Below, one piece after another: positions 1 through 59,006 of a stretch of 59,006 bases of DNA. The notes under the pieces were generated by a model. That model was not told where the DNA came from. It worked only from the letters and a program-made list of their open reading frames with translations, and searched no databases. The DNA lies in IMG/VR virus record IMGVR_UViG_3300025770_000022, positions 1 to 59,006 of that record. The stretch is one strand, 5' to 3'. Position 1 is the first letter of the stretch; each line of letters opens with the position of its first letter. This stretch comes from a virus. A program made the position numbers and the translations under genes.

Positions 1-693
1 GTGAAACCAAGCACTTCTGCCACCCATACCGTAATCTCCACCATATACTGGTGCACAGTTAAAACAAGTATGACAACAAGTGTAACAGTTGAAACTATGA
101 CATTGTATTTGCCCTACGTGTCCACCAACTGCACAATAATTCGATAATCCTGGGCCAGTTACATAACTCGTATGTCCTCTGCCGACTGAACTATTCGGAT
201 AGCAACATCCAGTTCCTGCTGAACATATTTGATAAACGTCTGTACCATCTCCAACGAAATCTCCGTCATCTACGTTTAAGTGTTTAACAACATATCCTCC
301 AGCACCACCAGGAAGTCCTACCATCATACAACAGCAAGCACCCCATCCTGAAGCGCCTCCACCGTACATTTCAAATTTAATTCCTTTAGTGTCTGCGGGT
401 ACAGTCCAAGCACATTGATGTCCGTTATAATTAATTGCTTCTTGACCTGTAGCACCTTGACCAGAGTTACAACCAACGTATAGTACACGTTCTGGGCCAC
501 TACCTTGTCCACCACCAGCGGCAATCAACTCTGCTACACCGTCTGCGGTAGTCTGAGTGAGTGTTCCGACTTGTGACTCTTGCAAGTCACAAACGTCTTT
601 TAGGGCGGTAAATGTCGCATTGGCTAGATATTCCAAGGTTTGGTCGACATCTTTCGCCATTTGGTTCATTTTACCAAGTGTTAAAATATCCAT
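1..693 (-). CDS. Cys/Gly-rich virion (fibre-associated) protein, 3'-truncated by window edge
   Basis: Manually translated open frame from ATG at 693 (GGAG RBS upstream) to the window edge: MDILTLGKMNQ...CAWTVPADTKGIKFEMYGGGASGWGACCCMMVGLPGGAGGY...QCHSFNCYTCCHTCFNC. Absent from the ORF track. Confidence 0.8.
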   Translation of the reverse strand, partial: MDILTLGKMNQMAKDVDQTLEYLANATFTALKDVCDLQESQVGTLTQTTADGVAELIAAGGGQGSGPERVLYVGCNSGQGATGQEAINYNGHQCAWTVPADTKGIKFEMYGGGASGWGACCCMMVGLPGGAGGYVVKHLNVDDGDFVGDGTDVYQICSAGTGCCYPNSSVGRGHTSYVTGPGLSNYCAVGGHVGQIQCHSFNCYTCCHTCFNCAPVYGGDYGMGGRSAWFH

Positions 694-728
694 CGTTTTT
701 TAATCTCCAGTGTTTTCATATTCAATTC

Positions 729-749
729 TATTTATATTAAATATTTATA
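729..749 (-). promoter_or_regulatory. T4-type late promoter TATAAATA (two copies)
   Basis: TATTTATA on the + strand at 729-736 and 742-749, upstream of the 693 start. Confidence 0.7.
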
Positions 750-766
750 TTAAGTTTCTAGTAGTA

Positions 767-3700
767 TTATACTTCCCAAACATCTTTGAGTGTAATAATA
801 CCCCTCATATTCTCAAGGTTGCCATCGTATCTACTAGAAGTGTAAAGTAATGACGCAGGAGTTCCTAGTGTCCAAGATTGAGTTTTGAATGACCAAGAGT
901 CGTTCAGCGTGTGTCCGTTTGGATTCTCGAACTGAATCATAATACCATTCTTGTAGTTAGTACCAGCAGTGTTATTTGCAGAGAATTCAGAATCATTCGT
1001 ATTGCCCTCTGGTCCAAACAATGCTAAGTCTACATTGACATTATTAATAGATGCGCCTTGCAATAGAACTGGGCCAGCAACAATTATGACAGGAGTCTTA
1101 TATGCAGTTCCAGGATTAGTGAATTCGATAGATGAAACATTACCATTCAATCCTAATACTACCGTTCCTTCTGCCCCGTAACCAGTTGGTTCTGCGTGTT
1201 CATCTACAACAATGACTCGTGTTTCGCCAGGAACATAATCTGCCCAATCTTCGACAATCGTTCCAGCCCCGATACCATTATTAAGAGATACACTTCCTAC
1301 AAAACCACTTCCGACTGATTTAGTGCTTGAGCCAACTAGGCCACCAGCATCTGAAACTACAATCATCGGTTCGTCATAGTTAGTTCCACGTGTAGTTAAT
1401 ACAATGTCAGTTACTACGTTATTAAGGTCTTGAGTAAGAACTGCGCCTGAACCAGTATCTAATGGGTCATTGATAGTAAACTCAACATCGACATAATTAG
1501 AACCCGGTTTAACAACAGTTATTGAAACAATTTCACCAATCGTAATTGGTGCAGTCCAAGTACCTGAACCAGCAACACACGTTGCTTCGTCTGAGAATGC
1601 AACATCTGAACAAGAACCTGGTACTGCTTCAGTAGTTAGAACTGGTCGAACAATTGCACCTGAACCATATAGAGTACCAGTCATATTGCCTGTGATATCA
1701 TACTGCGGAGTTCCCGTAGGGTCCATCACAACGATTTTAGTTTCTGGTGAGTATCCTGTACCACGATTGGCTACACCAACAGAGGCAATAGAACGATTAG
1801 TTTCTACAGTTGCGTATGCTCCTTCTCCTGGCCCAGATACATCAACTATGTTCACTATATCAGTAAGTGTATATCCTTGTCCAGGTCTGTCTACAGCAAT
1901 ATTGATAATTGTTCCTGCGGCATCGACTGTAGCAAGTCCTCGAACTCCTCCACCAGTAGGTGAATTGATATCAACAAAAACGCTATTATCACGTACCCAA
2001 AGGGTTGCTTTAATGTTTGTGTCATTATCATCATAGAGGTCATACTTATCTGTGATTTCACATTCTTTAGTAATTACGTATGTGAAAACAGCATTCTGAG
2101 GTACGTCACCAGAATCAAACATCCCACCTGCGTGAGTAATTGTATGTGCTTGAATATCTAAGTTTGTAAACTCTAGAGTATCTCCAACATTAGCAGAGAT
2201 AATAGATGGAACAAAAGCGTTGTTCTGAATATCGACACTTACTGTTTTAGCAGTAGTATCCGTATATCCTGTACCAGCGACTGATACTGCGAATCCAGCA
2301 ATTCCGCCGTCAACTAGTGACATTGAAGTTGCGGCTGCCACAGTAGGAGTTCCACCTGTAATTGCAACACTGTCAGCGACAACATAATCTGCTCCGCCAT
2401 CTGTAATTGTTACAAAATCTACACTGTCATCTTCTTTAAGAGTAACATATCCAGCCGCAAGTCCACCAGTTGAAGTGGTGAAAGTAAGCGTGATAGTAGG
2501 ATTAACAATGTGAGTAGTAACTTCCCTTGGATGAACGTGAGCACCGTTTGTTGCAGTGAATTCAAATGATTGATTGAATACGTTCCAAGATACTGTTTGG
2601 TCGTGAGTGTGACCCGCATCAACCGTAGTTGATAGAACAGGAGTTCCCGATTTAATAAGATTAACTTCAGTCTGGGTTAGATGAACTGTATGAGTATGTC
2701 CATCTCCACCTGGTACTGCGGCAACCGCTACTTCATAGTATCCAGTATATCCTGCACCAGGAGTTTCAACTTTAACTTCTTCTACCATTCCATCTTTCAA
2801 TGTGAATGAAGAAACCGCTTTAGTTTCTACTGAGCCCGCTACATCAACTGCTCCCTTATCAAATGCTCGTACTGAAGTATTTGCTGACCATTTAGTACCA
2901 CCGTTTGTGATTACGACATCTGAAACACCATCATCATAAACTGCGTTAAGTATTGCTCCAGTTCCTTGTTTTCCATTTGCATCAACTGTGTATGCGTAAG
3001 AATCAATAAATCCAGAGTCATCATTGATGAACACTTTATAAATTAGTCCGTCTGATAATTCTTTTACGTATGATTCGCCTGAAATATTATACTCATAAGA
3101 ACGTGTAAAATCGTCAAGTAGTGCGACAATTGGGTCAAAATATTCTTCACAAGTAGTAGGAGTATCATAACTTCCACCAGAACCATCGATATCCGATGCG
3201 TTGTGCATTGCAGTCACGCCCCAACCAGTCACTGAACTTGTAGCATCGTGACAATAAGATTGGAAAGGCTTGAATAGAACTGTATCGTAATGTTCTGCAA
3301 AGTTTCCTGTTACACCATTATTGTAAACAGTATTACCAGTAATGTCTGTAATTTTGACATAATCTCCACTGTCAACTCCACCAAACATAAGTGCGGCATC
3401 TGCGCCACGTCTTAGAATAAGTTCTGGGTTGTCTGTGTCTGGGATAGAAGTGTTATTAAGAATAGTTAAGTCTACTGCAGGGTCACCATTAATTTCGTGT
3501 CCCGTTGCTCTGAATGTAGTAACTCCACCAACTGTGGTATTCTTGTTAATATCATATGCTTTAATCTTAGTAACTGAGGTAGAACCTGTAGCCGTTTCAA
3601 TATCAAGTTTTAAGTGATGTTGGAATGGTCGTGGCTCTCCTACAATCTGCATACTTTCACCAAATGATACAATTGCACCAGATGTTGGATTATATGAAAT

Positions 3701-4351
3701 GTGGTGAGTCTTATTAGGACCCTCTTCAGCAAACGTAATATTACCTTCTGCATTGTAGAGATAATCAGTAAATCCGATTTCTCTAGTCATCGTGACTTCA
3801 GAAAGTAGAGTATTCGTTTGATGGATAGAATATCCAGAATCGGCTGCGCCAGAAGTATATTGCGATAAGTTCGCAAGCATATCTGCTAGTGCTTGAGCAA
3901 TAATAGAATCCTGATACGCAACGTGACCAGTATAATCAGTCGTTAATTGCGATAGGCTGTTTGTTAAATTCGTTTCAAGAGTATTAGCGTGATTTGATAG
4001 AACATTTCCTGCATCATTGGCCCAAGGGACGAATGTTGCATTGACGAATCCTTGAACCTCATCGTTCATATAGGTTTCTACAGCGTTCATAGCCGTATTT
4101 GTTCTAACAACTACCTCATTCTTGAAGGTATTCTGTTGATTTTCTAAAGGAGTTGAGATATTATCATTCAACCAGTTCTTCATTGATGCGGCCATCGCAT
4201 TCAACTTAGTCGGTATCATAACCGCTGGTGTATTTGTGTATATCTCTACTTCTTCGGTAAACGCCGTGACATCGACACTATCAAATGTAATATCTGGTAT
4301 GTCATTGAACGGGTCAACCGCAGTAGTTATGCTTGATAGTGTTACGGACAT
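767..4351 (-). CDS. Large virion structural protein (1194 aa) with GxGY repeats, His-triad module and degenerate cupredoxin domain
   Basis: Repeated (I/V)x(V/I)xxPGxGY motifs typical of T4-like baseplate/fibre proteins; GHTH..GHTH..AHVH module; NNAFVP..VGDTLEFTNLDIQAHTIT cupredoxin-like segment. Confidence 0.8.
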   Translation of the reverse strand: MSVTLSSITTAVDPFNDIPDITFDSVDVTAFTEEVEIYTNTPAVMIPTKLNAMAASMKNWLNDNISTPLENQQNTFKNEVVVRTNTAMNAVETYMNDEVQGFVNATFVPWANDAGNVLSNHANTLETNLTNSLSQLTTDYTGHVAYQDSIIAQALADMLANLSQYTSGAADSGYSIHQTNTLLSEVTMTREIGFTDYLYNAEGNITFAEEGPNKTHHISYNPTSGAIVSFGESMQIVGEPRPFQHHLKLDIETATGSTSVTKIKAYDINKNTTVGGVTTFRATGHEINGDPAVDLTILNNTSIPDTDNPELILRRGADAALMFGGVDSGDYVKITDITGNTVYNNGVTGNFAEHYDTVLFKPFQSYCHDATSSVTGWGVTAMHNASDIDGSGGSYDTPTTCEEYFDPIVALLDDFTRSYEYNISGESYVKELSDGLIYKVFINDDSGFIDSYAYTVDANGKQGTGAILNAVYDDGVSDVVITNGGTKWSANTSVRAFDKGAVDVAGSVETKAVSSFTLKDGMVEEVKVETPGAGYTGYYEVAVAAVPGGDGHTHTVHLTQTEVNLIKSGTPVLSTTVDAGHTHDQTVSWNVFNQSFEFTATNGAHVHPREVTTHIVNPTITLTFTTSTGGLAAGYVTLKEDDSVDFVTITDGGADYVVADSVAITGGTPTVAAATSMSLVDGGIAGFAVSVAGTGYTDTTAKTVSVDIQNNAFVPSIISANVGDTLEFTNLDIQAHTITHAGGMFDSGDVPQNAVFTYVITKECEITDKYDLYDDNDTNIKATLWVRDNSVFVDINSPTGGGVRGLATVDAAGTIINIAVDRPGQGYTLTDIVNIVDVSGPGEGAYATVETNRSIASVGVANRGTGYSPETKIVVMDPTGTPQYDITGNMTGTLYGSGAIVRPVLTTEAVPGSCSDVAFSDEATCVAGSGTWTAPITIGEIVSITVVKPGSNYVDVEFTINDPLDTGSGAVLTQDLNNVVTDIVLTTRGTNYDEPMIVVSDAGGLVGSSTKSVGSGFVGSVSLNNGIGAGTIVEDWADYVPGETRVIVVDEHAEPTGYGAEGTVVLGLNGNVSSIEFTNPGTAYKTPVIIVAGPVLLQGASINNVNVDLALFGPEGNTNDSEFSANNTAGTNYKNGIMIQFENPNGHTLNDSWSFKTQSWTLGTPASLLYTSSRYDGNLENMRGIITLKDVWEV

Positions 4352-4385
4352 TGTATTTTATCTCCAAAATTGTATTCTTCTGATA

Positions 4386-4393
4386 TATTTATA
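4386..4393 (-). promoter_or_regulatory. T4-type late promoter TATAAATA
   Basis: Exact motif in the intergenic gap upstream of the 4351 start. Confidence 0.7.
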
Positions 4394-4421
4394 AGAACTA
4401 AATTCATAATCATATCGTATA

Positions 4422-7400
4422 TTATGGAATCACTAGAGAAGATACTTCTCTAAATTGAGTTCCGTCTGCGTTTTCAACTATTACATCATATGTTCCAGAA
4501 GCCAGTCCACCTTGGTCATCGACCATTGCCAGATTATTAACATCTGTGAACTGGTAACTTGGACTATTTGCCACTGGTCCTGTACCCGGAGTGCTAGTAA
4601 GTTCTACCCACACTACAGTACCATTTCCACCAGATACAAATCCTGCTCCAAGTATAAACCAATTAGACGGGTCTATCTCCGTGACCGATATGATTCTTAA
4701 TGTATCTCTAACATTGAATAAGGTTGGAGCAGTTGCGGTATCTCCATCAGTATTTGTAATTATAAACTCTTGGTCTCCAAGTGGAGTTAGAGGATTGATA
4801 ACAAAATTAACTTTAGTAGGCAACAAGACTGCTTGTGAAACCTGTTCGACTCCACCGAGTGTGATTGTCCATAATGGGTCAATACCATCACCAACTACTT
4901 CGACTGTATCTCCCGCCATTGCTGAGACTACTGTAGTATCCCAAGTTCCTCTTGGTGCAATACATTCTGCTTCAGTCGTGAAGTTAGCATCAGAACAATG
5001 TGCTGGAACTTCAGGAGTCCAAGTGCCTCTTGGTGCGATACAAGTTGCTTCAGTCGTATATGAAACGTCAGTACAAGTACCTGGGGTCCAAGTATTATTC
5101 GCTGAAGTCCAAGTATTATTCGCTGAAGTCCACGTACCTGCATTATTTTCACAAGATACTTGGTCATAGTAAGAACCGATAGAACAAGTTCCCTGAGCCA
5201 GACAGTTAGTTTCGTTATTGTTATATACTGGATTAGAACAAGTTCCTTCCATTATACAATCTGCTTCAGTATTATTTGCCGATGCTGAACAACTTCCTGC
5301 AGTCCAAGTTCCGAATGGTTCTACACAACCTGCTTCAGTAGTATAAATTCCATCAGAACAGAATTCTGTTGCGAGTCCCGTCCAAGCACCGTTTATTGTT
5401 TCACAATCTACAGAGTTGTAGTATAATGGATTAGAACAAGATGGGGTTATTGCCGATACTGCTCTATTACCAAACTCAATACTCATAGTGGAAATCATAA
5501 TTGGTGGATTAAGAATTTCATTAGAACGCTTGTTAACGTCATAGTAATCTTCAACTACAGATTCTCCGAATGATTCAAGAGTACGCATTCCAGCGATTGG
5601 CTGTCCAACGTAATCTGCATTCTTCATATCAAGATGGTTGTTTGCCCATCGCTCTTCTCCTCCGATTGGAACTCCGAAGACGTTCATTGAACGTGCTAAC
5701 AATAGATACTCATCAGATGAAAGATTAGGAACAGATTTTACTGAGATGTTATCCCAATAAGTGAATCCATTTCCAGTAGTTGAAAGAGTTAAGAATGCGT
5801 TACCCGTAACAGGTGCAGTAAAGATAAAGTCTTTAGAGCCGTCTGTGTCGTTCGCCGCAATCACCATACTTCCATACGCATCTGAATCAGGCGTAGGACC
5901 AATCTTAACGATTGAATCAGTAGGTCTATCAATATCGAATGATACTTTATAATTCAATTTATCAGTAACTTCAAAACTAATATGTGCAATACCTCTTGCA
6001 GAAGTACCGACACCAGATGTATATATTTGTTGAGTATTTTGATTTACATAAGCCTCTGCACCTTGCTGAGGTGAGAATGTCCATTTCTCTTCGATTTCTC
6101 TAACAGAAACATCATCAATACTTCCTTGAAATCCCGTATTAGTATAATAAGGACTATAATTTTCAGGTCGATTATTATCTACAGTAGATATGAAGTGAAT
6201 TTTGCTATCCGCAGAACCCGCTCTAACGTGATGTGTACGTTGTCCGCTTGGAACAAGTCCAGTTGTATCAGCATCAAGAACTGGGATATCTTCTTCGTGT
6301 AATGATACAGAATTGATTAATCCAGTTCCATTCATTCGTAGAACAAACTGGTCACTGGCTTCACCTATCAAATCGAGATGATGAATACCAGATGTAGTAA
6401 TCGTTTTCTGAAGAACTCCGCCAATCAAGATTTCAATTGATGGGTTATTAGCAGATGTTCCAATCAATGCTAGTGTCTCGTGTCCTTCAGGAATAGTTTG
6501 ACTAACTAGAATATAACTTCCAGTATCATAACTAATAGTGAATTCGTGAGTATATGTATCAGCGTGATAGGCATCAGTCTGAGGGAATGTTCTTGTGCGA
6601 GTTGCATCAGCCATCAACCAATCAGCATCAACCTGTGTAATCTGGAATTGATGTGAGTGACTTCCGTTAGGACCAGGCCCAACTTGGAAAGTAAGAATAT
6701 TATGTGTCTCAAGAACACAATCTAATGTAGTCTCGTAACTAGAGTTTTTGACTAAATTATTCTCTAGAGTATATGTCATTGTTCCATTTACAGAAGAGTT
6801 AAAGTTCATCACTGCATTAGTAATTGAAACATCAACACCCGAAGCAGTCCAATTGATTTGAAGTGGGTCTACTATATCAAGATTCCAGTTAGCAATCTTA
6901 TGAGTAGTATCACTACCAAGAGCAACTCTTAATCGCCCAGTCATTCCATTATCACTTGGGTCCATATCTGCTAAGGTATACTTAACTTCATATAGTTTGC
7001 CAGGAGTAAATACTACTGTCTGATTAATCTCAGTATCAGATAAAATAGTTCCGTCAAGATACGCTTTACCGTTGATTGACTGCCATCCTTCACCCATATA
7101 CCAAGCATTCTGTCCAGTAACACGTTCTCTGATTGATATATTATCAATCTTACCTATTCCCGTGTTAGACAATCTCAGTATTGCAGTATTATTAGGAGCG
7201 ACTACAGTTTCAGAATAATGTCCTACTAGTGTATTTGCAGTTCCGACAATCGTTGTATCGCCCATCAAGGATGCTGTAAGTGTTCCATTCTCTGCGCCGA
7301 ATACATCTTTAAACGACTCAATAATATCATATTGAATTTCGTAAGTGATTCCGTCTTGAACTGTTCCAGTAACAAGTTGTTCGATATGAGCGGCAGTGCC

Positions 7401-10400
7401 ATCAGTTGTATGTGCAGTACCACCGTTTACTTCCCAAGAACCTGTCTCTGTCCAAACAACTTCTTTGAATGAAACATTGTCGAGTAGAATATTTGAACGC
7501 TGATTAATATCAACACTCATATAAACTTTAGCAAGTCCCTCGTGGTTATTTGTTACAAGGAATTGCTCTGAATTAGCACCTTTTATCATTGTAACTGGGT
7601 CAATATATTGGATAGTACCAAGTTCAATATTCATTGCTTGAATCTTAGGTAGTGCTCCTAATCCAGTTGCTGTTACTAGATTTCCAAGTTGTAACAAGTC
7701 TGCTTGAGTTCCCGCTACTGGGAACGCATTTGCAGGTTCTGGTTGTACTTGGAAGTAATCATTTCCTGTTCCGTTGTCTATTTGAATTTTATCTTTAATG
7801 TGTAATGGAGTGTACATATTTTCTTGACCGTGATGATAATAAACTACGATATCATCTCCAGCATTAACTACTGGAATGTCAATAATATTGAATGTACCAA
7901 CCATAGATGCGTGCCAACCACACTGATAATACAGTGTGTCTGGTGCAACTGAAGGTACAGTAAATTCTACAATCTCATACTTAGGAACTCCTGCGGCATC
8001 TAGTCCGAATTTAGAACCTGGGTCAGTTTGAACCCCTGCTCCTTCTTCTCCTCTAGAACCCGTGACACCCAATAGATACTCACCGAAGTAAGCGCCTGGG
8101 GTAAAGTGACTTCCGTCATCAGTAGTTATATAGAATGGATGACCAGGTGCGTTGACTCTAAATCTATAAGTAGCACCTCGGTATAAGTTAAGAGTTCTGT
8201 TTGTTCCCTCAATCATTCCTTCTTTATCAAATTTGTATAGTCCGCCATCATCTTCTACTGCGTAGTAGAGATTAGTTTCTCCTGGCGGTACGAATGGCCC
8301 AAATCCAGATACTCCATCAGCACCTGTTAGACCGAAATCTTCTGGGATTTTCCAAGTAAATTCTTTCGAGAAGTTACCAATCCATTGTGACACTCTCCAT
8401 TGTGCTAGTCCAACATCTTCATTTGGATTTAATGCGGTACATACTGAGTAGTCATCGACTCCATTGTAATACCAACCAGTTACATCTAGTTCTTCACACC
8501 ATCCACTCAATCCCATACAAACTGGGAATGGTTGGTCTGAAACCCAAGTTCCTGGGTTATCCTCAAGAGATACAAAGTCGTTTAGAGCCCCAGTTTCAAT
8601 GGTTAATCCGTGACTTGCGTTTTTATTAACACAATGATAGCCCTCATTTGGTTCGCCTAAGCCTCGTGTCATACCCGCTTGAACTAGGTTATCCCAGCCT
8701 CCACCAGGTATTGCTTTAATACCAGCGGCGTGCATATACATATCTTGCATTACACCAGTGAATGGGTCAGGAGCAGTAACGTGTCCTGAAGAACTCCAAG
8801 CATTATTTACAAATGTATATTTACCACCACGGAATAAGTCGAATCCTCCTGCTGTTCCTTCGTTACCACCGAATGCTTCGTGTTCTGCAATGTCTCTTTG
8901 ATAAGGATAGTAAGAGATGTTTGACATATCGTGCCAAGACCAGAACCAAGGAGAATCTTGTGCTCCTTCAACTGTAGTCTGGCCAGGGTCAGCGGCTGTA
9001 ATAGTAGATTGTGTATCGACAATAATTTCAAATCCGTCTGTGGGTCCGTAACCATCGCCAAGTGCAACAACTGTATGGTTCATCATTGCGCCAGGTAATT
9101 CAGTAGGCGTATATGGTTGTGGTCCAGATGGTAACTGAACAACATCACCAACTGATAATGCGTGATTGACTGATTTAACAGTTCTTGGTCGAGACCATAG
9201 AACTTCTACACCAGAGATGAACGGGTCACCAACGTGGTTAGTTAAATCTCGTTCAACTTCGTATCTAAAGGATGCCATATCAGCAACAACTTCATAACTC
9301 TCAATAACATTGAAGAAAGTTGGAGTAGTTCCTGGCGCATTCTCTAGAGGATAAATTACTGTTTCAGTTAATGCAAAGTGGTCCCAATCGATAACATAGT
9401 CAACAAAGTAATTTGTATTACCGTGATGAATTCCGTTATATACGTTAGTATAGTGTATCTTGTCGCCTGCTTTAAGTTGGTGTCCGTCTGATTCAATACC
9501 ACGTTCTTTCTTAACATATCCTGCGATATCTGTGAAAGGCGTTGCGATTGTAGAAGGATTCAAATCATCGCCACCTAAAGCGAAATCATATTTTCCAACT
9601 GTGAATTGACTTGACCCAGGATAGTATACTCTATCAAAATCGTGAATATGTTGGTCAATCGAAATAATTAAATATGTGTCATTTGCAGGGTCGATACATC
9701 CAAATTCTACTGTATGGAAATGCTGTGGGTCAGAAGTTCCGTAATTGGAAGTTCCAATCTTAGTTGCTCCGCCCGTATGACTCCAAGTTCCATCAGTGTC
9801 TTGTGTGACTCCAGTTAATGGACTTGCTTTTAGTGTCGCTTCGTCTGTTATGTCAAGGAGCAATTGATGATAATGACCAAAGTTAGTCAATTCAATATTA
9901 GTTCCGCCTTCGATAACATAGTATTCAGACATACCGTGAGTATGTGAGCCAGTCATTCCAACTATATACATTCCACCAGCACCATTGTTTAGTGCAGGGT
10001 CCCAGTTATATGTAACAGAGTGAGCGTGAGGAGAGTTATCTCCAGAGCCAGTTCCGTCTGTCGTTGACATTGAAATTACGTTTGTGCCTGTTTGAATAGT
10101 AGCGTATTCGGCAGTTGTGAGTTCACCAGTGTGTATGTGTCCGATAACATTAACGTCATCAAAGAATACATCGACTCGTGCATCACCTTTTTGTACTGCG
10201 GTGATAATATAATCTTCCCATTTACGCTCTCCAACTCCAACTACTGCTCCGCCACCCGTTGTGCTTCCGCCTGAACCATAACCAGTACCGCCTTGTTCTA
10301 GAGTAAGTGAAGTAATACTACCATCAACTGAGCCTGTTGCTAAAGCATTGACTGTTGGTGAACCACCAACAAATGTAACAGCAGGTGGGCCAGTATATTC

Positions 10401-12134
10401 AGAACCCGCATTCGTTATTGTTACTGTATCAACAAATCCAGTAGCATCAATCGTACAAGTCGCTTCGGCTTGAATCGCAGTTCCACCATCAGCAACTAAT
10501 ACTCCGAATGGAGCAGAAATAGATATAGTAGGAACAGATTGATAACCAGTTCCAGGTTCGTCTATAACAATACCCGTGACTGAAGCATCAAATCCTATAG
10601 TGCCAGTTGCACCAGCACCACCTCCGCCAGAGATATACATTGTCGGGATGTTTGTGTATTGAGAACCACCACTATTTAATGTCAATGCTGTTACTACACC
10701 ACCAACAACTGTCGCATCTGCCGAAGCATTTACTGTATTAGAATCATTACCACCTTGGAAGGTGATAACAACTGGAACAGTAGCATTCGGGTCAGTTTCA
10801 ACGTCACCAGACTGAAATGATACTAAGTCAGTAAGTGAAAGGTCGTGATAAAGTGATTCTACTACGTTTTGTGAGCCTGCTCCACCAATTGAGGTACAGA
10901 GTTGAGGCATTATCTGGCTAATATTATAAGAATTAGATAGTGCAGGTAAGGCTACATTAGCGCCATAGTTAATAGGAATCTTGATTGTATCGCCGGGGTT
11001 TAGTCCGTGATTCAATGAATAAACAAATCTGTGGTTAGTCGTACTGGACAATCTTCCTTCTTCGAGCGGGTGAAAAGTACAGTGAAAATATAAATCGTGA
11101 TATCCATCTACTACCCAAGCCCACTGTTCACCAGGTGAAAGGTCAGGAGAAGCAAAGGATATATTATCATCAGAAACAGCATTGTGAACCAATATGTTTG
11201 TATCTGGATTATTAAATATGATTGTGTCGCCTTCTCTCGCTTCGAGATGGTAAGGGACAAGAATATGTGTTTGTGTGTTCGGGTCGTTAATTGCGCCTTC
11301 GAACCAGTGACCGCCTGTACTTGTACAAGCAGTTTCCATTGCGACAATTGAAGTCAGATATTCTGGTGTGATTACTGTCCAAGTCTCGCCAACACCTTCA
11401 CAAGTTGCTTGGTCAGAGATTGAAGGATTATTAGAACAACTGCTACAAGTAGGACGAACTAGAAGTTCGTCTTCTATTACAGAAGCAACAAATGTTCTTG
11501 GGGCTGGTCCACCACCAACTTCTGAGAAAGTCGCTGTATCAGGAGCAAGCATATCGACCATATTTTTAGCACCTGAAATAAGGTCCCAGTTAACATCATT
11601 AACTGTAAGGTCGTATGAAAATTTGTATTGAGTATTTGGTTTAAGATTTGCTTCAAACCAAGCAAGAGCAACCTGTTGACCATCGGTGTAAGCATCAACA
11701 ATCTGAGTTCCCTCAGTAAAGAACCTGTCGAATTGGTATGCAATACCATTCGCCCAAGGACTTGCTACGTTAATTGGTTCATCAAAACCACTATTCTTGA
11801 GCAATTCAACTTCAAACGCATCTGCGGCAAAAGAACTATTTTGAACAAGGTTAGAGGATTCATATGTTATATCGAGACCACCATTCTCAATCATTTCTGT
11901 TGGTGATACGAATTGTTGTGAACGGCCTGCGACATTAATTAGAAAATCTTTATATTCTGGCAAATGTTCTAGGTTTTCCATTACCTCTAAAGACTTCAGC
12001 ATAAGAGCCAAATCCTTAACAAGAAGGTCAGGAGCATCCAATTTAATGTTCAAAGAGTCCAAGAAGGAACTCTTCTGTTGCTCTATAGTGTTTAATTCTA
12101 ATAGACTGAATTTGTGACCTGTATAATGTGCCAT
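4422..12134 (-). CDS. Giant multidomain virion/fibre protein (2570 aa): CBM-like beta-sandwiches, two cupredoxins, His-triad modules, Cys repeats, C-terminal IPT/TIG-like domains
   Basis: HNAV..HCTFHPLEEG and GHPF..YYQCGWHASM cupredoxin motifs; L(L/V)xN(S/G)xF...YxxSYD CBM-like segments; multiple HxH; CSxxxYxxxxxCxxxxGTWT repeats. Confidence 0.8.
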   Translation of the reverse strand: MAHYTGHKFSLLELNTIEQQKSSFLDSLNIKLDAPDLLVKDLALMLKSLEVMENLEHLPEYKDFLINVAGRSQQFVSPTEMIENGGLDITYESSNLVQNSSFAADAFEVELLKNSGFDEPINVASPWANGIAYQFDRFFTEGTQIVDAYTDGQQVALAWFEANLKPNTQYKFSYDLTVNDVNWDLISGAKNMVDMLAPDTATFSEVGGGPAPRTFVASVIEDELLVRPTCSSCSNNPSISDQATCEGVGETWTVITPEYLTSIVAMETACTSTGGHWFEGAINDPNTQTHILVPYHLEAREGDTIIFNNPDTNILVHNAVSDDNISFASPDLSPGEQWAWVVDGYHDLYFHCTFHPLEEGRLSSTTNHRFVYSLNHGLNPGDTIKIPINYGANVALPALSNSYNISQIMPQLCTSIGGAGSQNVVESLYHDLSLTDLVSFQSGDVETDPNATVPVVITFQGGNDSNTVNASADATVVGGVVTALTLNSGGSQYTNIPTMYISGGGGAGATGTIGFDASVTGIVIDEPGTGYQSVPTISISAPFGVLVADGGTAIQAEATCTIDATGFVDTVTITNAGSEYTGPPAVTFVGGSPTVNALATGSVDGSITSLTLEQGGTGYGSGGSTTGGGAVVGVGERKWEDYIITAVQKGDARVDVFFDDVNVIGHIHTGELTTAEYATIQTGTNVISMSTTDGTGSGDNSPHAHSVTYNWDPALNNGAGGMYIVGMTGSHTHGMSEYYVIEGGTNIELTNFGHYHQLLLDITDEATLKASPLTGVTQDTDGTWSHTGGATKIGTSNYGTSDPQHFHTVEFGCIDPANDTYLIISIDQHIHDFDRVYYPGSSQFTVGKYDFALGGDDLNPSTIATPFTDIAGYVKKERGIESDGHQLKAGDKIHYTNVYNGIHHGNTNYFVDYVIDWDHFALTETVIYPLENAPGTTPTFFNVIESYEVVADMASFRYEVERDLTNHVGDPFISGVEVLWSRPRTVKSVNHALSVGDVVQLPSGPQPYTPTELPGAMMNHTVVALGDGYGPTDGFEIIVDTQSTITAADPGQTTVEGAQDSPWFWSWHDMSNISYYPYQRDIAEHEAFGGNEGTAGGFDLFRGGKYTFVNNAWSSSGHVTAPDPFTGVMQDMYMHAAGIKAIPGGGWDNLVQAGMTRGLGEPNEGYHCVNKNASHGLTIETGALNDFVSLEDNPGTWVSDQPFPVCMGLSGWCEELDVTGWYYNGVDDYSVCTALNPNEDVGLAQWRVSQWIGNFSKEFTWKIPEDFGLTGADGVSGFGPFVPPGETNLYYAVEDDGGLYKFDKEGMIEGTNRTLNLYRGATYRFRVNAPGHPFYITTDDGSHFTPGAYFGEYLLGVTGSRGEEGAGVQTDPGSKFGLDAAGVPKYEIVEFTVPSVAPDTLYYQCGWHASMVGTFNIIDIPVVNAGDDIVVYYHHGQENMYTPLHIKDKIQIDNGTGNDYFQVQPEPANAFPVAGTQADLLQLGNLVTATGLGALPKIQAMNIELGTIQYIDPVTMIKGANSEQFLVTNNHEGLAKVYMSVDINQRSNILLDNVSFKEVVWTETGSWEVNGGTAHTTDGTAAHIEQLVTGTVQDGITYEIQYDIIESFKDVFGAENGTLTASLMGDTTIVGTANTLVGHYSETVVAPNNTAILRLSNTGIGKIDNISIRERVTGQNAWYMGEGWQSINGKAYLDGTILSDTEINQTVVFTPGKLYEVKYTLADMDPSDNGMTGRLRVALGSDTTHKIANWNLDIVDPLQINWTASGVDVSITNAVMNFNSSVNGTMTYTLENNLVKNSSYETTLDCVLETHNILTFQVGPGPNGSHSHQFQITQVDADWLMADATRTRTFPQTDAYHADTYTHEFTISYDTGSYILVSQTIPEGHETLALIGTSANNPSIEILIGGVLQKTITTSGIHHLDLIGEASDQFVLRMNGTGLINSVSLHEEDIPVLDADTTGLVPSGQRTHHVRAGSADSKIHFISTVDNNRPENYSPYYTNTGFQGSIDDVSVREIEEKWTFSPQQGAEAYVNQNTQQIYTSGVGTSARGIAHISFEVTDKLNYKVSFDIDRPTDSIVKIGPTPDSDAYGSMVIAANDTDGSKDFIFTAPVTGNAFLTLSTTGNGFTYWDNISVKSVPNLSSDEYLLLARSMNVFGVPIGGEERWANNHLDMKNADYVGQPIAGMRTLESFGESVVEDYYDVNKRSNEILNPPIMISTMSIEFGNRAVSAITPSCSNPLYYNSVDCETINGAWTGLATEFCSDGIYTTEAGCVEPFGTWTAGSCSASANNTEADCIMEGTCSNPVYNNNETNCLAQGTCSIGSYYDQVSCENNAGTWTSANNTWTSANNTWTPGTCTDVSYTTEATCIAPRGTWTPEVPAHCSDANFTTEAECIAPRGTWDTTVVSAMAGDTVEVVGDGIDPLWTITLGGVEQVSQAVLLPTKVNFVINPLTPLGDQEFIITNTDGDTATAPTLFNVRDTLRIISVTEIDPSNWFILGAGFVSGGNGTVVWVELTSTPGTGPVANSPSYQFTDVNNLAMVDDQGGLASGTYDVIVENADGTQFREVSSLVIP
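5086..5132. repeat. 21-bp tandem repeat (2 exact copies + 5 bp) encoding TWTSANN
   Basis: gtccaagtattattcgctgaa at 5086-5106 and 5107-5127, then gtcca. Confidence 0.95.
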
Positions 12135-12155
12135 TTTTATATTATTTCCTATAAA

Positions 12156-12353
12156 TTATTCGGACGCTAGTTCGCTGGTGTAGTTCAACTGCATAGAGGT
12201 GGTAACATACGGGTCACTAACTCCTAACATTTCAAATTCTTGCATCCTAACAAAATTATTTTGCTGTTGAATCATTATGTTGGTACGTTCACGCCACGTT
12301 TTGAAGGTTTCATCCTTTCTTACGTACGGTATAGTTGTGGTTCCAGTTGCCAT
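12156..12353 (-). CDS. Small virion protein with a fibre N-terminal-like motif (DETFKTWRERTN)
   Basis: 65-aa ORF tightly packed in the structural operon; motif resembles the DTFxxWRxxTN start of T4-like fibre proteins. Confidence 0.6.
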   Translation of the reverse strand: MATGTTTIPYVRKDETFKTWRERTNIMIQQQNNFVRMQEFEMLGVSDPYVTTSMQLNYTSELASE

Positions 12354-12359
12354 AAAGTC

Positions 12360-12572
12360 TTAATCCCCTCGGTTTTCAATCAAATCGTACACAAGTTTTT
12401 TTAGTCCCTTTATTTCGCTTCTCATACTATTTATAACTCTTCGAGAATCCGTTTGAACTTGTTGTGCTTCTTTCTGCTTTTTGATTGCAATTTTGCGTTG
12501 TTTATATGCTCCAGAGTCAGTAAATATGACTGCGCCAGTTCTTGGGTCTTTTGTATATGTTGGTTCCGCCAT
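12360..12572 (-). CDS. Conserved small hypothetical protein (KDPRTGAVIFTD + coiled coil)
   Basis: 70-aa ORF directly downstream of the DUF4815 gene, a usual position in T4-like aquatic phages. Confidence 0.65.
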   Translation of the reverse strand: MAEPTYTKDPRTGAVIFTDSGAYKQRKIAIKKQKEAQQVQTDSRRVINSMRSEIKGLKKLVYDLIENRGD

Positions 12573-12582
12573 AATCTATCTC

Positions 12583-15500
12583 CTATGTCAGTGTCAATAC
12601 TCTCATCTCTCGTACTGCTGGTAAATAGCACGGATGAGTCGTATGTAATTCAATTTTAACTCTAAAATGGTCAAATTCGTGAGACACTTTCTTCAATGGA
12701 GTGAAGGTATGCTCAATAAATTCCATATTAGTTTGGATAGATGAGTTTGTAATCGTCACACCACTGTCTTTCATCTCCCTCCACGATACTGGTTCTTCTT
12801 CGATAACAGCAAGTCCGATAGGATAATCAGGATGTTCCGTTGGAACAATTGAATCAATCTCTAGTACAGGAACTTCTTGTTTAGAATATGTGCCATCAGC
12901 ATTAATGACTTTCTCATAAAACTTTCTATTCAAATCATCATCCCAAACTCCGAACCAAACATCTCCAACATCATATAATGAGAGGTCTGTTCCAGCACCT
13001 TGACCAGATGTGGTTACGTCTGAAGTTGCTCCTGCCAAATCTTTTCGACTTATGAAACACGTTCTAATGATTGATTTCATATTAGATATATCAACTAGGT
13101 GCATCATCGTTAAGTTGGCTGGGTCGTCATCACCATCTACATATGCGGTAGAGACTTCAGCACTAACACCCTGTCCAGGATTCGCTATGACTCCGTTCCA
13201 GTTAGCAATACCAGAGCCTTGGGCCGTGATAGTATTTTCAGGACTATTTGCTCCAGAAGGATAAATGTGTGCGTAATACTCTTCAAAATCATTCACGTTG
13301 TAATCACCGTGGGTGATGGTATTCGCATATGGTTGAGTAGTAATATATCTTGGAATAACTGTACCTGTATCGTAGTAAACTTTGACGTATGTATTAGGAA
13401 CTTCTTGTACACTAAGGAACATTTGCAAGTCACTAGCGAAATTCGCCAACTTGACATCCTTAGATTGATAGATTCCCATTTGATTCTTGACAGTTGGAGC
13501 CGTATCGTAAATAATATTATTGACTAGAACTGTGCTTAATCTCTCTTTATTTAGTACAGGAGTAAGATTAGTATTATCGGTTTTAAATGTAGTATTGTAT
13601 GATATTGGAGTATATTGATAACCAGAAGCAATCGTATGACTACCGTCTAGAGATACAACATTTTCAAGTATGACATCTTCGTTATCTAAAACTCCACCAT
13701 ATATATTATTAATATCTCCGTTAACAACACCCTCTATATCTAAACTCGTTCCCGAAAGAACAAGTGGTTGAAAATTGGGCATAAATGATGCCGCTAATTT
13801 AGTATCACCGTATGGCTTCATATCAAGTTGGAGGTCGCCAGTAGGGGTAAAGGCACATTTATTCATATCGAATTTAATGTCTTTTAATTGCTCTGCGGTC
13901 CAAGTTGTGTTATTCTGAGAAGTAAATAGGCTTCCAAGATATGGTTGTTCACTAATATATTTACCACTTAGCAAATCAACTTCTCCTAATTCAGAAATCC
14001 ACATATTATATTTTAGGGAATCCGATATCACAACAAAACAATACTCAGTCCCGTTCATTAGATAAATTGGGTCTGCGAATTGGAATCGTGTGCTTACTGC
14101 TCCCGTTGTGGAAGTAGAAACATCTTCAGGATAAAGCATCTTAGATGCCATCGGCACAACCGTTGTAGTCGGATAACCATTTGACATTGTTCTAATTTCT
14201 ACTCGAACAGGAGTCTCTTCGTCATCTTTTGACCAGAAGAATAAATCGATTGAGTCTACAAATACTCCACCATCTTCGTCTGCTACTAAGAATGATTCTG
14301 CTACTGGGTCATACCACTCTGTTACATTTCTTGTTGTTCTACTTGTTCCAGATGTATCGCTTCTAGAAATTGTTCTGGTTTCACCTAATATAGCCCGAGT
14401 ATCACTTATGGCTTCATCAACCCTGTAACTTTCTAGTGTAGATAGAATATCTCTCTGCCGTCTATCAAGAGTACCAGCAGATGTAAATACTCCTACTGCT
14501 TGTGTAGTCATTAATTCTGGTGAAGTGAAATTGTCTTTCATTGCGAGTATCTTCATACCCGTTCTGATTCTAACTCCGTCTGCACCTTCTGAAGGAATCT
14601 GTAATACTGCGTTTCTTAGTCTACCAGCAGTATCAGTCCAAACAGCGTCACCCATTGCTCCTCCGTCTGGAGTAATATAAGCATCGACATTAATCTCATC
14701 AAATTCAAAGTGCATCTGAGTTGATGGACGTAATTTATCTACATCGATAGTTACAGGTACACTTCTCATCCAAGGAATAGCAGAACTGTCTACAAATCTA
14801 TCACCGACTTGTGTGCGAATATCATTGATTTCCATATGAGACTTCGTACCAGTTCGTAATTGATTATTTGTTTGTTGTTGATTCTGGTCCCAAGTATCAA
14901 CCTTTGTAATTTGTCTCCAAACAGTCCGTTGTCGAGTAGGTCGATTATTAATGGTTCCCGAGCCCCAATGCCTTCCAGTTTCAAATGCTCGTTCAGTAGT
15001 TCCACTGCCACCACCAAAACTAAGATTACCACCAAAGGTGATTGTTTCCGCACCTTCACGAACATTCTGTCTTCCACCAACGTCTGCCCATCCAGACCAT
15101 TGAGTCTGCCAAGCATTCCATCGAGTCTGTGTTCCAAAAGTTTCTACTTGTTGAGTTACAGCATTGTTATTTTCATTCTGAATAATAACATCTGGCATAT
15201 AAAGTTCTTCAAACCAAGTATCAGATTGAGGAGTTAATGTACAGAATCCAACCCAAGATTTACGAGCAAATGGATTCAAGTTAATAACTTGTGACCCCAT
15301 CGGCTGAGTAATCCACGCTTCAATAACATCAAAGTCTAGAGTATATGTCAGATTATTTAATTTAACATTAGATTTTACACCACCTACCATATCCATACCA
15401 TACATTTCGTAGGGTACAGTACATATTCCTGCTTCTGGATAAATAGCACAATAATATGCTTCATCGATAACATCACCAATACCGTGGTCAACAAACGGGT

Positions 15501-18021
15501 CAACTAAGATACCATTTTTATATCTTAGTAATCCTGCCGTGTCAAGCACCTGCATATCGGCAGTAGTCTTTTCTAGAAGATTAAGTGCAGTGTAGTATTC
15601 TAAATTTTCAAGTCTATTTTCTATGCCACGAATATCTTGCATCGTAAATCTTTTATTCTTTACGTGAGATACATTAATATTCTTGTGGTTATATGTGTAC
15701 GCTGGTACAAATATATTATACAAGGTCATCTCATTCAATTCTTCAGTAGGAAGAACTGGTTCAGTAGAAGGGAAGCCTTGTTTAATCTGTATCTTTCCAT
15801 CGTCATTAATTGTCAGTCTATCTTTTCGTGGGAGATAGAAATCATAAGATACTGAGATGTTAGAAGAAGGTAGTGGCAAATATGTGCCAACTGCGTAATC
15901 GTCATCCGATGCTCTAAAGTCCATCCCATCAGCGGAAGGGTGACTCAATCCTGTTGAGTCTCTATATCCAAAAATGTCATCATAAGTGATACCAGAATCT
16001 GTATAACTGTTTACACATCTATATTGAGCGGTTGTGATATTACCAAGAATATAATGTTTATATGTTACTGTATATGTGCCAGGTTGACTTGGGTTAACTG
16101 CATCGTTCCAAGTTAATAGTGCATCGTTCAAAGAAGTATCAGTATCACCAGTTGTGAAGGTAAATGATGAAGTTACATCCGTAGTATCAGGTGCGATAAT
16201 AGAAACAATTTCTTCAACTGCGTGTGCAATTGTTAATGTGTCAGTAAGTGAAAGAACATAATCGGTTGATGTTGTAGATTTTGTCAATGCTCTCCAAGAA
16301 GCATTTGACATATACATATCTGCCATAATAGAGATATTATGTCCAGACAAATTCGTTGATGTGTTACCTGTGACTTGGTCTACTATTTCAATAAGTGCAG
16401 TTGTATTTCCTGTTAAGTCAGCCCTCCACGTATCACCAGAAGCGACAGTACCATATTGAGGTATAACTTGGTTTGTAAATTCGTCCCAGATATAAAGAAC
16501 TCGTTCCCAGTGCATATCATTGAAAACTGCGGGTACTGAAGCAACTGCTCCAGATAAGATAGCGGTTAAATTCTTTTGTGTAGAGTATGTTACTTGTCCT
16601 AGAGATAGTGCAGAAGTAATTGAATGGACCTTATAAATCCAAGGATAATTAACACCCTTACTAACTGCGATACCAGTTGGACGAGAGATTTTTGCGTATA
16701 CATCGGCATTCGTTTCAGAAACAATATATTGAGCGGGTGCGATAGCATCGAGGCCAGTATTGTTTTCTAGATAAATTCTGAATGCGTTGCCGTACTTTGT
16801 AACGTGTGTGATACGTTTTCTTATTCCGATAGTATTAACTGGACTCGTTGCAGAAGTGTAACCCGTGTCAGTAACAAGGATAACATATTCTTTATTCACA
16901 ACATTAAACACGCCGTGCATATCATCAATAGATGCTACTTCAAAGTATGGTCCAAATTCAGGATTGATATGGTCATTCGCTACGTGGCGAGTTGTTCTTG
17001 CCCTATCTGCTTCTACAGTTAGAGGAACTAAGAGTTCGTGTTCATATCCATTAATGTATGCTTTAGATGGGTCAACTTTAATAGAATACTTATCAACCGT
17101 ACTTCCCGTTTTAAATTCAATTGGGAATGGATTAATAGTATAGTTGCCAGACTCATCGAATGTTCGTTGAGCCATTTCATTACTAAGAAGTGAATAGTCA
17201 GTAGCCTCATACTTAGTAGTAATGATGCCATTCGTGACATCCATCATCCACAACCACTTATTAGATTCAGCGGAGTTGGCCTCTGCAATCAATGTAAGAG
17301 AAATTTGATATCTATCTCCACCTGGTGCATTCTGATTATAGAAACCAGAAGCAGGGTCAAGCAATCTTGGGTCAGTCGTTGATGCTACAATAGTTTCTTC
17401 AATATCGAATCCAACTTTTAATGTTGGTGTTGCAGAAATTGGGTCTAAGAAAATAGTTTGTGCTAGAATAGGAGTGAAGAAATTATCTAGCCAATAAACA
17501 CCGTTATCAACTCTTGCTTCTAGTCCTTGTCCTGTTCCTACGATGACGCCTGCTTTATATATTTGAGTCGCATCGTACCAATTGTTATCAGCACATTCAC
17601 CGTTTACATCAAAGCCGCCTTCACAAACAGTATCGTAACTTAATAGATTTTCGTTTGCTTGAAATTGTCCAGAAAGTATTCTGTAGTAATAGATAGGTTG
17701 CGTTTCATCATCGTGAAGTTGAGTAATTTCTGCAACTGCATTAGATGTTTCACCATAAACAATACGATTCAACCAAGAGGTATCAACCACAGCAAGTTGC
17801 ATCCATTCTCTTTTAGCAACACTAACTTCTCCGCCTACAACGGCAGAGCCATTCTTCCATATATGATTCGCAGAAGCGGACATTTGATTCTGAAGAATAG
17901 ATTGTATTTGAGTTAATTCTCTGGCCTGAACTGCTCGACCAGGATTAAACAGAATCTTTAAAAATTTGTCATCCGCATTATAGTCATCATAATATGGAGA
18001 TGTGTTGAAGTTATATGCCAT
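12583..18021 (-). CDS. DUF4815/VrlC-like large virion structural protein (1812 aa)
   Basis: N-terminus NTSPYYDDYNADDKFLKILFNPGRAVQARELTQIQSILQNQ; later RYKNGILVDPF, DPVAESF, SLFTSQNNTTWT motifs. Confidence 0.85.
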   Translation of the reverse strand: MAYNFNTSPYYDDYNADDKFLKILFNPGRAVQARELTQIQSILQNQMSASANHIWKNGSAVVGGEVSVAKREWMQLAVVDTSWLNRIVYGETSNAVAEITQLHDDETQPIYYYRILSGQFQANENLLSYDTVCEGGFDVNGECADNNWYDATQIYKAGVIVGTGQGLEARVDNGVYWLDNFFTPILAQTIFLDPISATPTLKVGFDIEETIVASTTDPRLLDPASGFYNQNAPGGDRYQISLTLIAEANSAESNKWLWMMDVTNGIITTKYEATDYSLLSNEMAQRTFDESGNYTINPFPIEFKTGSTVDKYSIKVDPSKAYINGYEHELLVPLTVEADRARTTRHVANDHINPEFGPYFEVASIDDMHGVFNVVNKEYVILVTDTGYTSATSPVNTIGIRKRITHVTKYGNAFRIYLENNTGLDAIAPAQYIVSETNADVYAKISRPTGIAVSKGVNYPWIYKVHSITSALSLGQVTYSTQKNLTAILSGAVASVPAVFNDMHWERVLYIWDEFTNQVIPQYGTVASGDTWRADLTGNTTALIEIVDQVTGNTSTNLSGHNISIMADMYMSNASWRALTKSTTSTDYVLSLTDTLTIAHAVEEIVSIIAPDTTDVTSSFTFTTGDTDTSLNDALLTWNDAVNPSQPGTYTVTYKHYILGNITTAQYRCVNSYTDSGITYDDIFGYRDSTGLSHPSADGMDFRASDDDYAVGTYLPLPSSNISVSYDFYLPRKDRLTINDDGKIQIKQGFPSTEPVLPTEELNEMTLYNIFVPAYTYNHKNINVSHVKNKRFTMQDIRGIENRLENLEYYTALNLLEKTTADMQVLDTAGLLRYKNGILVDPFVDHGIGDVIDEAYYCAIYPEAGICTVPYEMYGMDMVGGVKSNVKLNNLTYTLDFDVIEAWITQPMGSQVINLNPFARKSWVGFCTLTPQSDTWFEELYMPDVIIQNENNNAVTQQVETFGTQTRWNAWQTQWSGWADVGGRQNVREGAETITFGGNLSFGGGSGTTERAFETGRHWGSGTINNRPTRQRTVWRQITKVDTWDQNQQQTNNQLRTGTKSHMEINDIRTQVGDRFVDSSAIPWMRSVPVTIDVDKLRPSTQMHFEFDEINVDAYITPDGGAMGDAVWTDTAGRLRNAVLQIPSEGADGVRIRTGMKILAMKDNFTSPELMTTQAVGVFTSAGTLDRRQRDILSTLESYRVDEAISDTRAILGETRTISRSDTSGTSRTTRNVTEWYDPVAESFLVADEDGGVFVDSIDLFFWSKDDEETPVRVEIRTMSNGYPTTTVVPMASKMLYPEDVSTSTTGAVSTRFQFADPIYLMNGTEYCFVVISDSLKYNMWISELGEVDLLSGKYISEQPYLGSLFTSQNNTTWTAEQLKDIKFDMNKCAFTPTGDLQLDMKPYGDTKLAASFMPNFQPLVLSGTSLDIEGVVNGDINNIYGGVLDNEDVILENVVSLDGSHTIASGYQYTPISYNTTFKTDNTNLTPVLNKERLSTVLVNNIIYDTAPTVKNQMGIYQSKDVKLANFASDLQMFLSVQEVPNTYVKVYYDTGTVIPRYITTQPYANTITHGDYNVNDFEEYYAHIYPSGANSPENTITAQGSGIANWNGVIANPGQGVSAEVSTAYVDGDDDPANLTMMHLVDISNMKSIIRTCFISRKDLAGATSDVTTSGQGAGTDLSLYDVGDVWFGVWDDDLNRKFYEKVINADGTYSKQEVPVLEIDSIVPTEHPDYPIGLAVIEEEPVSWREMKDSGVTITNSSIQTNMEFIEHTFTPLKKVSHEFDHFRVKIELHTTHPCYLPAVREMRVLTLT

Positions 18022-18109
18022 TCGCTATTATCCTAAATATGTTCCTATCATCTTTAATGTTCCCTCCCCACTTTTGGAGAGAGAACATATATAACATCCT
18101 AAAGTATTC

Positions 18110-19120
18110 TTAGAATTCTACTACGAGTTTCAAATCCTCAATCTGGTCAGATGCACGAGTAATAGCACGCCTGTTCTCAAGATAAATCAACTGTCCACTA
18201 TCGCTTTCTAAACTTACGTCTGCATCAGCATATACGGATGCTTGGGCTTTCGTTCCGCCACCAGCAAGTTCTGGATTACGCAAGAGTCCGATTTGTCGAA
18301 AGTCATCGTTCTCTGGGAATCCGTCTGAAGTCTCAAGTCTAACGTGAATCAATCCGTGGTGAGTTTTCGCTGTAAATATAGAATCTACATCACCGAAATC
18401 GGCCTGCTCAGACCCTGCAAGAACTCCTGTACCTGAAATAACTGGCATCCAGTCATTGGTAGTAGAGTTAATAATGTCGTTCAATTCTAGTTTATATAAG
18501 AATGTCCACGTATAGTTGTCAGATGTAGTAATCGCTTGAGCAACTAGTCCAGCGGCATCTCCAGTAAAGCCAGTTGGCTCTTCAGAAGCACCAGTAGGTA
18601 ACCAAAGTCCACCTAAAGTACCTTCACAAGTTGTTCGTGAAACAGCAGTTCCGCCATCAAAGACTCCACCAATATAGCATTTTCCGCCAGATGGTTCGCC
18701 TGTACACATATAAACTCGATATTCAGAATTCATCACAATACTGTGACTTCCGATTTTTGAAACAAAAGAACGGCCAGGTTCATCAATTCCTGTGATGCCG
18801 TTTGCGGCATCTCCGTCAAATGCGATAGTATCACCTGTTTCCCAGTTAATACGTGGAAGCACGGGTGAGATATCATCATTCTGAATTCGCTTGGTACCAA
18901 CAATGTCAGTCCAATATTGTGATTCATCCTCATCAAGAGGGTCAGGTAGAGTAAAGTTACCTGAACTTTCGTCATTTCCTTGAGCATCATTAGGCCAAGC
19001 GTCATTTCGCCCAAACCCTAGATACAGGAAGTTGTCGTCAACAGAACCAGTAGTTTTGAACTGGTCGATGAAAACCATCAAGTTCTGTGTTCTGAATTTA
19101 CTGGTTACAATTGCACCCAT
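18110..19120 (-). CDS. gp8: Baseplate wedge subunit
   Basis: AIVTSKFRTQN..YLGFGRNDAW..WTFLYKL..FRQIGLLRNP..IYLENRRAITRASDQIEDLKLVVEF. Confidence 0.9.
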   Translation of the reverse strand: MGAIVTSKFRTQNLMVFIDQFKTTGSVDDNFLYLGFGRNDAWPNDAQGNDESSGNFTLPDPLDEDESQYWTDIVGTKRIQNDDISPVLPRINWETGDTIAFDGDAANGITGIDEPGRSFVSKIGSHSIVMNSEYRVYMCTGEPSGGKCYIGGVFDGGTAVSRTTCEGTLGGLWLPTGASEEPTGFTGDAAGLVAQAITTSDNYTWTFLYKLELNDIINSTTNDWMPVISGTGVLAGSEQADFGDVDSIFTAKTHHGLIHVRLETSDGFPENDDFRQIGLLRNPELAGGGTKAQASVYADADVSLESDSGQLIYLENRRAITRASDQIEDLKLVVEF

Positions 19121-19174
19121 TTTACTAACTCCTTAAATTATTATGTTCTGCTATCATTTGATATTTATCAGAAC

Positions 19175-19182
19175 TATTTATA
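19175..19182 (-). promoter_or_regulatory. T4-type late promoter TATAAATA
   Basis: Exact motif between gp7-like and gp8. Confidence 0.65.
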
Positions 19183-19210
19183 CGTTTGTTTAATTAAAAT
19201 ATTCACAACT

Positions 19211-22200
19211 TTATGCCGGTACTGGCCATACGTTGCTATCGTCTACAGTAGTAGAGTGGACGTGGTCGCCCGCTCCAGAGCCCTGTGTGTTTTGTGACCA
19301 CTGACCACCAATTGGAACACTTCCCAAATATGATATTGTATCGTGGTTGTCATAGTCACTTGTTTGTGATATAATGTTATAAGTAGAACCATTCCACTCT
19401 AATACTAATTCGTGAGTGTATACGGCCGCGTGTGTACTATCTCTCTGTGGTGTAGTTACATAAGTTCCACCAATCAAGGATGTATAATCTGCAACACTTA
19501 TCCAGTAATCGTGGTCGTGGAATCCACCAGTTAGAGAGAATTTATGCACATATGTAGATGTTCCTGGTATAATATCCCATTGTGAAATACCAGCAACTAC
19601 AAATGTTCCCTTTGCTCCCATATTGGGATTAAATTTTATCGTATATCCGTGATAGTGGGAACTTGCTCCGTTTGGAGAATCAAAGAATATAATACCATAG
19701 TTGGCATTCTGAGCATTAATCAAATCATTTGCTTGTGCCAAAGTAATTGGTTCACACGTTCTTCCGACATTAACTCCCGCTGAATCCAAAGAGCATCCAT
19801 CATAAAGCAGGTGGTCGTGACTTCCGATACCAGCAATAAACGATGGTTGCATCTGAACAATGGGCGGGTTGTTTGCCTGAAGGACATTATTTACATAAGT
19901 TTTTCTTTCCGTTAAGTCTTCCACTTCGGAAGTTGTTTGACTTGTCGTAACTTCAGACGTAATAACTGGGTCACCAACCGATGTTTCAGTACCATAATCT
20001 GAATAGTATATAATATCAGTCGTGGTCGTTGTAATCTGGACCGTTGACGTTGTTGTCGTTGTGATTAAATCACTATATGTTACGATAATAGTTGTATCAC
20101 CAGTCGCAGGCGTATCTGGATACGTTGTTGTGACTGGTAGTAATTCGGTTGAAGCCTGCGTAACAACAACACTCGGTGCCGCAGAAAGAACTTCATCAGT
20201 TGATGTAGTCTTCGTTATATATATGCTACCACCAGTTTGCTGTGGTATTGCAACTAGATTTGGATTCCAGTCAATTGTCAAGTTATGCCAGTGAAGTCCT
20301 TCAGCCGCATTCTCAACTACAGATACATAATATTTAGTAGGGTCTTGAAGTGAATCTTCAATGCCACCTTTAATCCAAGTCACTGACCAATCAGCATAGA
20401 ATATATTATAATTAGTATCCCATTTAATTCTGTACTCGTGAAAGTGAGCACCCTCAATTGAATCGTAAATAGTAACACTATCTACAACACCATCAATCAG
20501 TTGCATACCTTGGTCAATCGTCATTCCGTGAGCGTAAGAAATCTGTCCAGTCAAAGCCCCTTCTGCAAATGGTCCCACAACTGTATCATTATGAAAGTGA
20601 GGGTGAGAACCACCTGGATAAGGATATCCAGGAGAAGCAAATGTCGGTAGAATTTCCATCATCTCATTATAACCTGGTCGTGAAAACAGATTAGAGATGT
20701 TCGTTGGATGTGCGTGTGACCTTGGGTCTGCGGAATAGAATTGATGTCCGTCAGATGATTCCCATTTCTCAGTATCTAACGCAACGAAACTTAATGTATT
20801 TGGGTCGTATGTAATTGTGATTCCGTGATAATGGTCTCCGCCTGAGATAGATGTATATGTTTTTACTTCAGTCACTTCACCATTAATCAAATCAGTTGCT
20901 TGATTATCATCTAATGGTAATGCTTGTCTGCCAGTGTGTGTTCCGAGAGTGTCTAATGTTGTTCCGTTAAATGCGTGTAGATGGTCTGGTTCAGAGCCTT
21001 CTAATTTATGCCAATCGTGTGCATTTGATAATGTAACATCAGGAGCAGTATACAATGGTGTACCATTCCAACCAAGATGGGTCGTTATACCATTAACTAA
21101 AAGGGTATGCTCGTGAGTTCGTAGATGTGTATCTACTGCTTCCCATTCTCCAGTACTGTTTTCATCCCACATCTCAGCCATTTCGTCTGCAACAAATTGT
21201 TGCGTAGAAAGATTCCACATAATTTTATATACGTGATAATGTTGATGCTGGCCAGAATCTTCAATAGAAGAATAAACATAAAATGCGTTTACTACTCCAT
21301 TAGCAAGTTCTTCTGCTTGTATTCTCGTAATCGGTACAGCCGTTCTACCATCATTAGCACCAAATGTATCTAGTGTCTCACTATTGAAATAGTGGATGTG
21401 AGCGTTCTCGCCATATTCGTTTGCTCCAAGTATCTCTACTACGGGAGCAGTCTCAATATAAAATGTTCCGTCATCATCGTCATCATCGACAGCAAGATAA
21501 GGCGTATCAGAGCCTGTGTCGTATGGTTCCCAAACTAGAGTTAGAGGATTCAAATGCCATCCAGCAGATGAACCAAGAAGAATATTTTCATCTACTATTC
21601 CAGTCCACGAAGTAATTACAGGATGCAAGTGAGAGACAGGAGTATTATAAGTCCATATAGGGAAGAAAGCATCCCAGTCAGTCATTTCAATATCAGATAT
21701 CTCAGTTGCAGAGAATAATTCTGTGTTAATGTCGTATACTACTTTATATCCGTGAACGTGAGCCGTTTCAGAAGCAGGGATTTGTGAAGATGCACCCGTT
21801 TCTGTAGAGGAATCATATGTATCAGTTAGTTTGTATATATCACAATTCTGTGGGCCAGTTCCTTGATAACTATCAATACCAATTCTTGTAGCCATATAAA
21901 GTTCGCCATTAGTGTCTTCACCTAATGTCAATACAGATTGGTCGTGAGTTGTTAAGTTCAATACAGATGTTGCAGGGTCCCAGAAAGATAAATTCTTTCT
22001 TGTATATCCTACATCGCCATTGTATTCGATAAATGTGAATACATCGTGGTTCTCCATATTCGTTTGTGCTATCAGATTCCAAGTATTGAAAGTCGCATTC
22101 CATATAATGGAGAATGTGTGAGTATAACTTTCAGCGTGAACCGTATCACTCTGAACAACAACAATTGGTGTTCCAGGATTCGCTTGAGCCATCGCAACTT

Positions 22201-25200
22201 GACTCGGAGTTAATATAGCCTCGTGACTATGATTTGCTCCATTGATTGCATTAGGAGTTATTGTGAAGTGTGCAGAAAGTCCATCAGGATTTTCTTCTAG
22301 TGAAAAGAGATGACCAGTAGTACCAGCCCAACTCGTACTCCAATCTCCGAATATGTATTTGCCTTGAAGTCCAGTTAAGTCACTTCCCCTATAGATGAAT
22401 CCACCTAAGATAGAAATACCAGTTCCGTGACTGTACTCGTGAATAGGTGATTTTAAATCAAGAAGAAATGCTTGAGTATTTGCATAGCCTTGGTCTAATG
22501 CCATTTGGTCAATAGTTGCTTGGTCTTCTTCAAAGTAATGATATGCTTCCATTACTCTCCAACCATAGTTGCCGCCCTTTTCGATAATGTTTACTTCTTC
22601 AAATTTATTTTGTCCAACATCAGCCGCCCATAGTTTACCATCTGGAGCAAAAGAGAATCTCCAAGGATTTCTTAATCCGTATGCCCATATCTCTTCTCTA
22701 AACATTGCACCCGCAGTACCGTGTGGTTTTGCATTTACACCAGTGAAGGGGTTATCGGAAGGTATGGAATAAGGTTTATTATTAACTGTGTCTGGTGCGA
22801 CATCAATTCTAAGAATTGTGCCCAATATGTTAGTAGGGTTCTGTGCATTACCATATACTCCGTGTCCGCCGTGACCGCTAGAACTCGAAGTATCTCCCGC
22901 ATTTCCGCCGTCACCGAATCCGATATAGAGATAACCATCTGGGCCAAATACTAATTGACCACCGTTATGATTCATATCAGGTTGTGGCTGTGTGATTAAA
23001 ATTCGTTCAGTAGTAATATCAACTGTCTCTGCCGCAACGTCAGCCGTGAACTCAGCAATGATTGAAGTTGAAAGAGGATATCCGTATGAGCCAGTAGATG
23101 GACCTTGCTCTGTCATATAATAGACATACAAGAGTCCGTTTGTTGCGTAATCTGGATGGAATGCAAGTCCTAGAGCGCCACGTTCATCATATGCACCGAA
23201 TGGCCCGACTCCGATAGTCAGATTAAGAGAAGTGTAGTCGAAAAATAATGATTTGACACCAGACGTAGTATCCATCAAGTGAATGATTCCAGATTGGTCT
23301 ACAATACAGATTTTATCTGGGTCCATCGGATACGCTACAATAGTCGCAATGTCTGTGCCTGTACCCATCTTAACATCCCCTAGTAAATCTCCAGTATCAC
23401 CAGAGCCAGGAACTTGTTGAATATAGTTAGATGAATATAATTCTACCCAGTCTACATTAGGTACTAGCGTAGCAGGGAAAGTCTGTGCGTGTTGGAATGT
23501 AAATGATGCTTCACCAATTGCAGTAGCAACCGTGGCATCATCAAGTTCATTGAATACATTCTGTCCGAGATTCATTGTGTTACCAGAATAATCAACACCG
23601 TCAATTAAACTAGGGTCAACCACAAGTTCTGGTTTATAGTTATAACATATCCACGTAGTAACTGGCGTATATCTAAATCCGTGCGTACAAGGATTACCCA
23701 TAAAGTCAGTATTCATTTCCCAGTCTGATTCGTATGTGACTAGGTACTCGTGATAATGTGCAGAGGTAATTCCATTTGAATCGGCTACCGTACCGCCTTG
23801 GAAGACGCCATTTTCATCTGTCTCAGGGACCCCGTTGGTAGTTATTCCGATACTATCGTAAAGAGTTACGTCTGTGATATCTCCGTCAATTAATTTTCTT
23901 GCATCGGCTCTTGATAGAGGGTCAGATACACGACCACGTTGTCTGTCTACAATTTGACCATCTACAAATCTATGAACGTGACCCGTTGCTTCAGGCAAGA
24001 ATGCAGTCGTATGAACATCTGCAAGGAATTCTGGAATTTCAAAAGCATCAGAATTCATTAATGCTCTTGCTTGAGAATAACTTAGTCCGTGAGCCGTTGC
24101 TTCTTTTCCGTGAACCATTAAATTAGGTATTGCACTTCCATCAAAACTATGAACGTGAAACGCTGCCGCTCCAACACTCATCAATGGAAGTTCAAGTCCT
24201 TTAGTAAGACTTGTAGATACTAGTGGTGCGAAACCATTCTTTCTTCCGTGGGAATGGATTACATTAGGGTTATCAAACGCCTGTATCTGAACCGCATCAA
24301 TAACGTCATTTGTATTCCCGTATACTTTTTTAACTAGTGTGTCTTCTCGACCACTCTCGAATGCGCCGTAACTCTTTTCAGGAGCGTATTCGGCTTCTTG
24401 CATAAACGATTCAACCCATTCAACAACTCTAGAAAGATGTTTGAATACGGACAATTCATAAACGTCACAAGAAATCATTCTACCGTCTGTGGTATTCTCT
24501 AGATTATCCTCAATGCCTAATTCAGTAACAGAAGGTGGGAACTCTTCAATAGGTAGAACTCGGAGAAGATTAGTAAATTCAAATACAACCTTCTCAGGCC
24601 AAGCATTAATCTGGTTCTTGATTTCATCACGGAGAATATTAATTTGATAGAGTTTCTCTGTAAGTTTGGTACCAATAGTCTTGATTTCATTTTTATCAGT
24701 TACTATATCAACCCCTACGTGTTCACCAGGAGCACCCCAATTATCAGGAGTTACTAAGGCAGCCCTTGAATCGAGATTACCCATCATTTCAATGATATAT
24801 TCGTCAAAGCCTTTCTCAATGAAGACTCCAAATCCAGTATGAGCCCTTCCGACTGAACCGTGTTGTTCGCTCTCTTGGTCCCAGATATCAACCGCGACAT
24901 CAAGATAAGAGAATATCGCAATAATCATCTTGACGTAATCGGTAGGTAATTCGATTACCAAATCAACTGTAGACCTAAACGAGAACTCAGCAAATAATTT
25001 CAGTCCAACAGGGTGAACTAGTTTTTTAAGAACTTCTCTATACGACTGAATAGGTACATCACTTCGGATAACATAAGAGAAATCTTGGTAGTAGTCATTA
25101 TCTTGGAGTTTTCTGTCAGAAGACAGGAAGCCGCCAGAGTCAAGCCAGTAACCATTTGTTTTCCAAACGGCCGTCTTGACATTAGGTTGAGTCTCGATAT

Positions 25201-26482
25201 TAACAAGAGCATCACACTCTTCTCGTGTCAAAGGAGGACTACTTACATTTAATAGTATATTGTGTTCTACGTCTTGAAGGGTCTTAGTAATATCGACTAC
25301 TGGGTACCACGAAAGAAACGCACTCTCTCCGAAATAGGGGCTCGCCTTGTCTAACCCATCCGGGTGCAACGCCGCCACACAATCAACCTCAGTAGTAAAC
25401 GTATGAAGAACTGGCCAATCCGTAGAGATACTACAGAATGATTGGCTCGGGTTTTCCCAATAGTTGTTCGCCGCCACGTTAAATAATTTCTCACCTAACT
25501 CAAACTCACCAGTTACTTCTAATAGGTTCAGTTTTGTCCAGTCAGTATCAGTACCATCAATGGTTGCTGTAGCACCAGAGGTTAATCCTTTTATTAGTGA
25601 ACCACCCTCTCTGTGTACCCCTGCCGCGTGTAGGTAATGAACTTCATTTGGATGTCCACTAATATTAATCCATTTATCTGTCCATTTGTGCCCATTGACA
25701 ATACATTCACCCTCTGTCCGAATACCGTCAGAGATGATTAGTGCTTTATAGGGTATAGTGCCAGATGTACCAACGTCTTCCCAGATTTCTTCGTCTTTAA
25801 TGAATACGCCATTTACTTCGGTTAATAGGAGTCGCTCGTAGTCTGTAGTAGAGACTGATTCGTCCATATCCACGAAAGCCGTTGCGCCGCTAATTTGGCC
25901 ACGGATTTTTTTGTTGTAGATAGACCGTACCGTCTCGGCCACGTGTGAGTTATTCGTGTTGCCGAAATAGGGCGATGCAGAATCTAGTGTGGCTTGGTCA
26001 GTTAGTACCGTAATCCATTGTGGCTCATACCATACAGAGCCAGACGCCTTCATCATCCATTGCTTTGGATACATCGTATCAACGTCTGTATTAAAGTCTC
26101 GTCTGAATAGAAACTCTAGGGCAGAAGTAGTACCTTTCTGTCTATAGACAGGTTGGATATTCTTAGCAAGGAAGGACTTGTCAGTAGTCTCTACTGTTGG
26201 GTCTATTGAGGTGTGTGGTGTACCGTGGAGATACTTAGCCTCGAATTCTGGTATGAAATTATCTAGTGCGTGGTCAACATCAATGTTCTGAATCAAATCA
26301 GTTATTTGATTGTACTCGCCTAGTTCCCCATTAACACCAGTCTCTCGTTCCAAGTATTCAAAATACTTGCGAAGGAAAGTGATGAACATAGGATGGTCTT
26401 CCCGTACATAGTCGGGCACCATTCTCTCAACAAAGACCGATAGGAACTTAGCAGGAGATTTAGTAAATTTATCGTTAGCCAT
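19211..26482 (-). CDS. gp7: Baseplate wedge initiator (gp7-like), extended to 2423 aa with His-triad repeats and a glucose/sorbosone dehydrogenase (GSDH) domain
   Basis: VPDYVREDHPMFITFLRKYFEYLE, YRQKGT..LEFLFR, GFLSSDRKLQDNDYYQDFSYVIRS..VHPVGLKLFAEF; position between gp6 and gp8; GSDH motifs HNGGQLVFGPDGYLYIGFGDGG and EIWAYGLRNPWRFSF. Confidence 0.85.
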   Translation of the reverse strand: MANDKFTKSPAKFLSVFVERMVPDYVREDHPMFITFLRKYFEYLERETGVNGELGEYNQITDLIQNIDVDHALDNFIPEFEAKYLHGTPHTSIDPTVETTDKSFLAKNIQPVYRQKGTTSALEFLFRRDFNTDVDTMYPKQWMMKASGSVWYEPQWITVLTDQATLDSASPYFGNTNNSHVAETVRSIYNKKIRGQISGATAFVDMDESVSTTDYERLLLTEVNGVFIKDEEIWEDVGTSGTIPYKALIISDGIRTEGECIVNGHKWTDKWINISGHPNEVHYLHAAGVHREGGSLIKGLTSGATATIDGTDTDWTKLNLLEVTGEFELGEKLFNVAANNYWENPSQSFCSISTDWPVLHTFTTEVDCVAALHPDGLDKASPYFGESAFLSWYPVVDITKTLQDVEHNILLNVSSPPLTREECDALVNIETQPNVKTAVWKTNGYWLDSGGFLSSDRKLQDNDYYQDFSYVIRSDVPIQSYREVLKKLVHPVGLKLFAEFSFRSTVDLVIELPTDYVKMIIAIFSYLDVAVDIWDQESEQHGSVGRAHTGFGVFIEKGFDEYIIEMMGNLDSRAALVTPDNWGAPGEHVGVDIVTDKNEIKTIGTKLTEKLYQINILRDEIKNQINAWPEKVVFEFTNLLRVLPIEEFPPSVTELGIEDNLENTTDGRMISCDVYELSVFKHLSRVVEWVESFMQEAEYAPEKSYGAFESGREDTLVKKVYGNTNDVIDAVQIQAFDNPNVIHSHGRKNGFAPLVSTSLTKGLELPLMSVGAAAFHVHSFDGSAIPNLMVHGKEATAHGLSYSQARALMNSDAFEIPEFLADVHTTAFLPEATGHVHRFVDGQIVDRQRGRVSDPLSRADARKLIDGDITDVTLYDSIGITTNGVPETDENGVFQGGTVADSNGITSAHYHEYLVTYESDWEMNTDFMGNPCTHGFRYTPVTTWICYNYKPELVVDPSLIDGVDYSGNTMNLGQNVFNELDDATVATAIGEASFTFQHAQTFPATLVPNVDWVELYSSNYIQQVPGSGDTGDLLGDVKMGTGTDIATIVAYPMDPDKICIVDQSGIIHLMDTTSGVKSLFFDYTSLNLTIGVGPFGAYDERGALGLAFHPDYATNGLLYVYYMTEQGPSTGSYGYPLSTSIIAEFTADVAAETVDITTERILITQPQPDMNHNGGQLVFGPDGYLYIGFGDGGNAGDTSSSSGHGGHGVYGNAQNPTNILGTILRIDVAPDTVNNKPYSIPSDNPFTGVNAKPHGTAGAMFREEIWAYGLRNPWRFSFAPDGKLWAADVGQNKFEEVNIIEKGGNYGWRVMEAYHYFEEDQATIDQMALDQGYANTQAFLLDLKSPIHEYSHGTGISILGGFIYRGSDLTGLQGKYIFGDWSTSWAGTTGHLFSLEENPDGLSAHFTITPNAINGANHSHEAILTPSQVAMAQANPGTPIVVVQSDTVHAESYTHTFSIIWNATFNTWNLIAQTNMENHDVFTFIEYNGDVGYTRKNLSFWDPATSVLNLTTHDQSVLTLGEDTNGELYMATRIGIDSYQGTGPQNCDIYKLTDTYDSSTETGASSQIPASETAHVHGYKVVYDINTELFSATEISDIEMTDWDAFFPIWTYNTPVSHLHPVITSWTGIVDENILLGSSAGWHLNPLTLVWEPYDTGSDTPYLAVDDDDDDGTFYIETAPVVEILGANEYGENAHIHYFNSETLDTFGANDGRTAVPITRIQAEELANGVVNAFYVYSSIEDSGQHQHYHVYKIMWNLSTQQFVADEMAEMWDENSTGEWEAVDTHLRTHEHTLLVNGITTHLGWNGTPLYTAPDVTLSNAHDWHKLEGSEPDHLHAFNGTTLDTLGTHTGRQALPLDDNQATDLINGEVTEVKTYTSISGGDHYHGITITYDPNTLSFVALDTEKWESSDGHQFYSADPRSHAHPTNISNLFSRPGYNEMMEILPTFASPGYPYPGGSHPHFHNDTVVGPFAEGALTGQISYAHGMTIDQGMQLIDGVVDSVTIYDSIEGAHFHEYRIKWDTNYNIFYADWSVTWIKGGIEDSLQDPTKYYVSVVENAAEGLHWHNLTIDWNPNLVAIPQQTGGSIYITKTTSTDEVLSAAPSVVVTQASTELLPVTTTYPDTPATGDTTIIVTYSDLITTTTTSTVQITTTTTDIIYYSDYGTETSVGDPVITSEVTTSQTTSEVEDLTERKTYVNNVLQANNPPIVQMQPSFIAGIGSHDHLLYDGCSLDSAGVNVGRTCEPITLAQANDLINAQNANYGIIFFDSPNGASSHYHGYTIKFNPNMGAKGTFVVAGISQWDIIPGTSTYVHKFSLTGGFHDHDYWISVADYTSLIGGTYVTTPQRDSTHAAVYTHELVLEWNGSTYNIISQTSDYDNHDTISYLGSVPIGGQWSQNTQGSGAGDHVHSTTVDDSNVWPVPA

Positions 26483-26500
26483 TTGTTACTGTATCTCCGT

Positions 26501-28261
26501 TCAATTGATACTCTGCATCGTTACACTACTAGTATTTAGTACGAGTAGATTACTTCGGATTGCCGTAATATCATTTGATTGCGGAGTAGCGTACAAACTT
26601 ATTACTGAATTAGTGTCTAACACGGGTCTAAATCCAATTAACTCTATGATTCCATTGGTATAGTCGATGGTACCTTGCTCTGTATTGAGGAATTGCTCAT
26701 TAACAATGTCGTATAATAGAATATTGCCTTGGCCATCGTCTAATAGAGCATACTGGGACCCCGTATCTGTATTACCGAATACACTTGACACGGCAGTACC
26801 AGGTGTGATAGCATTATCATACTTAAAGATATAGTTACCAACGGTATTGGATGCTTGAATAAAAAACTTCTTATAAAACTTGACAGACGTTAAATTATTT
26901 GATATACTTTCATCAGCAATGTCAATAGTATTACCAAGGCGGGAATACCTCATTGTCACTTTAAATGCAGATATCTCTTCCTCAAAGAAGGCCTGAATGT
27001 CTGCTATTACTTTACTCTGTATCTCACCAGCACTCAAACTGGTTAAGACAGGGTTATACTTGACTGTGCTAATAACATCAATGTAGGTGTACTCTGGTGC
27101 TGTTATAATAGGGTTTATGGCTAACATATTGTATTTACTCAATATATCAGTCGTTAATTTTTGTTTGGTCAATGGTGACAACTCTAGGCCGTGCTTAGGC
27201 TTGATACAAATGAATACTGCACCATACTGAGGAGGGTCATTATCTTCACCACCCCATACGGCTATTGAATCAATATTAGGATACTTCTCTATTAATATAT
27301 TCTTATAGTCCTCTGCGGTCACTGCCCTATCTTGTCTCTCATAGGCTCTTGGTGCTGTAAGTTTAATGTTTTCAGTGGTCTCTGCACTCGCACCTAGAGA
27401 AGAGATGTCCACAGTGTCCACCGTCACGTGGGAGTCGGTGTAGACGTTGGCTATAGTCGATTCAAGTGCGAACACTTGCTCATTAATAGTAGAGGTATAG
27501 TTACCTGGAGCACCCACCGTAGATAGGTAAGTTACTTTAACTGATTGACCATCAAGAGGTATTTTGCCAAAGATGCCATTGCCGAAGTATATCTCACTAA
27601 CTCCATCAAGGCCTTCCTGAACAAAGAATGAATTACTCGTAGGGGTCAATTCGCTTAATACTTTGTTGACTTCCCAAGGCTTGTCATTAACAAGCATAGT
27701 AATAGTAGAGCGGTCACAGGTAGCATCATTAATAAAGAAGGACTGGGCTTCCGCAGTAGCGTCATATGTCCATTCAAGGCCTTTTAATGTCCCTTGATGC
27801 AACTTAATTTCGCCAGCGAACTCTCCACCCTCGTCTGCAAACACATTAACAGTAGATAAATTGGTAAATGGAAGAGGTACACCAGTAATATTAGATACAA
27901 ATTGAGTACCTTTCTCTACAATAATGTAACTTGGGTCATATCCAGTCGTATCAAACTCTAGTTTAACAATAGATTCAGCGGCTGTAACGCTCTTAGGTAT
28001 ATATCCAATGCTCTTAGCGTGACTCACAACACTATTTCGGAGCGTTGCGGTATCTAAAAATGCCTCATTGACTGCCATATTCGTATGGAAACCCATATAG
28101 TGTGTAGTATATGCCATTACATCCAGCATTACACTCATACCAGAGCCGTCAAAGTCATAGTCCAAGAACTCAGTCTGACCCTTCATAAAGGTCTTGATGT
28201 TCTTCTTAATGCCATCGAACTCTAGGTCCGATAAGTTTAATGCTTTCTTATTCTGTGCCAT
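26501..28261 (-). CDS. gp6: Baseplate wedge subunit
   Basis: LEFDGIKKNIKTFMKGQTEFLDYDFDGSG..EAFLDTATLRNSVVSHAK..RAVTAEDY..WGGEDNDPPQYGAVFI. Confidence 0.92.
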   Translation of the reverse strand: MAQNKKALNLSDLEFDGIKKNIKTFMKGQTEFLDYDFDGSGMSVMLDVMAYTTHYMGFHTNMAVNEAFLDTATLRNSVVSHAKSIGYIPKSVTAAESIVKLEFDTTGYDPSYIIVEKGTQFVSNITGVPLPFTNLSTVNVFADEGGEFAGEIKLHQGTLKGLEWTYDATAEAQSFFINDATCDRSTITMLVNDKPWEVNKVLSELTPTSNSFFVQEGLDGVSEIYFGNGIFGKIPLDGQSVKVTYLSTVGAPGNYTSTINEQVFALESTIANVYTDSHVTVDTVDISSLGASAETTENIKLTAPRAYERQDRAVTAEDYKNILIEKYPNIDSIAVWGGEDNDPPQYGAVFICIKPKHGLELSPLTKQKLTTDILSKYNMLAINPIITAPEYTYIDVISTVKYNPVLTSLSAGEIQSKVIADIQAFFEEEISAFKVTMRYSRLGNTIDIADESISNNLTSVKFYKKFFIQASNTVGNYIFKYDNAITPGTAVSSVFGNTDTGSQYALLDDGQGNILLYDIVNEQFLNTEQGTIDYTNGIIELIGFRPVLDTNSVISLYATPQSNDITAIRSNLLVLNTSSVTMQSIN

Positions 28262-28267
28262 CTCTTA

Positions 28268-28675
28268 CTACCTCAATCTATTTAAGAAGAAATCTAATTG
28301 TACTGGGGACCCTTCGTTGACTGGCGTATATGCTATAGTAACATCATAGCCATTCCTATCTTCATCAGCATTAACCTCAACTCCAATCAACTCTACACGT
28401 GGTTCAAATGTGTTAATGGCCTGCTTGATTGCGGCAGTCAGTATAACTCGTGTCTCTGTAATCATTGGTTCAAAGAGCGAATGGTAGATAGTAGAGCCGA
28501 ACTCACTCTGGAATACCCTCTCACCTCTCTGAGTCTTAATAATATGTATGATGGACCCATTAATCGCATCAACGTCCGAACGACCAACGATATCATTGGT
28601 CAATGGATGTACCAACATATCAAGGTCTAAGTCTCTGAACTTGCGTACTCTCGTTGTTCTAATGGGTTCTGGCAT
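28268..28675 (-). CDS. gp25: Baseplate wedge subunit / sheath initiator (GPW/gp25 family)
   Basis: FRDLDL..HPLTND..SIIHIIKTQRGERVFQSEFGS..INTFEPRV. Confidence 0.9.
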   Translation of the reverse strand: MPEPIRTTRVRKFRDLDLDMLVHPLTNDIVGRSDVDAINGSIIHIIKTQRGERVFQSEFGSTIYHSLFEPMITETRVILTAAIKQAINTFEPRVELIGVEVNADEDRNGYDVTIAYTPVNEGSPVQLDFFLNRLR

Positions 28676-28702
28676 AACGCTTGAATTCCTCTGTATATAC
28701 TA

Positions 28703-28710
28703 TATTTATA
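28703..28710 (-). promoter_or_regulatory. T4-type late promoter TATAAATA
   Basis: Exact motif upstream of gp25. Confidence 0.7.
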
Positions 28711-28731
28711 CTGCGTGTCGAATAGGTTCGT

Positions 28732-29022
28732 CTAACCATTTGTAATGACATCTCCACTACCTGTTTGGTTACTCGAACCACAGTCAATCGCATCACCTAT
28801 CCTTGCTAATGGCTTGGAGTTCACGAGGACGTTAGGACTACCTGATGCCTGGGCTGCTCCGTGTGGTACACAAACAGGACAACCGTGAGTCTGCCAAGGG
28901 TCTCCTACACGATGGGCACCAAGGCTATTCACGAAAACATTGCCTGATGCTCCTGCATTCTCTCTAGGTGGATAACACCCGTGACCTGTGCAGATATCGG
29001 TTAATCGAACTGTACCTGGCAT
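28732..29022 (-). CDS. gp5.4: PAAR-domain spike tip protein
   Basis: RLTDICTGHGCYPP..VFVNSLGAHRVGD..H..GSPNVLVNSKPLARIGDAIDCGS. Confidence 0.92.
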   Translation of the reverse strand: MPGTVRLTDICTGHGCYPPRENAGASGNVFVNSLGAHRVGDPWQTHGCPVCVPHGAAQASGSPNVLVNSKPLARIGDAIDCGSSNQTGSGDVITNG

Positions 29023-29240
29023 TAGGGTCTAAACCTCTTGAATTTGAGGGTATCTCTCACGCTATTCACAAAATTTCTCTTCGCTGTACCAATAAAACTT
29101 TTTTTTATTTCCGTGTTTTTAGCGTTTTCGGTGGTATTTGCGAAAAAAGTGGGGTTTTCAGGCTCTTTTGACCGAAAGATAGAGTCGTAATTGTCTCTAT
29201 AGGCATCATTCACGGGCTTTTGAGTCTCGTTAATAGTCAT
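29022..29240 (-). CDS. Small hypothetical protein (72 aa; KPVNDAYRDNYDSIF)
   Basis: ATG at 29240 follows the TGA of the upstream gene by 1 nt; the longer 29357 start would overlap that gene. Confidence 0.55.
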   Translation of the reverse strand: MTINETQKPVNDAYRDNYDSIFRSKEPENPTFFANTTENAKNTEIKKSFIGTAKRNFVNSVRDTLKFKRFRP

Positions 29241-29241
29241 A

Positions 29242-31551
29242 TCATACGTTCCTAAATTTGTCAAATTGGATAGAAGGTAACTTGTCTGTGTCGAAAGCCT
29301 CTTGAGAAGGTAGTTTAGATTTGGTATTGACGTTCTTTTTGTTAGTAAATTTGCCATAGGACTCTACTGCCTTATTGCCTTTAGATGAGCCTACTTGCCC
29401 TTGTTGACATACCCAAGAACCATTAGCGTTCTCGCAAACTTCCTTAGACTTAGCATTAGTGACATCAAAGGAACTACCACCACCAGAAGAGCCAGAATCA
29501 GCGGCTTGAGAGACCACCCATTTACCATTGTATTTGATACAGGCTGCCTTGCCAGGTAGATAAGGGTCAACCTTAGTCGCACCCCATTTGGCTAATACAA
29601 CAACCTCTGCGGATTGATAGATATTATTGTCATCACCCATAACGTATTCTTTGCTTCCTGATTTCTCTGCGGCATCGACTTTGGCTAATAATTCGGGTGT
29701 ATAGAAGGAAGGTTCTATTAACTTATATCCCTCAGGGAATCCTAGGTTTGTGAAGTCACAAGAGCCTACTTCCTTAGTGGAAGCCTTTGCGGCTTTTGGC
29801 TCACAGGTACAGGTTTCTACCTGAGACCAATCACCTGTCTTCATTGCTCGTTCTACTACTTCCATTGATTGATGATATTCACTGATATCACCACCGATAT
29901 TAGATACTTGCTGTGCGAAATTAGCGGCTACAGAGGCACCCATTCCATAGTTGATATTGCCAGGTAACTCAGTTGGTAGCACGAAAGAGGCACTATTAAG
30001 CGGAAGAAATGGAGTAGGAGAGTTCGGGTCTGCGGATGATGCTGCCGCGGCTGCCGGTGCTGGACTAAATGGGGATGCTTTATCTCCTGCAAACTTAGAG
30101 GCTGCCGGTAAAGTATCTCGAACCTTTGTTGATACTACAGGAGCACCTGATACAGATTGTGATGCTGGACTACTTGGAGGTGGGTCACCTACTATAGAAC
30201 TAAACGCATCAGAGAGAGTAACAGCAATCTTGCCCATTGCGGCTTCTATTGAACCTGCTACTTTGACTTCATTATCAGTCATTTCTTTCACGTTCCAGTC
30301 ACCTTTAGTGGCCTCACACGCGGCTTTGTCTCTGTTTCTAATGGTGTCTGTACCACCTGTACACCATCCTACTTTGTGTAATTTTGCTACTGCGTTCTTC
30401 TTATATGCGGTTGCTTCATATGCCTTAGCCTTAGCGTTCTTAATGAATTCGTTTTTAGAACCACTGAATCGGGTCTTGCCTGCTAAAACTTCCTTTGTGA
30501 AGTCTGTAACAGCATCTTCAGGTACTGTCCATCCGACACCATTGACATACTCCATCTCTTCAGAGGAGTAGACTGCATCGACTAATTCTGTGCCTGTAGG
30601 GATACTTGCAGAAAGGGTAGAAAACGTCTGAAGTCCGCCTTGTGCTTGTTGCTTGAATTTGGGTAGTGATGGTAGTCCACCAGACACCTTACCTAAGAAA
30701 TCACCTAATGGGATAATAGGATTGGTTGGACTCGCTGTAATACCAGTGACTTGTTGATACAATGTGACGATATCATCCATAACAGGTGTCGCAATATGCT
30801 TCAACATCTTATGGTTATTGACCAAGGCACAAGGGTCACCTGTTGCCAACTTAGCGAATGCGGCCCATTGTGCTAGTTTGTTCAATGCGGCTTGCATTGC
30901 ATCAAGGTCTTTTTGGATGAGTGCATTCAAAGAACCCATCATATCTTGACACATACCATTGAAATCAGCAACTAAATCTTGTACAACATCGGCAGATGCT
31001 AACATATTAGATATTGCTTGTGGATTGGTGCTATCTATGATAATTCTATTCACTCGGCGTTGAATCTGTTTCAAGTCACCTAGTCCAAGAGCATCATCAA
31101 TGACACCAGCACCATCGAACAATGTGGCGAAGCCAGCAACACAATCAATCTCTGATTCGTAATTGCCTAGCAAGTCTGCTAGTTCTCGTCCTGCTTGTTG
31201 GATACCTGAATTCTTAATATAGTCAGTAGCGGCTGCGGCTGCGGCATTCAATGCAAAATCACCACAGGTGGTGAATGAGTCAGAGAGGTCTTGAACCTCA
31301 CTCAATGCTTGCCATAACTGAACACCATCTTGTCCGAATGCGGCTTGCAGGGCTACTGGGTCTACCTTATCTGTGATAAACAGACTATTGGCCGCAGTCT
31401 TCATCTTAAACGCTGAAGTATGAGCAGGCGATTGTAACATATCCCCGACTTGACCTAACGCCTCGTTGATTCCGCCCCCAAAGGAAGTTGTACCAGTGGC
31501 AGACTTAATTGTATCTACTACACTTACACCACTTGTTGAAAAACTGACCAT
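29242..31551 (-). CDS. Uncharacterised 769-aa tail-region protein with Cys-x-G-x-W motifs
   Basis: Long ORF between gp5 and PAAR; helical N-terminal half, Pro/Ala-rich linker, motifs ACEATKGDW, ACIKYNGKW, VCENANGSW. Confidence 0.75.
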   Translation of the reverse strand: MVSFSTSGVSVVDTIKSATGTTSFGGGINEALGQVGDMLQSPAHTSAFKMKTAANSLFITDKVDPVALQAAFGQDGVQLWQALSEVQDLSDSFTTCGDFALNAAAAAATDYIKNSGIQQAGRELADLLGNYESEIDCVAGFATLFDGAGVIDDALGLGDLKQIQRRVNRIIIDSTNPQAISNMLASADVVQDLVADFNGMCQDMMGSLNALIQKDLDAMQAALNKLAQWAAFAKLATGDPCALVNNHKMLKHIATPVMDDIVTLYQQVTGITASPTNPIIPLGDFLGKVSGGLPSLPKFKQQAQGGLQTFSTLSASIPTGTELVDAVYSSEEMEYVNGVGWTVPEDAVTDFTKEVLAGKTRFSGSKNEFIKNAKAKAYEATAYKKNAVAKLHKVGWCTGGTDTIRNRDKAACEATKGDWNVKEMTDNEVKVAGSIEAAMGKIAVTLSDAFSSIVGDPPPSSPASQSVSGAPVVSTKVRDTLPAASKFAGDKASPFSPAPAAAAASSADPNSPTPFLPLNSASFVLPTELPGNINYGMGASVAANFAQQVSNIGGDISEYHQSMEVVERAMKTGDWSQVETCTCEPKAAKASTKEVGSCDFTNLGFPEGYKLIEPSFYTPELLAKVDAAEKSGSKEYVMGDDNNIYQSAEVVVLAKWGATKVDPYLPGKAACIKYNGKWVVSQAADSGSSGGGSSFDVTNAKSKEVCENANGSWVCQQGQVGSSKGNKAVESYGKFTNKKNVNTKSKLPSQEAFDTDKLPSIQFDKFRNV

Positions 31552-31561
31552 TTAATGCCCC

Positions 31562-32266
31562 TTACATAAACAATACTTGATTGATTCTATTATAATCACT
31601 GAACATACCAAGGTCTACATTTTGTCCGTGTAGAGTGTCCGCTTGATATAATACCATTCGATTATATGCCATTTTCGCTTCATATTCACAAGCATAGGGT
31701 CTTCCGCCGTCTACTTTTGATTTAACATAATCAAAATTTATATCTCCTACATTGGCGTCTTCTAGCCATTGAGGAGTGTAATCGTTCTCTATACTGAGAT
31801 TACCCATATGACTGTACATATTGGTACCACCAGCACATTCTTCTTCCGTATTTAAGTACACTACAGAACCGAATTGATATCCAGGTCCATCTTGCATCTT
31901 GAAATGGTCTTGATGAGGTATAATGCCAACAGGCGTTCTTAATAGTGTCTCATCGTTTAACACGTTAACCATAAACTCTTGATTGTCCCAATGCTCATTG
32001 AACCGTTTCTCTTCAAAGTGACCAAAGTATAATTTGCATAGTTGAAAATATACCTTATGCAGGGAATCTTTAACTTCGGCAGTCTCTACGACACCTCTTG
32101 CACCCGGCAAGTTGTGTATCAAATCAGCCTCTGTCCTATGGTCTATTGATAGGGCTAAATCTCTTATCTCATCAGGATTCTTGTAGAAATCATCAATCAC
32201 AACAACCCTTCGCTCCTTACTAATCTGTACGACATTAATCTTCATCTTTGGATTTGGCTCAAACAT
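31562..32266 (-). CDS. 2OG-Fe(II) oxygenase-like protein (DUF6445-type)
   Basis: VVVIDDFYKNPDEIR..PHQD..SVVYLN..GGTNMY..YNRMVLYQADTLHG: HxD...H facial triad. Confidence 0.75.
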   Translation of the reverse strand: MFEPNPKMKINVVQISKERRVVVIDDFYKNPDEIRDLALSIDHRTEADLIHNLPGARGVVETAEVKDSLHKVYFQLCKLYFGHFEEKRFNEHWDNQEFMVNVLNDETLLRTPVGIIPHQDHFKMQDGPGYQFGSVVYLNTEEECAGGTNMYSHMGNLSIENDYTPQWLEDANVGDINFDYVKSKVDGGRPYACEYEAKMAYNRMVLYQADTLHGQNVDLGMFSDYNRINQVLFM

Positions 32267-32277
32267 TATATAATTTC

Positions 32278-33273
32278 CTATGGATTCAAGTGAATAATAG
32301 AGCCTTTGATTGTATGGACTCCAGCAGATTGGTCTAGTTTAGTGCCACCTGTTTGAATTTCTGTAGTACCACCGACATATACTTGCCATTTACCGTCAAT
32401 CTCTGTAATACAATCACCTTCAACGTGTGTCTTATAGTCTCCCTTTACTGATAAGTGAGCATCTCCCTCAACGGTTATGGACATATTACCACCAGCACCA
32501 TCTACTGGATTTGGTTTAATGTGTATATACTCGTCTCCTAAGACAATCTGATAATTATCTTTCTGTACTTTAGTTACTTTTGTGCCATCCGCTCGTATCT
32601 CTTCAAATGTGCCTGACTTGTGCCACTTCATTAGTCGCTCGTTGTCTACTGTGTCATCCCATTCCTCTACGTGACCGCTTTCGCTTGCTCTAACGTGATT
32701 AAATGGGTAACTGGCTTTGTAGGGGTTCTCAGGTTCATCCCAAGTGTCTGCTAGTGCTTTATAGACTTCTTTATCTTCTACACGACCACCAGCAGTATCA
32801 AGAGGAGTGGGTTTTGAAACAATCTCTTCTCCTTTTACAGGCTCTTTAAAGTCTACTCTTCCACGTCTATGTGTATCGGGTTCTTTTAAGTGCGTTTCTT
32901 TAGGATACACTAGATTAGGGTCATTGAATCCCACTTTGGCTACTGGTGCTTCCATAGGGAACCCACCGAATGTGCCCATTACAATAGGCTCTTGAGCGTT
33001 CTGCCCATCTCTGAAGAATCCTATAACCCACGTTCCTTCAACACAACCTAATGGAGTTGTTCCAACACCGTTCATTGCGGCTGAAGTAATTGGTTGCATT
33101 GGATGTGCCCAAGGCAAATCGGCTGTAGGTATACCTGTATCGATTGCTTGAACTGTTTTATCTGTGTGTAGTCCAGCGATACGTACCTTCATACGTCCTA
33201 ATTTCATAGGGTCACGTCTGTCTTCTACGACACCCGTAAACCAAATAAATCCATCAAATCCCATAAACTGCAT
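32278..33273 (-). CDS. gp5: Baseplate hub/spike protein gp5 (OB-fold + beta-helix, no lysozyme domain)
   Basis: WFTGVVEDRRDPMKLGRMKVRI..LPWAHPMQP..GTWVIGFFRDG..YPFNHV..SGHVEEWDDT..VEGD repeats. Confidence 0.92.
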   Translation of the reverse strand: MQFMGFDGFIWFTGVVEDRRDPMKLGRMKVRIAGLHTDKTVQAIDTGIPTADLPWAHPMQPITSAAMNGVGTTPLGCVEGTWVIGFFRDGQNAQEPIVMGTFGGFPMEAPVAKVGFNDPNLVYPKETHLKEPDTHRRGRVDFKEPVKGEEIVSKPTPLDTAGGRVEDKEVYKALADTWDEPENPYKASYPFNHVRASESGHVEEWDDTVDNERLMKWHKSGTFEEIRADGTKVTKVQKDNYQIVLGDEYIHIKPNPVDGAGGNMSITVEGDAHLSVKGDYKTHVEGDCITEIDGKWQVYVGGTTEIQTGGTKLDQSAGVHTIKGSIIHLNP

Positions 33274-33277
33274 AATA

Positions 33278-34603
33278 TTAACCCCTCGCTGGTATTGTTA
33301 TCTCTGGGTCTGTAAAGAACCCGTCTTTCATACATTCAAGAGTCATTGTGTACTCGTGATTATTAATCTTGTGATGTATGGCTGTGATTAGCCACTTACC
33401 AGTTGAATACTGGTCTTCTTCTTCAGTGACAGTTTCATCCCTTATACTAGAGGCAATCTTTAGTGTAATAACATCACCTGCAAATATGTTCGTGTCTCCT
33501 GCCATACTGAATTTAACAATGTTTGTTCGTAGTTGGGACATCTTCATATCGTGCAGAGGATAGTGGCTCTTCTCGCCCTTATCGTGTATTTGATACAAAT
33601 AATTGTCACTCATAAGTCCTGTGTGTTGGTCTACGTTGAAATCTTTAAATGGTTTGCCTGGAGTACCGTTCAGACCAATACCCTCTGCTAGAACCTTATC
33701 TTTTTCCCCATCATACTCTACTTCATATTTAGTTAGTTTCTTTTCGAGGATGTTATGTGTCAATATGGAACTACCGTAGTGTCCGTTGATTTGACTGTTA
33801 GGGATATTGAATCGTTGTGTTTCGCTATAGTCTTCCATAATAGCGTCATTGACATTTATCTCGCTATCACCACTCTGAGAAGATTTTAGTGGGTTATCTT
33901 TCAGTATCATTTCCCTCTTAGACTTACCCTTTAGCAACTCATCAAGCGTAACGAATTTGAATCCCTCGTTGTTCTCAAAGAATAGATAGTTGGATTCGCC
34001 CTCAGCGGATACAGAGTTCTTAGCAAGAAAATTGATTAGATGAAATGGATTCCAATTAGGTACGACTATCTCTTTAGGATGTTTCGATGGAGTTATTTTA
34101 CACGTAGTCCATTCCTTTGCATCACCACCTAGTGTGCCGAACATAAGAACCTTGTCGCTTACATATTGTACTATATCAGAAGCAGTCGATTTTGTAAATG
34201 ACCTACTGATTTTCTTCTTATTGTTAGCGATAACATATGGCGATACAATGCCTATCTGATAGGCAGTATGTTTCTCAGTGCGTTGACCCGCTGTTACGTA
34301 ACTAACCGCAAATTCTTTTTCTAGGTTAGCAGTCTTTCCCAACGCATCAGTGGACATAGATGTGTCTATCTCAAAGTGGACTTTCTCTTCACCACTACCA
34401 ATAATACCATTTGCTTCTACAAATCCAACACCATCGTGGATTTGTATGATACCGTGCATTGCATTAGTGAATATGGACTCATAGATAGACAGTTGGTCTA
34501 TAATACCAGCCAATTCTGTACTGTCTCCCATTATGCTAGTGAACTTACAGTTCCATTCAGATGTTGCTTTCGGATTAAGTGTATTAAACTTCTTCTCTGC
34601 CAT
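33278..34603 (-). CDS. Probable baseplate hub protein (gp27-like)
   Basis: IYESIFTNAMHG, VVPNWNPFHLINFLAK..YLFFEN..F.F..LDEL, GKWLITAIHHKI; lies between gp53 and gp5. Confidence 0.65.
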   Translation of the reverse strand: MAEKKFNTLNPKATSEWNCKFTSIMGDSTELAGIIDQLSIYESIFTNAMHGIIQIHDGVGFVEANGIIGSGEEKVHFEIDTSMSTDALGKTANLEKEFAVSYVTAGQRTEKHTAYQIGIVSPYVIANNKKKISRSFTKSTASDIVQYVSDKVLMFGTLGGDAKEWTTCKITPSKHPKEIVVPNWNPFHLINFLAKNSVSAEGESNYLFFENNEGFKFVTLDELLKGKSKREMILKDNPLKSSQSGDSEINVNDAIMEDYSETQRFNIPNSQINGHYGSSILTHNILEKKLTKYEVEYDGEKDKVLAEGIGLNGTPGKPFKDFNVDQHTGLMSDNYLYQIHDKGEKSHYPLHDMKMSQLRTNIVKFSMAGDTNIFAGDVITLKIASSIRDETVTEEEDQYSTGKWLITAIHHKINNHEYTMTLECMKDGFFTDPEITIPARG

Positions 34604-34609
34604 AATATA

Positions 34610-35113
34610 TTATTCCTGTACTTGAGGTTTAGTGTTTCTCATCCAACTCTTAAATTCCTCTACAACCTTTGGAATGTGTTCTGGTTTGAGAAGCATTATA
34701 CTCCTTAGTTTATCGTTTTTATAAATTTCCCAGTCTAAATTAGTAATTGGTACTCTATCGTTCTCAGGACTGTCAGTGGGATACTGTACGTAATTTTGGT
34801 CTTCATAGTGATGAATATCATACCTATTGGCATATGCTAAATCAGTATATCGATATACCTCGTGTTCACGTTTAACCCAATCATAGAATGGGTCAATGAC
34901 TTTGTTGATTGTGCATACAACCCACCACAAATCTTGGTCACCATACACGTCCTCTGCTACCTTCTCAGGAGTCATTTCTTCTGAAATTCGTATCTCATAG
35001 TACATTGCTTGGAATTTTGATACTTCCTTGAGCATATCAATTCTATGAGTAATGTCTGCTATAGTAACTCCATTATACTGTAACTTAGGGAGCATATGTG
35101 TATATTTTGACAT
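34610..35113 (-). CDS. gp53: Baseplate wedge subunit
   Basis: Y.I.EEMTPEKVAEDVYGDQDLWWVVCTINKVIDPFYDW..NDKLRSIMLLKPEHI. Confidence 0.85.
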   Translation of the reverse strand: MSKYTHMLPKLQYNGVTIADITHRIDMLKEVSKFQAMYYEIRISEEMTPEKVAEDVYGDQDLWWVVCTINKVIDPFYDWVKREHEVYRYTDLAYANRYDIHHYEDQNYVQYPTDSPENDRVPITNLDWEIYKNDKLRSIMLLKPEHIPKVVEEFKSWMRNTKPQVQE

Positions 35114-36063
35114 TAGTAACCTCCCTCTATTTCTTCGTGTGTCACTATTGAATTTTCTTTTATGTTGAGTGTCAGTTGTGTTTCAACAGGTGCACCATCT
35201 TCATAAGCATTCCACGTTCCTGTTGGAGTATAATTCACTTCAACACTCAATATGAACGAATCTTTAATTTTAAATAAGAAAGGATTAATATCATCCTTAT
35301 ACCAGAATTCAACTGCGACAGTAGGGGGTATTGATAGCCTGCCCATCTTTCTGAATATTTCTTTATTATCACCACTTGCCTTCTGGAGAGAGTCTTTCTT
35401 AGCCTTAGCCTTAGCGGCTGCCTCCTCTGTAGTGTCTTTACCACCCCAAAACCCTGCAACGGCTGGACTTGCGTATGCTTTCAATACGTTTACAATTTCA
35501 GTGATAGCCGTTTGCTCGTCTTCATTTTTTGGCGTCATTCTCCAAGATAATGTGTGGCTACGTAATGTAGCACCATCGTACACTAATCCTTGATTCTGAT
35601 TGATTACAGAAGCGTGACTCATCTTAGCGGAAGCGTTCATTGAAACACCTAAGTTTTCAACAACATTGACTACTTCTTTTCCTGCTTGAGCACCTGTGGC
35701 TTTAGCAGTACCAAGTGCGGCTTCAAGTGCGCCAACGACACCATCACCAGAGCCAATCGCTCTATTGACCATCATATCTCCTGCTTCAGAGAAGTTCTGA
35801 TTATATCCAGTTCCAAGTGTCAGTGGCATTGGCAACCAAATGTCTGCTAGATGATATCCTGCCAATGAGTGATTTTGTCCCTTAACTCCTGCAGTAACCC
35901 CTTTTGGGGCCCAAGAACTCACTGTGATTTTTGTCCAGAAGTTGCCAGCACTAATAGGTTCTAAAGGGAATTTAAATGGGACTGCGCCTTGGGGCCGTTT
36001 TGTGGATGGCGAGAGAACTGCTTCTGGTCCCATTGCTCCTCCACTCAAACCATTTATTTCCAT
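35113..36063 (-). CDS. gp48: Baseplate tail-tube cap
   Basis: IWLPMPLTL..LRSHTLSWRMTPKNEDE..FKIKDSFILSVEVNYTP..PVETQLTLNIKE. Confidence 0.8.
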   Translation of the reverse strand: MEINGLSGGAMGPEAVLSPSTKRPQGAVPFKFPLEPISAGNFWTKITVSSWAPKGVTAGVKGQNHSLAGYHLADIWLPMPLTLGTGYNQNFSEAGDMMVNRAIGSGDGVVGALEAALGTAKATGAQAGKEVVNVVENLGVSMNASAKMSHASVINQNQGLVYDGATLRSHTLSWRMTPKNEDEQTAITEIVNVLKAYASPAVAGFWGGKDTTEEAAAKAKAKKDSLQKASGDNKEIFRKMGRLSIPPTVAVEFWYKDDINPFLFKIKDSFILSVEVNYTPTGTWNAYEDGAPVETQLTLNIKENSIVTHEEIEGGY

Positions 36064-36122
36064 AATTCATACTCCATCTTTAAATTCATTGTCGATTTCC
36101 TCTAGAAAGATACTCTTTGAAC

Positions 36123-36136
36123 TATTTATATAAATA
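36123..36136. promoter_or_regulatory. Back-to-back overlapping late promoters (palindrome TATTTATATAAATA)
   Basis: TATAAATA on the minus strand (36123-36130) and plus strand (36129-36136) between divergent gp48 and gp4. Confidence 0.75.
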
Positions 36137-36142
36137 ATAGTA

Positions 36143-36583
36143 ATGGCACATAAAGGTAAGTACAAAGTTAAGAATCGCTCAAAGTACGTTGGTGCAGTTG
36201 ATAACGTAGTATATCGGTCATCGTGGGAAAGACGATTTATGGTATACGCTGATACGAGCAAGAAGGTAATTAAGTGGAATAGCGAAGAACTCGTAATTCC
36301 ATACGTAAGCCCAGTTGATGGTAAAGTTCATAGGTACTTCCCAGACTTTTGGATTCAATCATTAAGTGAAGATGGAAAGATAAGTAATATAATAATAGAA
36401 GTTAAACCAAAGGGACAGTGTCAAGCACCTAAGATGGGCAAGACAGCGAAAAGCAAGTACAGGTACTTGAGAGAGTTAAAAACGTGGAAAGTAAATGAAG
36501 CAAAGTGGGATAAGGCTAGAGAATTTTGTGAAGACAGAAAATGGGAATTTAAAATACTCACTGAGGACCATCTGGTAAGGTAA
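36143..36583 (+). CDS. gp4: Head completion nuclease
   Basis: KGKYKVKNRSKYVG..YRSSWERRFM..WNSEELVIPY..HRYFPDFW..EVKPK. Confidence 0.93.
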   Translation: MAHKGKYKVKNRSKYVGAVDNVVYRSSWERRFMVYADTSKKVIKWNSEELVIPYVSPVDGKVHRYFPDFWIQSLSEDGKISNIIIEVKPKGQCQAPKMGKTAKSKYRYLRELKTWKVNEAKWDKAREFCEDRKWEFKILTEDHLVR

Positions 36584-36584
36584 T

Positions 36585-37277
36585 ATGGCAATAGCAGTCG
36601 CAAAGAAACTAATTCAAATCGCTGTAGGGACTGAGAAGGTCGCTAGTGATGGGCAGAAATATCGTTATCTCGGTAAGCAATGGGGTAAGATAAATCCTAA
36701 GTCTGGTAAGACAAGTCAGATGGCTCGTAAGGCAATTGGTGCAGAGTTAAACACATTAGCACAAACTCCTAAACGAGGCTCTAAGGCAACTAAGGCTAAG
36801 AGGAGTGCCGCTTGGTTTAAGACTAAAGTTGGTGAATCCGCTAAGGGTATGAAGAAACGTGCAGTTCTCAAGCCAGGACGAATGTTCACATTCGGATATG
36901 ATGCAAAACATAAGAAAACACTACCATACTGGGATAGATTCCCTCTCATTGTAGTATTAGATGTATATAAGGATGGCTTCATAGGACTCAATTTTCACTA
37001 TCTATCTCCTGTAGAACGTGCGAAATTTCTATCTAAAATAATGAAATTTGCTAGTGAAAAGGGCGATACAGATAGTATGTCTGATAAGGCTCATTTTAAA
37101 TTGAGTTGGGATGCTGTGAGAAACATTAACGGGGCCGAGAAGATGATACATAAATACTTATATGGGCACGTAAAGACAAGTCTTTTAGAGGCACCAGCGA
37201 ATGAATGGGAAAATGTTATATATCTCCCATATCAGAAATTTGTTGGCGCTTCTGCTAAATCAGTTTGGGGCAAATAA
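36585..37277 (+). CDS. gp2: DNA end protector protein
   Basis: PGRMFTFGYDAKHKKTLPYWDRFPLI..GFIGLNFHYL..IHKYLYGHV. Confidence 0.92.
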   Translation: MAIAVAKKLIQIAVGTEKVASDGQKYRYLGKQWGKINPKSGKTSQMARKAIGAELNTLAQTPKRGSKATKAKRSAAWFKTKVGESAKGMKKRAVLKPGRMFTFGYDAKHKKTLPYWDRFPLIVVLDVYKDGFIGLNFHYLSPVERAKFLSKIMKFASEKGDTDSMSDKAHFKLSWDAVRNINGAEKMIHKYLYGHVKTSLLEAPANEWENVIYLPYQKFVGASAKSVWGK

Positions 37278-37895
37278 ATGAACGTAAAAGAATTTAATCA
37301 GCAAATGAAAGAACGTGGCGACTATGCCCGAACGAATTTATATTCTGTACAGATAACCAAGCCAGCGGGTGTGGCTTTCTACCACGGAACAGAGAAATCA
37401 ATCACTACAAACGACTTGGCGTATCGTGCGAAAAGTGTGACTCTACCTGGTAAGTCTCTAGGTACTATTGAGGCAAGACGATTCGGACCAGTATTTAAAG
37501 TTGCAAATGATTTGATTGTAGACACGGTAGCAATTTCCTTTGTATGTAGTCCTAATCATCTAGAACACAGGTTCTTTGAGGGATGGATTTCTGCTATTAT
37601 GGGTCGTGTAAAAGAGACAGATAGACAAAAGTACACCCTATCATATTACGATACTTATGTTGGAGCAGTTGATATTATACCTTTAAACAGACAAGGCCAG
37701 GAAGATACGGTACACGTAACATTAGAAGAAGCATATCCGACTAACGTGGGACCAATAGAATTCGCTTGGGGAGAAAGTTCTGAAGTTGCTTCCTTCAATG
37801 TAACATTTTCCTTCAGAGACTATGTATGGTCTGGCAAGACTGAAGATACTTGGCTAAAAGCAGGCAATTCTAAACTTCTGCAAGACGCCACCTAA
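37278..37895 (+). CDS. gp54: Baseplate tail-tube initiator (gp54/gp19-like)
   Basis: ARTNLYSVQI..VTLPGKSL..FFEGW..LEEAYPTNVGPIEFAW..FNVTFSFRDY. Confidence 0.75.
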   Translation: MNVKEFNQQMKERGDYARTNLYSVQITKPAGVAFYHGTEKSITTNDLAYRAKSVTLPGKSLGTIEARRFGPVFKVANDLIVDTVAISFVCSPNHLEHRFFEGWISAIMGRVKETDRQKYTLSYYDTYVGAVDIIPLNRQGQEDTVHVTLEEAYPTNVGPIEFAWGESSEVASFNVTFSFRDYVWSGKTEDTWLKAGNSKLLQDAT

Positions 37896-37923
37896 ATTTA
37901 ATTAATATTATGGAGTGATAATT

Positions 37924-38679
37924 ATGGCTTTACCTAAAATCGAAACACCGATTTACAAATTGAAATTACCGTCTACTGGAGACAGTGTAACATATAGACC
38001 ATTTCTTGTGAAAGAAGAGAAAATTCTTTTGACAGCAATGGAGACAGCAAAAGAACTAAAGGGATTAGACTTTGCTAATGCAGTAAGGGATGTGATTGTA
38101 AGGGTTATCTCTAATTGTACAGATGGAAAGATTGATGGTGCTAAACTACCACCATTTGATGTAGACTTTCTGTTTTTGAACATTAGGGCAAAGAGTAGGG
38201 GAGATACTATTGAACCGTCATTTACGTGTAATCAACCAGACGGTGATGAAGGTAAAACTTGTGGTAGTGTAGATACGTTCCCGATTAAGATTGACGATAT
38301 TAAGATTGAGTTTCCTGATAAAGACTACTCAAAGATAATGTTGAATGAACACGTTGGTATTCAATTTAAATACCTAACTACGGCAGAGTTACAGTATCAC
38401 GATAATGAAGAAGACACTATTGAAAAGATGTTTAAGGTTATCGTAGATTCAATTGATTATGTATTTGACCCAGAAGGAGTTTATAAGGGCTCTGAGACAT
38501 CTAAGGCAGAGTTGTCAGAGTTTGTAGAGAATTTGTCGGAAGATGTTTTTGATAAAATTAAGGAATACTTCAAGATGCAACCGCAATTGAGACACACCTT
38601 AGATTATAAGTGTTCTAAATGTGGGTATGTTGAAGAGGTGAAATTGGAGGGCCTAGAAGATTTTTTCGGCTTTGCATAA
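37924..38679 (+). CDS. gp26: Baseplate hub assembly chaperone
   Basis: MALPKIETPIYKLKLPSTG..YRPFLVKEEKILL..DVDFLFLNIRAKSRG..CSKCG..LEGLEDFF; GGAG RBS 8 nt before ATG 37924. Confidence 0.92.
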   Translation: MALPKIETPIYKLKLPSTGDSVTYRPFLVKEEKILLTAMETAKELKGLDFANAVRDVIVRVISNCTDGKIDGAKLPPFDVDFLFLNIRAKSRGDTIEPSFTCNQPDGDEGKTCGSVDTFPIKIDDIKIEFPDKDYSKIMLNEHVGIQFKYLTTAELQYHDNEEDTIEKMFKVIVDSIDYVFDPEGVYKGSETSKAELSEFVENLSEDVFDKIKEYFKMQPQLRHTLDYKCSKCGYVEEVKLEGLEDFFGFA

Positions 38680-38846
38680 GTTATGATTCGCTAGTTAACC
38701 ACTATAAGACGAACTTTCAACTTATGCAACACCACAATTATAGTCTTTCAGACCTAGAGAATATGATACCATATGAACGTGACATATATGTTCGTCTATT
38801 GGTAGCACATTTAGAAGAAGAAAAAGAACGACACAATAAAACTTAG
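38661..38846 (+). CDS. gp51: gp51-like hub assembly catalyst, probably reached by -1 frameshift from gp26 (or a 40-aa product from ATG 38724)
   Basis: Frame reads FFRLCISYDSLVNHYKTNFQLMQHHNYSLSDLENMIPYERDIYVRLLVAHLEEEKERHNKT*; LMQHHxYSLxxLENMIPxERDIYV is the gp51 motif of aquatic T4-like phages. Confidence 0.8.
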   Translation, partial: FFRLCISYDSLVNHYKTNFQLMQHHNYSLSDLENMIPYERDIYVRLLVAHLEEEKERHNKT

Positions 38847-38862
38847 ATAGGTAGAAAAAGAT

Positions 38863-41800
38863 ATGGCAGGCGCTGACACATTAATGAAAATGATGGCTAC
38901 TTATAAACTTATAGGTGACCAGAAAGAAAATCTCAAGAAGCAAAAAGATAAAGTTGCTGGCGCTTTGGGAATGGGCAGTGCTACTGCACGAGCCGATAGG
39001 TTGCGAGGCAAGATAAAGAAGAAAGCGGATGATAAGAAACGTAAAGAAGATAAGATAGCCGCTACTGCTAGAGATGAAGCATTCCTTCGTATGCACTCAG
39101 ACGGATGGCAAGCCGCTCTTGATTCAATTAGAGGATTTAAGGCTGGGGCTACTGAGCAAGAGGAAACAGAGGCTACCGCTACAAACGATAAGATGGTATC
39201 CGATGCTGAGAAAGCCCAGAAGTCAAAGAGGAAAAAGACTGGCGGTCGTCAAAAAGGTACTCCAAATAAAGTCAAAATGAATGCACCTGCAGGAGATGAT
39301 GGTTCTCCTAGTCCTACAGCAGAGGGCAACAACCCTATATCTGGTGTCATTAATGGCGATAGTATGTCAGTCACAAGTCCTGCTCTACAAGAGTTGCTAG
39401 AGATTGAACAAGCAGAATTAGAGTTAGATGAACGCCGAGAAATGCGAGAAATTAAAGCGGAAAGGCGTGCATTAGAAGACCGTAGAGATAAAAAGGGTGG
39501 TGCTCTTTTAGGTAAGGTGAAAAGTTCACCCACTCTAATGAAAGAAGGTAAAGGCTTTATGAGTATGCTTGGAAGCGTACTCGCTGGACCTTTTGGAAGA
39601 ATTGCATTGGCAATTGGCGGTGTTTCAACTGGGCTTACGTTATTGAAGACTGTACTTAATAAGATACCTGGCGTCAATATGAAAATTGACCCTAAAGATG
39701 CTGAAAAATTGAAAGTTAAGGAAGCCGAGAAAGCACGCCTTAAGCAAGCCAAGATAGATGAGGCTAAAGCAAAGGCTGCCAAAATAGAAGCAGACGCAAA
39801 AGCAAAGGCTGCCGCACTAGAAAAACAACGCCTTGCGGATGAAGCAAAAGCAAGGAAAGTAACTGCTAATAAAATTGAAGCAGAGAGAGTTAAGGCTGAG
39901 AAATTACGTATTGCGGATGCAGAAGCAAAATCAAAGGCTCTTAAATTAGAGCAAGAGGCTAAAGCAAAGTTGGCTGCCCAAGCAGAAGCAGAGGCTAAAG
40001 TCAAAAAAGCAACCGCGGCTAGACTTGAAGCAGAGAGAGTTAAGGCTCAGAAATTGGCCATTGCGGATGCAGAAGCAAAAGCGAAGGCTGTTAGATTACA
40101 AGAAGCGGAGATAAAGAGAAACCTAAAACTTGAGAAAGCCGCAAAACTAGAGTTGAAAGTTAAAGCAGAAGCGGCCGCTCAAGCAAAACTTGATGCTAAA
40201 AATGCCAAGTTAATTTCAGACCAAAAGGCTAAACTCCAATTAGAGTCTAAAAAAATATCGACTCCAAAGTTGAATAGTGTCCCGCAGAAGATACCAGGTG
40301 CTACTCCCTTATTATCTCAAAATGCTCAACAATTGGCTACTAAGGGTGTTACACCCGCTAGGACTCTGTTACCAAATTTATCAGGGACTCGCCTTGCAAA
40401 TTCATCTTTAGGAAAAGCAACATCAGATATGACTGGTAAAGCAGTGAGTGCCTTGGCGAACAAAACACCAGACATCGTAAAAACTACTGCGACAACGGCT
40501 CTCAAAGGTGCGGCAACAGTTGCAACTAAATTGGCAGTTCCTTTGACTGTTCTCGCAACTGCATATGAAGGCTTTAAAACAGAGGACGATGATACATTAA
40601 ATCGTGACGAAAAGAATGCTAAACACGTTGGAACAGCAGGGGCAGTTTCAATGGCTCTAGCAGGAGCCGCTGTTGGTTCAGTTGTTCCAGTAGTTGGAAC
40701 TCTACTCGGCGGACTTGCCGGTGGAGCAATCGGCTACTTTATGGGAAAATATGGTGGCGAGAAATTAGGGGAAGAGTTATTCCTTGACGGTAAAGAAATT
40801 GGTGACCCATCACTAGAAAAGTCTGCATCTGAAGGCGGTAAAGGTGGAGAGACTAAAGCAGAAATGGATATGGTTTTGGCCAAGCAAGCCCAAAATGCTG
40901 GTGCAGTAGACATTGGATGGGGTGATGCAGATATCGATGACTTAGAAAAGTTAAAAGATTTAACTACAGAACAAGTTCAGGCTCTTCTTGACGTAGAGAC
41001 TTGGTCCAAAGCAGATGAAGAAATGCTGAAGAAAGTTCTTGATGCCAAGAAAAATGGACTAACAATAACGCACGATGATGGAGGTTGGTTTGGTAAAGAA
41101 TCTCTTGAATTTGGTAAGCCTGGAGCACCCACAGCCAATAAAGAAAAAGAAAAAGTAAATAACAACCCTCATAATCTTCAAGCGACTAGTTTCTCTGCAA
41201 TGAAATTGGCACAGAATGACAAAGAAACCTATGATAAATTCAGAGAATATAAAAAATCACAAGAGATGAAACATAGAGAGGGATATAAGGCAGCAGGCCA
41301 GAAAGATAATAGAGGCACTAGGCGAAGGGCAGAAATGAGGGCAAATCAAGATGCCATAAAGATGTTCAGTGCGGAAATTTTGCAGGCTGGTGCTGGCAAG
41401 TTTGTAGATAAGACGACTGGTCAGTCAGTGACCGCAGAGATGCTAGAAGGAAGAATTGCAGATAAGAAACTTCAAGATGAATCCGCAAACGCTATGTTAA
41501 CGGAAGGCAGTATCTTTACTCACGATACACATCTAGAGAAAATCCTCAATGGTGAAGGGGATAAAGATTCTATATTCAATGGCAAGAAAAATTTCACTGT
41601 ACAGAGTGTATCATCACCCTCAATGAAACCGAGGGAAAATTTAGATAAAGCGAAAGATTTGAAAGGAGCAGATACTTCTGTAAATGCGAATCAACTCGAA
41701 TCGGCATTAGTCACTAGGGCAATGCAAGATGATAAGAATGCTAATCGAACGGCTAGTCAAATGACAAACGTAGTAAATCAACCTAACAATAGCGTCACTA

Positions 41801-41889
41801 ATACTAACGTACATCAAGCGGGTTCCACCGCTCACGCACCACAGACCCCGGCTGGAATAGGTCATATGGGAGTAGGCTCAAGAGGATAA
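38863..41889 (+). CDS. Probable tape measure protein (gp29-like), 1008 aa
   Basis: Follows gp26/gp51; long Ala/Lys/Glu coiled coil; GALAGAAVGSVVPVVGTLLGGLAGGAIG glycine zipper; C-terminal VVNQPNNSVTN. Confidence 0.75.
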   Translation: MAGADTLMKMMATYKLIGDQKENLKKQKDKVAGALGMGSATARADRLRGKIKKKADDKKRKEDKIAATARDEAFLRMHSDGWQAALDSIRGFKAGATEQEETEATATNDKMVSDAEKAQKSKRKKTGGRQKGTPNKVKMNAPAGDDGSPSPTAEGNNPISGVINGDSMSVTSPALQELLEIEQAELELDERREMREIKAERRALEDRRDKKGGALLGKVKSSPTLMKEGKGFMSMLGSVLAGPFGRIALAIGGVSTGLTLLKTVLNKIPGVNMKIDPKDAEKLKVKEAEKARLKQAKIDEAKAKAAKIEADAKAKAAALEKQRLADEAKARKVTANKIEAERVKAEKLRIADAEAKSKALKLEQEAKAKLAAQAEAEAKVKKATAARLEAERVKAQKLAIADAEAKAKAVRLQEAEIKRNLKLEKAAKLELKVKAEAAAQAKLDAKNAKLISDQKAKLQLESKKISTPKLNSVPQKIPGATPLLSQNAQQLATKGVTPARTLLPNLSGTRLANSSLGKATSDMTGKAVSALANKTPDIVKTTATTALKGAATVATKLAVPLTVLATAYEGFKTEDDDTLNRDEKNAKHVGTAGAVSMALAGAAVGSVVPVVGTLLGGLAGGAIGYFMGKYGGEKLGEELFLDGKEIGDPSLEKSASEGGKGGETKAEMDMVLAKQAQNAGAVDIGWGDADIDDLEKLKDLTTEQVQALLDVETWSKADEEMLKKVLDAKKNGLTITHDDGGWFGKESLEFGKPGAPTANKEKEKVNNNPHNLQATSFSAMKLAQNDKETYDKFREYKKSQEMKHREGYKAAGQKDNRGTRRRAEMRANQDAIKMFSAEILQAGAGKFVDKTTGQSVTAEMLEGRIADKKLQDESANAMLTEGSIFTHDTHLEKILNGEGDKDSIFNGKKNFTVQSVSSPSMKPRENLDKAKDLKGADTSVNANQLESALVTRAMQDDKNANRTASQMTNVVNQPNNSVTNTNVHQAGSTAHAPQTPAGIGHMGVGSRG

Positions 41890-41904
41890 AATAAGGATTT
41901 TTAA

Positions 41905-42195
41905 ATGCAATATGAACAAATAGCGGGTCTAGTTGAAAAACTAGGTATTCCGATTGTTGGTTTATTATTTGTTGGGTGGGGTTTTTGGAAGATTATAAAA
42001 TGGTTACAAGTATCACTAACAGGAAAAATAGATAATCAGACAAATATTATTATACAGTTGATAGATAGAATAAGGGTACTCCAGACGGATATCCTGAAAC
42101 TAGATACGATGATACGGACAAAATATGGTCTGGATGTTGATGAAGAGCGGATTGAACGCAAAAACGACCCGAAATACAAAGACAAGATTAAATAA
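41905..42195 (+). CDS. Small single-TM protein with C-terminal coiled coil
   Basis: LGIPIVGLLFVGWGFWKII hydrophobic helix; clean 96-aa ORF. Confidence 0.7.
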   Translation: MQYEQIAGLVEKLGIPIVGLLFVGWGFWKIIKWLQVSLTGKIDNQTNIIIQLIDRIRVLQTDILKLDTMIRTKYGLDVDEERIERKNDPKYKDKIK

Positions 42196-42242
42196 GTCAT
42201 AAATAGTAATAGAATTCAATAATATAATTTAGGAACATTAAT

Positions 42243-43106
42243 ATGGAAAATCTAGAAGAAGTAGTAACGAATGCTAACATCGGCACTGCCGATTTTAGTT
42301 TTAATTCACTAATAAACGCATTTGAAGAATTACCCACTATCTCACTATTGAGAGCAGTGGCGGCAGTTGTTCCTATGAAAATGAGTACAGGTCAAATCAT
42401 CAATCTCAAGCGAAATGCGGCAACGAATTCGTTTGAAACGGTGGTCTCGACTATGACGATAAACACTGCAACGACTAATCCAATACAGTCTGGACTCTCG
42501 ATGGAAGCAATGCGAGATTTGACGAATCAGTATGGGCTAGACGGATATAAAATTGCGGCGAATCTACTCAAGGGAATTACAGACAAAGAAGAGAATGATG
42601 ATTTTCTGGCATTCCTGGCAGCCAATTCACTAGCAACTCCAGTATTGACATTGACCGATGCTGGCAATGCCGAACTGAATTTGTTTGAAGTCACTCAGCG
42701 GGTTCAAGAACTTGTCATTAAGATGAACACTCCATCGTTTAGGACATATGATGCTTTTGTTATACTTCCGTATAAGCAATTAGCGGCTATATCAGCACTA
42801 AGCAAATACACAGGTGGCGATGAAGATAATGCAGACCGATTGATTGTTAACAAGTTGGGTAAAACGAAATACTATGTCAACCCAGACCCTGCGGCTGTAG
42901 AGGCTTACGTTGGACTAGCAGATGATGACAAAAAATCAATGGGTGCATCTTCAGTGATTATGGGTACTTTCCCACAAGAAATATTGAAGAGTGGCTTTGT
43001 TGAATCATTTCAAGGTAATATTGGTATCTTAAATCGTTATGCTACTGCGGTTAATCCGTTGAGTGTAGCCGGTGCTGAGATGTTAGTATCATTCGTAATA
43101 GCATAA
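42243..43106 (+). CDS. Capsid-fold paralog (gp23/gp24-like, possible vertex protein)
   Basis: VVPMKMSTGQI resembles VQPMTGPTGLI; GLSMEAMRDLTNQYGLD resembles YSxELAQDLKAxHGLD; SFQGNIGILNRYATAVNP resembles FQPKIGFKTRYGxxxNP of gp23. Confidence 0.7.
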   Translation: MENLEEVVTNANIGTADFSFNSLINAFEELPTISLLRAVAAVVPMKMSTGQIINLKRNAATNSFETVVSTMTINTATTNPIQSGLSMEAMRDLTNQYGLDGYKIAANLLKGITDKEENDDFLAFLAANSLATPVLTLTDAGNAELNLFEVTQRVQELVIKMNTPSFRTYDAFVILPYKQLAAISALSKYTGGDEDNADRLIVNKLGKTKYYVNPDPAAVEAYVGLADDDKKSMGASSVIMGTFPQEILKSGFVESFQGNIGILNRYATAVNPLSVAGAEMLVSFVIA

Positions 43107-43110
43107 ACAA

Positions 43111-43140
43111 AAAAAGGGAGCCCGTAAAGGCTCCCTTTAA
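43111..43140 (-). terminator. Rho-independent terminator between convergent genes
   Basis: aaagggagcc-cgtaaa-ggctcccttt perfect 10-bp stem with a long U-tract on the minus strand. Confidence 0.85.
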
Positions 43141-43157
43141 AACAACATCCTGATGGA

Positions 43158-44063
43158 TTATGCTTCGGCTAGTTTGCTGAAGTAACTCATCGTGTCATCC
43201 TCTTCCACTTTATCAGTATTAGAGTCACCGTCTGTCCAAGGTGCTTCAGAGGCAATCTCTGAGACCTTAGTTACAGGTGCTGATACTGATTCCGCAGTAA
43301 ACGAATCATCCGACTCAGAACCACTTCCAATTACTCGGAAGAACTTCTTCTTCAACTCATCATATGATTTGAACTTATCTTCAGTAATCTCCGCTTCCAA
43401 AGAATACAGACCGTTATACAACGTCTCCATTTCTTCTTCACTTTCTAACCACTGAGATGGTTCTTCAAAACCAGACTTGTCATACTTCACAAAGCCATCT
43501 GCTTTACGAGCCTTCAATTTGAAGTTCGCTCCGCTGAATAGATTGAAGACGTTGACCGGGGTCTCATCATCAAACTCAGGCGCACCTGCGGCTTGTATCA
43601 TATCAAAAATAGACTTACCATATTTGAAGAGAAATACTTTCCCTTCATTTTCTGGATGGGCGGAATCACTAACAACATAGATGTTAGAGATATACTGAAG
43701 CCTACGCTTCCTATCTCGTGCAATCTGTTTGTTAGAGTCGATACCTGAATTCCACAACTCAGAATTGGCTTCAGAAATCGGGTCCTGTTTACCAATAGTT
43801 GTGAGAGAATTCTCGATATACCATCCACCTTTACCTTTGAAACCGTGAGAATAAATTTTCACGAATGGAAAATCTTCTTCTGCTGGTGCATCAAGGAAGC
43901 GAATGATTGCGTAACCATTGCTTGACTTGTCACGTTCCAACTTCCAGTATCGGTCGTCTACATAACTTGCCTTCGAACCGCCACCAGCGGCTGAAAGTTT
44001 GTCCATCATTGATTCTACGTCTTTTTTAGACTTAGAACGCTTTTTAAGAGCGGCAAAACTCAT
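43158..44063 (-). CDS. gp32: Single-stranded DNA-binding protein
   Basis: DDRYWKLERDKSSNGYAIIRFL..HGFKGKGGWYIENSLTT..ENEGKVFLFKYGKSIF..GANFKLK. Confidence 0.95.
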   Translation of the reverse strand: MSFAALKKRSKSKKDVESMMDKLSAAGGGSKASYVDDRYWKLERDKSSNGYAIIRFLDAPAEEDFPFVKIYSHGFKGKGGWYIENSLTTIGKQDPISEANSELWNSGIDSNKQIARDRKRRLQYISNIYVVSDSAHPENEGKVFLFKYGKSIFDMIQAAGAPEFDDETPVNVFNLFSGANFKLKARKADGFVKYDKSGFEEPSQWLESEEEMETLYNGLYSLEAEITEDKFKSYDELKKKFFRVIGSGSESDDSFTAESVSAPVTKVSEIASEAPWTDGDSNTDKVEEDDTMSYFSKLAEA

Positions 44064-44134
44064 ATTGTTTCTCCTGTTTTATATTAGATTTTAGGGTTAC
44101 CATTATTGGCACTACCTGCTTTTGAAACGATTGA

Positions 44135-44434
44135 CTAGTTAAGATTTTTAACTAATTCAGGACCTTTAGAAACTTCCACTTTCGGCTCTTTGGCTTTCGG
44201 CGCTTTCTCTTTAGGACCATCTACTGGGTCGGGTGCTTCATCCCCATCCATAACGGCTTTAATCGCTTGAGCAAATCCTGCTCGTGCCATTTCAAGTCGC
44301 TGAACCTCTTTGTCGATTGAAACTAAATGTTCAATTGCAATCTTGGCCACAGTTGGCAAAGTCTCAACATCATATTCACTTCCATCAATACGTACAGTGT
44401 TTTTCTGTACGACTTTTGCTTCATCTTCACTCAT
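44135..44434 (-). CDS. Hypothetical protein
   Basis: 99-aa ORF with AGGAG RBS; VRIDGSEYDVETL followed by an amphipathic helix. Confidence 0.7.
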   Translation of the reverse strand: MSEDEAKVVQKNTVRIDGSEYDVETLPTVAKIAIEHLVSIDKEVQRLEMARAGFAQAIKAVMDGDEAPDPVDGPKEKAPKAKEPKVEVSKGPELVKNLN

Positions 44435-44456
44435 TCATTATCTCCTTCAAGATTGA

Positions 44457-44672
44457 TTAGTTAATAACATCAGGCTTCGGCCTAATTTCTCTTTCGAGTT
44501 CCATTGCTAGAGCATACATAGACTCTATTTTGTGATGTATCCCGATAATTCGATTAGGATACTCACGTTGCAATTTATTTATGTCGTGAACTTCTTTACA
44601 GTCACCGATTAGAGCAAATAGTTTCACTACTATCTCCTCATCTGTATGAATTGCTCCGATACTCAAGTACAC
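44457..44672 (-). CDS. Hypothetical protein
   Basis: 71-aa ORF with AGGAG RBS, downstream of a sigma70 promoter. Confidence 0.6.
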   Translation of the reverse strand: MYLSIGAIHTDEEIVVKLFALIGDCKEVHDINKLQREYPNRIIGIHHKIESMYALAMELEREIRPKPDVIN

Positions 44673-44704
44673 TTCTCCTTTCGATTCAGTTCATCTTAAG
44701 GTAT

Positions 44705-44733
44705 ATTATACATCATACCTAACCCTTTGTCAA
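44705..44733 (-). promoter_or_regulatory. sigma70-type early promoter TTGACA-N17-TATAAT
   Basis: Exact consensus hexamers; the -35 lies in the last codons of thyX. Confidence 0.8.
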
Positions 44734-45705
44734 GCACTTTTTTACACTTTCCGCATATTTTCTCACTTCATACTGAGCGTGAGGGTCTTGTCGTAATTCA
44801 ATCAGCCGTCTATAGGCATCGATTGATGCGGTTTCTACGAACTCTGTATACATCGACTGAGGTAGAACTGAACGTGCCTGTTCAGGACATATGTTCTCTT
44901 CTTCCATTAACTCTGTATATTTAGATGTAATGGTTTCAGTTGCATTGGCAATCCACCCTTGCATATCACCAGAGTGTCGATGCACTTCATCAGAAGAACC
45001 TTGTTTGACAGATGGCGCCTGGAGTCTCCATTCATTTGGAATGAAGAATTCAGGTGCATCTGAGACATACCGTCTACTTACTTCGTTTCGAGTAAATCCA
45101 ACTTGGTGCTTATACCACTGCCTAGCAATAAAGATAGGCATTTTGATTCTAAACTGTGCTACTTTAAGTCGTTGAGGATTCCATCCAAGACCAGCATACA
45201 AATTCTGCTTATCCCACCATTCATTGGTTGGGTCTGCCAGCATATGAGTCCAATCATCAACAAAGAATGGGTTTGACCCCGATGTCGGTGCACTTTTAAT
45301 ACCAAATGCACTCAAACTCAATGGGTTATTTTCCCACATCGAGTCAGTAATAATGTTGTGCTTTACAAAGGCGTAGAGAGAACCCCGTTCGTAAAATCGC
45401 ACACCACCATCTCCCATACTAATCACCGAACGAACAAATTGCTCATCGGCAGACTTGGCACACCACACAACATAATCTTGAACCGTCATCTTACGTTCCA
45501 GCATATACTGAGCGTGAGAAAATGGTGTCCAATGTTGGTGCTTGGCCAGATAATTAATTAGTCCAGTGTCTTTAGGTTGAACTTCCTTATGGAGTTTACT
45601 CATCGACACTCTAGCCGCATTAACTACTTGCAGGTCAGAGGGTGCGATAGGCAGACGTTCAACAGATGATACGCCATCTCCAAGAGGGTCTAGTTTAAGA
45701 GCCAT
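44719..45705 (-). CDS. thyX: Flavin-dependent thymidylate synthase with an internal insertion
   Basis: VVNAARVS..YLAKHQHWTPFSH..FRIKMPIFIARQWYKHQVGFTRNEVSRRYV..EQARSVLPQSMYT..HAQYEVR; start set at ATG 45705. Confidence 0.92.
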   Translation of the reverse strand: MALKLDPLGDGVSSVERLPIAPSDLQVVNAARVSMSKLHKEVQPKDTGLINYLAKHQHWTPFSHAQYMLERKMTVQDYVVWCAKSADEQFVRSVISMGDGGVRFYERGSLYAFVKHNIITDSMWENNPLSLSAFGIKSAPTSGSNPFFVDDWTHMLADPTNEWWDKQNLYAGLGWNPQRLKVAQFRIKMPIFIARQWYKHQVGFTRNEVSRRYVSDAPEFFIPNEWRLQAPSVKQGSSDEVHRHSGDMQGWIANATETITSKYTELMEEENICPEQARSVLPQSMYTEFVETASIDAYRRLIELRQDPHAQYEVRKYAESVKKCLTKG

Positions 45706-45940
45706 TAAAGGTTTCCTGTAGTAAGGTTTTAGTTCCTTCAGAAGCATTCAGCATATCAATAAGCATTTGATAGTCATCTTTCGCATCCGTCTGAGTCCCG
45801 TAAGACAAAGTGGTTTCTACTTGAACACTATCTAGCATATAGTTAATGCCGATTCGATGGTCTCCTGTGTATTTGAGACCAGTGAGTTTAATCTTTGACA
45901 GATTAATTTCAGTGCGGTCGCTATCGTTCATTTTGGGCAT
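45695..45940 (-). CDS. Hypothetical protein
   Basis: 81-aa ORF overlapping the gp59 end and thyX start. Confidence 0.55.
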   Translation of the reverse strand: MPKMNDSDRTEINLSKIKLTGLKYTGDHRIGINYMLDSVQVETTLSYGTQTDAKDDYQMLIDMLNASEGTKTLLQETFNGS

Positions 45941-46553
45941 TTAAAAATACTCCTTTCATAATGTTTTCATAATGTGTAGTATCAGTCAACTTGAGGAAGT
46001 CACCATATCTGTCATATCTGTATTGTTCAGTCGGGAAGATATAAGAGTCAATTATTTTCTTGGCAATTCTTTTGCTGAACTTCAGCACCGAATCCATTAT
46101 AATATAACTTTCCACTTCAATCATCCTTTGTTGAACAAATCTGAATATAACAGGATGCTCACCATCCTCTACATCAAACAATCTATCGAATCCTAAACCA
46201 CGAGCGATTAAGAACTCATTCACTTCTTTCAAGTCTTCTTCAAATATGTAAGAAAGGGATTGAACTCTTTTCTTCCAATTGAAGTAGACATCTTCACTTT
46301 CCTTGCTATGTAAATCTCCAATCCATACTGCATCACTCCCGTGATATGCGAAATTGGCTACAAAATACTGTAGCAAATCTTTCTTTTGCTTGTTCCCTAA
46401 TGCTTCAAAAAAGAACTTATCGTTTCGCCGTTCGTATGTCGAAACATTTAAACTTCTCATTTTTCCATTATACTTAACGTAATTATAATCGTTTTGTATA
46501 CTGAAATGTTGCTTTAGGGAAACATACAATTTATATGCTTCAAATCCTGTCAC
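45921..46553 (-). CDS. gp59: Helicase loader
   Basis: MTGFEAYKLYVSLKQHF..YNYVKYNGK..YERRNDKFFF..YFVANF..WKKRVQSLSYIFEED. Confidence 0.9.
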   Translation of the reverse strand: MTGFEAYKLYVSLKQHFSIQNDYNYVKYNGKMRSLNVSTYERRNDKFFFEALGNKQKKDLLQYFVANFAYHGSDAVWIGDLHSKESEDVYFNWKKRVQSLSYIFEEDLKEVNEFLIARGLGFDRLFDVEDGEHPVIFRFVQQRMIEVESYIIMDSVLKFSKRIAKKIIDSYIFPTEQYRYDRYGDFLKLTDTTHYENIMKGVFLNAQNER

Positions 46554-46780
46554 AATGGTAATACGCTACCTGGTTCATCATCATCTTTTATTTGATTATT
46601 CTCTACTGCTTCCTTTGTAATCTTCAACTGAAATGCAGGAGATATCAACTTCGCAACTGCTTTTGGCTCTAACTGGTGTTCTACCATATACTCGACCATT
46701 GCATCAACATATGACACACCAACTTGCATCCTTTCTTCAATCAATAATTGAAATGCCTGTTGTTTATTCACTTTTCTCAT
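46550..46780 (-). CDS. gp33: Late-transcription co-activator
   Basis: FQLLIEE..VSYVDAMVEYMVEHQLEPKAVAKLISPAFQLKITKEAVENN..LPL; adjacent to gp59. Confidence 0.8.
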   Translation of the reverse strand: MRKVNKQQAFQLLIEERMQVGVSYVDAMVEYMVEHQLEPKAVAKLISPAFQLKITKEAVENNQIKDDDEPGSVLPL

Positions 46781-46799
46781 CCTTAAATTTTCCCTTCCC

Positions 46800-46997
46800 T
46801 TAACGGTCAAGTAATTCTTTGCACACATCCTCACGTTTGTCGAATGGCATCGATTCCCACTCTGCAATTTCTTCCAGTGTTCGCTTACAAGTCATACATT
46901 GTTTAAGAATATCATCCATCTTACAATTGGATGTTCCCCAACCAACGCACGGTGTTTGTGCTACACACTGGCTAATAAATTTGTCTCTACTACTCAT
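46800..46997 (-). CDS. DUF1289-like small Cys protein
   Basis: TPCVG..C..D..CMTCKRTLEEIAEW. Confidence 0.8.
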   Translation of the reverse strand: MSSRDKFISQCVAQTPCVGWGTSNCKMDDILKQCMTCKRTLEEIAEWESMPFDKREDVCKELLDR

Positions 46998-46998
46998 A

Positions 46999-47652
46999 TT
47001 AGGTCTCCAGTCTCTTTAATACTTTTTTAACAAGGACTCTAACAGTCATACTATTCCATCCGAAAGTATCAATATACTCACAGAAGATAGGACTCTCGTC
47101 TTGTCTAATTTTCTTATATTCTCTCATTCTGCTATAGGCACCCATATAGGTGTAATGGCACAATAAATCCAAAGCAACGTCATTCGCATAGGCATCGATT
47201 TCATCCGGGTCACTCAAGTAGACAATTCGCTTTTGCTCATCATCCATATGTTGGGTGAATATAGGCATAATATCTGTTCCGAGGCGTTGTGTTGCCTGCT
47301 CTCTATGAATCATTTCGTGTTCTAGGGTTTGCCTGACTTGGTGCTCCAAGAAGTCCCAGTCACTATTATTTATAGTGATTGTTTGGTCTTCAGAGTTTAA
47401 CACCAATACCAACTCGATATCTGTATCCTCTTCTTCTTCGAGGTCCTGAGAACAAAAATACCCATTGGCTGTGATTTGATTTTTACCAATTTCATTGCCA
47501 TATGGGTAGGTTGAAACTTCAATACCAAATTCAAGAAATTGCTCTTGAAAATACGCCTGATATTCGTCAGCAAATAGTGGTCGTCCTACACATTTTGTTT
47601 TTAGCAACTGCAACCTTCTCTTTACTTCACCTTCAGGCAGGTCATCTGTCAT
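46999..47652 (-). CDS. Hypothetical protein with HExxH metalloprotease-like motif
   Basis: TLEHEMIHREQ..YLSDPDEIDAYA; GAGG RBS before ATG 47652. Confidence 0.7.
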   Translation of the reverse strand: MTDDLPEGEVKRRLQLLKTKCVGRPLFADEYQAYFQEQFLEFGIEVSTYPYGNEIGKNQITANGYFCSQDLEEEEDTDIELVLVLNSEDQTITINNSDWDFLEHQVRQTLEHEMIHREQATQRLGTDIMPIFTQHMDDEQKRIVYLSDPDEIDAYANDVALDLLCHYTYMGAYSRMREYKKIRQDESPIFCEYIDTFGWNSMTVRVLVKKVLKRLET

Positions 47653-47686
47653 AAATTCAACCTCATTAGTTCGATTCATAGTGTAC

Positions 47687-47714
47687 ATTATACACGAGTT
47701 TTGAGGAATGTCAA
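47687..47714 (-). promoter_or_regulatory. sigma70-type early promoter TTGACA-N16-TATAAT
   Basis: Consensus hexamers upstream of the 47652 start. Confidence 0.75.
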
Positions 47715-47726
47715 GCAAAATATCTC

Positions 47727-48098
47727 CTACAGATATAAAGGGCCAGTCCAGCGAATCTGGTAGCCACCATCAAGAATGTTTCCACGGGGTTTGTTACGGG
47801 CAGGAGCATTATATCCTGCGGCTTTCAAAATGTCACCTTTGCGGAACATCTTGTCATCATCGACATTAACAACGAATCCCCAAACAGAATTCTGGGTCAT
47901 CACTTTAACGTACTTTTTGCCGACTTTGTAGTCGATTCCTTCGTTGAACTCACCAATCATTTTCTGATTGATTGAGCCAAGTTCACCAGCAGGTGATGAA
48001 CCCGAACTCTGCTTAGTCCAGCGATAATAGTCGGTTTTGATGTTTTCTACCAAGTCATTAACTTGGGGAGTCATATCGGCTTGAAGTTGGTTTGTCAT
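47727..48098 (-). CDS. Conserved early hypothetical protein of T4-like aquatic phages
   Basis: GKKYVKV..SVWGFV..KGDILKAAGYNAPARNKPRGNI..WTGPLYL. Confidence 0.8.
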   Translation of the reverse strand: MTNQLQADMTPQVNDLVENIKTDYYRWTKQSSGSSPAGELGSINQKMIGEFNEGIDYKVGKKYVKVMTQNSVWGFVVNVDDDKMFRKGDILKAAGYNAPARNKPRGNILDGGYQIRWTGPLYL

Positions 48099-48128
48099 AA
48101 TATATCCTCTTATTTAATTTATACGTAT

Positions 48129-48157
48129 ATTATAGCAAAGAATGAAGGGCTTGTCAA
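48129..48157 (-). promoter_or_regulatory. sigma70-type early promoter TTGACA-N17-TATAAT with upstream A-tract
   Basis: Exact consensus; AAAAAAGGG upstream. Confidence 0.85.
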
Positions 48158-48165
48158 CCCTTTTT

Positions 48166-48471
48166 TCATTTATTTTCACCTTTTTTATGACTTTTTATGA
48201 CCTCATTCCGTCCAGCCAGTTGGGCCATCACAATCGTATATTCTTCATCTGTCAGACAATAAATGGCTCCATCACAGGTACAACGTGAGAAGGGCACATC
48301 TACAGTCTCGATATATTCGACCTCAAGTGGGATGGCGCTTGGGTTCGTAAAGTTAGAAAACTTATCGTTTCCTGACGTTTCTTGACTCCAAAACGCAATC
48401 ATCCCAATCAGGAAAATCACAAAGAATAACGTGGCGTTACCCTTATCTGGGTCTTTTAAGAACTGTTTCAT
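48166..48471 (-). CDS. Hypothetical membrane-anchored protein
   Basis: N-terminal TM helix (LFFVIFLIGMIAFW); CTCDGAIYC. Confidence 0.65.
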   Translation of the reverse strand: MKQFLKDPDKGNATLFFVIFLIGMIAFWSQETSGNDKFSNFTNPSAIPLEVEYIETVDVPFSRCTCDGAIYCLTDEEYTIVMAQLAGRNEVIKSHKKGENK

Positions 48472-48490
48472 ATCTGCCTTATTTTAAGAT

Positions 48491-48772
48491 TTATCCTACA
48501 GACGGAACATCCATAGGTTTAAAGTCATATTTAATATTCTGCAATACCCTGCCGCTTGACTTAATCGTCATATGCTCGTGTGTCCACCCGTGAGGTGCTT
48601 TAATAACCTCAAACGCATATGTACTCAAGTTCAATAGTGCTTCGACATTACACTCTTTTTCATTCCACAAGTGTGGGACATCTGCTTCATTGATATAGAA
48701 TATGTGGTCATCACGTTCAATGGCGTGGAAAAGTTGATTCCCTATACTAACCATTGATACTCTCCGGAGCAA
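48491..48772 (-). CDS. Hypothetical protein
   Basis: ORF in the early operon; the start may be ATG 48754. Confidence 0.55.
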   Translation of the reverse strand: MLRRVSMVSIGNQLFHAIERDDHIFYINEADVPHLWNEKECNVEALLNLSTYAFEVIKAPHGWTHEHMTIKSSGRVLQNIKYDFKPMDVPSVG

Positions 48773-48989
48773 CAGAAAAAGGAGGAAGAGTTAATCGATG
48801 TGCATTTCTGCGACATTCATTAAATCCCTCCATATAGTCAAAGTGCATTTCATCTACAGCGGCTTGTTGCTCAAAACCGTCAGGCTTAACTTGCGGTTTT
48901 TCATCAAATTCAGCGGCAACCCAACCAGCAACATAAAAACGGTTCTTTGAGCGTAGATGGCTCTCTCGATTTTGCTTTGTAATTATCAT
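48747..48989 (-). CDS. Hypothetical protein
   Basis: ATGA overlap with the upstream peptide stop; FYVAGWVAAE..HFDYMEGFNEC. Confidence 0.65.
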   Translation of the reverse strand: MIITKQNRESHLRSKNRFYVAGWVAAEFDEKPQVKPDGFEQQAAVDEMHFDYMEGFNECRRNAHRLTLPPFSVAPESING

Positions 48990-49063
48990 ACTAAAACACC
49001 CCATATAATTAAATTAAGAACAACTAACGAACCAACTAACCAGTTTTCAATCATCAATCTCAT
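48986..49063 (-). CDS. 25-aa hydrophobic peptide (MRLMIENWLVGSLVVLNLIIWGVLV)
   Basis: GAGG RBS, first ORF after the promoter, translationally coupled to the next gene. Confidence 0.55.
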   Translation of the reverse strand: MRLMIENWLVGSLVVLNLIIWGVLV

Positions 49064-49098
49064 AACTTAACCTCACTTTTCATTGTCATAATACTACT

Positions 49099-49127
49099 AT
49101 TATACACGGAAATTAGGGTCTTGTCAA
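49099..49127 (-). promoter_or_regulatory. sigma70-type early promoter TTGACA-N17-TATAAT with upstream A-tract
   Basis: Exact consensus; AAAAAAGAC upstream. Confidence 0.85.
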
Positions 49128-49139
49128 GTCTTTTTTCAA

Positions 49140-49343
49140 TTATTTTTCAAGTATTTTCATCAATACTTCGAGGGCTCTAGACAGTTCGATTCGCTCATCA
49201 ACATCTAGATTTTTAATTTTCTGTCCATAGACTCCATTGGCGAGTTTCTTCAATATTGGTGCCGCTTTCGGTACTGCCTTCTTCACACTTAATACTGCTT
49301 GTTCATCCAGTATTTCTTCAATAAATTTTGTAAATCTATCCAT
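49140..49343 (-). CDS. Hypothetical protein
   Basis: AAGGAG RBS before ATG 49343; the upstream in-frame start is uncertain. Confidence 0.55.
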   Translation of the reverse strand: MDRFTKFIEEILDEQAVLSVKKAVPKAAPILKKLANGVYGQKIKNLDVDERIELSRALEVLMKILEK

Positions 49344-49425
49344 CGTTTTTCTCCTTCTTATTGGTCTACTCATTATATCTATGATTTTGTACTTTTCAGA
49401 CTCGGTCATATTTGAATAGTTGCCA

Positions 49426-49647
49426 TTAACCGTCCTCAGTTGGGTCGTGCGTAACTCCTTCTTTATGTCCCTCTTCATCGATTTTACGGTTAAGAGGTTG
49501 CTTCTTAATTGAAGCGGCAAAAAAACTACTTGCGGCAAGCATTGGGATTGTCCATACCATTTTATCGGTATAATATGCTACTGTATATGCGGGGATTAAG
49601 ACGATTAATCCCTGCACAATTGCTACCTTTATATCTTCAAAAACCAT
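49426..49647 (-). CDS. Small two-TM hypothetical protein
   Basis: Two hydrophobic stretches followed by a charged tail. Confidence 0.6.
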   Translation of the reverse strand: MVFEDIKVAIVQGLIVLIPAYTVAYYTDKMVWTIPMLAASSFFAASIKKQPLNRKIDEEGHKEGVTHDPTEDG

Positions 49648-49653
49648 ACTACG

Positions 49654-50205
49654 CTAATCTGCTTGTTGCGACTTAATTGCTTTTGTATATCCAGATTGTC
49701 CTCGATAATTCACTTCTCTAGGCGTATCAAGACGGTCAGAATAATCAAATTTATCCATACCCTCTTGAACTGCTGTTAGATGTGTCTTAATTGCATCAGT
49801 CATTGGGTCAGCACTCGGATAACTTAGGTCTGGTGGAGAATCATCGGACAAGTCACAATCTCGATTGATATCCTCTCGAATCGACTTCTCGTATTCGGCT
49901 TCTTCAAATAGAATCAGAGTAATTAAAGAATAGATTGCCATATCCTGAAGAGTATCTTTAATAGATTCCTCTTTGAATTTGAACTCACCTTTCTTAATGA
50001 AGTTACTCATTCGAGCATACTTATCACCCATACGGACTACTGAGCCTTGCCAAGCGGGAATACCAGATAGTTCAGATAAACGAAAGTTGGCGAATACGTC
50101 TTCATTAGCACCATAATCGTGTCTCTTCTTATCGTGTAATTCCTTTATGGAATCGAGGAGTTCAAAAAATCTCGCACTCTGTTTATTCATCACTGGTTCT
50201 TCCAT
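49654..50205 (-). CDS. DUF1599-like (nucleotide-modification-associated) protein
   Basis: LHDKKRHDYG..FANF..VRMGDKYAR..ESIKDTLQDMAIYSLI. Confidence 0.75.
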   Translation of the reverse strand: MEEPVMNKQSARFFELLDSIKELHDKKRHDYGANEDVFANFRLSELSGIPAWQGSVVRMGDKYARMSNFIKKGEFKFKEESIKDTLQDMAIYSLITLILFEEAEYEKSIREDINRDCDLSDDSPPDLSYPSADPMTDAIKTHLTAVQEGMDKFDYSDRLDTPREVNYRGQSGYTKAIKSQQAD

Positions 50206-50629
50206 TATTATTATCCTTTATTGGTAATTGGCTTCGTTTGTTTGTCACATCTTTCTTCGTCTTCTTCACACTTTTTCTTTTGACAACTTGTTTCCTCATA
50301 GTCAAATCCAACGTGGTACGTAAACGCTCAACTGCTAGTTTCAATATAGGATTAAGTGCTTCTGGCCTATGTTTCAATATTCTAGCATAGTTAGTTCTAG
50401 TGACTACACCTAACGTGACAGTCTTAGAACTGGCTGTACAAGTAGCGGTTCTTGGTCTTTGGTCTACTAACCCTATCTCGCCAAACAAACTGTTTTCTCC
50501 GAGAGTTGTTATAAACTGACCATTTTTATGAACTTTTACTTCACCTGATAATATAATATAAGCATCAAAATTTGTATCATCTCCTTCAATTATAATATCT
50601 TCACCTTGTCGCCTATGTATTGTTTTCAT
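50183..50629 (-). CDS. Stand-alone cyclic-nucleotide-binding domain protein
   Basis: GEDIIIEGD..AYIILSGEVKV..LGENSLFGEIGLVDQRPRTATCTA: complete phosphate-binding cassette; no HTH. Confidence 0.88.
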   Translation of the reverse strand: MKTIHRRQGEDIIIEGDDTNFDAYIILSGEVKVHKNGQFITTLGENSLFGEIGLVDQRPRTATCTASSKTVTLGVVTRTNYARILKHRPEALNPILKLAVERLRTTLDLTMRKQVVKRKSVKKTKKDVTNKRSQLPIKDNNNGRTSDE

Positions 50630-50648
50630 CTCCTATTCCGGTTAAAGT

Positions 50649-50966
50649 TTACAATTCGTGGTACTTCCTTTCGACCACTTGTGCATCTACACTTATGTGC
50701 ATCTCCATAGGACGTTTACTTTGTAACCGTCTTTCAATCTTTAAAGTGTTGGCACAAGTAGCACATACTATATCTTTAGGATTCCATTGCATCACATCAG
50801 CAATTCTATCAGGAAGATTAATCACTTGGTAATGACTTCCATCTGCCGTTGGGTGTGTAATTGCAAATTCTACTCGTTGTGAACATTCTGGGCAATATAT
50901 CATTAAGAAATCTCGATTCATTGCTTCTGCAACATCGGCTGGGTCCAACATACCCTCTCCGAACAT
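50649..50966 (-). CDS. Zn-ribbon hypothetical protein
   Basis: CPEC...CATC; AAGGAG RBS before ATG 50966. Confidence 0.7.
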   Translation of the reverse strand: MFGEGMLDPADVAEAMNRDFLMIYCPECSQRVEFAITHPTADGSHYQVINLPDRIADVMQWNPKDIVCATCANTLKIERRLQSKRPMEMHISVDAQVVERKYHEL

Positions 50967-51015
50967 AGTATCTCCTTTGGTAAAGGTGAGGGGGAGTAAA
51001 CTCCCCCGAAAATAA

Positions 51016-51369
51016 CTATCCAACAACATCTGATTTCTCGGCTTTGTAGGTTCCAAAATAACAACCTGCCCAGTAATCACATTCTACCCAAGTCATATCA
51101 ATTAACTTGCCTGATATGGCATCATTGAGTAGATACAAATCTACGGCATTTGCTTGTTCGCCTTCTCGTAGACTATTTACACAAACTCCTGTATCACCGT
51201 TCTTAACAAGTTCTCCGTCTGTGTATGAAAATGAATTATTCTTTGCAGTTTGACACTCTTCCAGACTAGAATGGTGTGATGCGATAGTGTGTTGACCATC
51301 TTCAAACCAAGTCGGCTGAACGTGAAATGTTAATGCTACTGCGGTAATAAGCCCAATAATAATCGACAT
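51016..51369 (-). CDS. Secreted/periplasmic hypothetical protein (4 Cys)
   Basis: N-terminal hydrophobic signal; immediately downstream of FTR1. Confidence 0.65.
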   Translation of the reverse strand: MSIIIGLITAVALTFHVQPTWFEDGQHTIASHHSSLEECQTAKNNSFSYTDGELVKNGDTGVCVNSLREGEQANAVDLYLLNDAISGKLIDMTWVECDYWAGCYFGTYKAEKSDVVG

Positions 51370-51383
51370 AATATAATCTCCAA

Positions 51384-52040
51384 TTAATGAATTGATTCAA
51401 GTCCTTCTACTAATTCGTGAAATCCGTTGATTGCGAAATATATCGCCAACGCACCTAAAAAATACTTACTGTACTGAAAAAACTGATAAGTTGGTATCTT
51501 AGCGGCTATTTTGTCCATAGCAAACCATAGAACTACTAGTAAATTTAGCCCCACTACTGCACCTGCAACAATTGATAATTGGTCACCGATACTACTTGCG
51601 AACAAGCCTGCGTAAAATATCACAACCTCAAATCCTTCTCGTAGTATAGCCAAACATACAGTGGCACTAAGTGCTAAGGATGTACCAAATGTTAGTGTTT
51701 TAACAATATCAGCATCAAAATGAGACTGGGCACCGTGACACCAAAATGCCACATATGTTATCATACCAGCCGCTAAAAGCATTGTTACACCCTCAAAAAT
51801 TTCTTCGTGGGCGTGAGTTAATCCTGCTATATAAGAGAAGCATAAGGCAATCGCTAAACTACCAACGATACCTGCGGCAATACCTGCCCATACAAATCGT
51901 GCTTTATCCATAGAATCGAATTTCTTGAGGTATGCAAATATCAACGTGACGATAAGCATTGCCTCAAATCCTTCCCTAAGAATTATGATTAATGACGAAA
52001 TAAATGGTGCTATAACACCGACTTCTAAACCTGTTTCCAT
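51384..52040 (-). CDS. FTR1/EfeU-family high-affinity iron permease
   Basis: Two REGxE motifs (ILREGFEAMLIV, ILREGFEVVIFY), HEEIFEG, multiple TM helices. Confidence 0.9.
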   Translation of the reverse strand: METGLEVGVIAPFISSLIIILREGFEAMLIVTLIFAYLKKFDSMDKARFVWAGIAAGIVGSLAIALCFSYIAGLTHAHEEIFEGVTMLLAAGMITYVAFWCHGAQSHFDADIVKTLTFGTSLALSATVCLAILREGFEVVIFYAGLFASSIGDQLSIVAGAVVGLNLLVVLWFAMDKIAAKIPTYQFFQYSKYFLGALAIYFAINGFHELVEGLESIH

Positions 52041-52109
52041 TCTGATTCCTTTATGATTGTATGCTTTTTACCTACTATTTAGTTATTATCCAATGCGAAC
52101 TGTTCGCAT

Positions 52110-52310
52110 TCACATCTGGCCACTGAATGTCTCCATTATTTGTGGGCCAAACGTGACCATTATATACGCTATCACGGCCAACGCCATAATACCTAATAGC
52201 ATCCATTTCATCTTGAAATCATCTACCATCATTTTAAATCCAATAATCTCGTTACCCAATATTCTAAGTGATAATTCGAGTTTTCCTGGGTCATCAATAT
52301 TATTGGTCAT
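52110..52310 (-). CDS. Small single-TM hypothetical protein
   Basis: LELSLRILGNEIIG followed by a TM helix. Confidence 0.6.
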   Translation of the reverse strand: MTNNIDDPGKLELSLRILGNEIIGFKMMVDDFKMKWMLLGIMALAVIAYIMVTFGPQIMETFSGQM

Positions 52311-52494
52311 CTGCCAGACCGAGTTGAGATTTATAATTCTTCCAACCTGAGTGCATTTTCTTGAAATTTTTGACAATATTTTCAAGTCGAGCAATCTCGG
52401 CTTTCAACTTCTTCATCTCATCCTCGGCATCAGCAATCATTTCTGCTACCTCTGGCTCTATCTTTTCTGCTCCTACTGGCTTATCTTCGCTCAT
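52300..52494 (-). CDS. Small coiled-coil hypothetical protein
   Basis: AGGA RBS before ATG 52494. Confidence 0.55.
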   Translation of the reverse strand: MSEDKPVGAEKIEPEVAEMIADAEDEMKKLKAEIARLENIVKNFKKMHSGWKNYKSQLGLADDQ

Positions 52495-52504
52495 ATTTTC
52501 CTTT

Positions 52505-52672
52505 CTACCATTTGCCTTGTTCAACATCTGGGTCTTCCCAAGGAGCCATATAGGGCAACTTAGTAAAACGGTCATTTTCTTTAAGAACTTCAATCTCTTC
52601 TGGAGTGATGTTCCTATTCTGCATAAACACTCGGACTTCTTCTTTTAACTTAGTTTCCATTTTAGTCAACAT
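52505..52672 (-). CDS. 55-aa hypothetical protein (MLTKMETKLKEEVRVF...)
   Basis: AAGGAG RBS; first ORF after the promoter; below the ORF-track cutoff. Confidence 0.6.
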   Translation of the reverse strand: MLTKMETKLKEEVRVFMQNRNITPEEIEVLKENDRFTKLPYMAPWEDPDVEQGKW

Positions 52673-52709
52673 ATCCACAATCTCCTTGAATAAATTTAAA
52701 GTTGTATAT

Positions 52710-52737
52710 ATTATAACACACTTTAATGGGTTGTCAA
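52710..52737 (-). promoter_or_regulatory. sigma70-type early promoter TTGACA-N16-TATAAT
   Basis: Consensus hexamers; A-rich upstream. Confidence 0.75.
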
Positions 52738-52833
52738 CCCTTTATTTGTGGTTATTGTGTATTATTTCAACAAGAACGACCACGGCTATTCCAAAGGCAC
52801 ATACCTGCATAATTAATGTGGCTATTTCTGTAC

Positions 52834-53133
52834 TCATCCAAATGTCCCCCTATCATCCATTCGTCCCATATTTAATTCAATGATATACTCATCAACAATC
52901 GCATCGAATTGCTCAAGGACTCGCTCCCTATTCCCTCTAAGGTCGAATTCATCTCTGACAATTGCATAGCAACTTCGTCCAGACGTTAGTTGTGTTCCAC
53001 CAACCTCTGCAATTAATCCTTTGCGTAACGTCATCAATCTAAACGTCTGAATAGCCATCGGATTAGTAAGGACCCTTGAGAAGGGCATTTTATCTGTTTC
53101 TAAATTGAAATCTTTACCAATGGGCTGTTTCAT
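52834..53133 (-). CDS. Hypothetical protein
   Basis: 99-aa ORF coupled to the upstream gene. Confidence 0.65.
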   Translation of the reverse strand: MKQPIGKDFNLETDKMPFSRVLTNPMAIQTFRLMTLRKGLIAEVGGTQLTSGRSCYAIVRDEFDLRGNRERVLEQFDAIVDEYIIELNMGRMDDRGTFG

Positions 53134-53396
53134 ATGATATGTGTCATTTTTAAGTGAGCCAAAAACAAATCTAAATCTTCTTCCAGCATATTGTATCTTA
53201 AAACCTCTTCAAATGATTTCAGTAGTTTTTTCATTGCAACAATATCTTTTTTCTTATTGTGATGGAACATACCATAATTATCTTTTGATGTACCAACATC
53301 TCGTTGTTCTAACATCCTACTAATATCACTATATTGTTCTTTTAATGCTTCTACTAGAATCTTATCACTTGCATCATACCCTATATCGACTTTCAT
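53130..53396 (-). CDS. Hypothetical protein
   Basis: 88-aa ORF with RBS. Confidence 0.65.
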   Translation of the reverse strand: MKVDIGYDASDKILVEALKEQYSDISRMLEQRDVGTSKDNYGMFHHNKKKDIVAMKKLLKSFEEVLRYNMLEEDLDLFLAHLKMTHII

Positions 53397-53407
53397 AGAT
53401 AATCCTT

Positions 53408-53800
53408 TCAGAGATAATCGTGAATCTTTATAAGTGAGTTAATCGGAACTAATACTCCTTTTGACGTATCATCGTCACCACCTCGCACCTTATTCTTTCG
53501 ATGCTCATACACAATTGCTTTAAGGTTATCGACAGTCATTGTAATATTAAACATTAACTTGTCTTCCTTATAGAAATTGATTGACCAATATTTCGCTTGT
53601 GTTACACAAATACCTGACGGATGACCTCTAGATTCAGTTTCAACGAAGTGATTTCCAGTTCTTACCCAGATATCTCGTTCGGATTTGACCTCAGTCTTAT
53701 CACCAGCCACAATATCAGCAACCGTATTTTCTCCTACCTGACCCCATTCAAGGTCATATCTAAAATCTGCATTATGGTCCATAACTAAAACATTCTCCAC
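53408..53800 (-). CDS. PD-(D/E)xK nuclease-like hypothetical protein
   Basis: DLEWGQVGE..TEVKSERDIW..TGNHFVE..PSGI..GGDDDTSKGVLVP. Confidence 0.6.
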   Translation of the reverse strand: MENVLVMDHNADFRYDLEWGQVGENTVADIVAGDKTEVKSERDIWVRTGNHFVETESRGHPSGICVTQAKYWSINFYKEDKLMFNITMTVDNLKAIVYEHRKNKVRGGDDDTSKGVLVPINSLIKIHDYL

Positions 53801-54054
53801 GGTAACATCGTTTGACCCAATAAATTAAGTAAATATTCAGCGACACATATTATCACAATACCGACACATATGTTCCACGCCCAGTATTTCCATCCAGTGA
53901 GGGAATCAGCCCACGCACGAATGCGAGAGTTCTCTGCTTTCTCCATCAACTTATAACGATTCGCTAGATTCTTTGCCCATCCTCCTGTCAACCAAGAGAT
54001 GATAGCAATCATCTGTTTAAAGGGCCACCAGATTATTTTAAGAATATTTCTCAT
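53785..54054 (-). CDS. Hypothetical membrane protein
   Basis: Trp-rich, C-terminal TM helix. Confidence 0.65.
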   Translation of the reverse strand: MRNILKIIWWPFKQMIAIISWLTGGWAKNLANRYKLMEKAENSRIRAWADSLTGWKYWAWNICVGIVIICVAEYLLNLLGQTMLPWRMF

Positions 54055-54201
54055 TTAGAATTTTCTCCAGCGATTATCCGATGGATTATTATTCATCTTG
54101 TCGTTGTCTCGTCTAAAGAATATAGAGAGAAACATAGCACCTAGTCCGATACCACCAAATGTTAATAAAATGTAGCCTAAAATCTCAATTACCATATTCA
54201 T
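54055..54201 (-). CDS. 48-aa single-TM peptide (MNMVIEILGYILLTFGGIGLGAMFLSIFF...)
   Basis: AGG RBS; first ORF after the promoter; abuts the next gene. Confidence 0.55.
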   Translation of the reverse strand: MNMVIEILGYILLTFGGIGLGAMFLSIFFRRDNDKMNNNPSDNRWRKF

Positions 54202-54236
54202 CCTTTCATCCTTATATTTATCTAATCATAGTTACT

Positions 54237-54265
54237 ATTATACACTAAAGATATATGCTTGTCAA
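54237..54265 (-). promoter_or_regulatory. sigma70-type early promoter TTGACA-N17-TATAAT
   Basis: Exact consensus at the start of the early block. Confidence 0.85.
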
Positions 54266-54321
54266 CCCCTTTTAAGCACTTTCTTTTGATAAATAGTAGT
54301 AGAAGTAGAGGAGGCGATGGA

Positions 54322-54801
54322 ATGCCAGTAGCAGAGATACTTGCGGGAATTGCACTGGTTAAAGCCAGTGTATCATTCATCAAGGATAATATAAGCACTT
54401 GTAAAGATATCGGAGATATCGCAGGTGCCGTAGATAATCTTCTGAACGGAAGAGATGAAGTAAATAAGAAGTCCTCTAGCAGAGGAATGGGTATTCGGGA
54501 ACAATTCGATACCACTCATATAGCCAGAGAAACTATCGATGCAAAGTTGGCAGCCGAACAGATACAAGAGATTTCTCATATGATAAATCTAAGATTCGGC
54601 CCTGATACGTGGCGTGAAATCGTAACAGAACGTGCCAGGCGCATCCAAGAACAAAAGGAACACGAGAAAGAAGTCAGACGCCGAAAGGCTAAAGAAGCCA
54701 AAGAACAAATGGAACAATTGAAGTTCATTGGGGCATCCTTCAGTATTATCTTGTGTGTTATCGGAGTAATCATAGGTTCAGTCTATTATACTAGATTATA
54801 A
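54322..54801 (+). CDS. Coiled-coil protein with C-terminal TM helix
   Basis: MPVAEILAGIALVKASVSFIKDNISTCKDIG..; GGAGG RBS; C-terminal TM. Confidence 0.7.
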   Translation: MPVAEILAGIALVKASVSFIKDNISTCKDIGDIAGAVDNLLNGRDEVNKKSSSRGMGIREQFDTTHIARETIDAKLAAEQIQEISHMINLRFGPDTWREIVTERARRIQEQKEHEKEVRRRKAKEAKEQMEQLKFIGASFSIILCVIGVIIGSVYYTRL

Positions 54802-54817
54802 AAAATCGTATTCTCAG

Positions 54818-54825
54818 TATAAATA
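54818..54825 (+). promoter_or_regulatory. T4-type late promoter TATAAATA
   Basis: Exact motif about 25 nt before ATG 54850. Confidence 0.7.
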
Positions 54826-54849
54826 GTTGTGTTAATAAAGGATAAAATT

Positions 54850-55290
54850 ATGTTTGGAATACCATTAGAAGTCATATCAATGCTGTTGTCCACGATTCTA
54901 GGTGGAATTATGAAAATGTCTGCGGACAAGAGACAGGATGAGGCAGAACGAAATGCTCAAACTCTATCATTGCTCCAACAGAATGAGAAGGGAGCAAGGC
55001 GTGCCGCTAAGATGCAGACACCTTCCGCTAAGTGGGCTCGTAAGTTCATTGTAGTGTGTTTAATGGCAATGGCTGGCTTCATACTAGTAGCACCAGTGTT
55101 ATTCCACGAGAATACTAACGTGTTAACTGAAATAACACACGGATTTAAGTTGTGGTTCTTTGATTTCACTTGGAATACTAATGAGTGGAAGCAATTAGGC
55201 GGAGTAGTTACACCAGATTGGCTACCTTATGCAATAATGAACGTCTTAGGATTCTATTTTGGTACAGCGGCGGTTCAACGACAACGATGA
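54850..55290 (+). CDS. Multi-TM membrane protein (holin-like candidate)
   Basis: Three hydrophobic segments; GFYFG near the C-terminus. Confidence 0.65.
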   Translation: MFGIPLEVISMLLSTILGGIMKMSADKRQDEAERNAQTLSLLQQNEKGARRAAKMQTPSAKWARKFIVVCLMAMAGFILVAPVLFHENTNVLTEITHGFKLWFFDFTWNTNEWKQLGGVVTPDWLPYAIMNVLGFYFGTAAVQRQR

Positions 55291-55511
55291 ACGAATTCTT
55301 AAAGAAGAGGATGAAAACCATTTTATGGGTTCTCATCCCGAGTATGAGTGTTGGGATTTTCTTGTTGTGTCACGCATCATTTGAAGGATGTCCAAAGAGT
55401 TGGCACCCTAGTATTGATAGTTGTATGGGACCAAAAGTGAATATTAAAGATAAAGCGTTTGGAAAGGCGTTTATAGACAGTTTATCCAGAGAAGACGGCA
55501 AAAGTTTATAA
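55287..55511 (+). CDS. Small membrane-anchored protein
   Basis: ATGA overlap with the upstream stop; TM helix then GC..C. Confidence 0.55.
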   Translation: MNEFLKKRMKTILWVLIPSMSVGIFLLCHASFEGCPKSWHPSIDSCMGPKVNIKDKAFGKAFIDSLSREDGKSL

Positions 55512-55529
55512 TAATGGAGAGGTAAGAGT

Positions 55530-56144
55530 ATGCAAGAAATAATGATACAGTATTGGCAATTTACAGTAGTAGCGGTTATAATAATAGTTGCTTTTGCTTT
55601 GAGGTTTATCTTCAACAAATTTGAAGGAAATCATAAGGGCATCAATTTTAAGGTAACAGATGGAATGCCTGAAATGAAGCCTATTCTAATTGAAACCGCA
55701 GGCAAAGGGTTCTTTGGAGCGATTTGGATGTGGCTTACTGGCACTCGTAAATGGGAATTGACTAAAGACTTCACGTACAAGATTGATAGACGTTTGTATA
55801 TCATCCCTAAAGGATTCATATTTGACGGTGCTTCAATCCCTAAATTTCTCCGGAGTTGGTTGTCACCTGTAGGGGTTCTTCTTATTGGAGGCCTAGTCCA
55901 CGACTATGGATACAAATATGAAACTCTTCGCTACAGTACAAGTAATCCAACCAAGTCTGGTAGCCCAGAGCCTACTATAGGTCAGAAAGACCAAAAGTGG
56001 ATGGATGAGACATTTAGAGACATTAACATCAAAGTTAATGGATTCTATGTATTAAATTTTCTTGCCTATTACACACTAAGGCTAGGTGGTTTCGTTGCTT
56101 GGAACGGTCATAGAAAACGTGACCTCAAGTGGGATGGAAAATGA
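55530..56144 (+). CDS. DUF1353-family protein with N-terminal TM
   Basis: WELTKDF..IPKGFIFDGASIP..LVHDYGY. Confidence 0.8.
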   Translation: MQEIMIQYWQFTVVAVIIIVAFALRFIFNKFEGNHKGINFKVTDGMPEMKPILIETAGKGFFGAIWMWLTGTRKWELTKDFTYKIDRRLYIIPKGFIFDGASIPKFLRSWLSPVGVLLIGGLVHDYGYKYETLRYSTSNPTKSGSPEPTIGQKDQKWMDETFRDINIKVNGFYVLNFLAYYTLRLGGFVAWNGHRKRDLKWDGK

Positions 56145-56162
56145 AATTAAGAGATATGATAT

Positions 56163-56600
56163 ATGCTGGCGGAATTAGCAATAGCCAATGCGGCTTTCAA
56201 GGTAATAAAGACCACTCTTGAAAATGGCAAAGAAATTGGTGAAGCAGGTGGGGCATTAGCGAAGTATTTTGGTGCCGAGAAAGAAATACAGAAACAGGCC
56301 AATTCAGGCAAAGGTGATGTATTAGAAGCCTTTCAAGCCAAAGAGGCCTTGGTTAGACAAGAGGAAGATTTGAAGTGGATGTTAAACAAACAAAGACTTC
56401 ACGGTTATCAAGATTTTGTTGCCTTTAAGGTACAGTATACTAGAGATTTAAGAGAAGCAGAGAAAGAAAAGATACGACTGAGGAATAAAAAAGCCAAAGA
56501 ACTTGAAGAAAATGTGATATTGGCATCAAAAGTGATGCTCTCTTTAATCTTAATAATAGCAGTTGTAATAGGAACAGTAATTCATTTAAAAGGAATCTAA
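56163..56600 (+). CDS. Coiled-coil protein with C-terminal TM helix (similar architecture to 54322)
   Basis: MLAELAIANAAFKVIK..GKEIGE..; C-terminal TM. Confidence 0.7.
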   Translation: MLAELAIANAAFKVIKTTLENGKEIGEAGGALAKYFGAEKEIQKQANSGKGDVLEAFQAKEALVRQEEDLKWMLNKQRLHGYQDFVAFKVQYTRDLREAEKEKIRLRNKKAKELEENVILASKVMLSLILIIAVVIGTVIHLKGI

Positions 56601-56688
56601 TTGAGTAAACAGGCAAGGCAGAAGCAAAGACGAAAAAAACGTAAACTTTTGAGAAATCAAATTTTTACTCCAATAAGGAAAGAAGATA

Positions 56689-57222
56689 ATGGCAAAAGCG
56701 ACAGTAACGAAGCGAACAAGTACACGAAAGAAGAAGGTGGTTGAACCAGAATCGACTTGGTTTAACAAGTCTGTATTCTATGGAATGCTAGTATTAACAC
56801 TAGCCTCTACAATTACAGCGTGTTCTATGATTGCTGGCAAGGCGTTCAAAGCGCCTGATATACAGGTTGTGGATATTAATCCAGTAAATAAAGATGTAAT
56901 ATTGGATAATACAAAGGTTGTAGTCACCAAACTACCAGATAATTCAATTACAGTCGGAGATTCAGATGCACATATGACACTTCATAAGTCATTCAATTTC
57001 CAAGGACTAATCGACAAACACGTAGAAACTCATCACAATTATTCAGAAACGGAAACAGTATTCAAGTGCCACAACTTGAATGGAAAGATATATTCTTGTA
57101 AGATAATTCTTATAGAAGATGTCACTAAAAAAACGATAGACCCCGATATCATCATACCAGAAACTAAGAAAGAAATTACAGAGCCTAAGTCAAAAAAAAA
57201 GTTTTGGAATCCCTTTGATTAA
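56689..57222 (+). CDS. Putative lipoprotein / membrane-anchored protein
   Basis: Basic N-terminus, hydrophobic stretch ending in ITAC (lipobox-like). Confidence 0.6.
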   Translation: MAKATVTKRTSTRKKKVVEPESTWFNKSVFYGMLVLTLASTITACSMIAGKAFKAPDIQVVDINPVNKDVILDNTKVVVTKLPDNSITVGDSDAHMTLHKSFNFQGLIDKHVETHHNYSETETVFKCHNLNGKIYSCKIILIEDVTKKTIDPDIIIPETKKEITEPKSKKKFWNPFD

Positions 57223-57230
57223 CCCATAAA

Positions 57231-57255
57231 AAAGGGGCCCGTTCTGGGCCCCTTT
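57231..57255. terminator. Bidirectional rho-independent terminator
   Basis: aaaggggccc-gttct-gggccccttt perfect stem between convergent units. Confidence 0.85.
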
Positions 57256-57280
57256 AAACTTCTAGTAAACCTACTTCAAT

Positions 57281-57487
57281 TTACTTCACTTCTTCGGTCT
57301 TCTCTACTGGCTTTTTAAGTTTGTAGTAGATGTGACCGTCCCATCGAATAGACTTCGCTTGAGGGTCAGGAACGGTTTTACCCACGTAGTGCCATTCTGC
57401 ACCAGCATCCTGTTCTGCTTTGAACGTATTCAAAGCCTCTTGATTAGCAAATCCGAAGAGTACCGTAGTAAGAAATAGTACAATCAT
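57281..57487 (-). CDS. Small hypothetical protein with N-terminal signal
   Basis: 68-aa ORF, AGGA RBS. Confidence 0.65.
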   Translation of the reverse strand: MIVLFLTTVLFGFANQEALNTFKAEQDAGAEWHYVGKTVPDPQAKSIRWDGHIYYKLKKPVEKTEEVK

Positions 57488-57513
57488 AGTATAAATGTCC
57501 TTCAGTTAATAAT

Positions 57514-57954
57514 TTAACTAGCACCATTAATATTAATAGTCCTAGGCTTATCTTCTTCCGGAATCACAATGTCCATATTGATTGTCAATAGACCATCAGT
57601 AAGGTCAGCATCTTTAATTTGAACGCTGTCACCGATAGTAAATTGGCTTCGGAAACTGCGATTTGCAATTCCCCTATGAATCACATCTTCTGTACTTTCA
57701 TCTTCTGGCTTTTTACCAGATACAGTCAATACGTTCTTTTCAAGAACTGCGGATAGTTCATCCATCTTCCATCCAGCAAGAGCAAACTCTAATACATAAG
57801 TTGTATCGGTTTTCACGATATTGTACGGAGGGTACTTCTGATTGGGTTGGTGATTGAATTGTTCCATCGCTTGAAAGATATTGTCAAGTCCGAAGGATTG
57901 GTGTGTCCACGGGTCGAAAAACCCTTGTGGGGTAGTGAGTTGTTGCCTTGTCAT
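57514..57954 (-). CDS. hsp20: Small heat-shock protein (alpha-crystallin/Hsp20)
   Basis: KYPPYNIVK..LEFALAGW..LTVSG..IHRGIANRSFRSQF..ADLTDGLLTI..IPEEDKPRTINI; GAGGAG RBS before ATG 57954. Confidence 0.95.
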   Translation of the reverse strand: MTRQQLTTPQGFFDPWTHQSFGLDNIFQAMEQFNHQPNQKYPPYNIVKTDTTYVLEFALAGWKMDELSAVLEKNVLTVSGKKPEDESTEDVIHRGIANRSFRSQFTIGDSVQIKDADLTDGLLTINMDIVIPEEDKPRTININGAS

Positions 57955-58045
57955 AATTGTCTCCTCAATGAGCAAGATTAAAATATGTAGCCTCGAAAGA
58001 ACTACGTCTAGTATCAACTTCTAAGTCCCGAAGGCATCTCAGATG
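57955..58045 (-). promoter_or_regulatory. ROSE-like RNA thermometer in the hsp20 5' UTR
   Basis: UCUUGCUC-AUU-GAGGAGA hairpin pairs the SD with a bulged G in UUGCU; two upstream UUCG-capped hairpins. Confidence 0.6.
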
Positions 58046-58204
58046 TTAATCTTTTGGTTGCACCGCAAACAACCAGTCGGGGGAAAGATTTTGACAAATC
58101 AGACTAGGTGACCCCTTTTCTCGAAATGTTGGACTATCTATGCTGTCTCTTTTAATACTTCTACAGTCACGGCCACTTACACATCTCTGAACCTACCACG
58201 GTTT

Positions 58205-58545
58205 TTTAATTCTGTGAGGGGTTATTTTGTTATAAGGTAACCCCTCTGAAATCCTCAACTAGCCCTTATGCGGCTAGTGCGTATGTCTCTGAATCTACAG
58301 TTACATTTATTTATACAAAGTTTGCGACATTTGTATACGTTGTCGAGCGAATAATTTACCACACTATCTAATCGAATCCTAGTACACCCCCATCATAAAA
58401 ATCCTCATTAAAGTAGTCATACGTGGCCCGGACGCTGTACTTGTCGGACAGGCATACTAAAACAAGGATTCTTATGGTGGAGGTGACGGGATTTGCACCC
58501 GTGTCTTAAATAACTAGTAAATTAAATTTACGCTGTTATAACCTC
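58205..58545 (-). ncRNA. ssrA: Circularly permuted (two-piece) tmRNA gene: acceptor piece about 58545-58475, intervening segment 58474-58392, coding piece 58391 to about 58205; tag (A)VTVDSETYALAA at 58304-58266
   Basis: T-arm ACGGG-UGCAAAU-CCCGU then CACCUCC-ACCA; downstream GGGGGUG pairs 7/7 with a G3:U70 wobble; GGAUUCGA; pk1 (CGACA/UGUCG, UAUACAA/UUGUAUA); AUAAAU resume context; YALAA-stop. Confidence 0.92.
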
Positions 58546-58566
58546 ATTAATACGTTATATTTGCAC

Positions 58567-58650
58567 CTACGTGCAGACGTACCTACCAAATAAAATACCA
58601 ATCATTGTCATCATAAACATCCATTTATAACAACATTTATTCATACCCAT
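58567..58650 (-). CDS. 27-aa hydrophobic peptide (MGMNKCCYKWMFMMTMIGILFGRYVCT)
   Basis: AAGGAG RBS; lies between the late promoter and tmRNA. Confidence 0.5.
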   Translation of the reverse strand: MGMNKCCYKWMFMMTMIGILFGRYVCT

Positions 58651-58718
58651 TGATTAAAATCTCCTTGTGTAATTATTGGAAATTAAGTACCTGTAACACT
58701 ATAACGATGCTACAACTC

Positions 58719-58726
58719 TATTTATA
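58719..58726 (-). promoter_or_regulatory. T4-type late promoter TATAAATA upstream of the peptide/tmRNA unit
   Basis: Exact motif overlapping the stop codon of the HD gene. Confidence 0.6.
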
Positions 58727-59006
58727 CATATTCGTTATGGAGAATACGCAAGGCATCCTTCAATTCAAGTATCATTCCTGGTGGAATGCTTCTTATCTCA
58801 AATATGCTAATTAAAGTGGTGTAATACCAAAACTGATTTTCTTTATCAGCATTGAATATATTCCACAACTCCTCACCAATCACTTGGTAATCAGTAACCA
58901 TATCACGAGCATTTGCAACTTTATCGGCTGCGGCAATTAGAACTGCATCATATGGTGCTTTTCCAATCATTTCAAGATATGCGACTTTTCTGTCTCTCCA
59001 AGGGAG
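58722..59006 (-). CDS. HD-domain hydrolase (RelA/SpoT HD / Mesh1-like), 5'-truncated
   Basis: LPWRDRKVAYLE..AVLIAAADKVANARD..LWNIFNA..WYY. Confidence 0.75.
   Translation of the reverse strand, partial: LPWRDRKVAYLEMIGKAPYDAVLIAAADKVANARDMVTDYQVIGEELWNIFNADKENQFWYYTTLISIFEIRSIPPGMILELKDALRILHNEYV

What the first reader, a model, noticed from the sequence alone, without database searches (positions are those of the whole stretch)
2510..24260. Repeated His-triad (HxH...HxH...HxH) module shared by three giant baseplate/fibre proteins
A roughly 70-110 aa unit recurs once in the 1194-aa protein (2510-2705), at least three times in the 2570-aa protein (9630-10150, 6470-6670) and about ten times in gp7 (19230-24260, roughly twenty HxH by manual count). 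Its pattern is HxH + strand, a helix (LTxxE/QAxxLxxG), a strand, HxH + YxIxW/YD, then HxH. In T4 gp37, HxH motifs from three chains bind Fe on the trimer axis (established). Here three HxH within one module could form an intrachain His6 site, a monomeric version of that site, repeated many times per virion. I know of no named domain family for this repeat.
Basis: partly seen in the sequence, partly recalled or inferred. Interest (0 to 1): 0.85.

Follow-up and report, generated by a model that had tools for sequence, protein, structure and literature searches.

The report
Unnamed three-HxH histidine domain in phage baseplate
Three giant tail/baseplate proteins of an uncultured marine T4-like phage carry about a dozen copies of a small, previously unnamed protein domain whose conserved histidines look like a single-chain metal-binding site, which would load each virus particle with dozens of metal ions, though metal binding itself is still unproven.

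Summary
The three minus-strand ORFs (767-4351, 4422-12134, 19211-26482) hold 3, 7 and 22 HxH motifs, against about 0.4, 1.7 and 3.5 expected. These motifs fall into 12 recognisable copies of one 65-120 aa module: 1, 3, and 8 plus 2 partial.

AlphaFold2 predicts a globular alpha+beta domain. No Pfam, NCBIfam, PHROG or PDB family matches it, and no solved fold does. It is unrelated to the T4 gp37, gp12 or gp10 sequences. It is also rare: 26 clusters among 1.84 billion representatives, mostly orthologues from marine metagenomes, plus a few other phage proteins and one bacterial lipoprotein-like protein.

Four histidines are invariant. Two further positions vary only in ligand-like ways: H to D/E, or H to Y with a new His four residues upstream. 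One copy is inserted in a beta-hairpin turn of a glucose/sorbosone dehydrogenase (GSDH) propeller, so the module's two ends must meet.

My best reading is a single-chain metal clasp. I could not measure whether the histidines cluster in 3D, and neither metal binding nor the metal's identity is shown.

The scan holds one unchecked note of the same module in another genome (e1-5763070).

The parts
767..4351 (-). ORF P0001, 1194 aa virion protein carrying one module
   Evidence: Orthologues at 66-94% identity occur in marine metagenomes.
2507..2719 (-). Module in P0001 (aa 545-615), canonical HTH / HTH / HVH
   Evidence: AF2 model: pLDDT 72, with a helix and three strands.
4422..12134 (-). ORF P0002, 2570 aa virion protein carrying three modules
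9915..10160 (-). P0002 module a (aa 659-740), HIH / HAH / HTH
9621..9896 (-). P0002 module b (aa 747-838), HYH / HFH / HIH
6465..6680 (-). P0002 module c (aa 1819-1890), type II: HSH / H-x3-YTH / EGH
19211..26482 (-). ORF P0003, 2423 aa. It has a gp7-like baseplate wedge N-terminus, a GSDH propeller, and 8 full plus 2 partial modules.
   Evidence: Pfam PF23786 31.9 bits and PF07995 114.7 bits. PHROG 17744 E 2.6e-45.
23993..24277 (-). P0003 module a0 (aa 736-830), degenerate copy (HSH, HVH, helix; weak profile match)
   Evidence: domain E 11, so recognisable by eye only.
23678..24001 (-). P0003 module a (aa 828-935), long type, HVH / HYH / CTH
21803..23185 (-). GSDH (PQQ-type sugar dehydrogenase) propeller that hosts module b as an insertion
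22037..22252 (-). P0003 module b (aa 1411-1482), type II, inserted in a hairpin turn of the last propeller blade
21599..21781 (-). P0003 module c (aa 1568-1628), a partial copy with only the second and third motifs (HVH / HLH)
   Evidence: E 0.008.
21083..21421 (-). P0003 module d (aa 1688-1800), long type, HIH / HYH / HEH
20684..21004 (-). P0003 module e (aa 1827-1933), long type, HLH / HYH / HAH
   Evidence: AF2 model: pLDDT 78.8, pTM 0.72.
20261..20626 (-). P0003 module f (aa 1953-2074), long type, HPH / HFH / HWH
19493..19840 (-). P0003 module g (aa 2215-2330), long type, HDH / HYH / x-V-H
19328..19540 (-). P0003 module h (aa 2315-2385), type II, HDH / H-x3-YTH / DNH
19214..19270 (-). C-terminal remnant (G-D-HVH-STTVDD) resembling the second motif of a module
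   Evidence: Read from the translation. Compare the HVH-STTITW motif of P0011.

Best explanation
The repeat is an autonomous, previously unnamed small alpha+beta domain. Its core is 65-75 aa; a long form of 105-125 aa adds two insertions. It serves as a decoration or inserted domain in the baseplate and fibre proteins of an uncultured marine T4-like myovirus lineage.

Each copy most likely binds one metal ion with ligands from a single chain:
- both His of the N-terminal HxH;
- the second His of the central HxH, at the start of the central beta-strand;
- one His of the C-terminal motif;
- two further positions that are usually His but can be Asp/Glu, or Tyr with a compensating His nearby.

On this reading the metal ties the N- and C-terminal arms to the central hairpin. 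That would be a structural clasp for an extracellular protein, playing the role that Fe or Zn plays on the trimer axis of T4 gp37 and gp12, but within one chain.

Shown here: the domain is real, conserved, unnamed and rare; its histidines are the most conserved residues; its two ends meet. Inferred: the histidines cluster, a metal is bound, and the metal's role is structural. Which metal (Fe, Zn, Ni, Mn or Cu) is open.

My sub-confidences are: real new domain family 0.9, metal-binding 0.65, one single-chain site per module 0.5.
For: (1) Recurrence far above chance, and only in these three ORFs.

(2) Conservation of His. In seven gp7 orthologues (59-80% identical), His is the most conserved residue type outside the propeller: mean 0.88, with 48 of 65 invariant, ahead of Trp and Gly.

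(3) Ligand positions. In 78 modules dereplicated at 70% identity, motif-1 His are 76/76 and 76/76, and the second His of motif 2 is 78/78. The first position of motif 2 is H (56) or Y (22), and Y always comes with a His four residues upstream. Motif 3 keeps at least one His in 74-77 of 78. All 22 type II copies have D/E two residues before that His. D/E-x-H also occurs in the unrelated members P0024, P0025 and P0029. By established knowledge, His-to-carboxylate exchange next to an invariant His is typical of metal ligands.

(4) The ends meet. Alignment with 30 free-standing GSDHs shows module b is a roughly 90-residue insertion in the turn of a beta-hairpin of the last propeller blade. Its N-terminal and C-terminal arms, which carry motifs 1 and 3, must therefore come together.

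(5) AF2 predicts a compact helix plus three-stranded sheet (pLDDT 72 and 79, pTM 0.58 and 0.72). The central HxH sits at the start of a strand, so both side chains point to one face. In long modules the extra residues lie between the His motifs and the core, leaving all three motifs intact.

(6) In T4, gp7 is present as one copy per wedge (established knowledge, T4 baseplate structures). A trimer-axis site is therefore unlikely for the gp7-like protein.

(7) The same three-motif domain is kept in very distant proteins at about 20-30% identity (P0011, P0012, P0013, P0016, P0019, P0023, P0026).
Against: No coordinates of the models were available, so His-His distances were not measured. In both AF2 models the C-terminal HxH arm has low confidence (pLDDT about 50-57), and part of the N-terminal arm is coil. 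The type II ligand swap arose once (one clade, support 0.93), so it is a single evolutionary event and not repeated covariation. Some copies have fewer candidate ligands: module a has C/L at one position in orthologues, module g has a single C-terminal His, and module c lacks motif 1. No known metal-binding fold was matched. No experiment exists.
Confidence: 0.55

Rival explanations
1. gp37-type inter-chain sites. Each HxH pairs with the same HxH of two other chains (or of two neighbouring modules acting as a pseudo-trimer) on a three-fold axis. The module would then be a fibre segment, not a self-contained site.
For: All solved phage HxH metal sites (T4 gp37, gp12, spike tips) lie on trimer axes (established knowledge; summarised in PMC11705849). 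P0023 has a tail-fibre-like N-terminus (PHROG 17885, E 3e-8). Language-model neighbours are tail-fibre clusters, but below the 0.9 mark. Three long modules (d, e, f) stand in tandem.
Against: There is no sequence relation to gp37, gp12 or gp10 (hhalign probability 0.1-0.2%), and no 2XGF hit in the PDB profile search. The predicted fold is globular with a helix, not an intertwined all-beta needle. One copy sits inside a hairpin loop of a monomeric propeller. Single isolated copies exist. T4 gp7 is one copy per wedge (established knowledge).
Confidence: 0.1
2. Not a metal site. The histidines form a hydrogen-bond or aromatic ladder, act as a pH sensor, or form a binding face for a host surface ligand (for example phosphate or sugar acids). 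On this reading the module is simply a structural or adhesin repeat.
For: No metal was shown. Some copies lack one or two of the six positions. Virion decoration domains are often adhesins. The C-terminal His arm is poorly ordered in the models.
Against: Four His are invariant across modules that otherwise share only 13-36% identity. The substitutions at the other two positions are H to D/E, or H to Y plus a new His, which is the pattern expected of ligands rather than of packing residues. HxH on a strand is a classic metal-binding geometry (established knowledge).
Confidence: 0.2
3. A catalytic or redox metal centre (Cu or Fe), not a structural clasp. It would work together with the cupredoxin-like domains and the PQQ-type dehydrogenase propeller in the same proteins, for example in oxidative attack on a host surface polymer or in electron transfer.
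For: The modules occur in the same proteins as a GSDH propeller and a weak cupredoxin-like match (E 0.0016, below the Pfam cut-off). One module is inserted directly into the propeller. HxH motifs bind Cu in multicopper oxidases and pMMO (established knowledge).
Against: The domain also occurs in distant proteins that lack these partner domains. Eight to ten copies in one chain fit a structural bead better than an active site. No fold similarity to cupredoxins or oxidases was found. Full hexa-coordination leaves no open site for a substrate.
Confidence: 0.1

Closest known systems
T4 gp37 long-tail-fibre needle (PDB 2XGF) and related HxH sites of gp12 and phage spike tips
   Same: Both have HxH motifs in a phage tail protein. 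The likely octahedral coordination is mostly by His, and the metal probably acts as a structural staple in an extracellular protein.
   Different: In gp37 each site is built from one HxH from each of three chains on the fibre axis, within an all-beta needle. Here three motifs lie in one 65-120 aa alpha+beta domain of one chain. There is no sequence relation (hhalign probability 0.1-0.2%). The host proteins include a gp7-like wedge protein, which is monomeric in T4.
Calprotectin (S100A8/S100A9) His6 site (from my own knowledge, not tested here)
   Same: It is a hexa-histidine site that includes an HxH in a flexible C-terminal tail which closes over the metal. It binds Mn, Fe, Ni and Zn tightly.
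   Different: The fold is unrelated (EF-hand heterodimer), the site lies at a subunit interface, and the function is host-defence metal sequestration.
HxH tail-fibre sites of marine phages proposed as iron carriers (Ferrojan Horse idea; Alteromonas phage R22Y, PMC11705849)
   Same: Marine phage tail proteins with several HxH motifs that could make virions a pool of bound trace metal.
   Different: Those proposals model trimer-axis sites in fibres, about 36-42 metals per virion. Here the unit is a discrete single-chain domain, with 42-54 copies from the gp7-like protein alone if six copies per baseplate holds.
Beta-propeller (Kelch/DPP4) blades
   Same: The central HxH-strand / D-P-x-T hairpin resembles a Kelch blade motif. 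There is a weak profile match to the designed Kelch protein SAKe6AE, and the best structural rows are DPP4 propeller blades (Z 4.4-4.7).
   Different: Every single stretch of the SAKe6AE match is insignificant (i-E 8 or more). The Z values are below what unrelated models typically reach. The module also has a helix that propeller blades lack.

Membership tests
T4 gp37-type HxH needle (2XGF) | Repeated HxH motifs | tested here: met
   3, 7 and 22 HxH in the three proteins.
T4 gp37-type HxH needle (2XGF) | Sequence homology to the gp37 needle/tip | tested here: not met
   hhalign of A3 against T4 gp37 gives probability 0.2%, with only a 9-column G-D-H-x-H match. The PDB profile search lists no 2XGF chain at E up to 10.
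T4 gp37-type HxH needle (2XGF) | All-beta intertwined trimeric fibre with one HxH per chain per site | tested here: not met
   AF2 predicts a compact helix-plus-sheet domain with three motifs per chain. One copy is inserted in a propeller hairpin. This rests on prediction, not a solved structure.
T4 gp37-type HxH needle (2XGF) | Metal ion bound by six His | not testable with these tools
   Needs metal analysis or a structure.
T4 gp12 / gp10 C-terminal head domains | Sequence homology | tested here: not met
   hhalign probability 0.1% (gp12) and 0.2% (gp10).
Any Pfam / NCBIfam / PHROG family covering the module | Profile match at or near the curated threshold | tested here: not met
   Whole proteins and isolated modules give only sub-threshold chance rows. 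Distant members likewise have none over the module.
Kelch / beta-propeller blade | Significant sequence or fold match to a blade | tested here: inconclusive
   The SAKe6AE whole-sequence E of 2e-10 sums six stretches, each with i-E of 8 or more. VIA Z is 4.7 or lower.
T4 gp7 baseplate wedge subunit (for the host protein P0003) | Match to baseplate wedge profiles, and position next to a gp6-like gene | tested here: met
   PF23786 scores 31.9 bits against a cut-off of 27. PHROG 17744 gives E 2.6e-45 over aa 12-236. The upstream ORF 26501-28261 matches gp6 / baseplate J genes of T4-like phages at about 35% identity.
GSDH (PF07995) propeller | Profile match above threshold, with the last blade completed after the insertion | tested here: met
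   114.7-119.2 bits. The C-terminal strands align after the module in a MAFFT alignment with 30 GSDHs.

The most novel reading that the evidence does not exclude
Each module is a self-contained single-chain octahedral metal site: four invariant His plus two tunable ligands. That would make it a monomeric counterpart of the trimer-axis HxH sites and the first domain family of its kind. With 8-10 copies in a six-copy baseplate protein, plus 4 more in two other virion proteins, one virion would carry roughly 50-100 or more metal ions. These oceanic phages would then be dense trace-metal carriers. The type II variant (His5 plus Asp/Glu, with a Tyr nearby) could be tuned to a different metal or oxidation state.
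Probability: 0.4. Interest if true: 0.75.

Novelty: new variant of a known kind. Interest (0 to 1): 0.62.

Why it matters
Metal-stapled HxH sites are so far known in phages only on the three-fold axes of fibres and spikes. A portable single-chain version would be a new small metal-binding domain of 65 aa. It tolerates insertion into other folds, so it could also interest protein engineers.

It would also raise the possible metal load of a marine virion well above the figures used in the debate on phages as carriers of oceanic iron or other trace metals. The orthologues come from open-ocean, partly mesopelagic, metagenomes, where such metals are scarce.

The idea is directly testable with one small recombinant protein.

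Tried and rejected
- Complex prediction with three copies of the P0001 module plus three Fe(II) scored 0.00 in both runs. This is no verdict and is not evidence either way.
- Fold searches of both AF2 models gave nothing above background. Foldseek against PDB had best E 0.55 and 0.43. VIA-align wide had best Z 3.8 and 4.7. BFVD had best E 0.13. ESM Atlas returned generic small alpha+beta models at TM 0.5-0.6. These blanks do not prove a new fold.
- The protein-atlas search gave only sub-0.9 leads to tail-fibre clusters.
- Sub-ranges of protein ids are not accepted by align_proteins, so distant multi-domain members could not be cut for the AF2 alignments.
- megablast and tblastn of the gp7-like C-terminal region against 50,697 GenBank phage records found no match.
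- The piece after module b alone gave no GSDH hit. The insertion was shown by alignment instead.
- HYR-like repeat proteins (P0009, P0010) and P0020 in the big search are partial chance matches and were excluded.
- Literature searches found HxH discussed only as trimer-axis fibre sites. No paper describes this domain.
Full report
**The observation.** The stretch holds four large minus-strand ORFs. Three of them carry 3, 7 and 22 HxH motifs: P0001 767-4351, P0002 4422-12134 and P0003 19211-26482. The fourth, 12583-18021, has none. Shuffling each protein 5000 times gives means of 0.42, 1.68 and 3.49 HxH, and the observed counts are reached in 47, 7 and 0 shuffles.

The motifs are organised. Hand-cut units align with each other. 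A profile of 11 units finds 12 matches in a six-frame search of the whole record, all inside the three ORFs. There is one unit in P0001 and three in P0002. P0003 has eight full units plus two partial or degenerate ones and a C-terminal remnant.

**Anatomy.** The core unit is 65-75 aa. It runs: G-x-HxH; about five residues; a helix with the signature T/S-x-x-E/Q-A-x-x-L-x-x-G; a strand; a turn; HxH-x3-I-x-W/Y starting a long strand; a tight hairpin; a return strand; then HxH. A long form of 105-125 aa (five copies in P0003) has one insertion between the first HxH and the helix and another between the last strand and the third HxH. All three motifs stay in place.

AlphaFold2 models were built with alignments of 46 and 57 module copies. 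They give a compact helix plus three-stranded antiparallel sheet. The short module has pLDDT 72.4 and pTM 0.58, with a helix at 16-23 and strands at 28-34, 37-46 and 51-56. The long module has pLDDT 78.8 and pTM 0.72. The central HxH opens the middle strand. The arm carrying the third HxH is modelled with low confidence.

**Conservation.** Twelve IMG/VR contigs and several metagenomic proteins encode orthologues of the gp7-like protein at 59-97% identity, with 22-24 HxH each. Outside the propeller, His is the most conserved residue type: mean 0.88, 48 of 65 invariant, ahead of Trp, Phe and Gly.

In 78 modules dereplicated at 70% identity:
- both His of motif 1 are present in 76 of 76;
- the second His of motif 2 is present in 78 of 78;
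- at least one His of motif 3 is present in 74-77 of 78;
- the first position of motif 2 is His in 56 and Tyr in 22.

Every Tyr copy has a His four residues upstream, which the His copies never have. All of these 'type II' copies also have Asp or Glu two residues before the motif-3 His, where type I copies have His. An ungapped comparison of P0001 with module b puts that acid exactly at the position of the first His of motif 3.

Type II copies form one clade (support 0.93). The swap therefore happened once and has since been kept at three positions in two proteins. D/E-x-H in place of HxH also occurs in the unrelated members P0024, P0025 and P0029. So the site has four invariant His plus two positions that change only in ligand-conservative ways.

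**The two ends meet.** I aligned P0003 aa 1090-1565 with 30 free-standing glucose/sorbosone dehydrogenases taken from a search that returned thousands. Module b, with short stalk strands on each side, replaces the tight turn between two strands of the last blade. The propeller sequence resumes afterwards. This confirms an earlier first-reader note (e1-5818359). A domain inserted in a hairpin turn must have its N- and C-termini side by side. That brings the arms carrying motifs 1 and 3 together, next to the hairpin end where motif 2 sits.

This is indirect support for a single-chain cluster. It is not a distance measurement, which I could not make because model coordinates are not exposed.

**What it is not.** None of the following searches gave a match:
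- Pfam, on whole proteins and on ten isolated modules;
- NCBIfam;
- PHROGs;
- Pfam on distant members.

A profile search of all PDB sequences returns only a designed Kelch protein. There, six individually insignificant stretches add up, driven by an H-T-H ... Y-D-P-x-T-x-W blade motif. Profile-profile comparison with T4 gp37, gp12 and gp10 gives probabilities of 0.1-0.2%. Fold searches of both models against PDB, BFVD and the ESM Atlas stay in the noise: best Z 4.7, best Foldseek E 0.13-0.55. The module is therefore not a member of the gp37-type needle family, although it may work like it.

**Distribution.** The profile matched only 26 of 1.84 billion 50%-identity representatives at E of 0.001 or less. 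A second, word-seeded search found 30 longer proteins, almost all orthologues of the three window proteins from marine metagenomes. These include Tara mesopelagic samples, and a few sources call them 'plastocyanin'. No GenBank phage record matches the module-rich part of the gp7-like protein.

The window itself is an IMG/VR record estimated 27% complete. Its gp6-like neighbour is only about 35% identical to those of pelagiphage, Methylophilales phage and cyanophage T4-likes.

Distant members keep all three motifs at 20-30% identity:
- small two-module proteins (P0011, P0013, P0015, P0026, P0027), one on a viral contig next to a virion structural gene;
- a 660-735 aa family (P0012, P0019, P0022, P0024), with P0012 located between the endolysin and terminase genes of an SU10-like phage contig;
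- P0023, with a tail-fibre-like N-terminus;
- P0016, a 1475-aa protein with three module copies on a 427-kb NCBI contig;
- P0030, a lipoprotein-like protein in a bacterial contig.

**Mechanism.** I read the domain as a single-chain metal clasp. The metal is held by the four invariant His and completed by two variable ligands, and it locks the terminal arms onto the central hairpin. This is the role that Fe and Zn play in T4 gp37 and gp12 (established; summarised in PMC11705849), but without needing a three-fold axis. That suits a gp7-like protein, which in T4 is present once per wedge (established knowledge).

With six copies per baseplate, the gp7-like protein alone would contribute 42-54 sites. 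The identity of the metal is open.

My confidence that the family is real and unnamed is about 0.9. That it binds metal is about 0.65. That each module forms one single-chain site is about 0.5.

Three rivals remain:
- trimer-axis or pseudo-trimer sites (0.1);
- a non-metal His ladder or adhesin face (0.2);
- a catalytic or redox centre linked to the propeller and the weak cupredoxin-like domains in the same proteins (0.1).

**Verdict.** HxH metal staples in phage tails are known, including in many earlier notes of this scan, all of the gp37 type. This one is a different, unnamed, single-chain domain, so I rate it a new variant of a known kind. One other genome in the scan carries a first-reader note of the same module (e1-5763070), which I did not check.

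Noticed in passing
window 21803-23185 (-): A PQQ-type glucose/sorbosone dehydrogenase propeller (PF07995, 115-119 bits) is built into the gp7-like baseplate protein. It is up to 53% identical to free-standing bacterial and archaeal GSDHs. I did not check whether its catalytic residues are intact.
   Followed up: partly
window 1982-2284 (-); also 11010-11297 and 7905-8282 (-): A cupredoxin-like stretch follows the module in P0001, but the Pfam match is weak (PF13473 E 0.0016, 18.9 bits, below the cut-off of 27). Some metagenome sources label P0001 orthologues 'plastocyanin'.
   Followed up: partly
window 4941-5438 and 1556-1612 (-): A second short repeat, C-x(5-12)-S/T-x(2-4)-C-x(3-8)-G/A-x-W, occurs four times near the C-terminus of P0002 and once in P0001 (example: C-S-D-x-x-F-T-T-E-A-E-C-I-A-P-R-G-T-W). 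It is probably a small disulfide-bonded knot or linker. It was not analysed further.
   Followed up: no
window 19511-19540 (-), P0003 aa 2315-2324: Modules g and h abut. The HDH that serves as the first motif of module h lies only seven residues after the single conserved C-terminal His of module g. The two putative sites would therefore be almost contiguous.
   Followed up: no
L016:6001-6897 (+), protein P0030: A bacterial lipoprotein-like 298-aa protein sits next to secA and holds three repeats of H-G-H ... H-D-H ... H-x-H with two short helices each. It is a distant or convergent relative of the module outside phages.
   Followed up: no
L014:8001-10208 (+), protein P0012: A 735-aa protein with two module copies lies between a GH108 endolysin gene and the terminase, adaptor and portal genes of an SU10-like phage contig. 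It has no family match at all.
   Followed up: no
whole window: Modules cluster in the tree by position in the protein, not by genome. The array is therefore old and each position is kept in all orthologues, rather than being a recent tandem amplification.
   Followed up: partly

What the first reader, a model, noticed from the sequence alone, without database searches (positions are those of the whole stretch)
21880..23370. PQQ-type glucose/sorbosone dehydrogenase propeller built into baseplate wedge gp7
A full GSDH/aldose-sugar-dehydrogenase six-blade motif set is present in-frame within the core wedge protein: [90 protein letters not shown]. The HNGG His, associated with catalysis in this family, is retained. 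A metabolic-type enzyme fold fused to an essential baseplate scaffold is very unusual. It could bind or oxidise surface sugars, or act as a redox module.
Basis: partly seen in the sequence, partly recalled or inferred. Interest (0 to 1): 0.8.

Follow-up and report, generated by a model that had tools for sequence, protein, structure and literature searches.

The report
Sugar-dehydrogenase-type propeller in phage baseplate
An uncultured marine T4-like phage carries a complete six-bladed propeller of the sugar-dehydrogenase / Hedgehog-interacting-protein family in an optional outer extension of its baseplate protein gp7, where it most likely grips a host-surface sugar, although real redox chemistry on the virion is not excluded.

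Summary
Residues ~1035-1556 of the 2423-aa ORF 19211-26482 (-) are a genuine GSDH domain (PF07995, E 7e-33). The model is a six-bladed propeller (Z 39.9 to HHIP, ~36 to PQQ aldose dehydrogenases). The ORF is gp7 by family hits and by gp25-gp6-gp7-gp8 gene order.

It is not a chimera. About 30 IMG/VR contigs and more than 25 protein clusters carry the same collinear fusion, and contigs from three independent marine studies bridge both domain junctions.

The propeller belongs to the HHIP-like branch. It keeps the catalytic-type His and the Arg-Asn pair. Like its closest cellular relatives, it lacks the Lys/Arg-x-Arg clamp that holds PQQ in sGDH/Asd. Cellular members of the same branch are fused to cytochrome c or cupredoxin, so a redox role remains open.

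Close relatives with a 711-aa gp7 lack the whole distal extension, so the propeller is an accessory decoration, not core scaffold.

My reading and odds:
- sugar-binding adhesion module, ~0.5
- active virion oxidoreductase, ~0.25
- inert scaffold, ~0.2

A blue-copper-type domain sits on a neighbouring virion protein, but it is also common in cyanophages that have no GSDH.

The scan has already noted this fusion on other genomes of the same phage clade.

The parts
19211..26482 (-). gp7-type baseplate wedge gene, 2423 aa
   Evidence: ORF list and translation. PF23786 31.9 bits (cut-off 27) and phrog_17744 E 2.6e-45. tblastn hits to 'baseplate wedge subunit/initiator' genes of phiM12 and cyanophages.
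24143..26482 (-). Wedge core, aa 1 to ~780. This is the only part present in the short-gp7 relatives.
   Evidence: L148 and L149 encode a 711-aa gp7 that aligns to aa 3-777 and is followed directly by gp8. L202 encodes a 608-aa gp7.
23693..24265 (-). First His-rich (HxH) modules, aa ~740-930, upstream of the propeller
   Evidence: HxH positions 743, 776, 835 and 909. No Pfam family found for modules of this type.
21815..23380 (-). GSDH-family, HHIP-like six-bladed beta-propeller, aa ~1035-1556
   Evidence: PF07995 E 7e-33. AlphaFold2 model pLDDT 80.7, pTM 0.85. Foldseek top hit HHIP at E 1e-23, then sGDH/Asd. VIA-align Z 39.9 to HHIP, 36-37 to Asd, 33-35 to sGDH.
22958..22972 (-). N-H-N-G-G motif. 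His1172 is the equivalent of the sGDH general base His144.
   Evidence: Alignments with Acinetobacter sGDH and E. coli YliI. Invariant in 34 phage and cellular sequences.
22661..22675 (-). Arg1271-Asn1272, equivalents of sGDH Arg228/Asn229
   Evidence: Alignments. Invariant in alignment A1. HHIP has His-Asp at this position.
21944..22237 (-). ~98-aa His-rich module inserted in a loop before the last blade, aa ~1416-1513
   Evidence: Present in all phage copies and absent from all cellular homologues. Modelled as one helix plus strands, block pLDDT 65-91.
19214..21805 (-). C-terminal array of His-rich (HxH) modules with a Thr/Ser-rich linker, aa 1560-2423
   Evidence: 17 HxH sites and 5.1% His. 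No Pfam or Atlas match.
26501..28261 (-). gp6 baseplate wedge gene, upstream neighbour
   Evidence: phrog_219 E 4e-153. About 35% identity to pelagiphage, Melnitz and cyanophage gp6.
18110..19120 (-). gp8 baseplate wedge gene, downstream neighbour
   Evidence: PF09215 Phage-Gp8 E 3.5e-30.
7845..8267 (-). Context: cupredoxin-fold domain with a type-1-copper ligand set (His43, Cys116, His119, Met122 of the fragment) in the 2570-aa virion protein. It is a possible electron acceptor only under the redox rival.
   Evidence: The four ligands are invariant in 28 viral sequences. AlphaFold2 pLDDT 86.6. All top Foldseek hits are cupredoxins. No Pfam hit.

Best explanation
The gene is the gp7-type wedge protein of an uncultured marine T4-like myovirus. 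Its first ~780 residues form the wedge core. The remaining ~1650 residues are an optional distal extension built from His-rich modules. At aa ~1035-1556 the extension holds a complete six-bladed propeller of the glucose/sorbosone-dehydrogenase family, HHIP-like branch. The propeller was captured once from a secreted cellular protein.

Shown here:
- the domain, its fold and its reading-frame continuity;
- its conservation across a phage clade;
- retention of every residue that is invariant in the cellular branch, including the His/Arg/Asn pocket;
- absence of the canonical PQQ clamp;
- loss of the secretory Cys pair;
- dispensability of the whole extension.

Inferred: one copy per wedge is displayed at the baseplate periphery (six per virion, by analogy with T4 gp7). 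Its conserved central pocket binds a sugar of the host envelope and so contributes reversible adhesion or host recognition. Turnover of the sugar is not required for this role.
For: - Domain and fold.
- Accessory nature: close relatives have gp25/gp6/gp8 at 78-84% identity but a 711-aa gp7 without the extension. This is the pattern expected of exchangeable host-interaction modules.
- The propeller tolerates lineage-specific loop insertions: a His module in all copies, a Cys-rich insert in L014/L015, a ~110-aa insert in L024/L025 and a ~90-aa insert in L005/L012.
- Pocket conservation: 70 of 85 cellular-invariant columns, including all motif residues, are invariant in 13 phage copies at 55-79% identity.
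- The Lys377/Arg406/Arg408 equivalents are absent. They are present in every solved Asd/sGDH that could be aligned there.
- TIGR03606 scores 79 bits against a cut-off of 434.
- The closest solved relative, HHIP, is a binding protein, and one entry is a heparin complex.
- Cellular members of the branch are also fused to C-type lectin domains; other fusion partners are listed only by precomputed Pfam accession.
- From established knowledge: baseplates assemble in the cytoplasm, whereas known PQQ enzymes receive the cofactor outside it.
Against: - Co-opted binding propellers usually lose catalytic residues. HHIP has His-Asp in place of Arg-Asn, whereas this domain keeps them all.
- Single-propeller cellular members of the same branch, also without the clamp, are fused to cupredoxin (P0184, P0187) or cytochrome c (P0237). 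This argues that the branch is redox-active.
- Fungal CcSDH lacks the bacterial PQQ-binding residues yet is PQQ-dependent (PMC4133262).
- No binding data, ligand or host are known.
Confidence: 0.5

Rival explanations
1. The propeller is a working oxidoreductase on the virion. It oxidises a sugar, free or on the host surface, with PQQ or another bound cofactor. It passes the electrons on, possibly to the blue-copper-type cupredoxin domain on the neighbouring 2570-aa virion protein.
For: - All branch-invariant pocket residues are kept, including His1172 and Arg1271/Asn1272.
- In the quick tree the phage clade nests inside a well-supported clade (SH-aLRT 99) that also contains the cupredoxin- and cytochrome-c-fused cellular proteins.
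- A cupredoxin-fold domain with an invariant His/Cys/His/Met set lies in the same structural gene block. It is present on every long contig that has the gp7-GSDH fusion.
- Loss of the bacterial PQQ-binding residues does not exclude PQQ dependence (PMC4133262).
Against: - The PQQ carboxylate clamp is absent.
- No PqqC or PqqD gene was found in five related contigs of 33-69% completeness, which is weak evidence.
- The cupredoxin-type domain occurs in 199 cultured cyanophage records, and no cyanophage record has a GSDH match. It also occurs in 12 other viral contigs without GSDH. Its presence here is therefore expected by base rate and does not indicate a partnership.
- No terminal electron sink is evident.
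- From established knowledge, virions assemble in the cytoplasm, away from the place where PQQ enzymes are normally loaded.
- No member of this branch has been characterised biochemically, as far as the PDB and the paper library show.
Confidence: 0.25
2. The propeller is an inert, rigid spacer or display platform. Its pocket is not used. What matters is its shape and the modules inserted into or flanking it, namely the His-rich modules.
For: - It accepts large loop insertions, which differ between lineages.
- It is flanked on both sides by His-rich modules.
- The whole extension is dispensable in relatives.
- The phage clade sits on a long stem of 1.15 substitutions per site.
Against: An unused pocket should drift. 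Instead all motif residues are invariant across copies that are only 55-79% identical, and the 15 changed cellular-invariant columns lie outside those motifs and are mostly conservative.
Confidence: 0.2
3. The fusion is an assembly chimera that joins a cellular dehydrogenase gene to a phage gene.
For: None was found. Only the general risk that comes with metagenome assemblies applies.
Against: - 25 to 30 IMG/VR contigs from different samples are collinear over the whole gp7 at 52-80% identity.
- More than 25 protein clusters carry PF23786 together with PF07995.
- Logan contigs from three independent DNA studies and one RNA library bridge nt ~23395 and ~21800, with no joints.
Confidence: 0.01

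Closest known systems
Prokaryotic HHIP-like 'PQQ-dependent sugar dehydrogenases' (Pfam GSDH PF07995; secreted or lipoprotein forms of ~400-530 aa, e.g. from Bacteroidia and Thermoplasmatota MAGs)
   Same: They are 41-49% identical over the propeller. They share the same invariant motifs and also lack the Arg-x-Arg clamp. In the quick tree the phage clade groups with a Thermoplasmatota-rich set (SH-aLRT 93).
   Different: The phage copy has no signal peptide and has lost the conserved Cys pair. It has gained a ~98-aa His-rich insert and a helical insert, sits on a long branch, and is embedded in a virion protein. None of these cellular proteins appears to have been characterised.
Vertebrate Hedgehog-interacting protein (HHIP) propeller (PDB 3HO3, 2WFX, 7PGM)
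   Same: It is the best solved match by sequence (profile E 2e-61) and by structure (Z 39.9, rmsd 2.9 over 352 residues, 29% identity). The last-blade motif is of the same type.
   Different: HHIP has lost the Arg-Asn pair (His-Asp instead) and is a non-enzymatic binder of Hedgehog and heparan sulfate. The phage domain keeps the Arg-Asn pair.
PQQ-dependent soluble glucose / aldose sugar dehydrogenases (A. calcoaceticus sGDH 1C9U, E. coli YliI/Asd 2G8S, P. aerophilum 3A9G)
   Same: Same six-bladed fold (Z 33-37). The equivalents of the general-base His, of Arg228/Asn229 and of the G-G-N-Y-G-W motif are conserved.
   Different: The Lys377 and Arg406/Arg408 equivalents are missing. TIGR03606 scores far below its cut-off. 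Identity is only 19-24%.
Fungal AA12 PQQ-dependent pyranose dehydrogenases (CcSDH/CcPDH 6JT5, T. reesei AA12 6H7T)
   Same: Six-bladed relatives (Z 26-27) that also lack the bacterial PQQ-binding residues yet use PQQ. They show that loss of the clamp is not proof of inactivity.
   Different: They are much more distant, are fused to a cytochrome and a CBM1, and are secreted fungal enzymes.
T4 gp7 and other phage baseplate or receptor-binding proteins that carry co-opted carbohydrate-active or propeller domains (own knowledge: virion depolymerases; the five-bladed propeller platform of staphylococcal phage phi11 Gp45)
   Same: The wedge protein sits between gp6 and gp8, and a peripheral accessory domain is presumably directed at host glycans.
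   Different: No GSDH-family domain was found in 50,697 phage records, apart from misfiled Acinetobacter contigs. Among BFVD viral models it was found only in giant-virus entries. phmmer finds no direct similarity to solved T4 gp7 chains.

Membership tests
Pfam GSDH (PF07995) fold family | Profile score above the gathering threshold | tested here: met
   114.7 bits against a cut-off of 25, E 7.2e-33. A six-frame search of the record gives 118.6 bits.
Pfam GSDH (PF07995) fold family | Complete six-bladed beta-propeller | tested here: met
   AlphaFold2 model pTM 0.85. It aligns over model residues 1-527 to HHIP, Asd and sGDH with Z 33-40 and rmsd ~2.6-3.7.
PQQ-dependent sGDH/Asd enzymes (TIGR03606 type) | General-base His (sGDH His144) and Arg228/Asn229 | tested here: met
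   His1172 and Arg1271/Asn1272 align with them and are invariant in 34 sequences.
PQQ-dependent sGDH/Asd enzymes (TIGR03606 type) | PQQ carboxylate clamp: Lys377 and the Arg406-x-Arg408 motif of the last blade | tested here: not met
   The phage and its closest cellular relatives have non-basic residues at these positions. The motif is present in YliI, 7CDY, 2ISM, 3A9G and sGDH.
PQQ-dependent sGDH/Asd enzymes (TIGR03606 type) | NCBIfam subfamily score above cut-off | tested here: not met
   79.2 bits against a cut-off of 434.55.
PQQ-dependent sGDH/Asd enzymes (TIGR03606 type) | PQQ/Ca2+ binding and sugar oxidation | not testable with these tools
   This needs protein biochemistry or cofactor co-folding. 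PQQ is not an offered ligand.
HHIP-like branch of GSDH | Closest to HHIP and HHIP-like sequences; D-V-G-Q motif and an acidic last-blade motif instead of Arg-x-Arg | tested here: met
   Profile against PDB gives HHIP E 2e-61 and sGDH/Asd 1e-29. Motifs shown. Tree.
T4-type gp7 baseplate wedge protein | Wedge family profile hit | tested here: met
   PF23786 31.9 bits (cut-off 27). phrog_17744 E 2.6e-45 over aa 12-236.
T4-type gp7 baseplate wedge protein | Gene order gp25-gp6-gp7-gp8 | tested here: met
   phrog_261/43 for gp25, phrog_219 for gp6, PF09215 for gp8. The same order is seen in relatives.
T4-type gp7 baseplate wedge protein | Detectable similarity to the solved T4 gp7 chain | tested here: inconclusive
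   No PDB hit for aa 1-560 or for the N-terminal profile. The sequence is too divergent for phmmer/hmmsearch.
Type-1 copper cupredoxin (neighbouring domain, 7845-8267) | Cupredoxin fold with a His...Cys-x2-His-x2-Met ligand set | tested here: met
   All top Foldseek hits are cupredoxins. The four ligands are invariant in 28 sequences. There is no Pfam hit, and copper binding is untested.

The most novel reading that the evidence does not exclude
The propeller is catalytically active on the virion. That would make it the first oxidoreductase built into a phage baseplate. It would oxidise a sugar and hand the electrons to the blue-copper-type domain on the neighbouring structural protein, so that this marine phage clade carries a small extracellular redox chain used during host contact.
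Probability: 0.2. Interest if true: 0.85.

Novelty: new variant of a known kind. Interest (0 to 1): 0.55.

Why it matters
Phage baseplates are known to carry hydrolases, lyases and lectin-like domains for host glycans. A quinoprotein-family propeller with an intact pocket has not been described in a virion.

If it only binds, it adds a new fold to the repertoire of phage receptor-binding modules. It also gives a handle on the unknown host of an abundant, uncultured marine T4-like lineage: near-identical DNA is held in runs from 10 studies, including metatranscriptomes.

If it turns over substrate, it would be the first virion-borne oxidoreductase. It would also point to a function for the large, uncharacterised HHIP-like branch of 'PQQ-dependent sugar dehydrogenases', whose vertebrate members include HHIP and HHIPL.

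Tried and rejected
- Pfam at E up to 10 and the ESM Atlas gave nothing usable for the His-rich modules.
- phmmer/hmmsearch of the gp7 N-terminus against the PDB found no T4 gp7.
- PqqC (PF03070) and PqqD (PF05402) were not found in five related contigs of 33-69% completeness. These are fragments, so this is weak.
- A gp7 N-terminus search in five distant cupredoxin-bearing contigs found nothing, which is uninformative.
- hhalign of the phage cupredoxin-type domain against a cellular GSDH-cupredoxin fusion aligned only the copper loop.
- Paper searches for sorbosone dehydrogenase + baseplate, PQQ-dependent sugar dehydrogenase + phage, and cupredoxin + phage + baseplate found nothing relevant. 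One query was malformed. The 'GSDH domain'/HHIP search gave only eukaryotic HHIP papers.
- The first two calls with the finder's raw coordinates were out of frame.
- I considered and dropped an LPMO-like reading of the His modules. From my own knowledge, a histidine brace needs the N-terminal His, which internal modules cannot provide.
- Complex prediction was not used. A transient electron-transfer pair is a poor case for it.
Full report
**Observation.** The window is a 59-kb IMG/VR viral contig, estimated 27% complete. ORF 19211-26482 on the minus strand encodes 2423 aa. Pfam GSDH (PF07995) matches aa 1100-1379 at E 7.2e-33, 114.7 bits against a cut-off of 25. Alignment with cellular homologues places the whole domain at aa ~1035-1556, nt 21815-23380.

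**Which gene it is.** The N-terminus hits the baseplate wedge families PF23786 and phrog_17744. It also matches genes annotated as baseplate wedge subunit or initiator in phiM12 and cyanophages. The neighbours are gp25, gp6 (phrog_219, E 4e-153) and gp8 (PF09215, E 3.5e-30), with gp5 further upstream and a DUF4815 giant protein downstream. The gp6 protein is only ~35% identical to any cultured phage, the nearest being pelagiphage HTVC008M, Melnitz and cyanophages. This is therefore an uncultured marine T4-like lineage. phmmer and hmmsearch did not reach the solved T4 gp7 chain, so the gp7 assignment rests on profiles and gene order.

**Not an artefact.**
- Pattern scans of IMG/VR returned 25-30 contigs from different samples. 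In these the propeller is 55-79% identical and lies inside ORFs of 1900-3100 aa that are collinear with the whole window protein.
- The 5.8-billion-protein collection holds more than 25 clusters with PF23786 plus PF07995, the closest at 95% identity. Some lie on contigs up to 153 kb.
- Near-identical DNA is held by marine runs from 10 studies.
- Contigs from three independent DNA studies and one metatranscriptome bridge both domain boundaries without any joint.

**Fold and family.** An AlphaFold2 model of aa 1030-1560 (pLDDT 80.7, pTM 0.85) is a six-bladed propeller.
- By sequence profile the nearest solved protein is HHIP (E 2e-61), ahead of sGDH and the aldose sugar dehydrogenases (~1e-29 to 1e-22).
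- By structure, HHIP gives Z 39.9 (rmsd 2.9 over 352 residues, 29% identity). PQQ aldose dehydrogenases give Z 35-37, sGDH 33-35 and fungal AA12 about 26-27.
- NCBIfam TIGR03606, the sGDH subfamily, scores 79 bits against a cut-off of 434.

**Pocket residues.** I aligned the domain with an Acinetobacter sGDH orthologue, an Acinetobacter YliI homologue and E. coli YliI.
- Kept: the general-base His (His1172) and the Arg-Asn pair (Arg1271/Asn1272).
- Missing: the Lys377 equivalent and the Arg-x-Arg motif of the last blade. These are also missing in the closest cellular relatives.
- The Arg-x-Arg motif is present in every solved Asd/sGDH whose C-terminal blade could be aligned (YliI, 7CDY, 2ISM, 3A9G and sGDH).
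- HHIP, a pure binding protein, has also lost the Arg-Asn pair, so the phage domain is less degenerate than HHIP.
- Of 85 columns invariant in 21 cellular relatives, 70 are invariant in 13 phage copies. None of the 15 exceptions lies in a conserved motif.
- Matsumura et al. (PMC4133262) showed that a fungal relative lacking the bacterial PQQ-binding residues is nevertheless PQQ-dependent. Absence of the clamp therefore lowers the odds of a PQQ enzyme but does not exclude it.

**Cellular relatives.**
- Thousands of stand-alone secreted or lipoprotein forms share 41-49% identity with the phage domain.
- In longer cellular proteins the same branch is fused to C-type lectin domains, and one search lists further partner families by precomputed Pfam accession.
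- The branch, with the same motifs and no clamp, is also fused to cytochrome c or to plastocyanin-type cupredoxin. These include single-propeller proteins (P0184, P0187, P0237). This is the best argument that the branch as a whole is redox-active.
- A quick maximum-likelihood tree puts all phage copies in one clade (SH-aLRT 100) on a long stem. That clade groups with a set rich in Thermoplasmatota MAG proteins (support 93) and lies inside the clade that also holds the redox fusions. The careful tree search did not finish, so the donor is tentative.

**Phage-specific changes.**
- All phage copies carry a ~98-aa His-rich module inserted before the last blade. It resembles the C-terminal module of the same protein.
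- A conserved Cys pair of the secreted cellular forms is replaced by a longer helical segment. This fits folding in the cytoplasm.
- Individual lineages have further large loop insertions.

**Accessory, not core.** A profile scan with the gp7 N-terminus found 27 loci with at least 5.2 kb downstream, and 24 of them have the propeller. There are three exceptions.
- L148 and L149 have gp25, gp6 and gp8 at 78-84% identity to the window. Their gp7 is only 711 aa. It ends at the equivalent of aa ~777 and is followed directly by gp8.
- L202, a more distant relative, has a 608-aa gp7.

The whole His-module/propeller extension is thus dispensable for building a wedge.

**The blue-copper lead.** Earlier first-reader notes on this genome pointed to cupredoxin motifs.
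- I confirmed one in the 2570-aa virion protein (nt 7845-8267). A His and a Cys-x2-His-x2-Met set are invariant in 28 viral sequences. The AlphaFold2 pLDDT is 86.6, and all top Foldseek hits are cupredoxins.
- Every long contig with gp7-GSDH has it.
- The same domain, however, occurs in 199 cultured cyanophage records; in the listed rows it lies mostly under 'baseplate wedge tail fiber connector' genes. No cyanophage record has a GSDH match. It also occurs in 12 other viral contigs without GSDH.
- The co-occurrence is therefore expected by base rate and is not evidence of a dedicated redox pair.

**Reading.** I put about 0.5 on a glycan-binding adhesion module that uses the conserved pocket, about 0.25 on a truly active oxidoreductase, about 0.2 on an inert display scaffold and about 0.01 on an artefact.
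- Shown: the domain, fold, continuity, conservation, residue pattern and accessory status.
- Inferred: its position at the baseplate periphery (from T4 gp7), the ligand class, and whether turnover occurs.

**Novelty.**
- No GSDH domain was found in 50,697 deposited phage records, apart from Acinetobacter bacterial contigs filed as phage.
- Among BFVD viral models, GSDH domains appeared only in giant-virus entries.
- Nothing relevant was found in the paper library.
- The scan itself has already flagged the same fusion on other genomes of this clade, with similar conclusions.
- New in this report: the cupredoxin and cytochrome c fusions of the cellular branch, the short-gp7 relatives, the independence of the cupredoxin-type domain from GSDH, the loss of the Cys pair, and the read-level continuity.

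Noticed in passing
window 19214-21805 and 23693-24265 (gp7 aa 1560-2423 and 740-930): There are about ten His-rich modules of ~100 aa. Each has HxH sites at the start, middle and end, plus a short helix, giving 22 HxH sites in gp7. No Pfam or Atlas match was found. A cyanophage gene matched by the gp7 N-terminus is annotated 'YHYH domain-containing' (H45).
   Followed up: partly
window 7845-8267 (-), in ORF 4422-12134: This is a cupredoxin-fold domain with an invariant type-1-copper ligand set (His, then Cys-x2-His-x2-Met). It is conserved in 80 IMG/VR loci and in 199 cultured cyanophage records; in the listed rows it lies mostly under 'baseplate wedge tail fiber connector' genes. Pfam does not detect it.
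   Followed up: yes
window 1910-2350 (-), in ORF 767-4351: A second, weaker cupredoxin-like stretch (PF13473, E 0.0027, below the cut-off). It has no Cys/His/Met copper loop and is probably degenerate.
   Followed up: partly
L148:2214-4346 and L149:3698-5830: Close relatives of this phage carry a 711-aa gp7 that stops at the equivalent of aa ~777 and is followed directly by gp8. These are natural short-gp7 variants that lack all His modules and the propeller.
   Followed up: yes
L014/L015, L024/L025, L005/L012 (propeller region): The propeller has lineage-specific loop insertions: a Cys-rich ~125-aa insert in blade 1 (L014/L015), a ~110-aa insert before the I-P-x-D-N-P-F motif (L024/L025), and a ~90-aa extra segment near the His insert (L005/L012).
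   Followed up: partly
L028, L029 (INPHARED records CAKLQH020000031.1 and CAKLQH020000008.1): Records named 'Acinetobacter phage MD-2021a' carry ordinary bacterial genes (sGDH/yliI, rarA, a universal stress protein). They look like bacterial contigs filed as phage, and they are the only GSDH hits in the phage collection.
   Followed up: partly
window 12583-18021 (-): An 1812-aa DUF4815 protein (PF16075, E 1e-57; phrog_358) lies directly after gp8, where the gp9/gp10-type connector genes would be expected.
   Followed up: no
window 21000-24500: Contigs of a marine metatranscriptome library (X10) cover the propeller region at 95-99% identity. This is compatible with expression in situ, but DNA carry-over cannot be excluded.
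   Followed up: partly

Follow-up and report, generated by a model that had tools for sequence, protein, structure and literature searches.

A circularly permuted tmRNA gene upstream of hsp20 in a fragment of a divergent T4-like myophage, very probably a functional phage copy of ssrA

Does the minus-strand locus close to the end of this viral DNA encode a complete tmRNA in circularly permuted form, does it belong to a phage, and would it work there as an ssrA gene? The stretch analyzed here (the window) is a whole IMG/VR record, linear, 59,006 bp long and with a CheckV completeness of 27%, in which an earlier note had proposed a complete permuted tmRNA gene of a phage, to be checked with ARAGORN or the Rfam permuted models. 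Both gave positive calls, and T4-type tail and baseplate genes lie alongside. ARAGORN calls a single permuted tmRNA on the minus strand (58175-58567) and reads its tag as VTVDSETYALAA, and the Rfam model RF04321 (tmRNA_permuted) matches 58266-58534 on the same strand over model positions 1-213 of 213, with a score of 79.1 bits (E = 1.5e-13) against a cut-off of 47 bits. The complete permuted gene spans 58215-58534 on the minus strand, and its order, read directly from the sequence, is as follows.

58475-58534, minus strand: acceptor (3' tRNA-like) piece, comprising helix-2 strands, T-arm, acceptor 3' strand, discriminator A and CCA (ARAGORN, Rfam and direct reading)
58486-58502, minus strand: T-arm, with stem ACGGG/CCCGU and loop UGCAAAU
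58479-58485, minus strand: acceptor 3' strand CACCUCC, part of the acceptor piece
58478, minus strand: discriminator A, 5' of the encoded CCA
58475-58477, minus strand: encoded CCA, the end of the acceptor piece
58392-58474, minus strand: intervening sequence (spacer) of 83 nt between the acceptor and coding pieces, presumed lost on maturation
58215-58391, minus strand: coding piece (5' tRNA-like and mRNA-like) of 177 nt, from G1 of GGGGGUG at 58391 to the end of the 3' hairpin
58312-58345, minus strand: pseudoknot PK1, with stem 1 CGAC/GUCG and stem 2 UAUAC/GUAUA, preceding the resume codon
58266-58304, minus strand: tag reading frame, with GUA resume codon, 12 codons (VTVDSETYALAA) and a final GCA followed by the UAA stop
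58258-58278, minus strand: stop-codon hairpin ACUAGCC/GGCUAGU with the UAA in its loop, equivalent to helix 5 (minimum-energy fold)
58216-58246, minus strand: 3'-terminal hairpin GAGGGGUUA/UAACCCCUC with the conserved loop ACCUUAUAACAAAA

The acceptor piece with its CCA precedes the GGGGGUG piece, as the earlier note had claimed, and the perfect acceptor stem described there is present as seven base pairs (GGGGGUG/CACCUCC, including G3:U70), followed by the discriminator A and CCA. Within the coding piece, GGAUUCGA forms the D-loop analogue, accompanied by an AAGAC element in the tRNA-like domain, and is joined by helix-2 strands, PK1, the tag frame, the stop-codon hairpin and the 3' hairpin, whose loop motif is common to alpha- and beta-type phage tmRNAs. 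Helix 2 connects the two pieces in three segments (AGCG/CGCU, AAUUUACU/GGUAAAUU and a 6-bp segment adjoining the tRNA-like domain); PK1 and the helix-2 complementarity had both been predicted, and the predicted helix-2 pairing is better than that in the Rfam alignment. The proposed tag, with its GUA resume codon and YALAA end, agrees with the frame read at 58304-58266, the GUA being clade-specific. The T-loop is UGCAAAU rather than UUC..., a UGC variant that occurs in 21 of 43 permuted and 1 of 34 standard viral tmRNAs (L003-L122) among the IMG/VR matches listed.

Evidence that the gene belongs to a phage comes from the DNA around it. The large open reading frames (ORFs) of the window match T4-type baseplate wedge, hub, tail-tube cap and tail proteins, and the gp6-like baseplate protein shares at most about 35% identity with its counterparts in Mosig, HTVC008M, Melnitz, a Desulfovibrio phage and cyanomyophages. 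Judged from these matches and this low identity, the window is a fragment of a large, divergent T4-like myophage with a lytic-type context. A blastn search of the locus against 50,697 phage records returned no match, and the permuted tmRNA is the sole RNA gene that ARAGORN finds in the window, with no tRNA gene. Three giant minus-strand ORFs lie among the baseplate genes (4422-12134, 12583-18021 and 19211-26482, of 2570, 1812 and 2423 aa) and are probably baseplate or fiber proteins; the 1812-aa product matches phrog_358 and phrog_877, both of unknown function.

The gene recurs in other viral DNA. One contig (L002) represents the same phage from another sample, carries a gene identical save for two spacer bases, and extends past the end of the window. 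An IMG/VR search with the downstream Hsp20 protein identified four contigs (93-67% identity), all four of which have a permuted tmRNA directly upstream of hsp20, and a search with the resume-region pattern added one further member, so that five related viral contigs carry a permuted tmRNA at this same place. Another pattern match (L130) was rejected as a chance match inside a coding region, not a tmRNA. This recurrence bears on whether the locus could be host DNA brought in by misassembly, or an attP-type ssrA fragment of a temperate element. The gene does lie less than 500 bp from the contig end, and tmRNA genes are common integration sites (PMC4131195 and the available text of PMC9004378). 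Against such an origin, L002 continues through the window's end into the HD_4, GroES and nrdAB genes, phage genes flank it at this position in four further contigs, all from other samples, and no cellular tmRNA resembling the coding piece was found among 120 bacterial loci, of the matches listed. Both halves and the tag are intact and no integrase was found in the record, which agrees with the earlier note's view that an attP-type fragment is unlikely, and we give a non-phage origin almost no credence.

To the presence of the gene, comparison within the clade adds evidence of selection. Using six distinct clade sequences from different samples (alignment A3) and a 48-pair structure, 92.7% of the proposed pairs hold, compared with 43-48% after a shift of the partners by 1-3 columns, and 14 pairs have changed on both sides, a number reached in 0 of 500 shuffles. 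The G3:U pair is invariant in all six sequences, and acceptor pair 6 covaries between U:A and C:G. Both-sided changes were also found at two pairs of the T-stem (100% paired), at six of the eight pairs of the middle helix-2 segment, at two pairs of the 3'-terminal hairpin (88.9% paired) and at one pair of PK1 stem 1 (100% paired; G:C in three members and A:U in three), with PK1 stem 2 being 90% paired and mostly invariant. At the position of the stop-codon hairpin, three relatives (L123, L124 and L125) have hairpins of different sequence, as seen by eye in the alignment. Because compensatory helix changes, the invariant G3:U and the tag frame have been kept while the coding pieces are only about 70-82% identical to one another, the comparison indicates that the gene is under purifying selection and that its structure is beyond chance. 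The same compensatory changes, found in every helix, speak against a decaying, nonworking relic. Such a relic might be suspected from the general-model scores, the lowest among the phage tmRNAs examined (75-89 versus 90-151 bits), and from the unusual UGC T-loop and GUA resume codon, but given this conservation we regard it as extremely unlikely.

The tag itself shows where the clade has varied. Clade tags have 12, 12, 12, 16 and 19 codons and are all in frame, such that insertions and deletions are of whole codons, and they end in YALAA (as in the window), YAIAA, VALAA or MALAA. For one relative (L124), the ARAGORN tag GNTDTYALAA was replaced by VTGNTDTYALAA from resume-region homology. The GUA codon stands at the exact position where 41 other viral permuted tmRNAs mostly carry GCA, with UAAAU|GUA in register with their UAAA(U/C)|GCA, and GUA occurs only in the window's clade; on this alignment, the GUA resume codon is a real, clade-specific and small variation. 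With GUA as the resume codon, the tag begins V-T in place of the A-N-D that SspB-type adaptor proteins recognize in studied bacteria.

An atypical resume codon and tag start are also what might point to a decoy role, in which the RNA would sequester SmpB or alanyl-tRNA synthetase and thereby inhibit trans-translation by the host, in the manner of the tag-less RNAs of the mycobacteriophage DS6A type, which consist of a tRNA-like domain only and inhibit tmRNA (PMC4131195, PMC11915505). A decoy, however, would need none of the PK1, resume context, in-frame tag, stop-codon hairpin and ALAA end that are conserved here, making this role very improbable. We conclude that the gene is very probably a functional phage copy of ssrA in the circularly permuted form. 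The sequence elements, their conservation, the covariation and the phage context are direct observations; processing, charging, reliance on host SmpB, tagging and proteolysis, as set out below, are projected from established tmRNA biology. Counted against function are the UGC T-loop and a GUA rather than GCN resume codon, neither of which is known to block it.

We propose that the functional gene would be transcribed as a single precursor containing the acceptor piece, the 83-nt spacer and the coding piece. The spacer ends form a closing stem of 10-14 bp that would pair in the precursor and lengthen the acceptor stem, and the RNA would therefore resemble a tRNA precursor. In the clade as a whole, 94.9% of the closing-stem pairs hold (42-64% in slid controls) and five pairs have changed on both sides, and the spacer is as short as 45 nt or as long as 176 nt. 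The spacer of the window forms a stable hairpin (z = -3.3) and has no credible ORF (12 codons at most). The combination of a variable interior with ends that always close fits a segment excised by tRNA-processing enzymes, and the covarying closing stem provides a concrete prediction of how the precursor would be presented to RNase P. As a separate observation, three relatives (L125, L126 and L129) have a spacer of about 175 nt containing an ORF of 53 codons (L125:3576-3737, plus strand, and the equivalent place in the other two) that encodes a basic, CxxC-containing protein and stops 2 nt before G1 of the coding piece; since the L125 and L129 copies have 17 synonymous and 8 nonsynonymous codon differences, it looks like a genuine gene.

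Host RNase P would cut the precursor before G1 (58391) and host 3'-end enzymes would trim it to the encoded CCA (58475), with loss of the spacer, leaving RNAs of about 60 and 177 nt that would stay joined through the acceptor stem and helix 2. Charging by host alanyl-tRNA synthetase would be directed by G3:U70 and the A discriminator, and the charged RNA, with host SmpB and EF-Tu, would enter ribosomes that have stalled on broken mRNAs. We assume here that the SmpB is supplied by the host. In agreement with the earlier note, the window yielded no smpB, and neither did the five related contigs, all of these being fragments of 10-27% completeness. Translation would resume at GUA, add (A)VTVDSETYALAA and stop at UAA, freeing the ribosome and releasing a product that would end in AVTVDSETYALAA and whose ALAA terminus would direct it to host ClpXP-type proteases. 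The most likely benefit to the phage, in our analysis, would be that ribosomes are kept available while host and phage mRNAs are degraded.

The protease-recognized end of the tag, kept throughout the clade as ALAA (with the AIAA variant included), also fits a tmRNA that serves mainly as a degradation tool, tagging host or early phage proteins for amino-acid recycling, an idea that the available text of PMC9004378 raises for Melnitz. Since tmRNA acts on stalled ribosomes only, it cannot choose its targets, and nothing in the sequence would give it selectivity. Rescue and degradation are moreover the same reaction and differ in which consequence matters to the phage; we consider degradation unlikely to be the main one, and favor ribosome rescue by a functional ssrA.

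The neighborhood of the gene is consistent with such a role. Following the direction of the tmRNA gene, one meets in turn nrdA, nrdB, GroES, a glycine-zipper membrane protein, an HD_4 hydrolase, a 27-codon ORF, the tmRNA and Hsp20, for which the window and its extension in L002 provide the following features and candidate promoter motifs.

57514-58017, minus strand: Hsp20 small heat-shock protein gene (Pfam PF00011, E = 5.5e-14), directly downstream of the tmRNA
58308-58315, minus strand: UAUAAAUA, immediately 5' of the resume codon; matches the T4 late-promoter consensus exactly and is invariant in six clade members
58567-58650, minus strand: 27-codon hydrophobic ORF MGMNKCCYKWMFMMTMIGILFGRYVCT, preceded by a strong ribosome-binding site (AAGGAG) and located between the HD_4 gene and the tmRNA
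58719-58726, minus strand: TATAAATA, candidate T4-type late promoter upstream of the 27-codon ORF and the tmRNA
58722-59006, minus strand: 3' part of the gene for HD_4 (RelA/SpoT-type HD hydrolase), cut by the window's end; full copy at L002:4405-4983

The full-length HD_4 protein of L002 matches PF13328 (E = 1e-16) and also phrog_990, an HD_4 gene occupies the same place in L124, and its product may be a phage alarmone hydrolase. Among relatives, L124 alone has a 27-codon ORF with a similar C-terminal half. A GroES-type co-chaperonin is encoded beside nrdA and nrdB about 2.2 kb upstream of the tmRNA (L002:2625-2969, plus strand; PF00166, E = 2.4e-14), and both it and HD_4 share the strand of the tmRNA. 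Together, hsp20, GroES and HD_4 as neighbors fit a role in translation and proteostasis.

How the gene would be expressed can be approached through its promoter motifs. The T4 late-promoter motif TATAAATA occurs 12 times in the window, against 5.1 copies expected, mostly 28-70 nt upstream of the starts of structural genes (for example, at 729-736, 4386-4393, 19175-19182, 28703-28710 and 36123-36130, all on the minus strand), which suggests that this divergent phage uses T4-type late promoters. The copy at 58719-58726 is a weak promoter call because the motif is not conserved in the relatives. A scan for sigma-70-type promoters and intrinsic terminators gave counts not above those of shuffles, with nothing convincing directly upstream of the tmRNA, and a sigma-70-type hit in the spacer (58420-58392) was rejected, as its start would fall inside the acceptor stem. 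Inside the gene, the UAUAAAUA motif at the resume region is found only in the window's clade among 41 viral permuted tmRNAs (38 others are without it), and could be a mere tmRNA constraint or could also drive late transcription of hsp20, which lies about 290 nt downstream.

Can the form of the gene identify the lineage of the host? Other phage tmRNAs sort cleanly, alpha-type genes scoring 68-107 bits on alpha_tmRNA and beta-type genes 122-152 bits on beta_tmRNA (152 and 122 bits for L003 and L118, respectively). The window gene ties, with 51.4 bits on RF01849 (alpha_tmRNA), barely over the cut-off of 50, and 51.5 bits on RF01850 (beta_tmRNA), below the cut-off of 84, and RF01851 (cyano_tmRNA, cut-off 70) gave no match in the window at E values up to 10. 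Of the five other distinct clade members scanned, L124 alone also reached the alpha_tmRNA cut-off (54.3 bits). The UGC T-loop was rejected as a guide to host or donor lineage, since the bacterial matches listed that carry it come from many phyla (Elusimicrobiota, Acidobacteriota, Bacillota and others) and are mostly standard-form genes. According to the available text of PMC9004378, the two-piece tmRNA of Melnitz is alpha-type and differs from the one in its OM43 host; a phage tmRNA type need not match the host, and we therefore draw no host inference from tmRNA form. The earlier suggestion that the permuted form is a clue to host lineage is weakened by this mismatch, by the alpha/beta tie and by the lack of a cyanobacterial match. 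One could go further and propose that the clade represents a phage-specific two-piece tmRNA lineage with a phage-retuned tag, rather than a recent alpha- or betaproteobacterial copy, in which the internal UAUAAAUA DNA may double as a late promoter for hsp20; we put this forward as a doubtful, speculative reading. If the tag were retuned in this way, its V-T start could make the handling of tagged proteins differ from that of host-tagged ones.

Two-piece tmRNAs of this kind are known from phages. In the available text of Buchholz et al. 2022 (PMC9004378), 402 phage genomes yield 133 unique tmRNAs, of which 53 are two-piece, and 50 of these 53 belong to marine or aquatic phages; a tmRNA database of 2025 holds 79 unique bacteriophage sequences (PMC11915505). 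Our IMG/VR scan for a matching T-arm and acceptor gave 43 permuted and 34 standard forms among the 120 matches listed, and the statement in the earlier note that phage tmRNAs are mostly one-piece is, on both counts, out of date. Melnitz (whose gene is annotated as SsrA in GenBank), Mosig and HTVC008M all pass RF04321, with 113, 94 and 91 bits, respectively, versus 79 for the window. With these published two-piece genes, the three named phages and the further IMG/VR loci, the kind is known and common in aquatic phages, and the window gene adds a well-supported but somewhat divergent member.

Like the window, Melnitz, Mosig and HTVC008M have the permuted order in a T4-like myophage, a single pseudoknot, a short tag with an ALAA terminus and a 3' hairpin whose loop resembles that of the window, and no phage smpB is reported for them in the available text of PMC9004378. 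They differ in being clearly alpha-type (106.7, 67.6 and 83.8 bits on alpha_tmRNA, against the tie at about 51 in the window) and in the start of the tag, which ARAGORN gives as A-N in Melnitz and HTVC008M and G-E in Mosig, whereas GUA yields V-T in the window's clade. Their gp6 baseplate proteins are only about 35% identical to that of the window. The glutamine riboswitch at the 3' end of the Melnitz gene (52.8 bits, our positive control) is absent from the window, and the neighbors in Melnitz and HTVC008M are PhoH, a nuclease and a late-transcription coactivator, in place of HD_4 and hsp20.

Among bacteria, Sharkady and Williams reportedly described in 2004 the two-piece tmRNA of a betaproteobacterial lineage. 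The two-piece tmRNA of Alphaproteobacteria (Caulobacter) goes back to Keiler, Shapiro and Williams 2000, as cited in PMC11915505 and in the available text of PMC9004378. The window gene shares with the bacterial genes a CCA-ending acceptor piece, a spacer and a coding piece, with the pieces held together by the acceptor stem and helix 2 and one pseudoknot before the tag. Maturation by tRNA-processing enzymes is documented for the bacterial two-piece genes and would apply by analogy to this one, which, unlike them, is viral and has a marginal match to the lineage models, a Val resume codon and a UGC T-loop. One-piece phage tmRNAs are represented by the mycobacteriophage Bxz1 group and Bacillus phage G (PMC4131195), which likewise carry an ssrA presumed to work with host SmpB, but have the standard order and four pseudoknot positions and belong to phages of Actinobacteria or Firmicutes.

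That two-piece tmRNAs exist in phages, are abundant and show an aquatic bias has already been published, and the gene described here opens no new question. Its position beside hsp20 means that phage two-piece tmRNA genes occupy more than one genomic context, and the setting among hsp20, HD_4 and GroES fits large aquatic phages that bring along their own toolkit for translation and protein quality.
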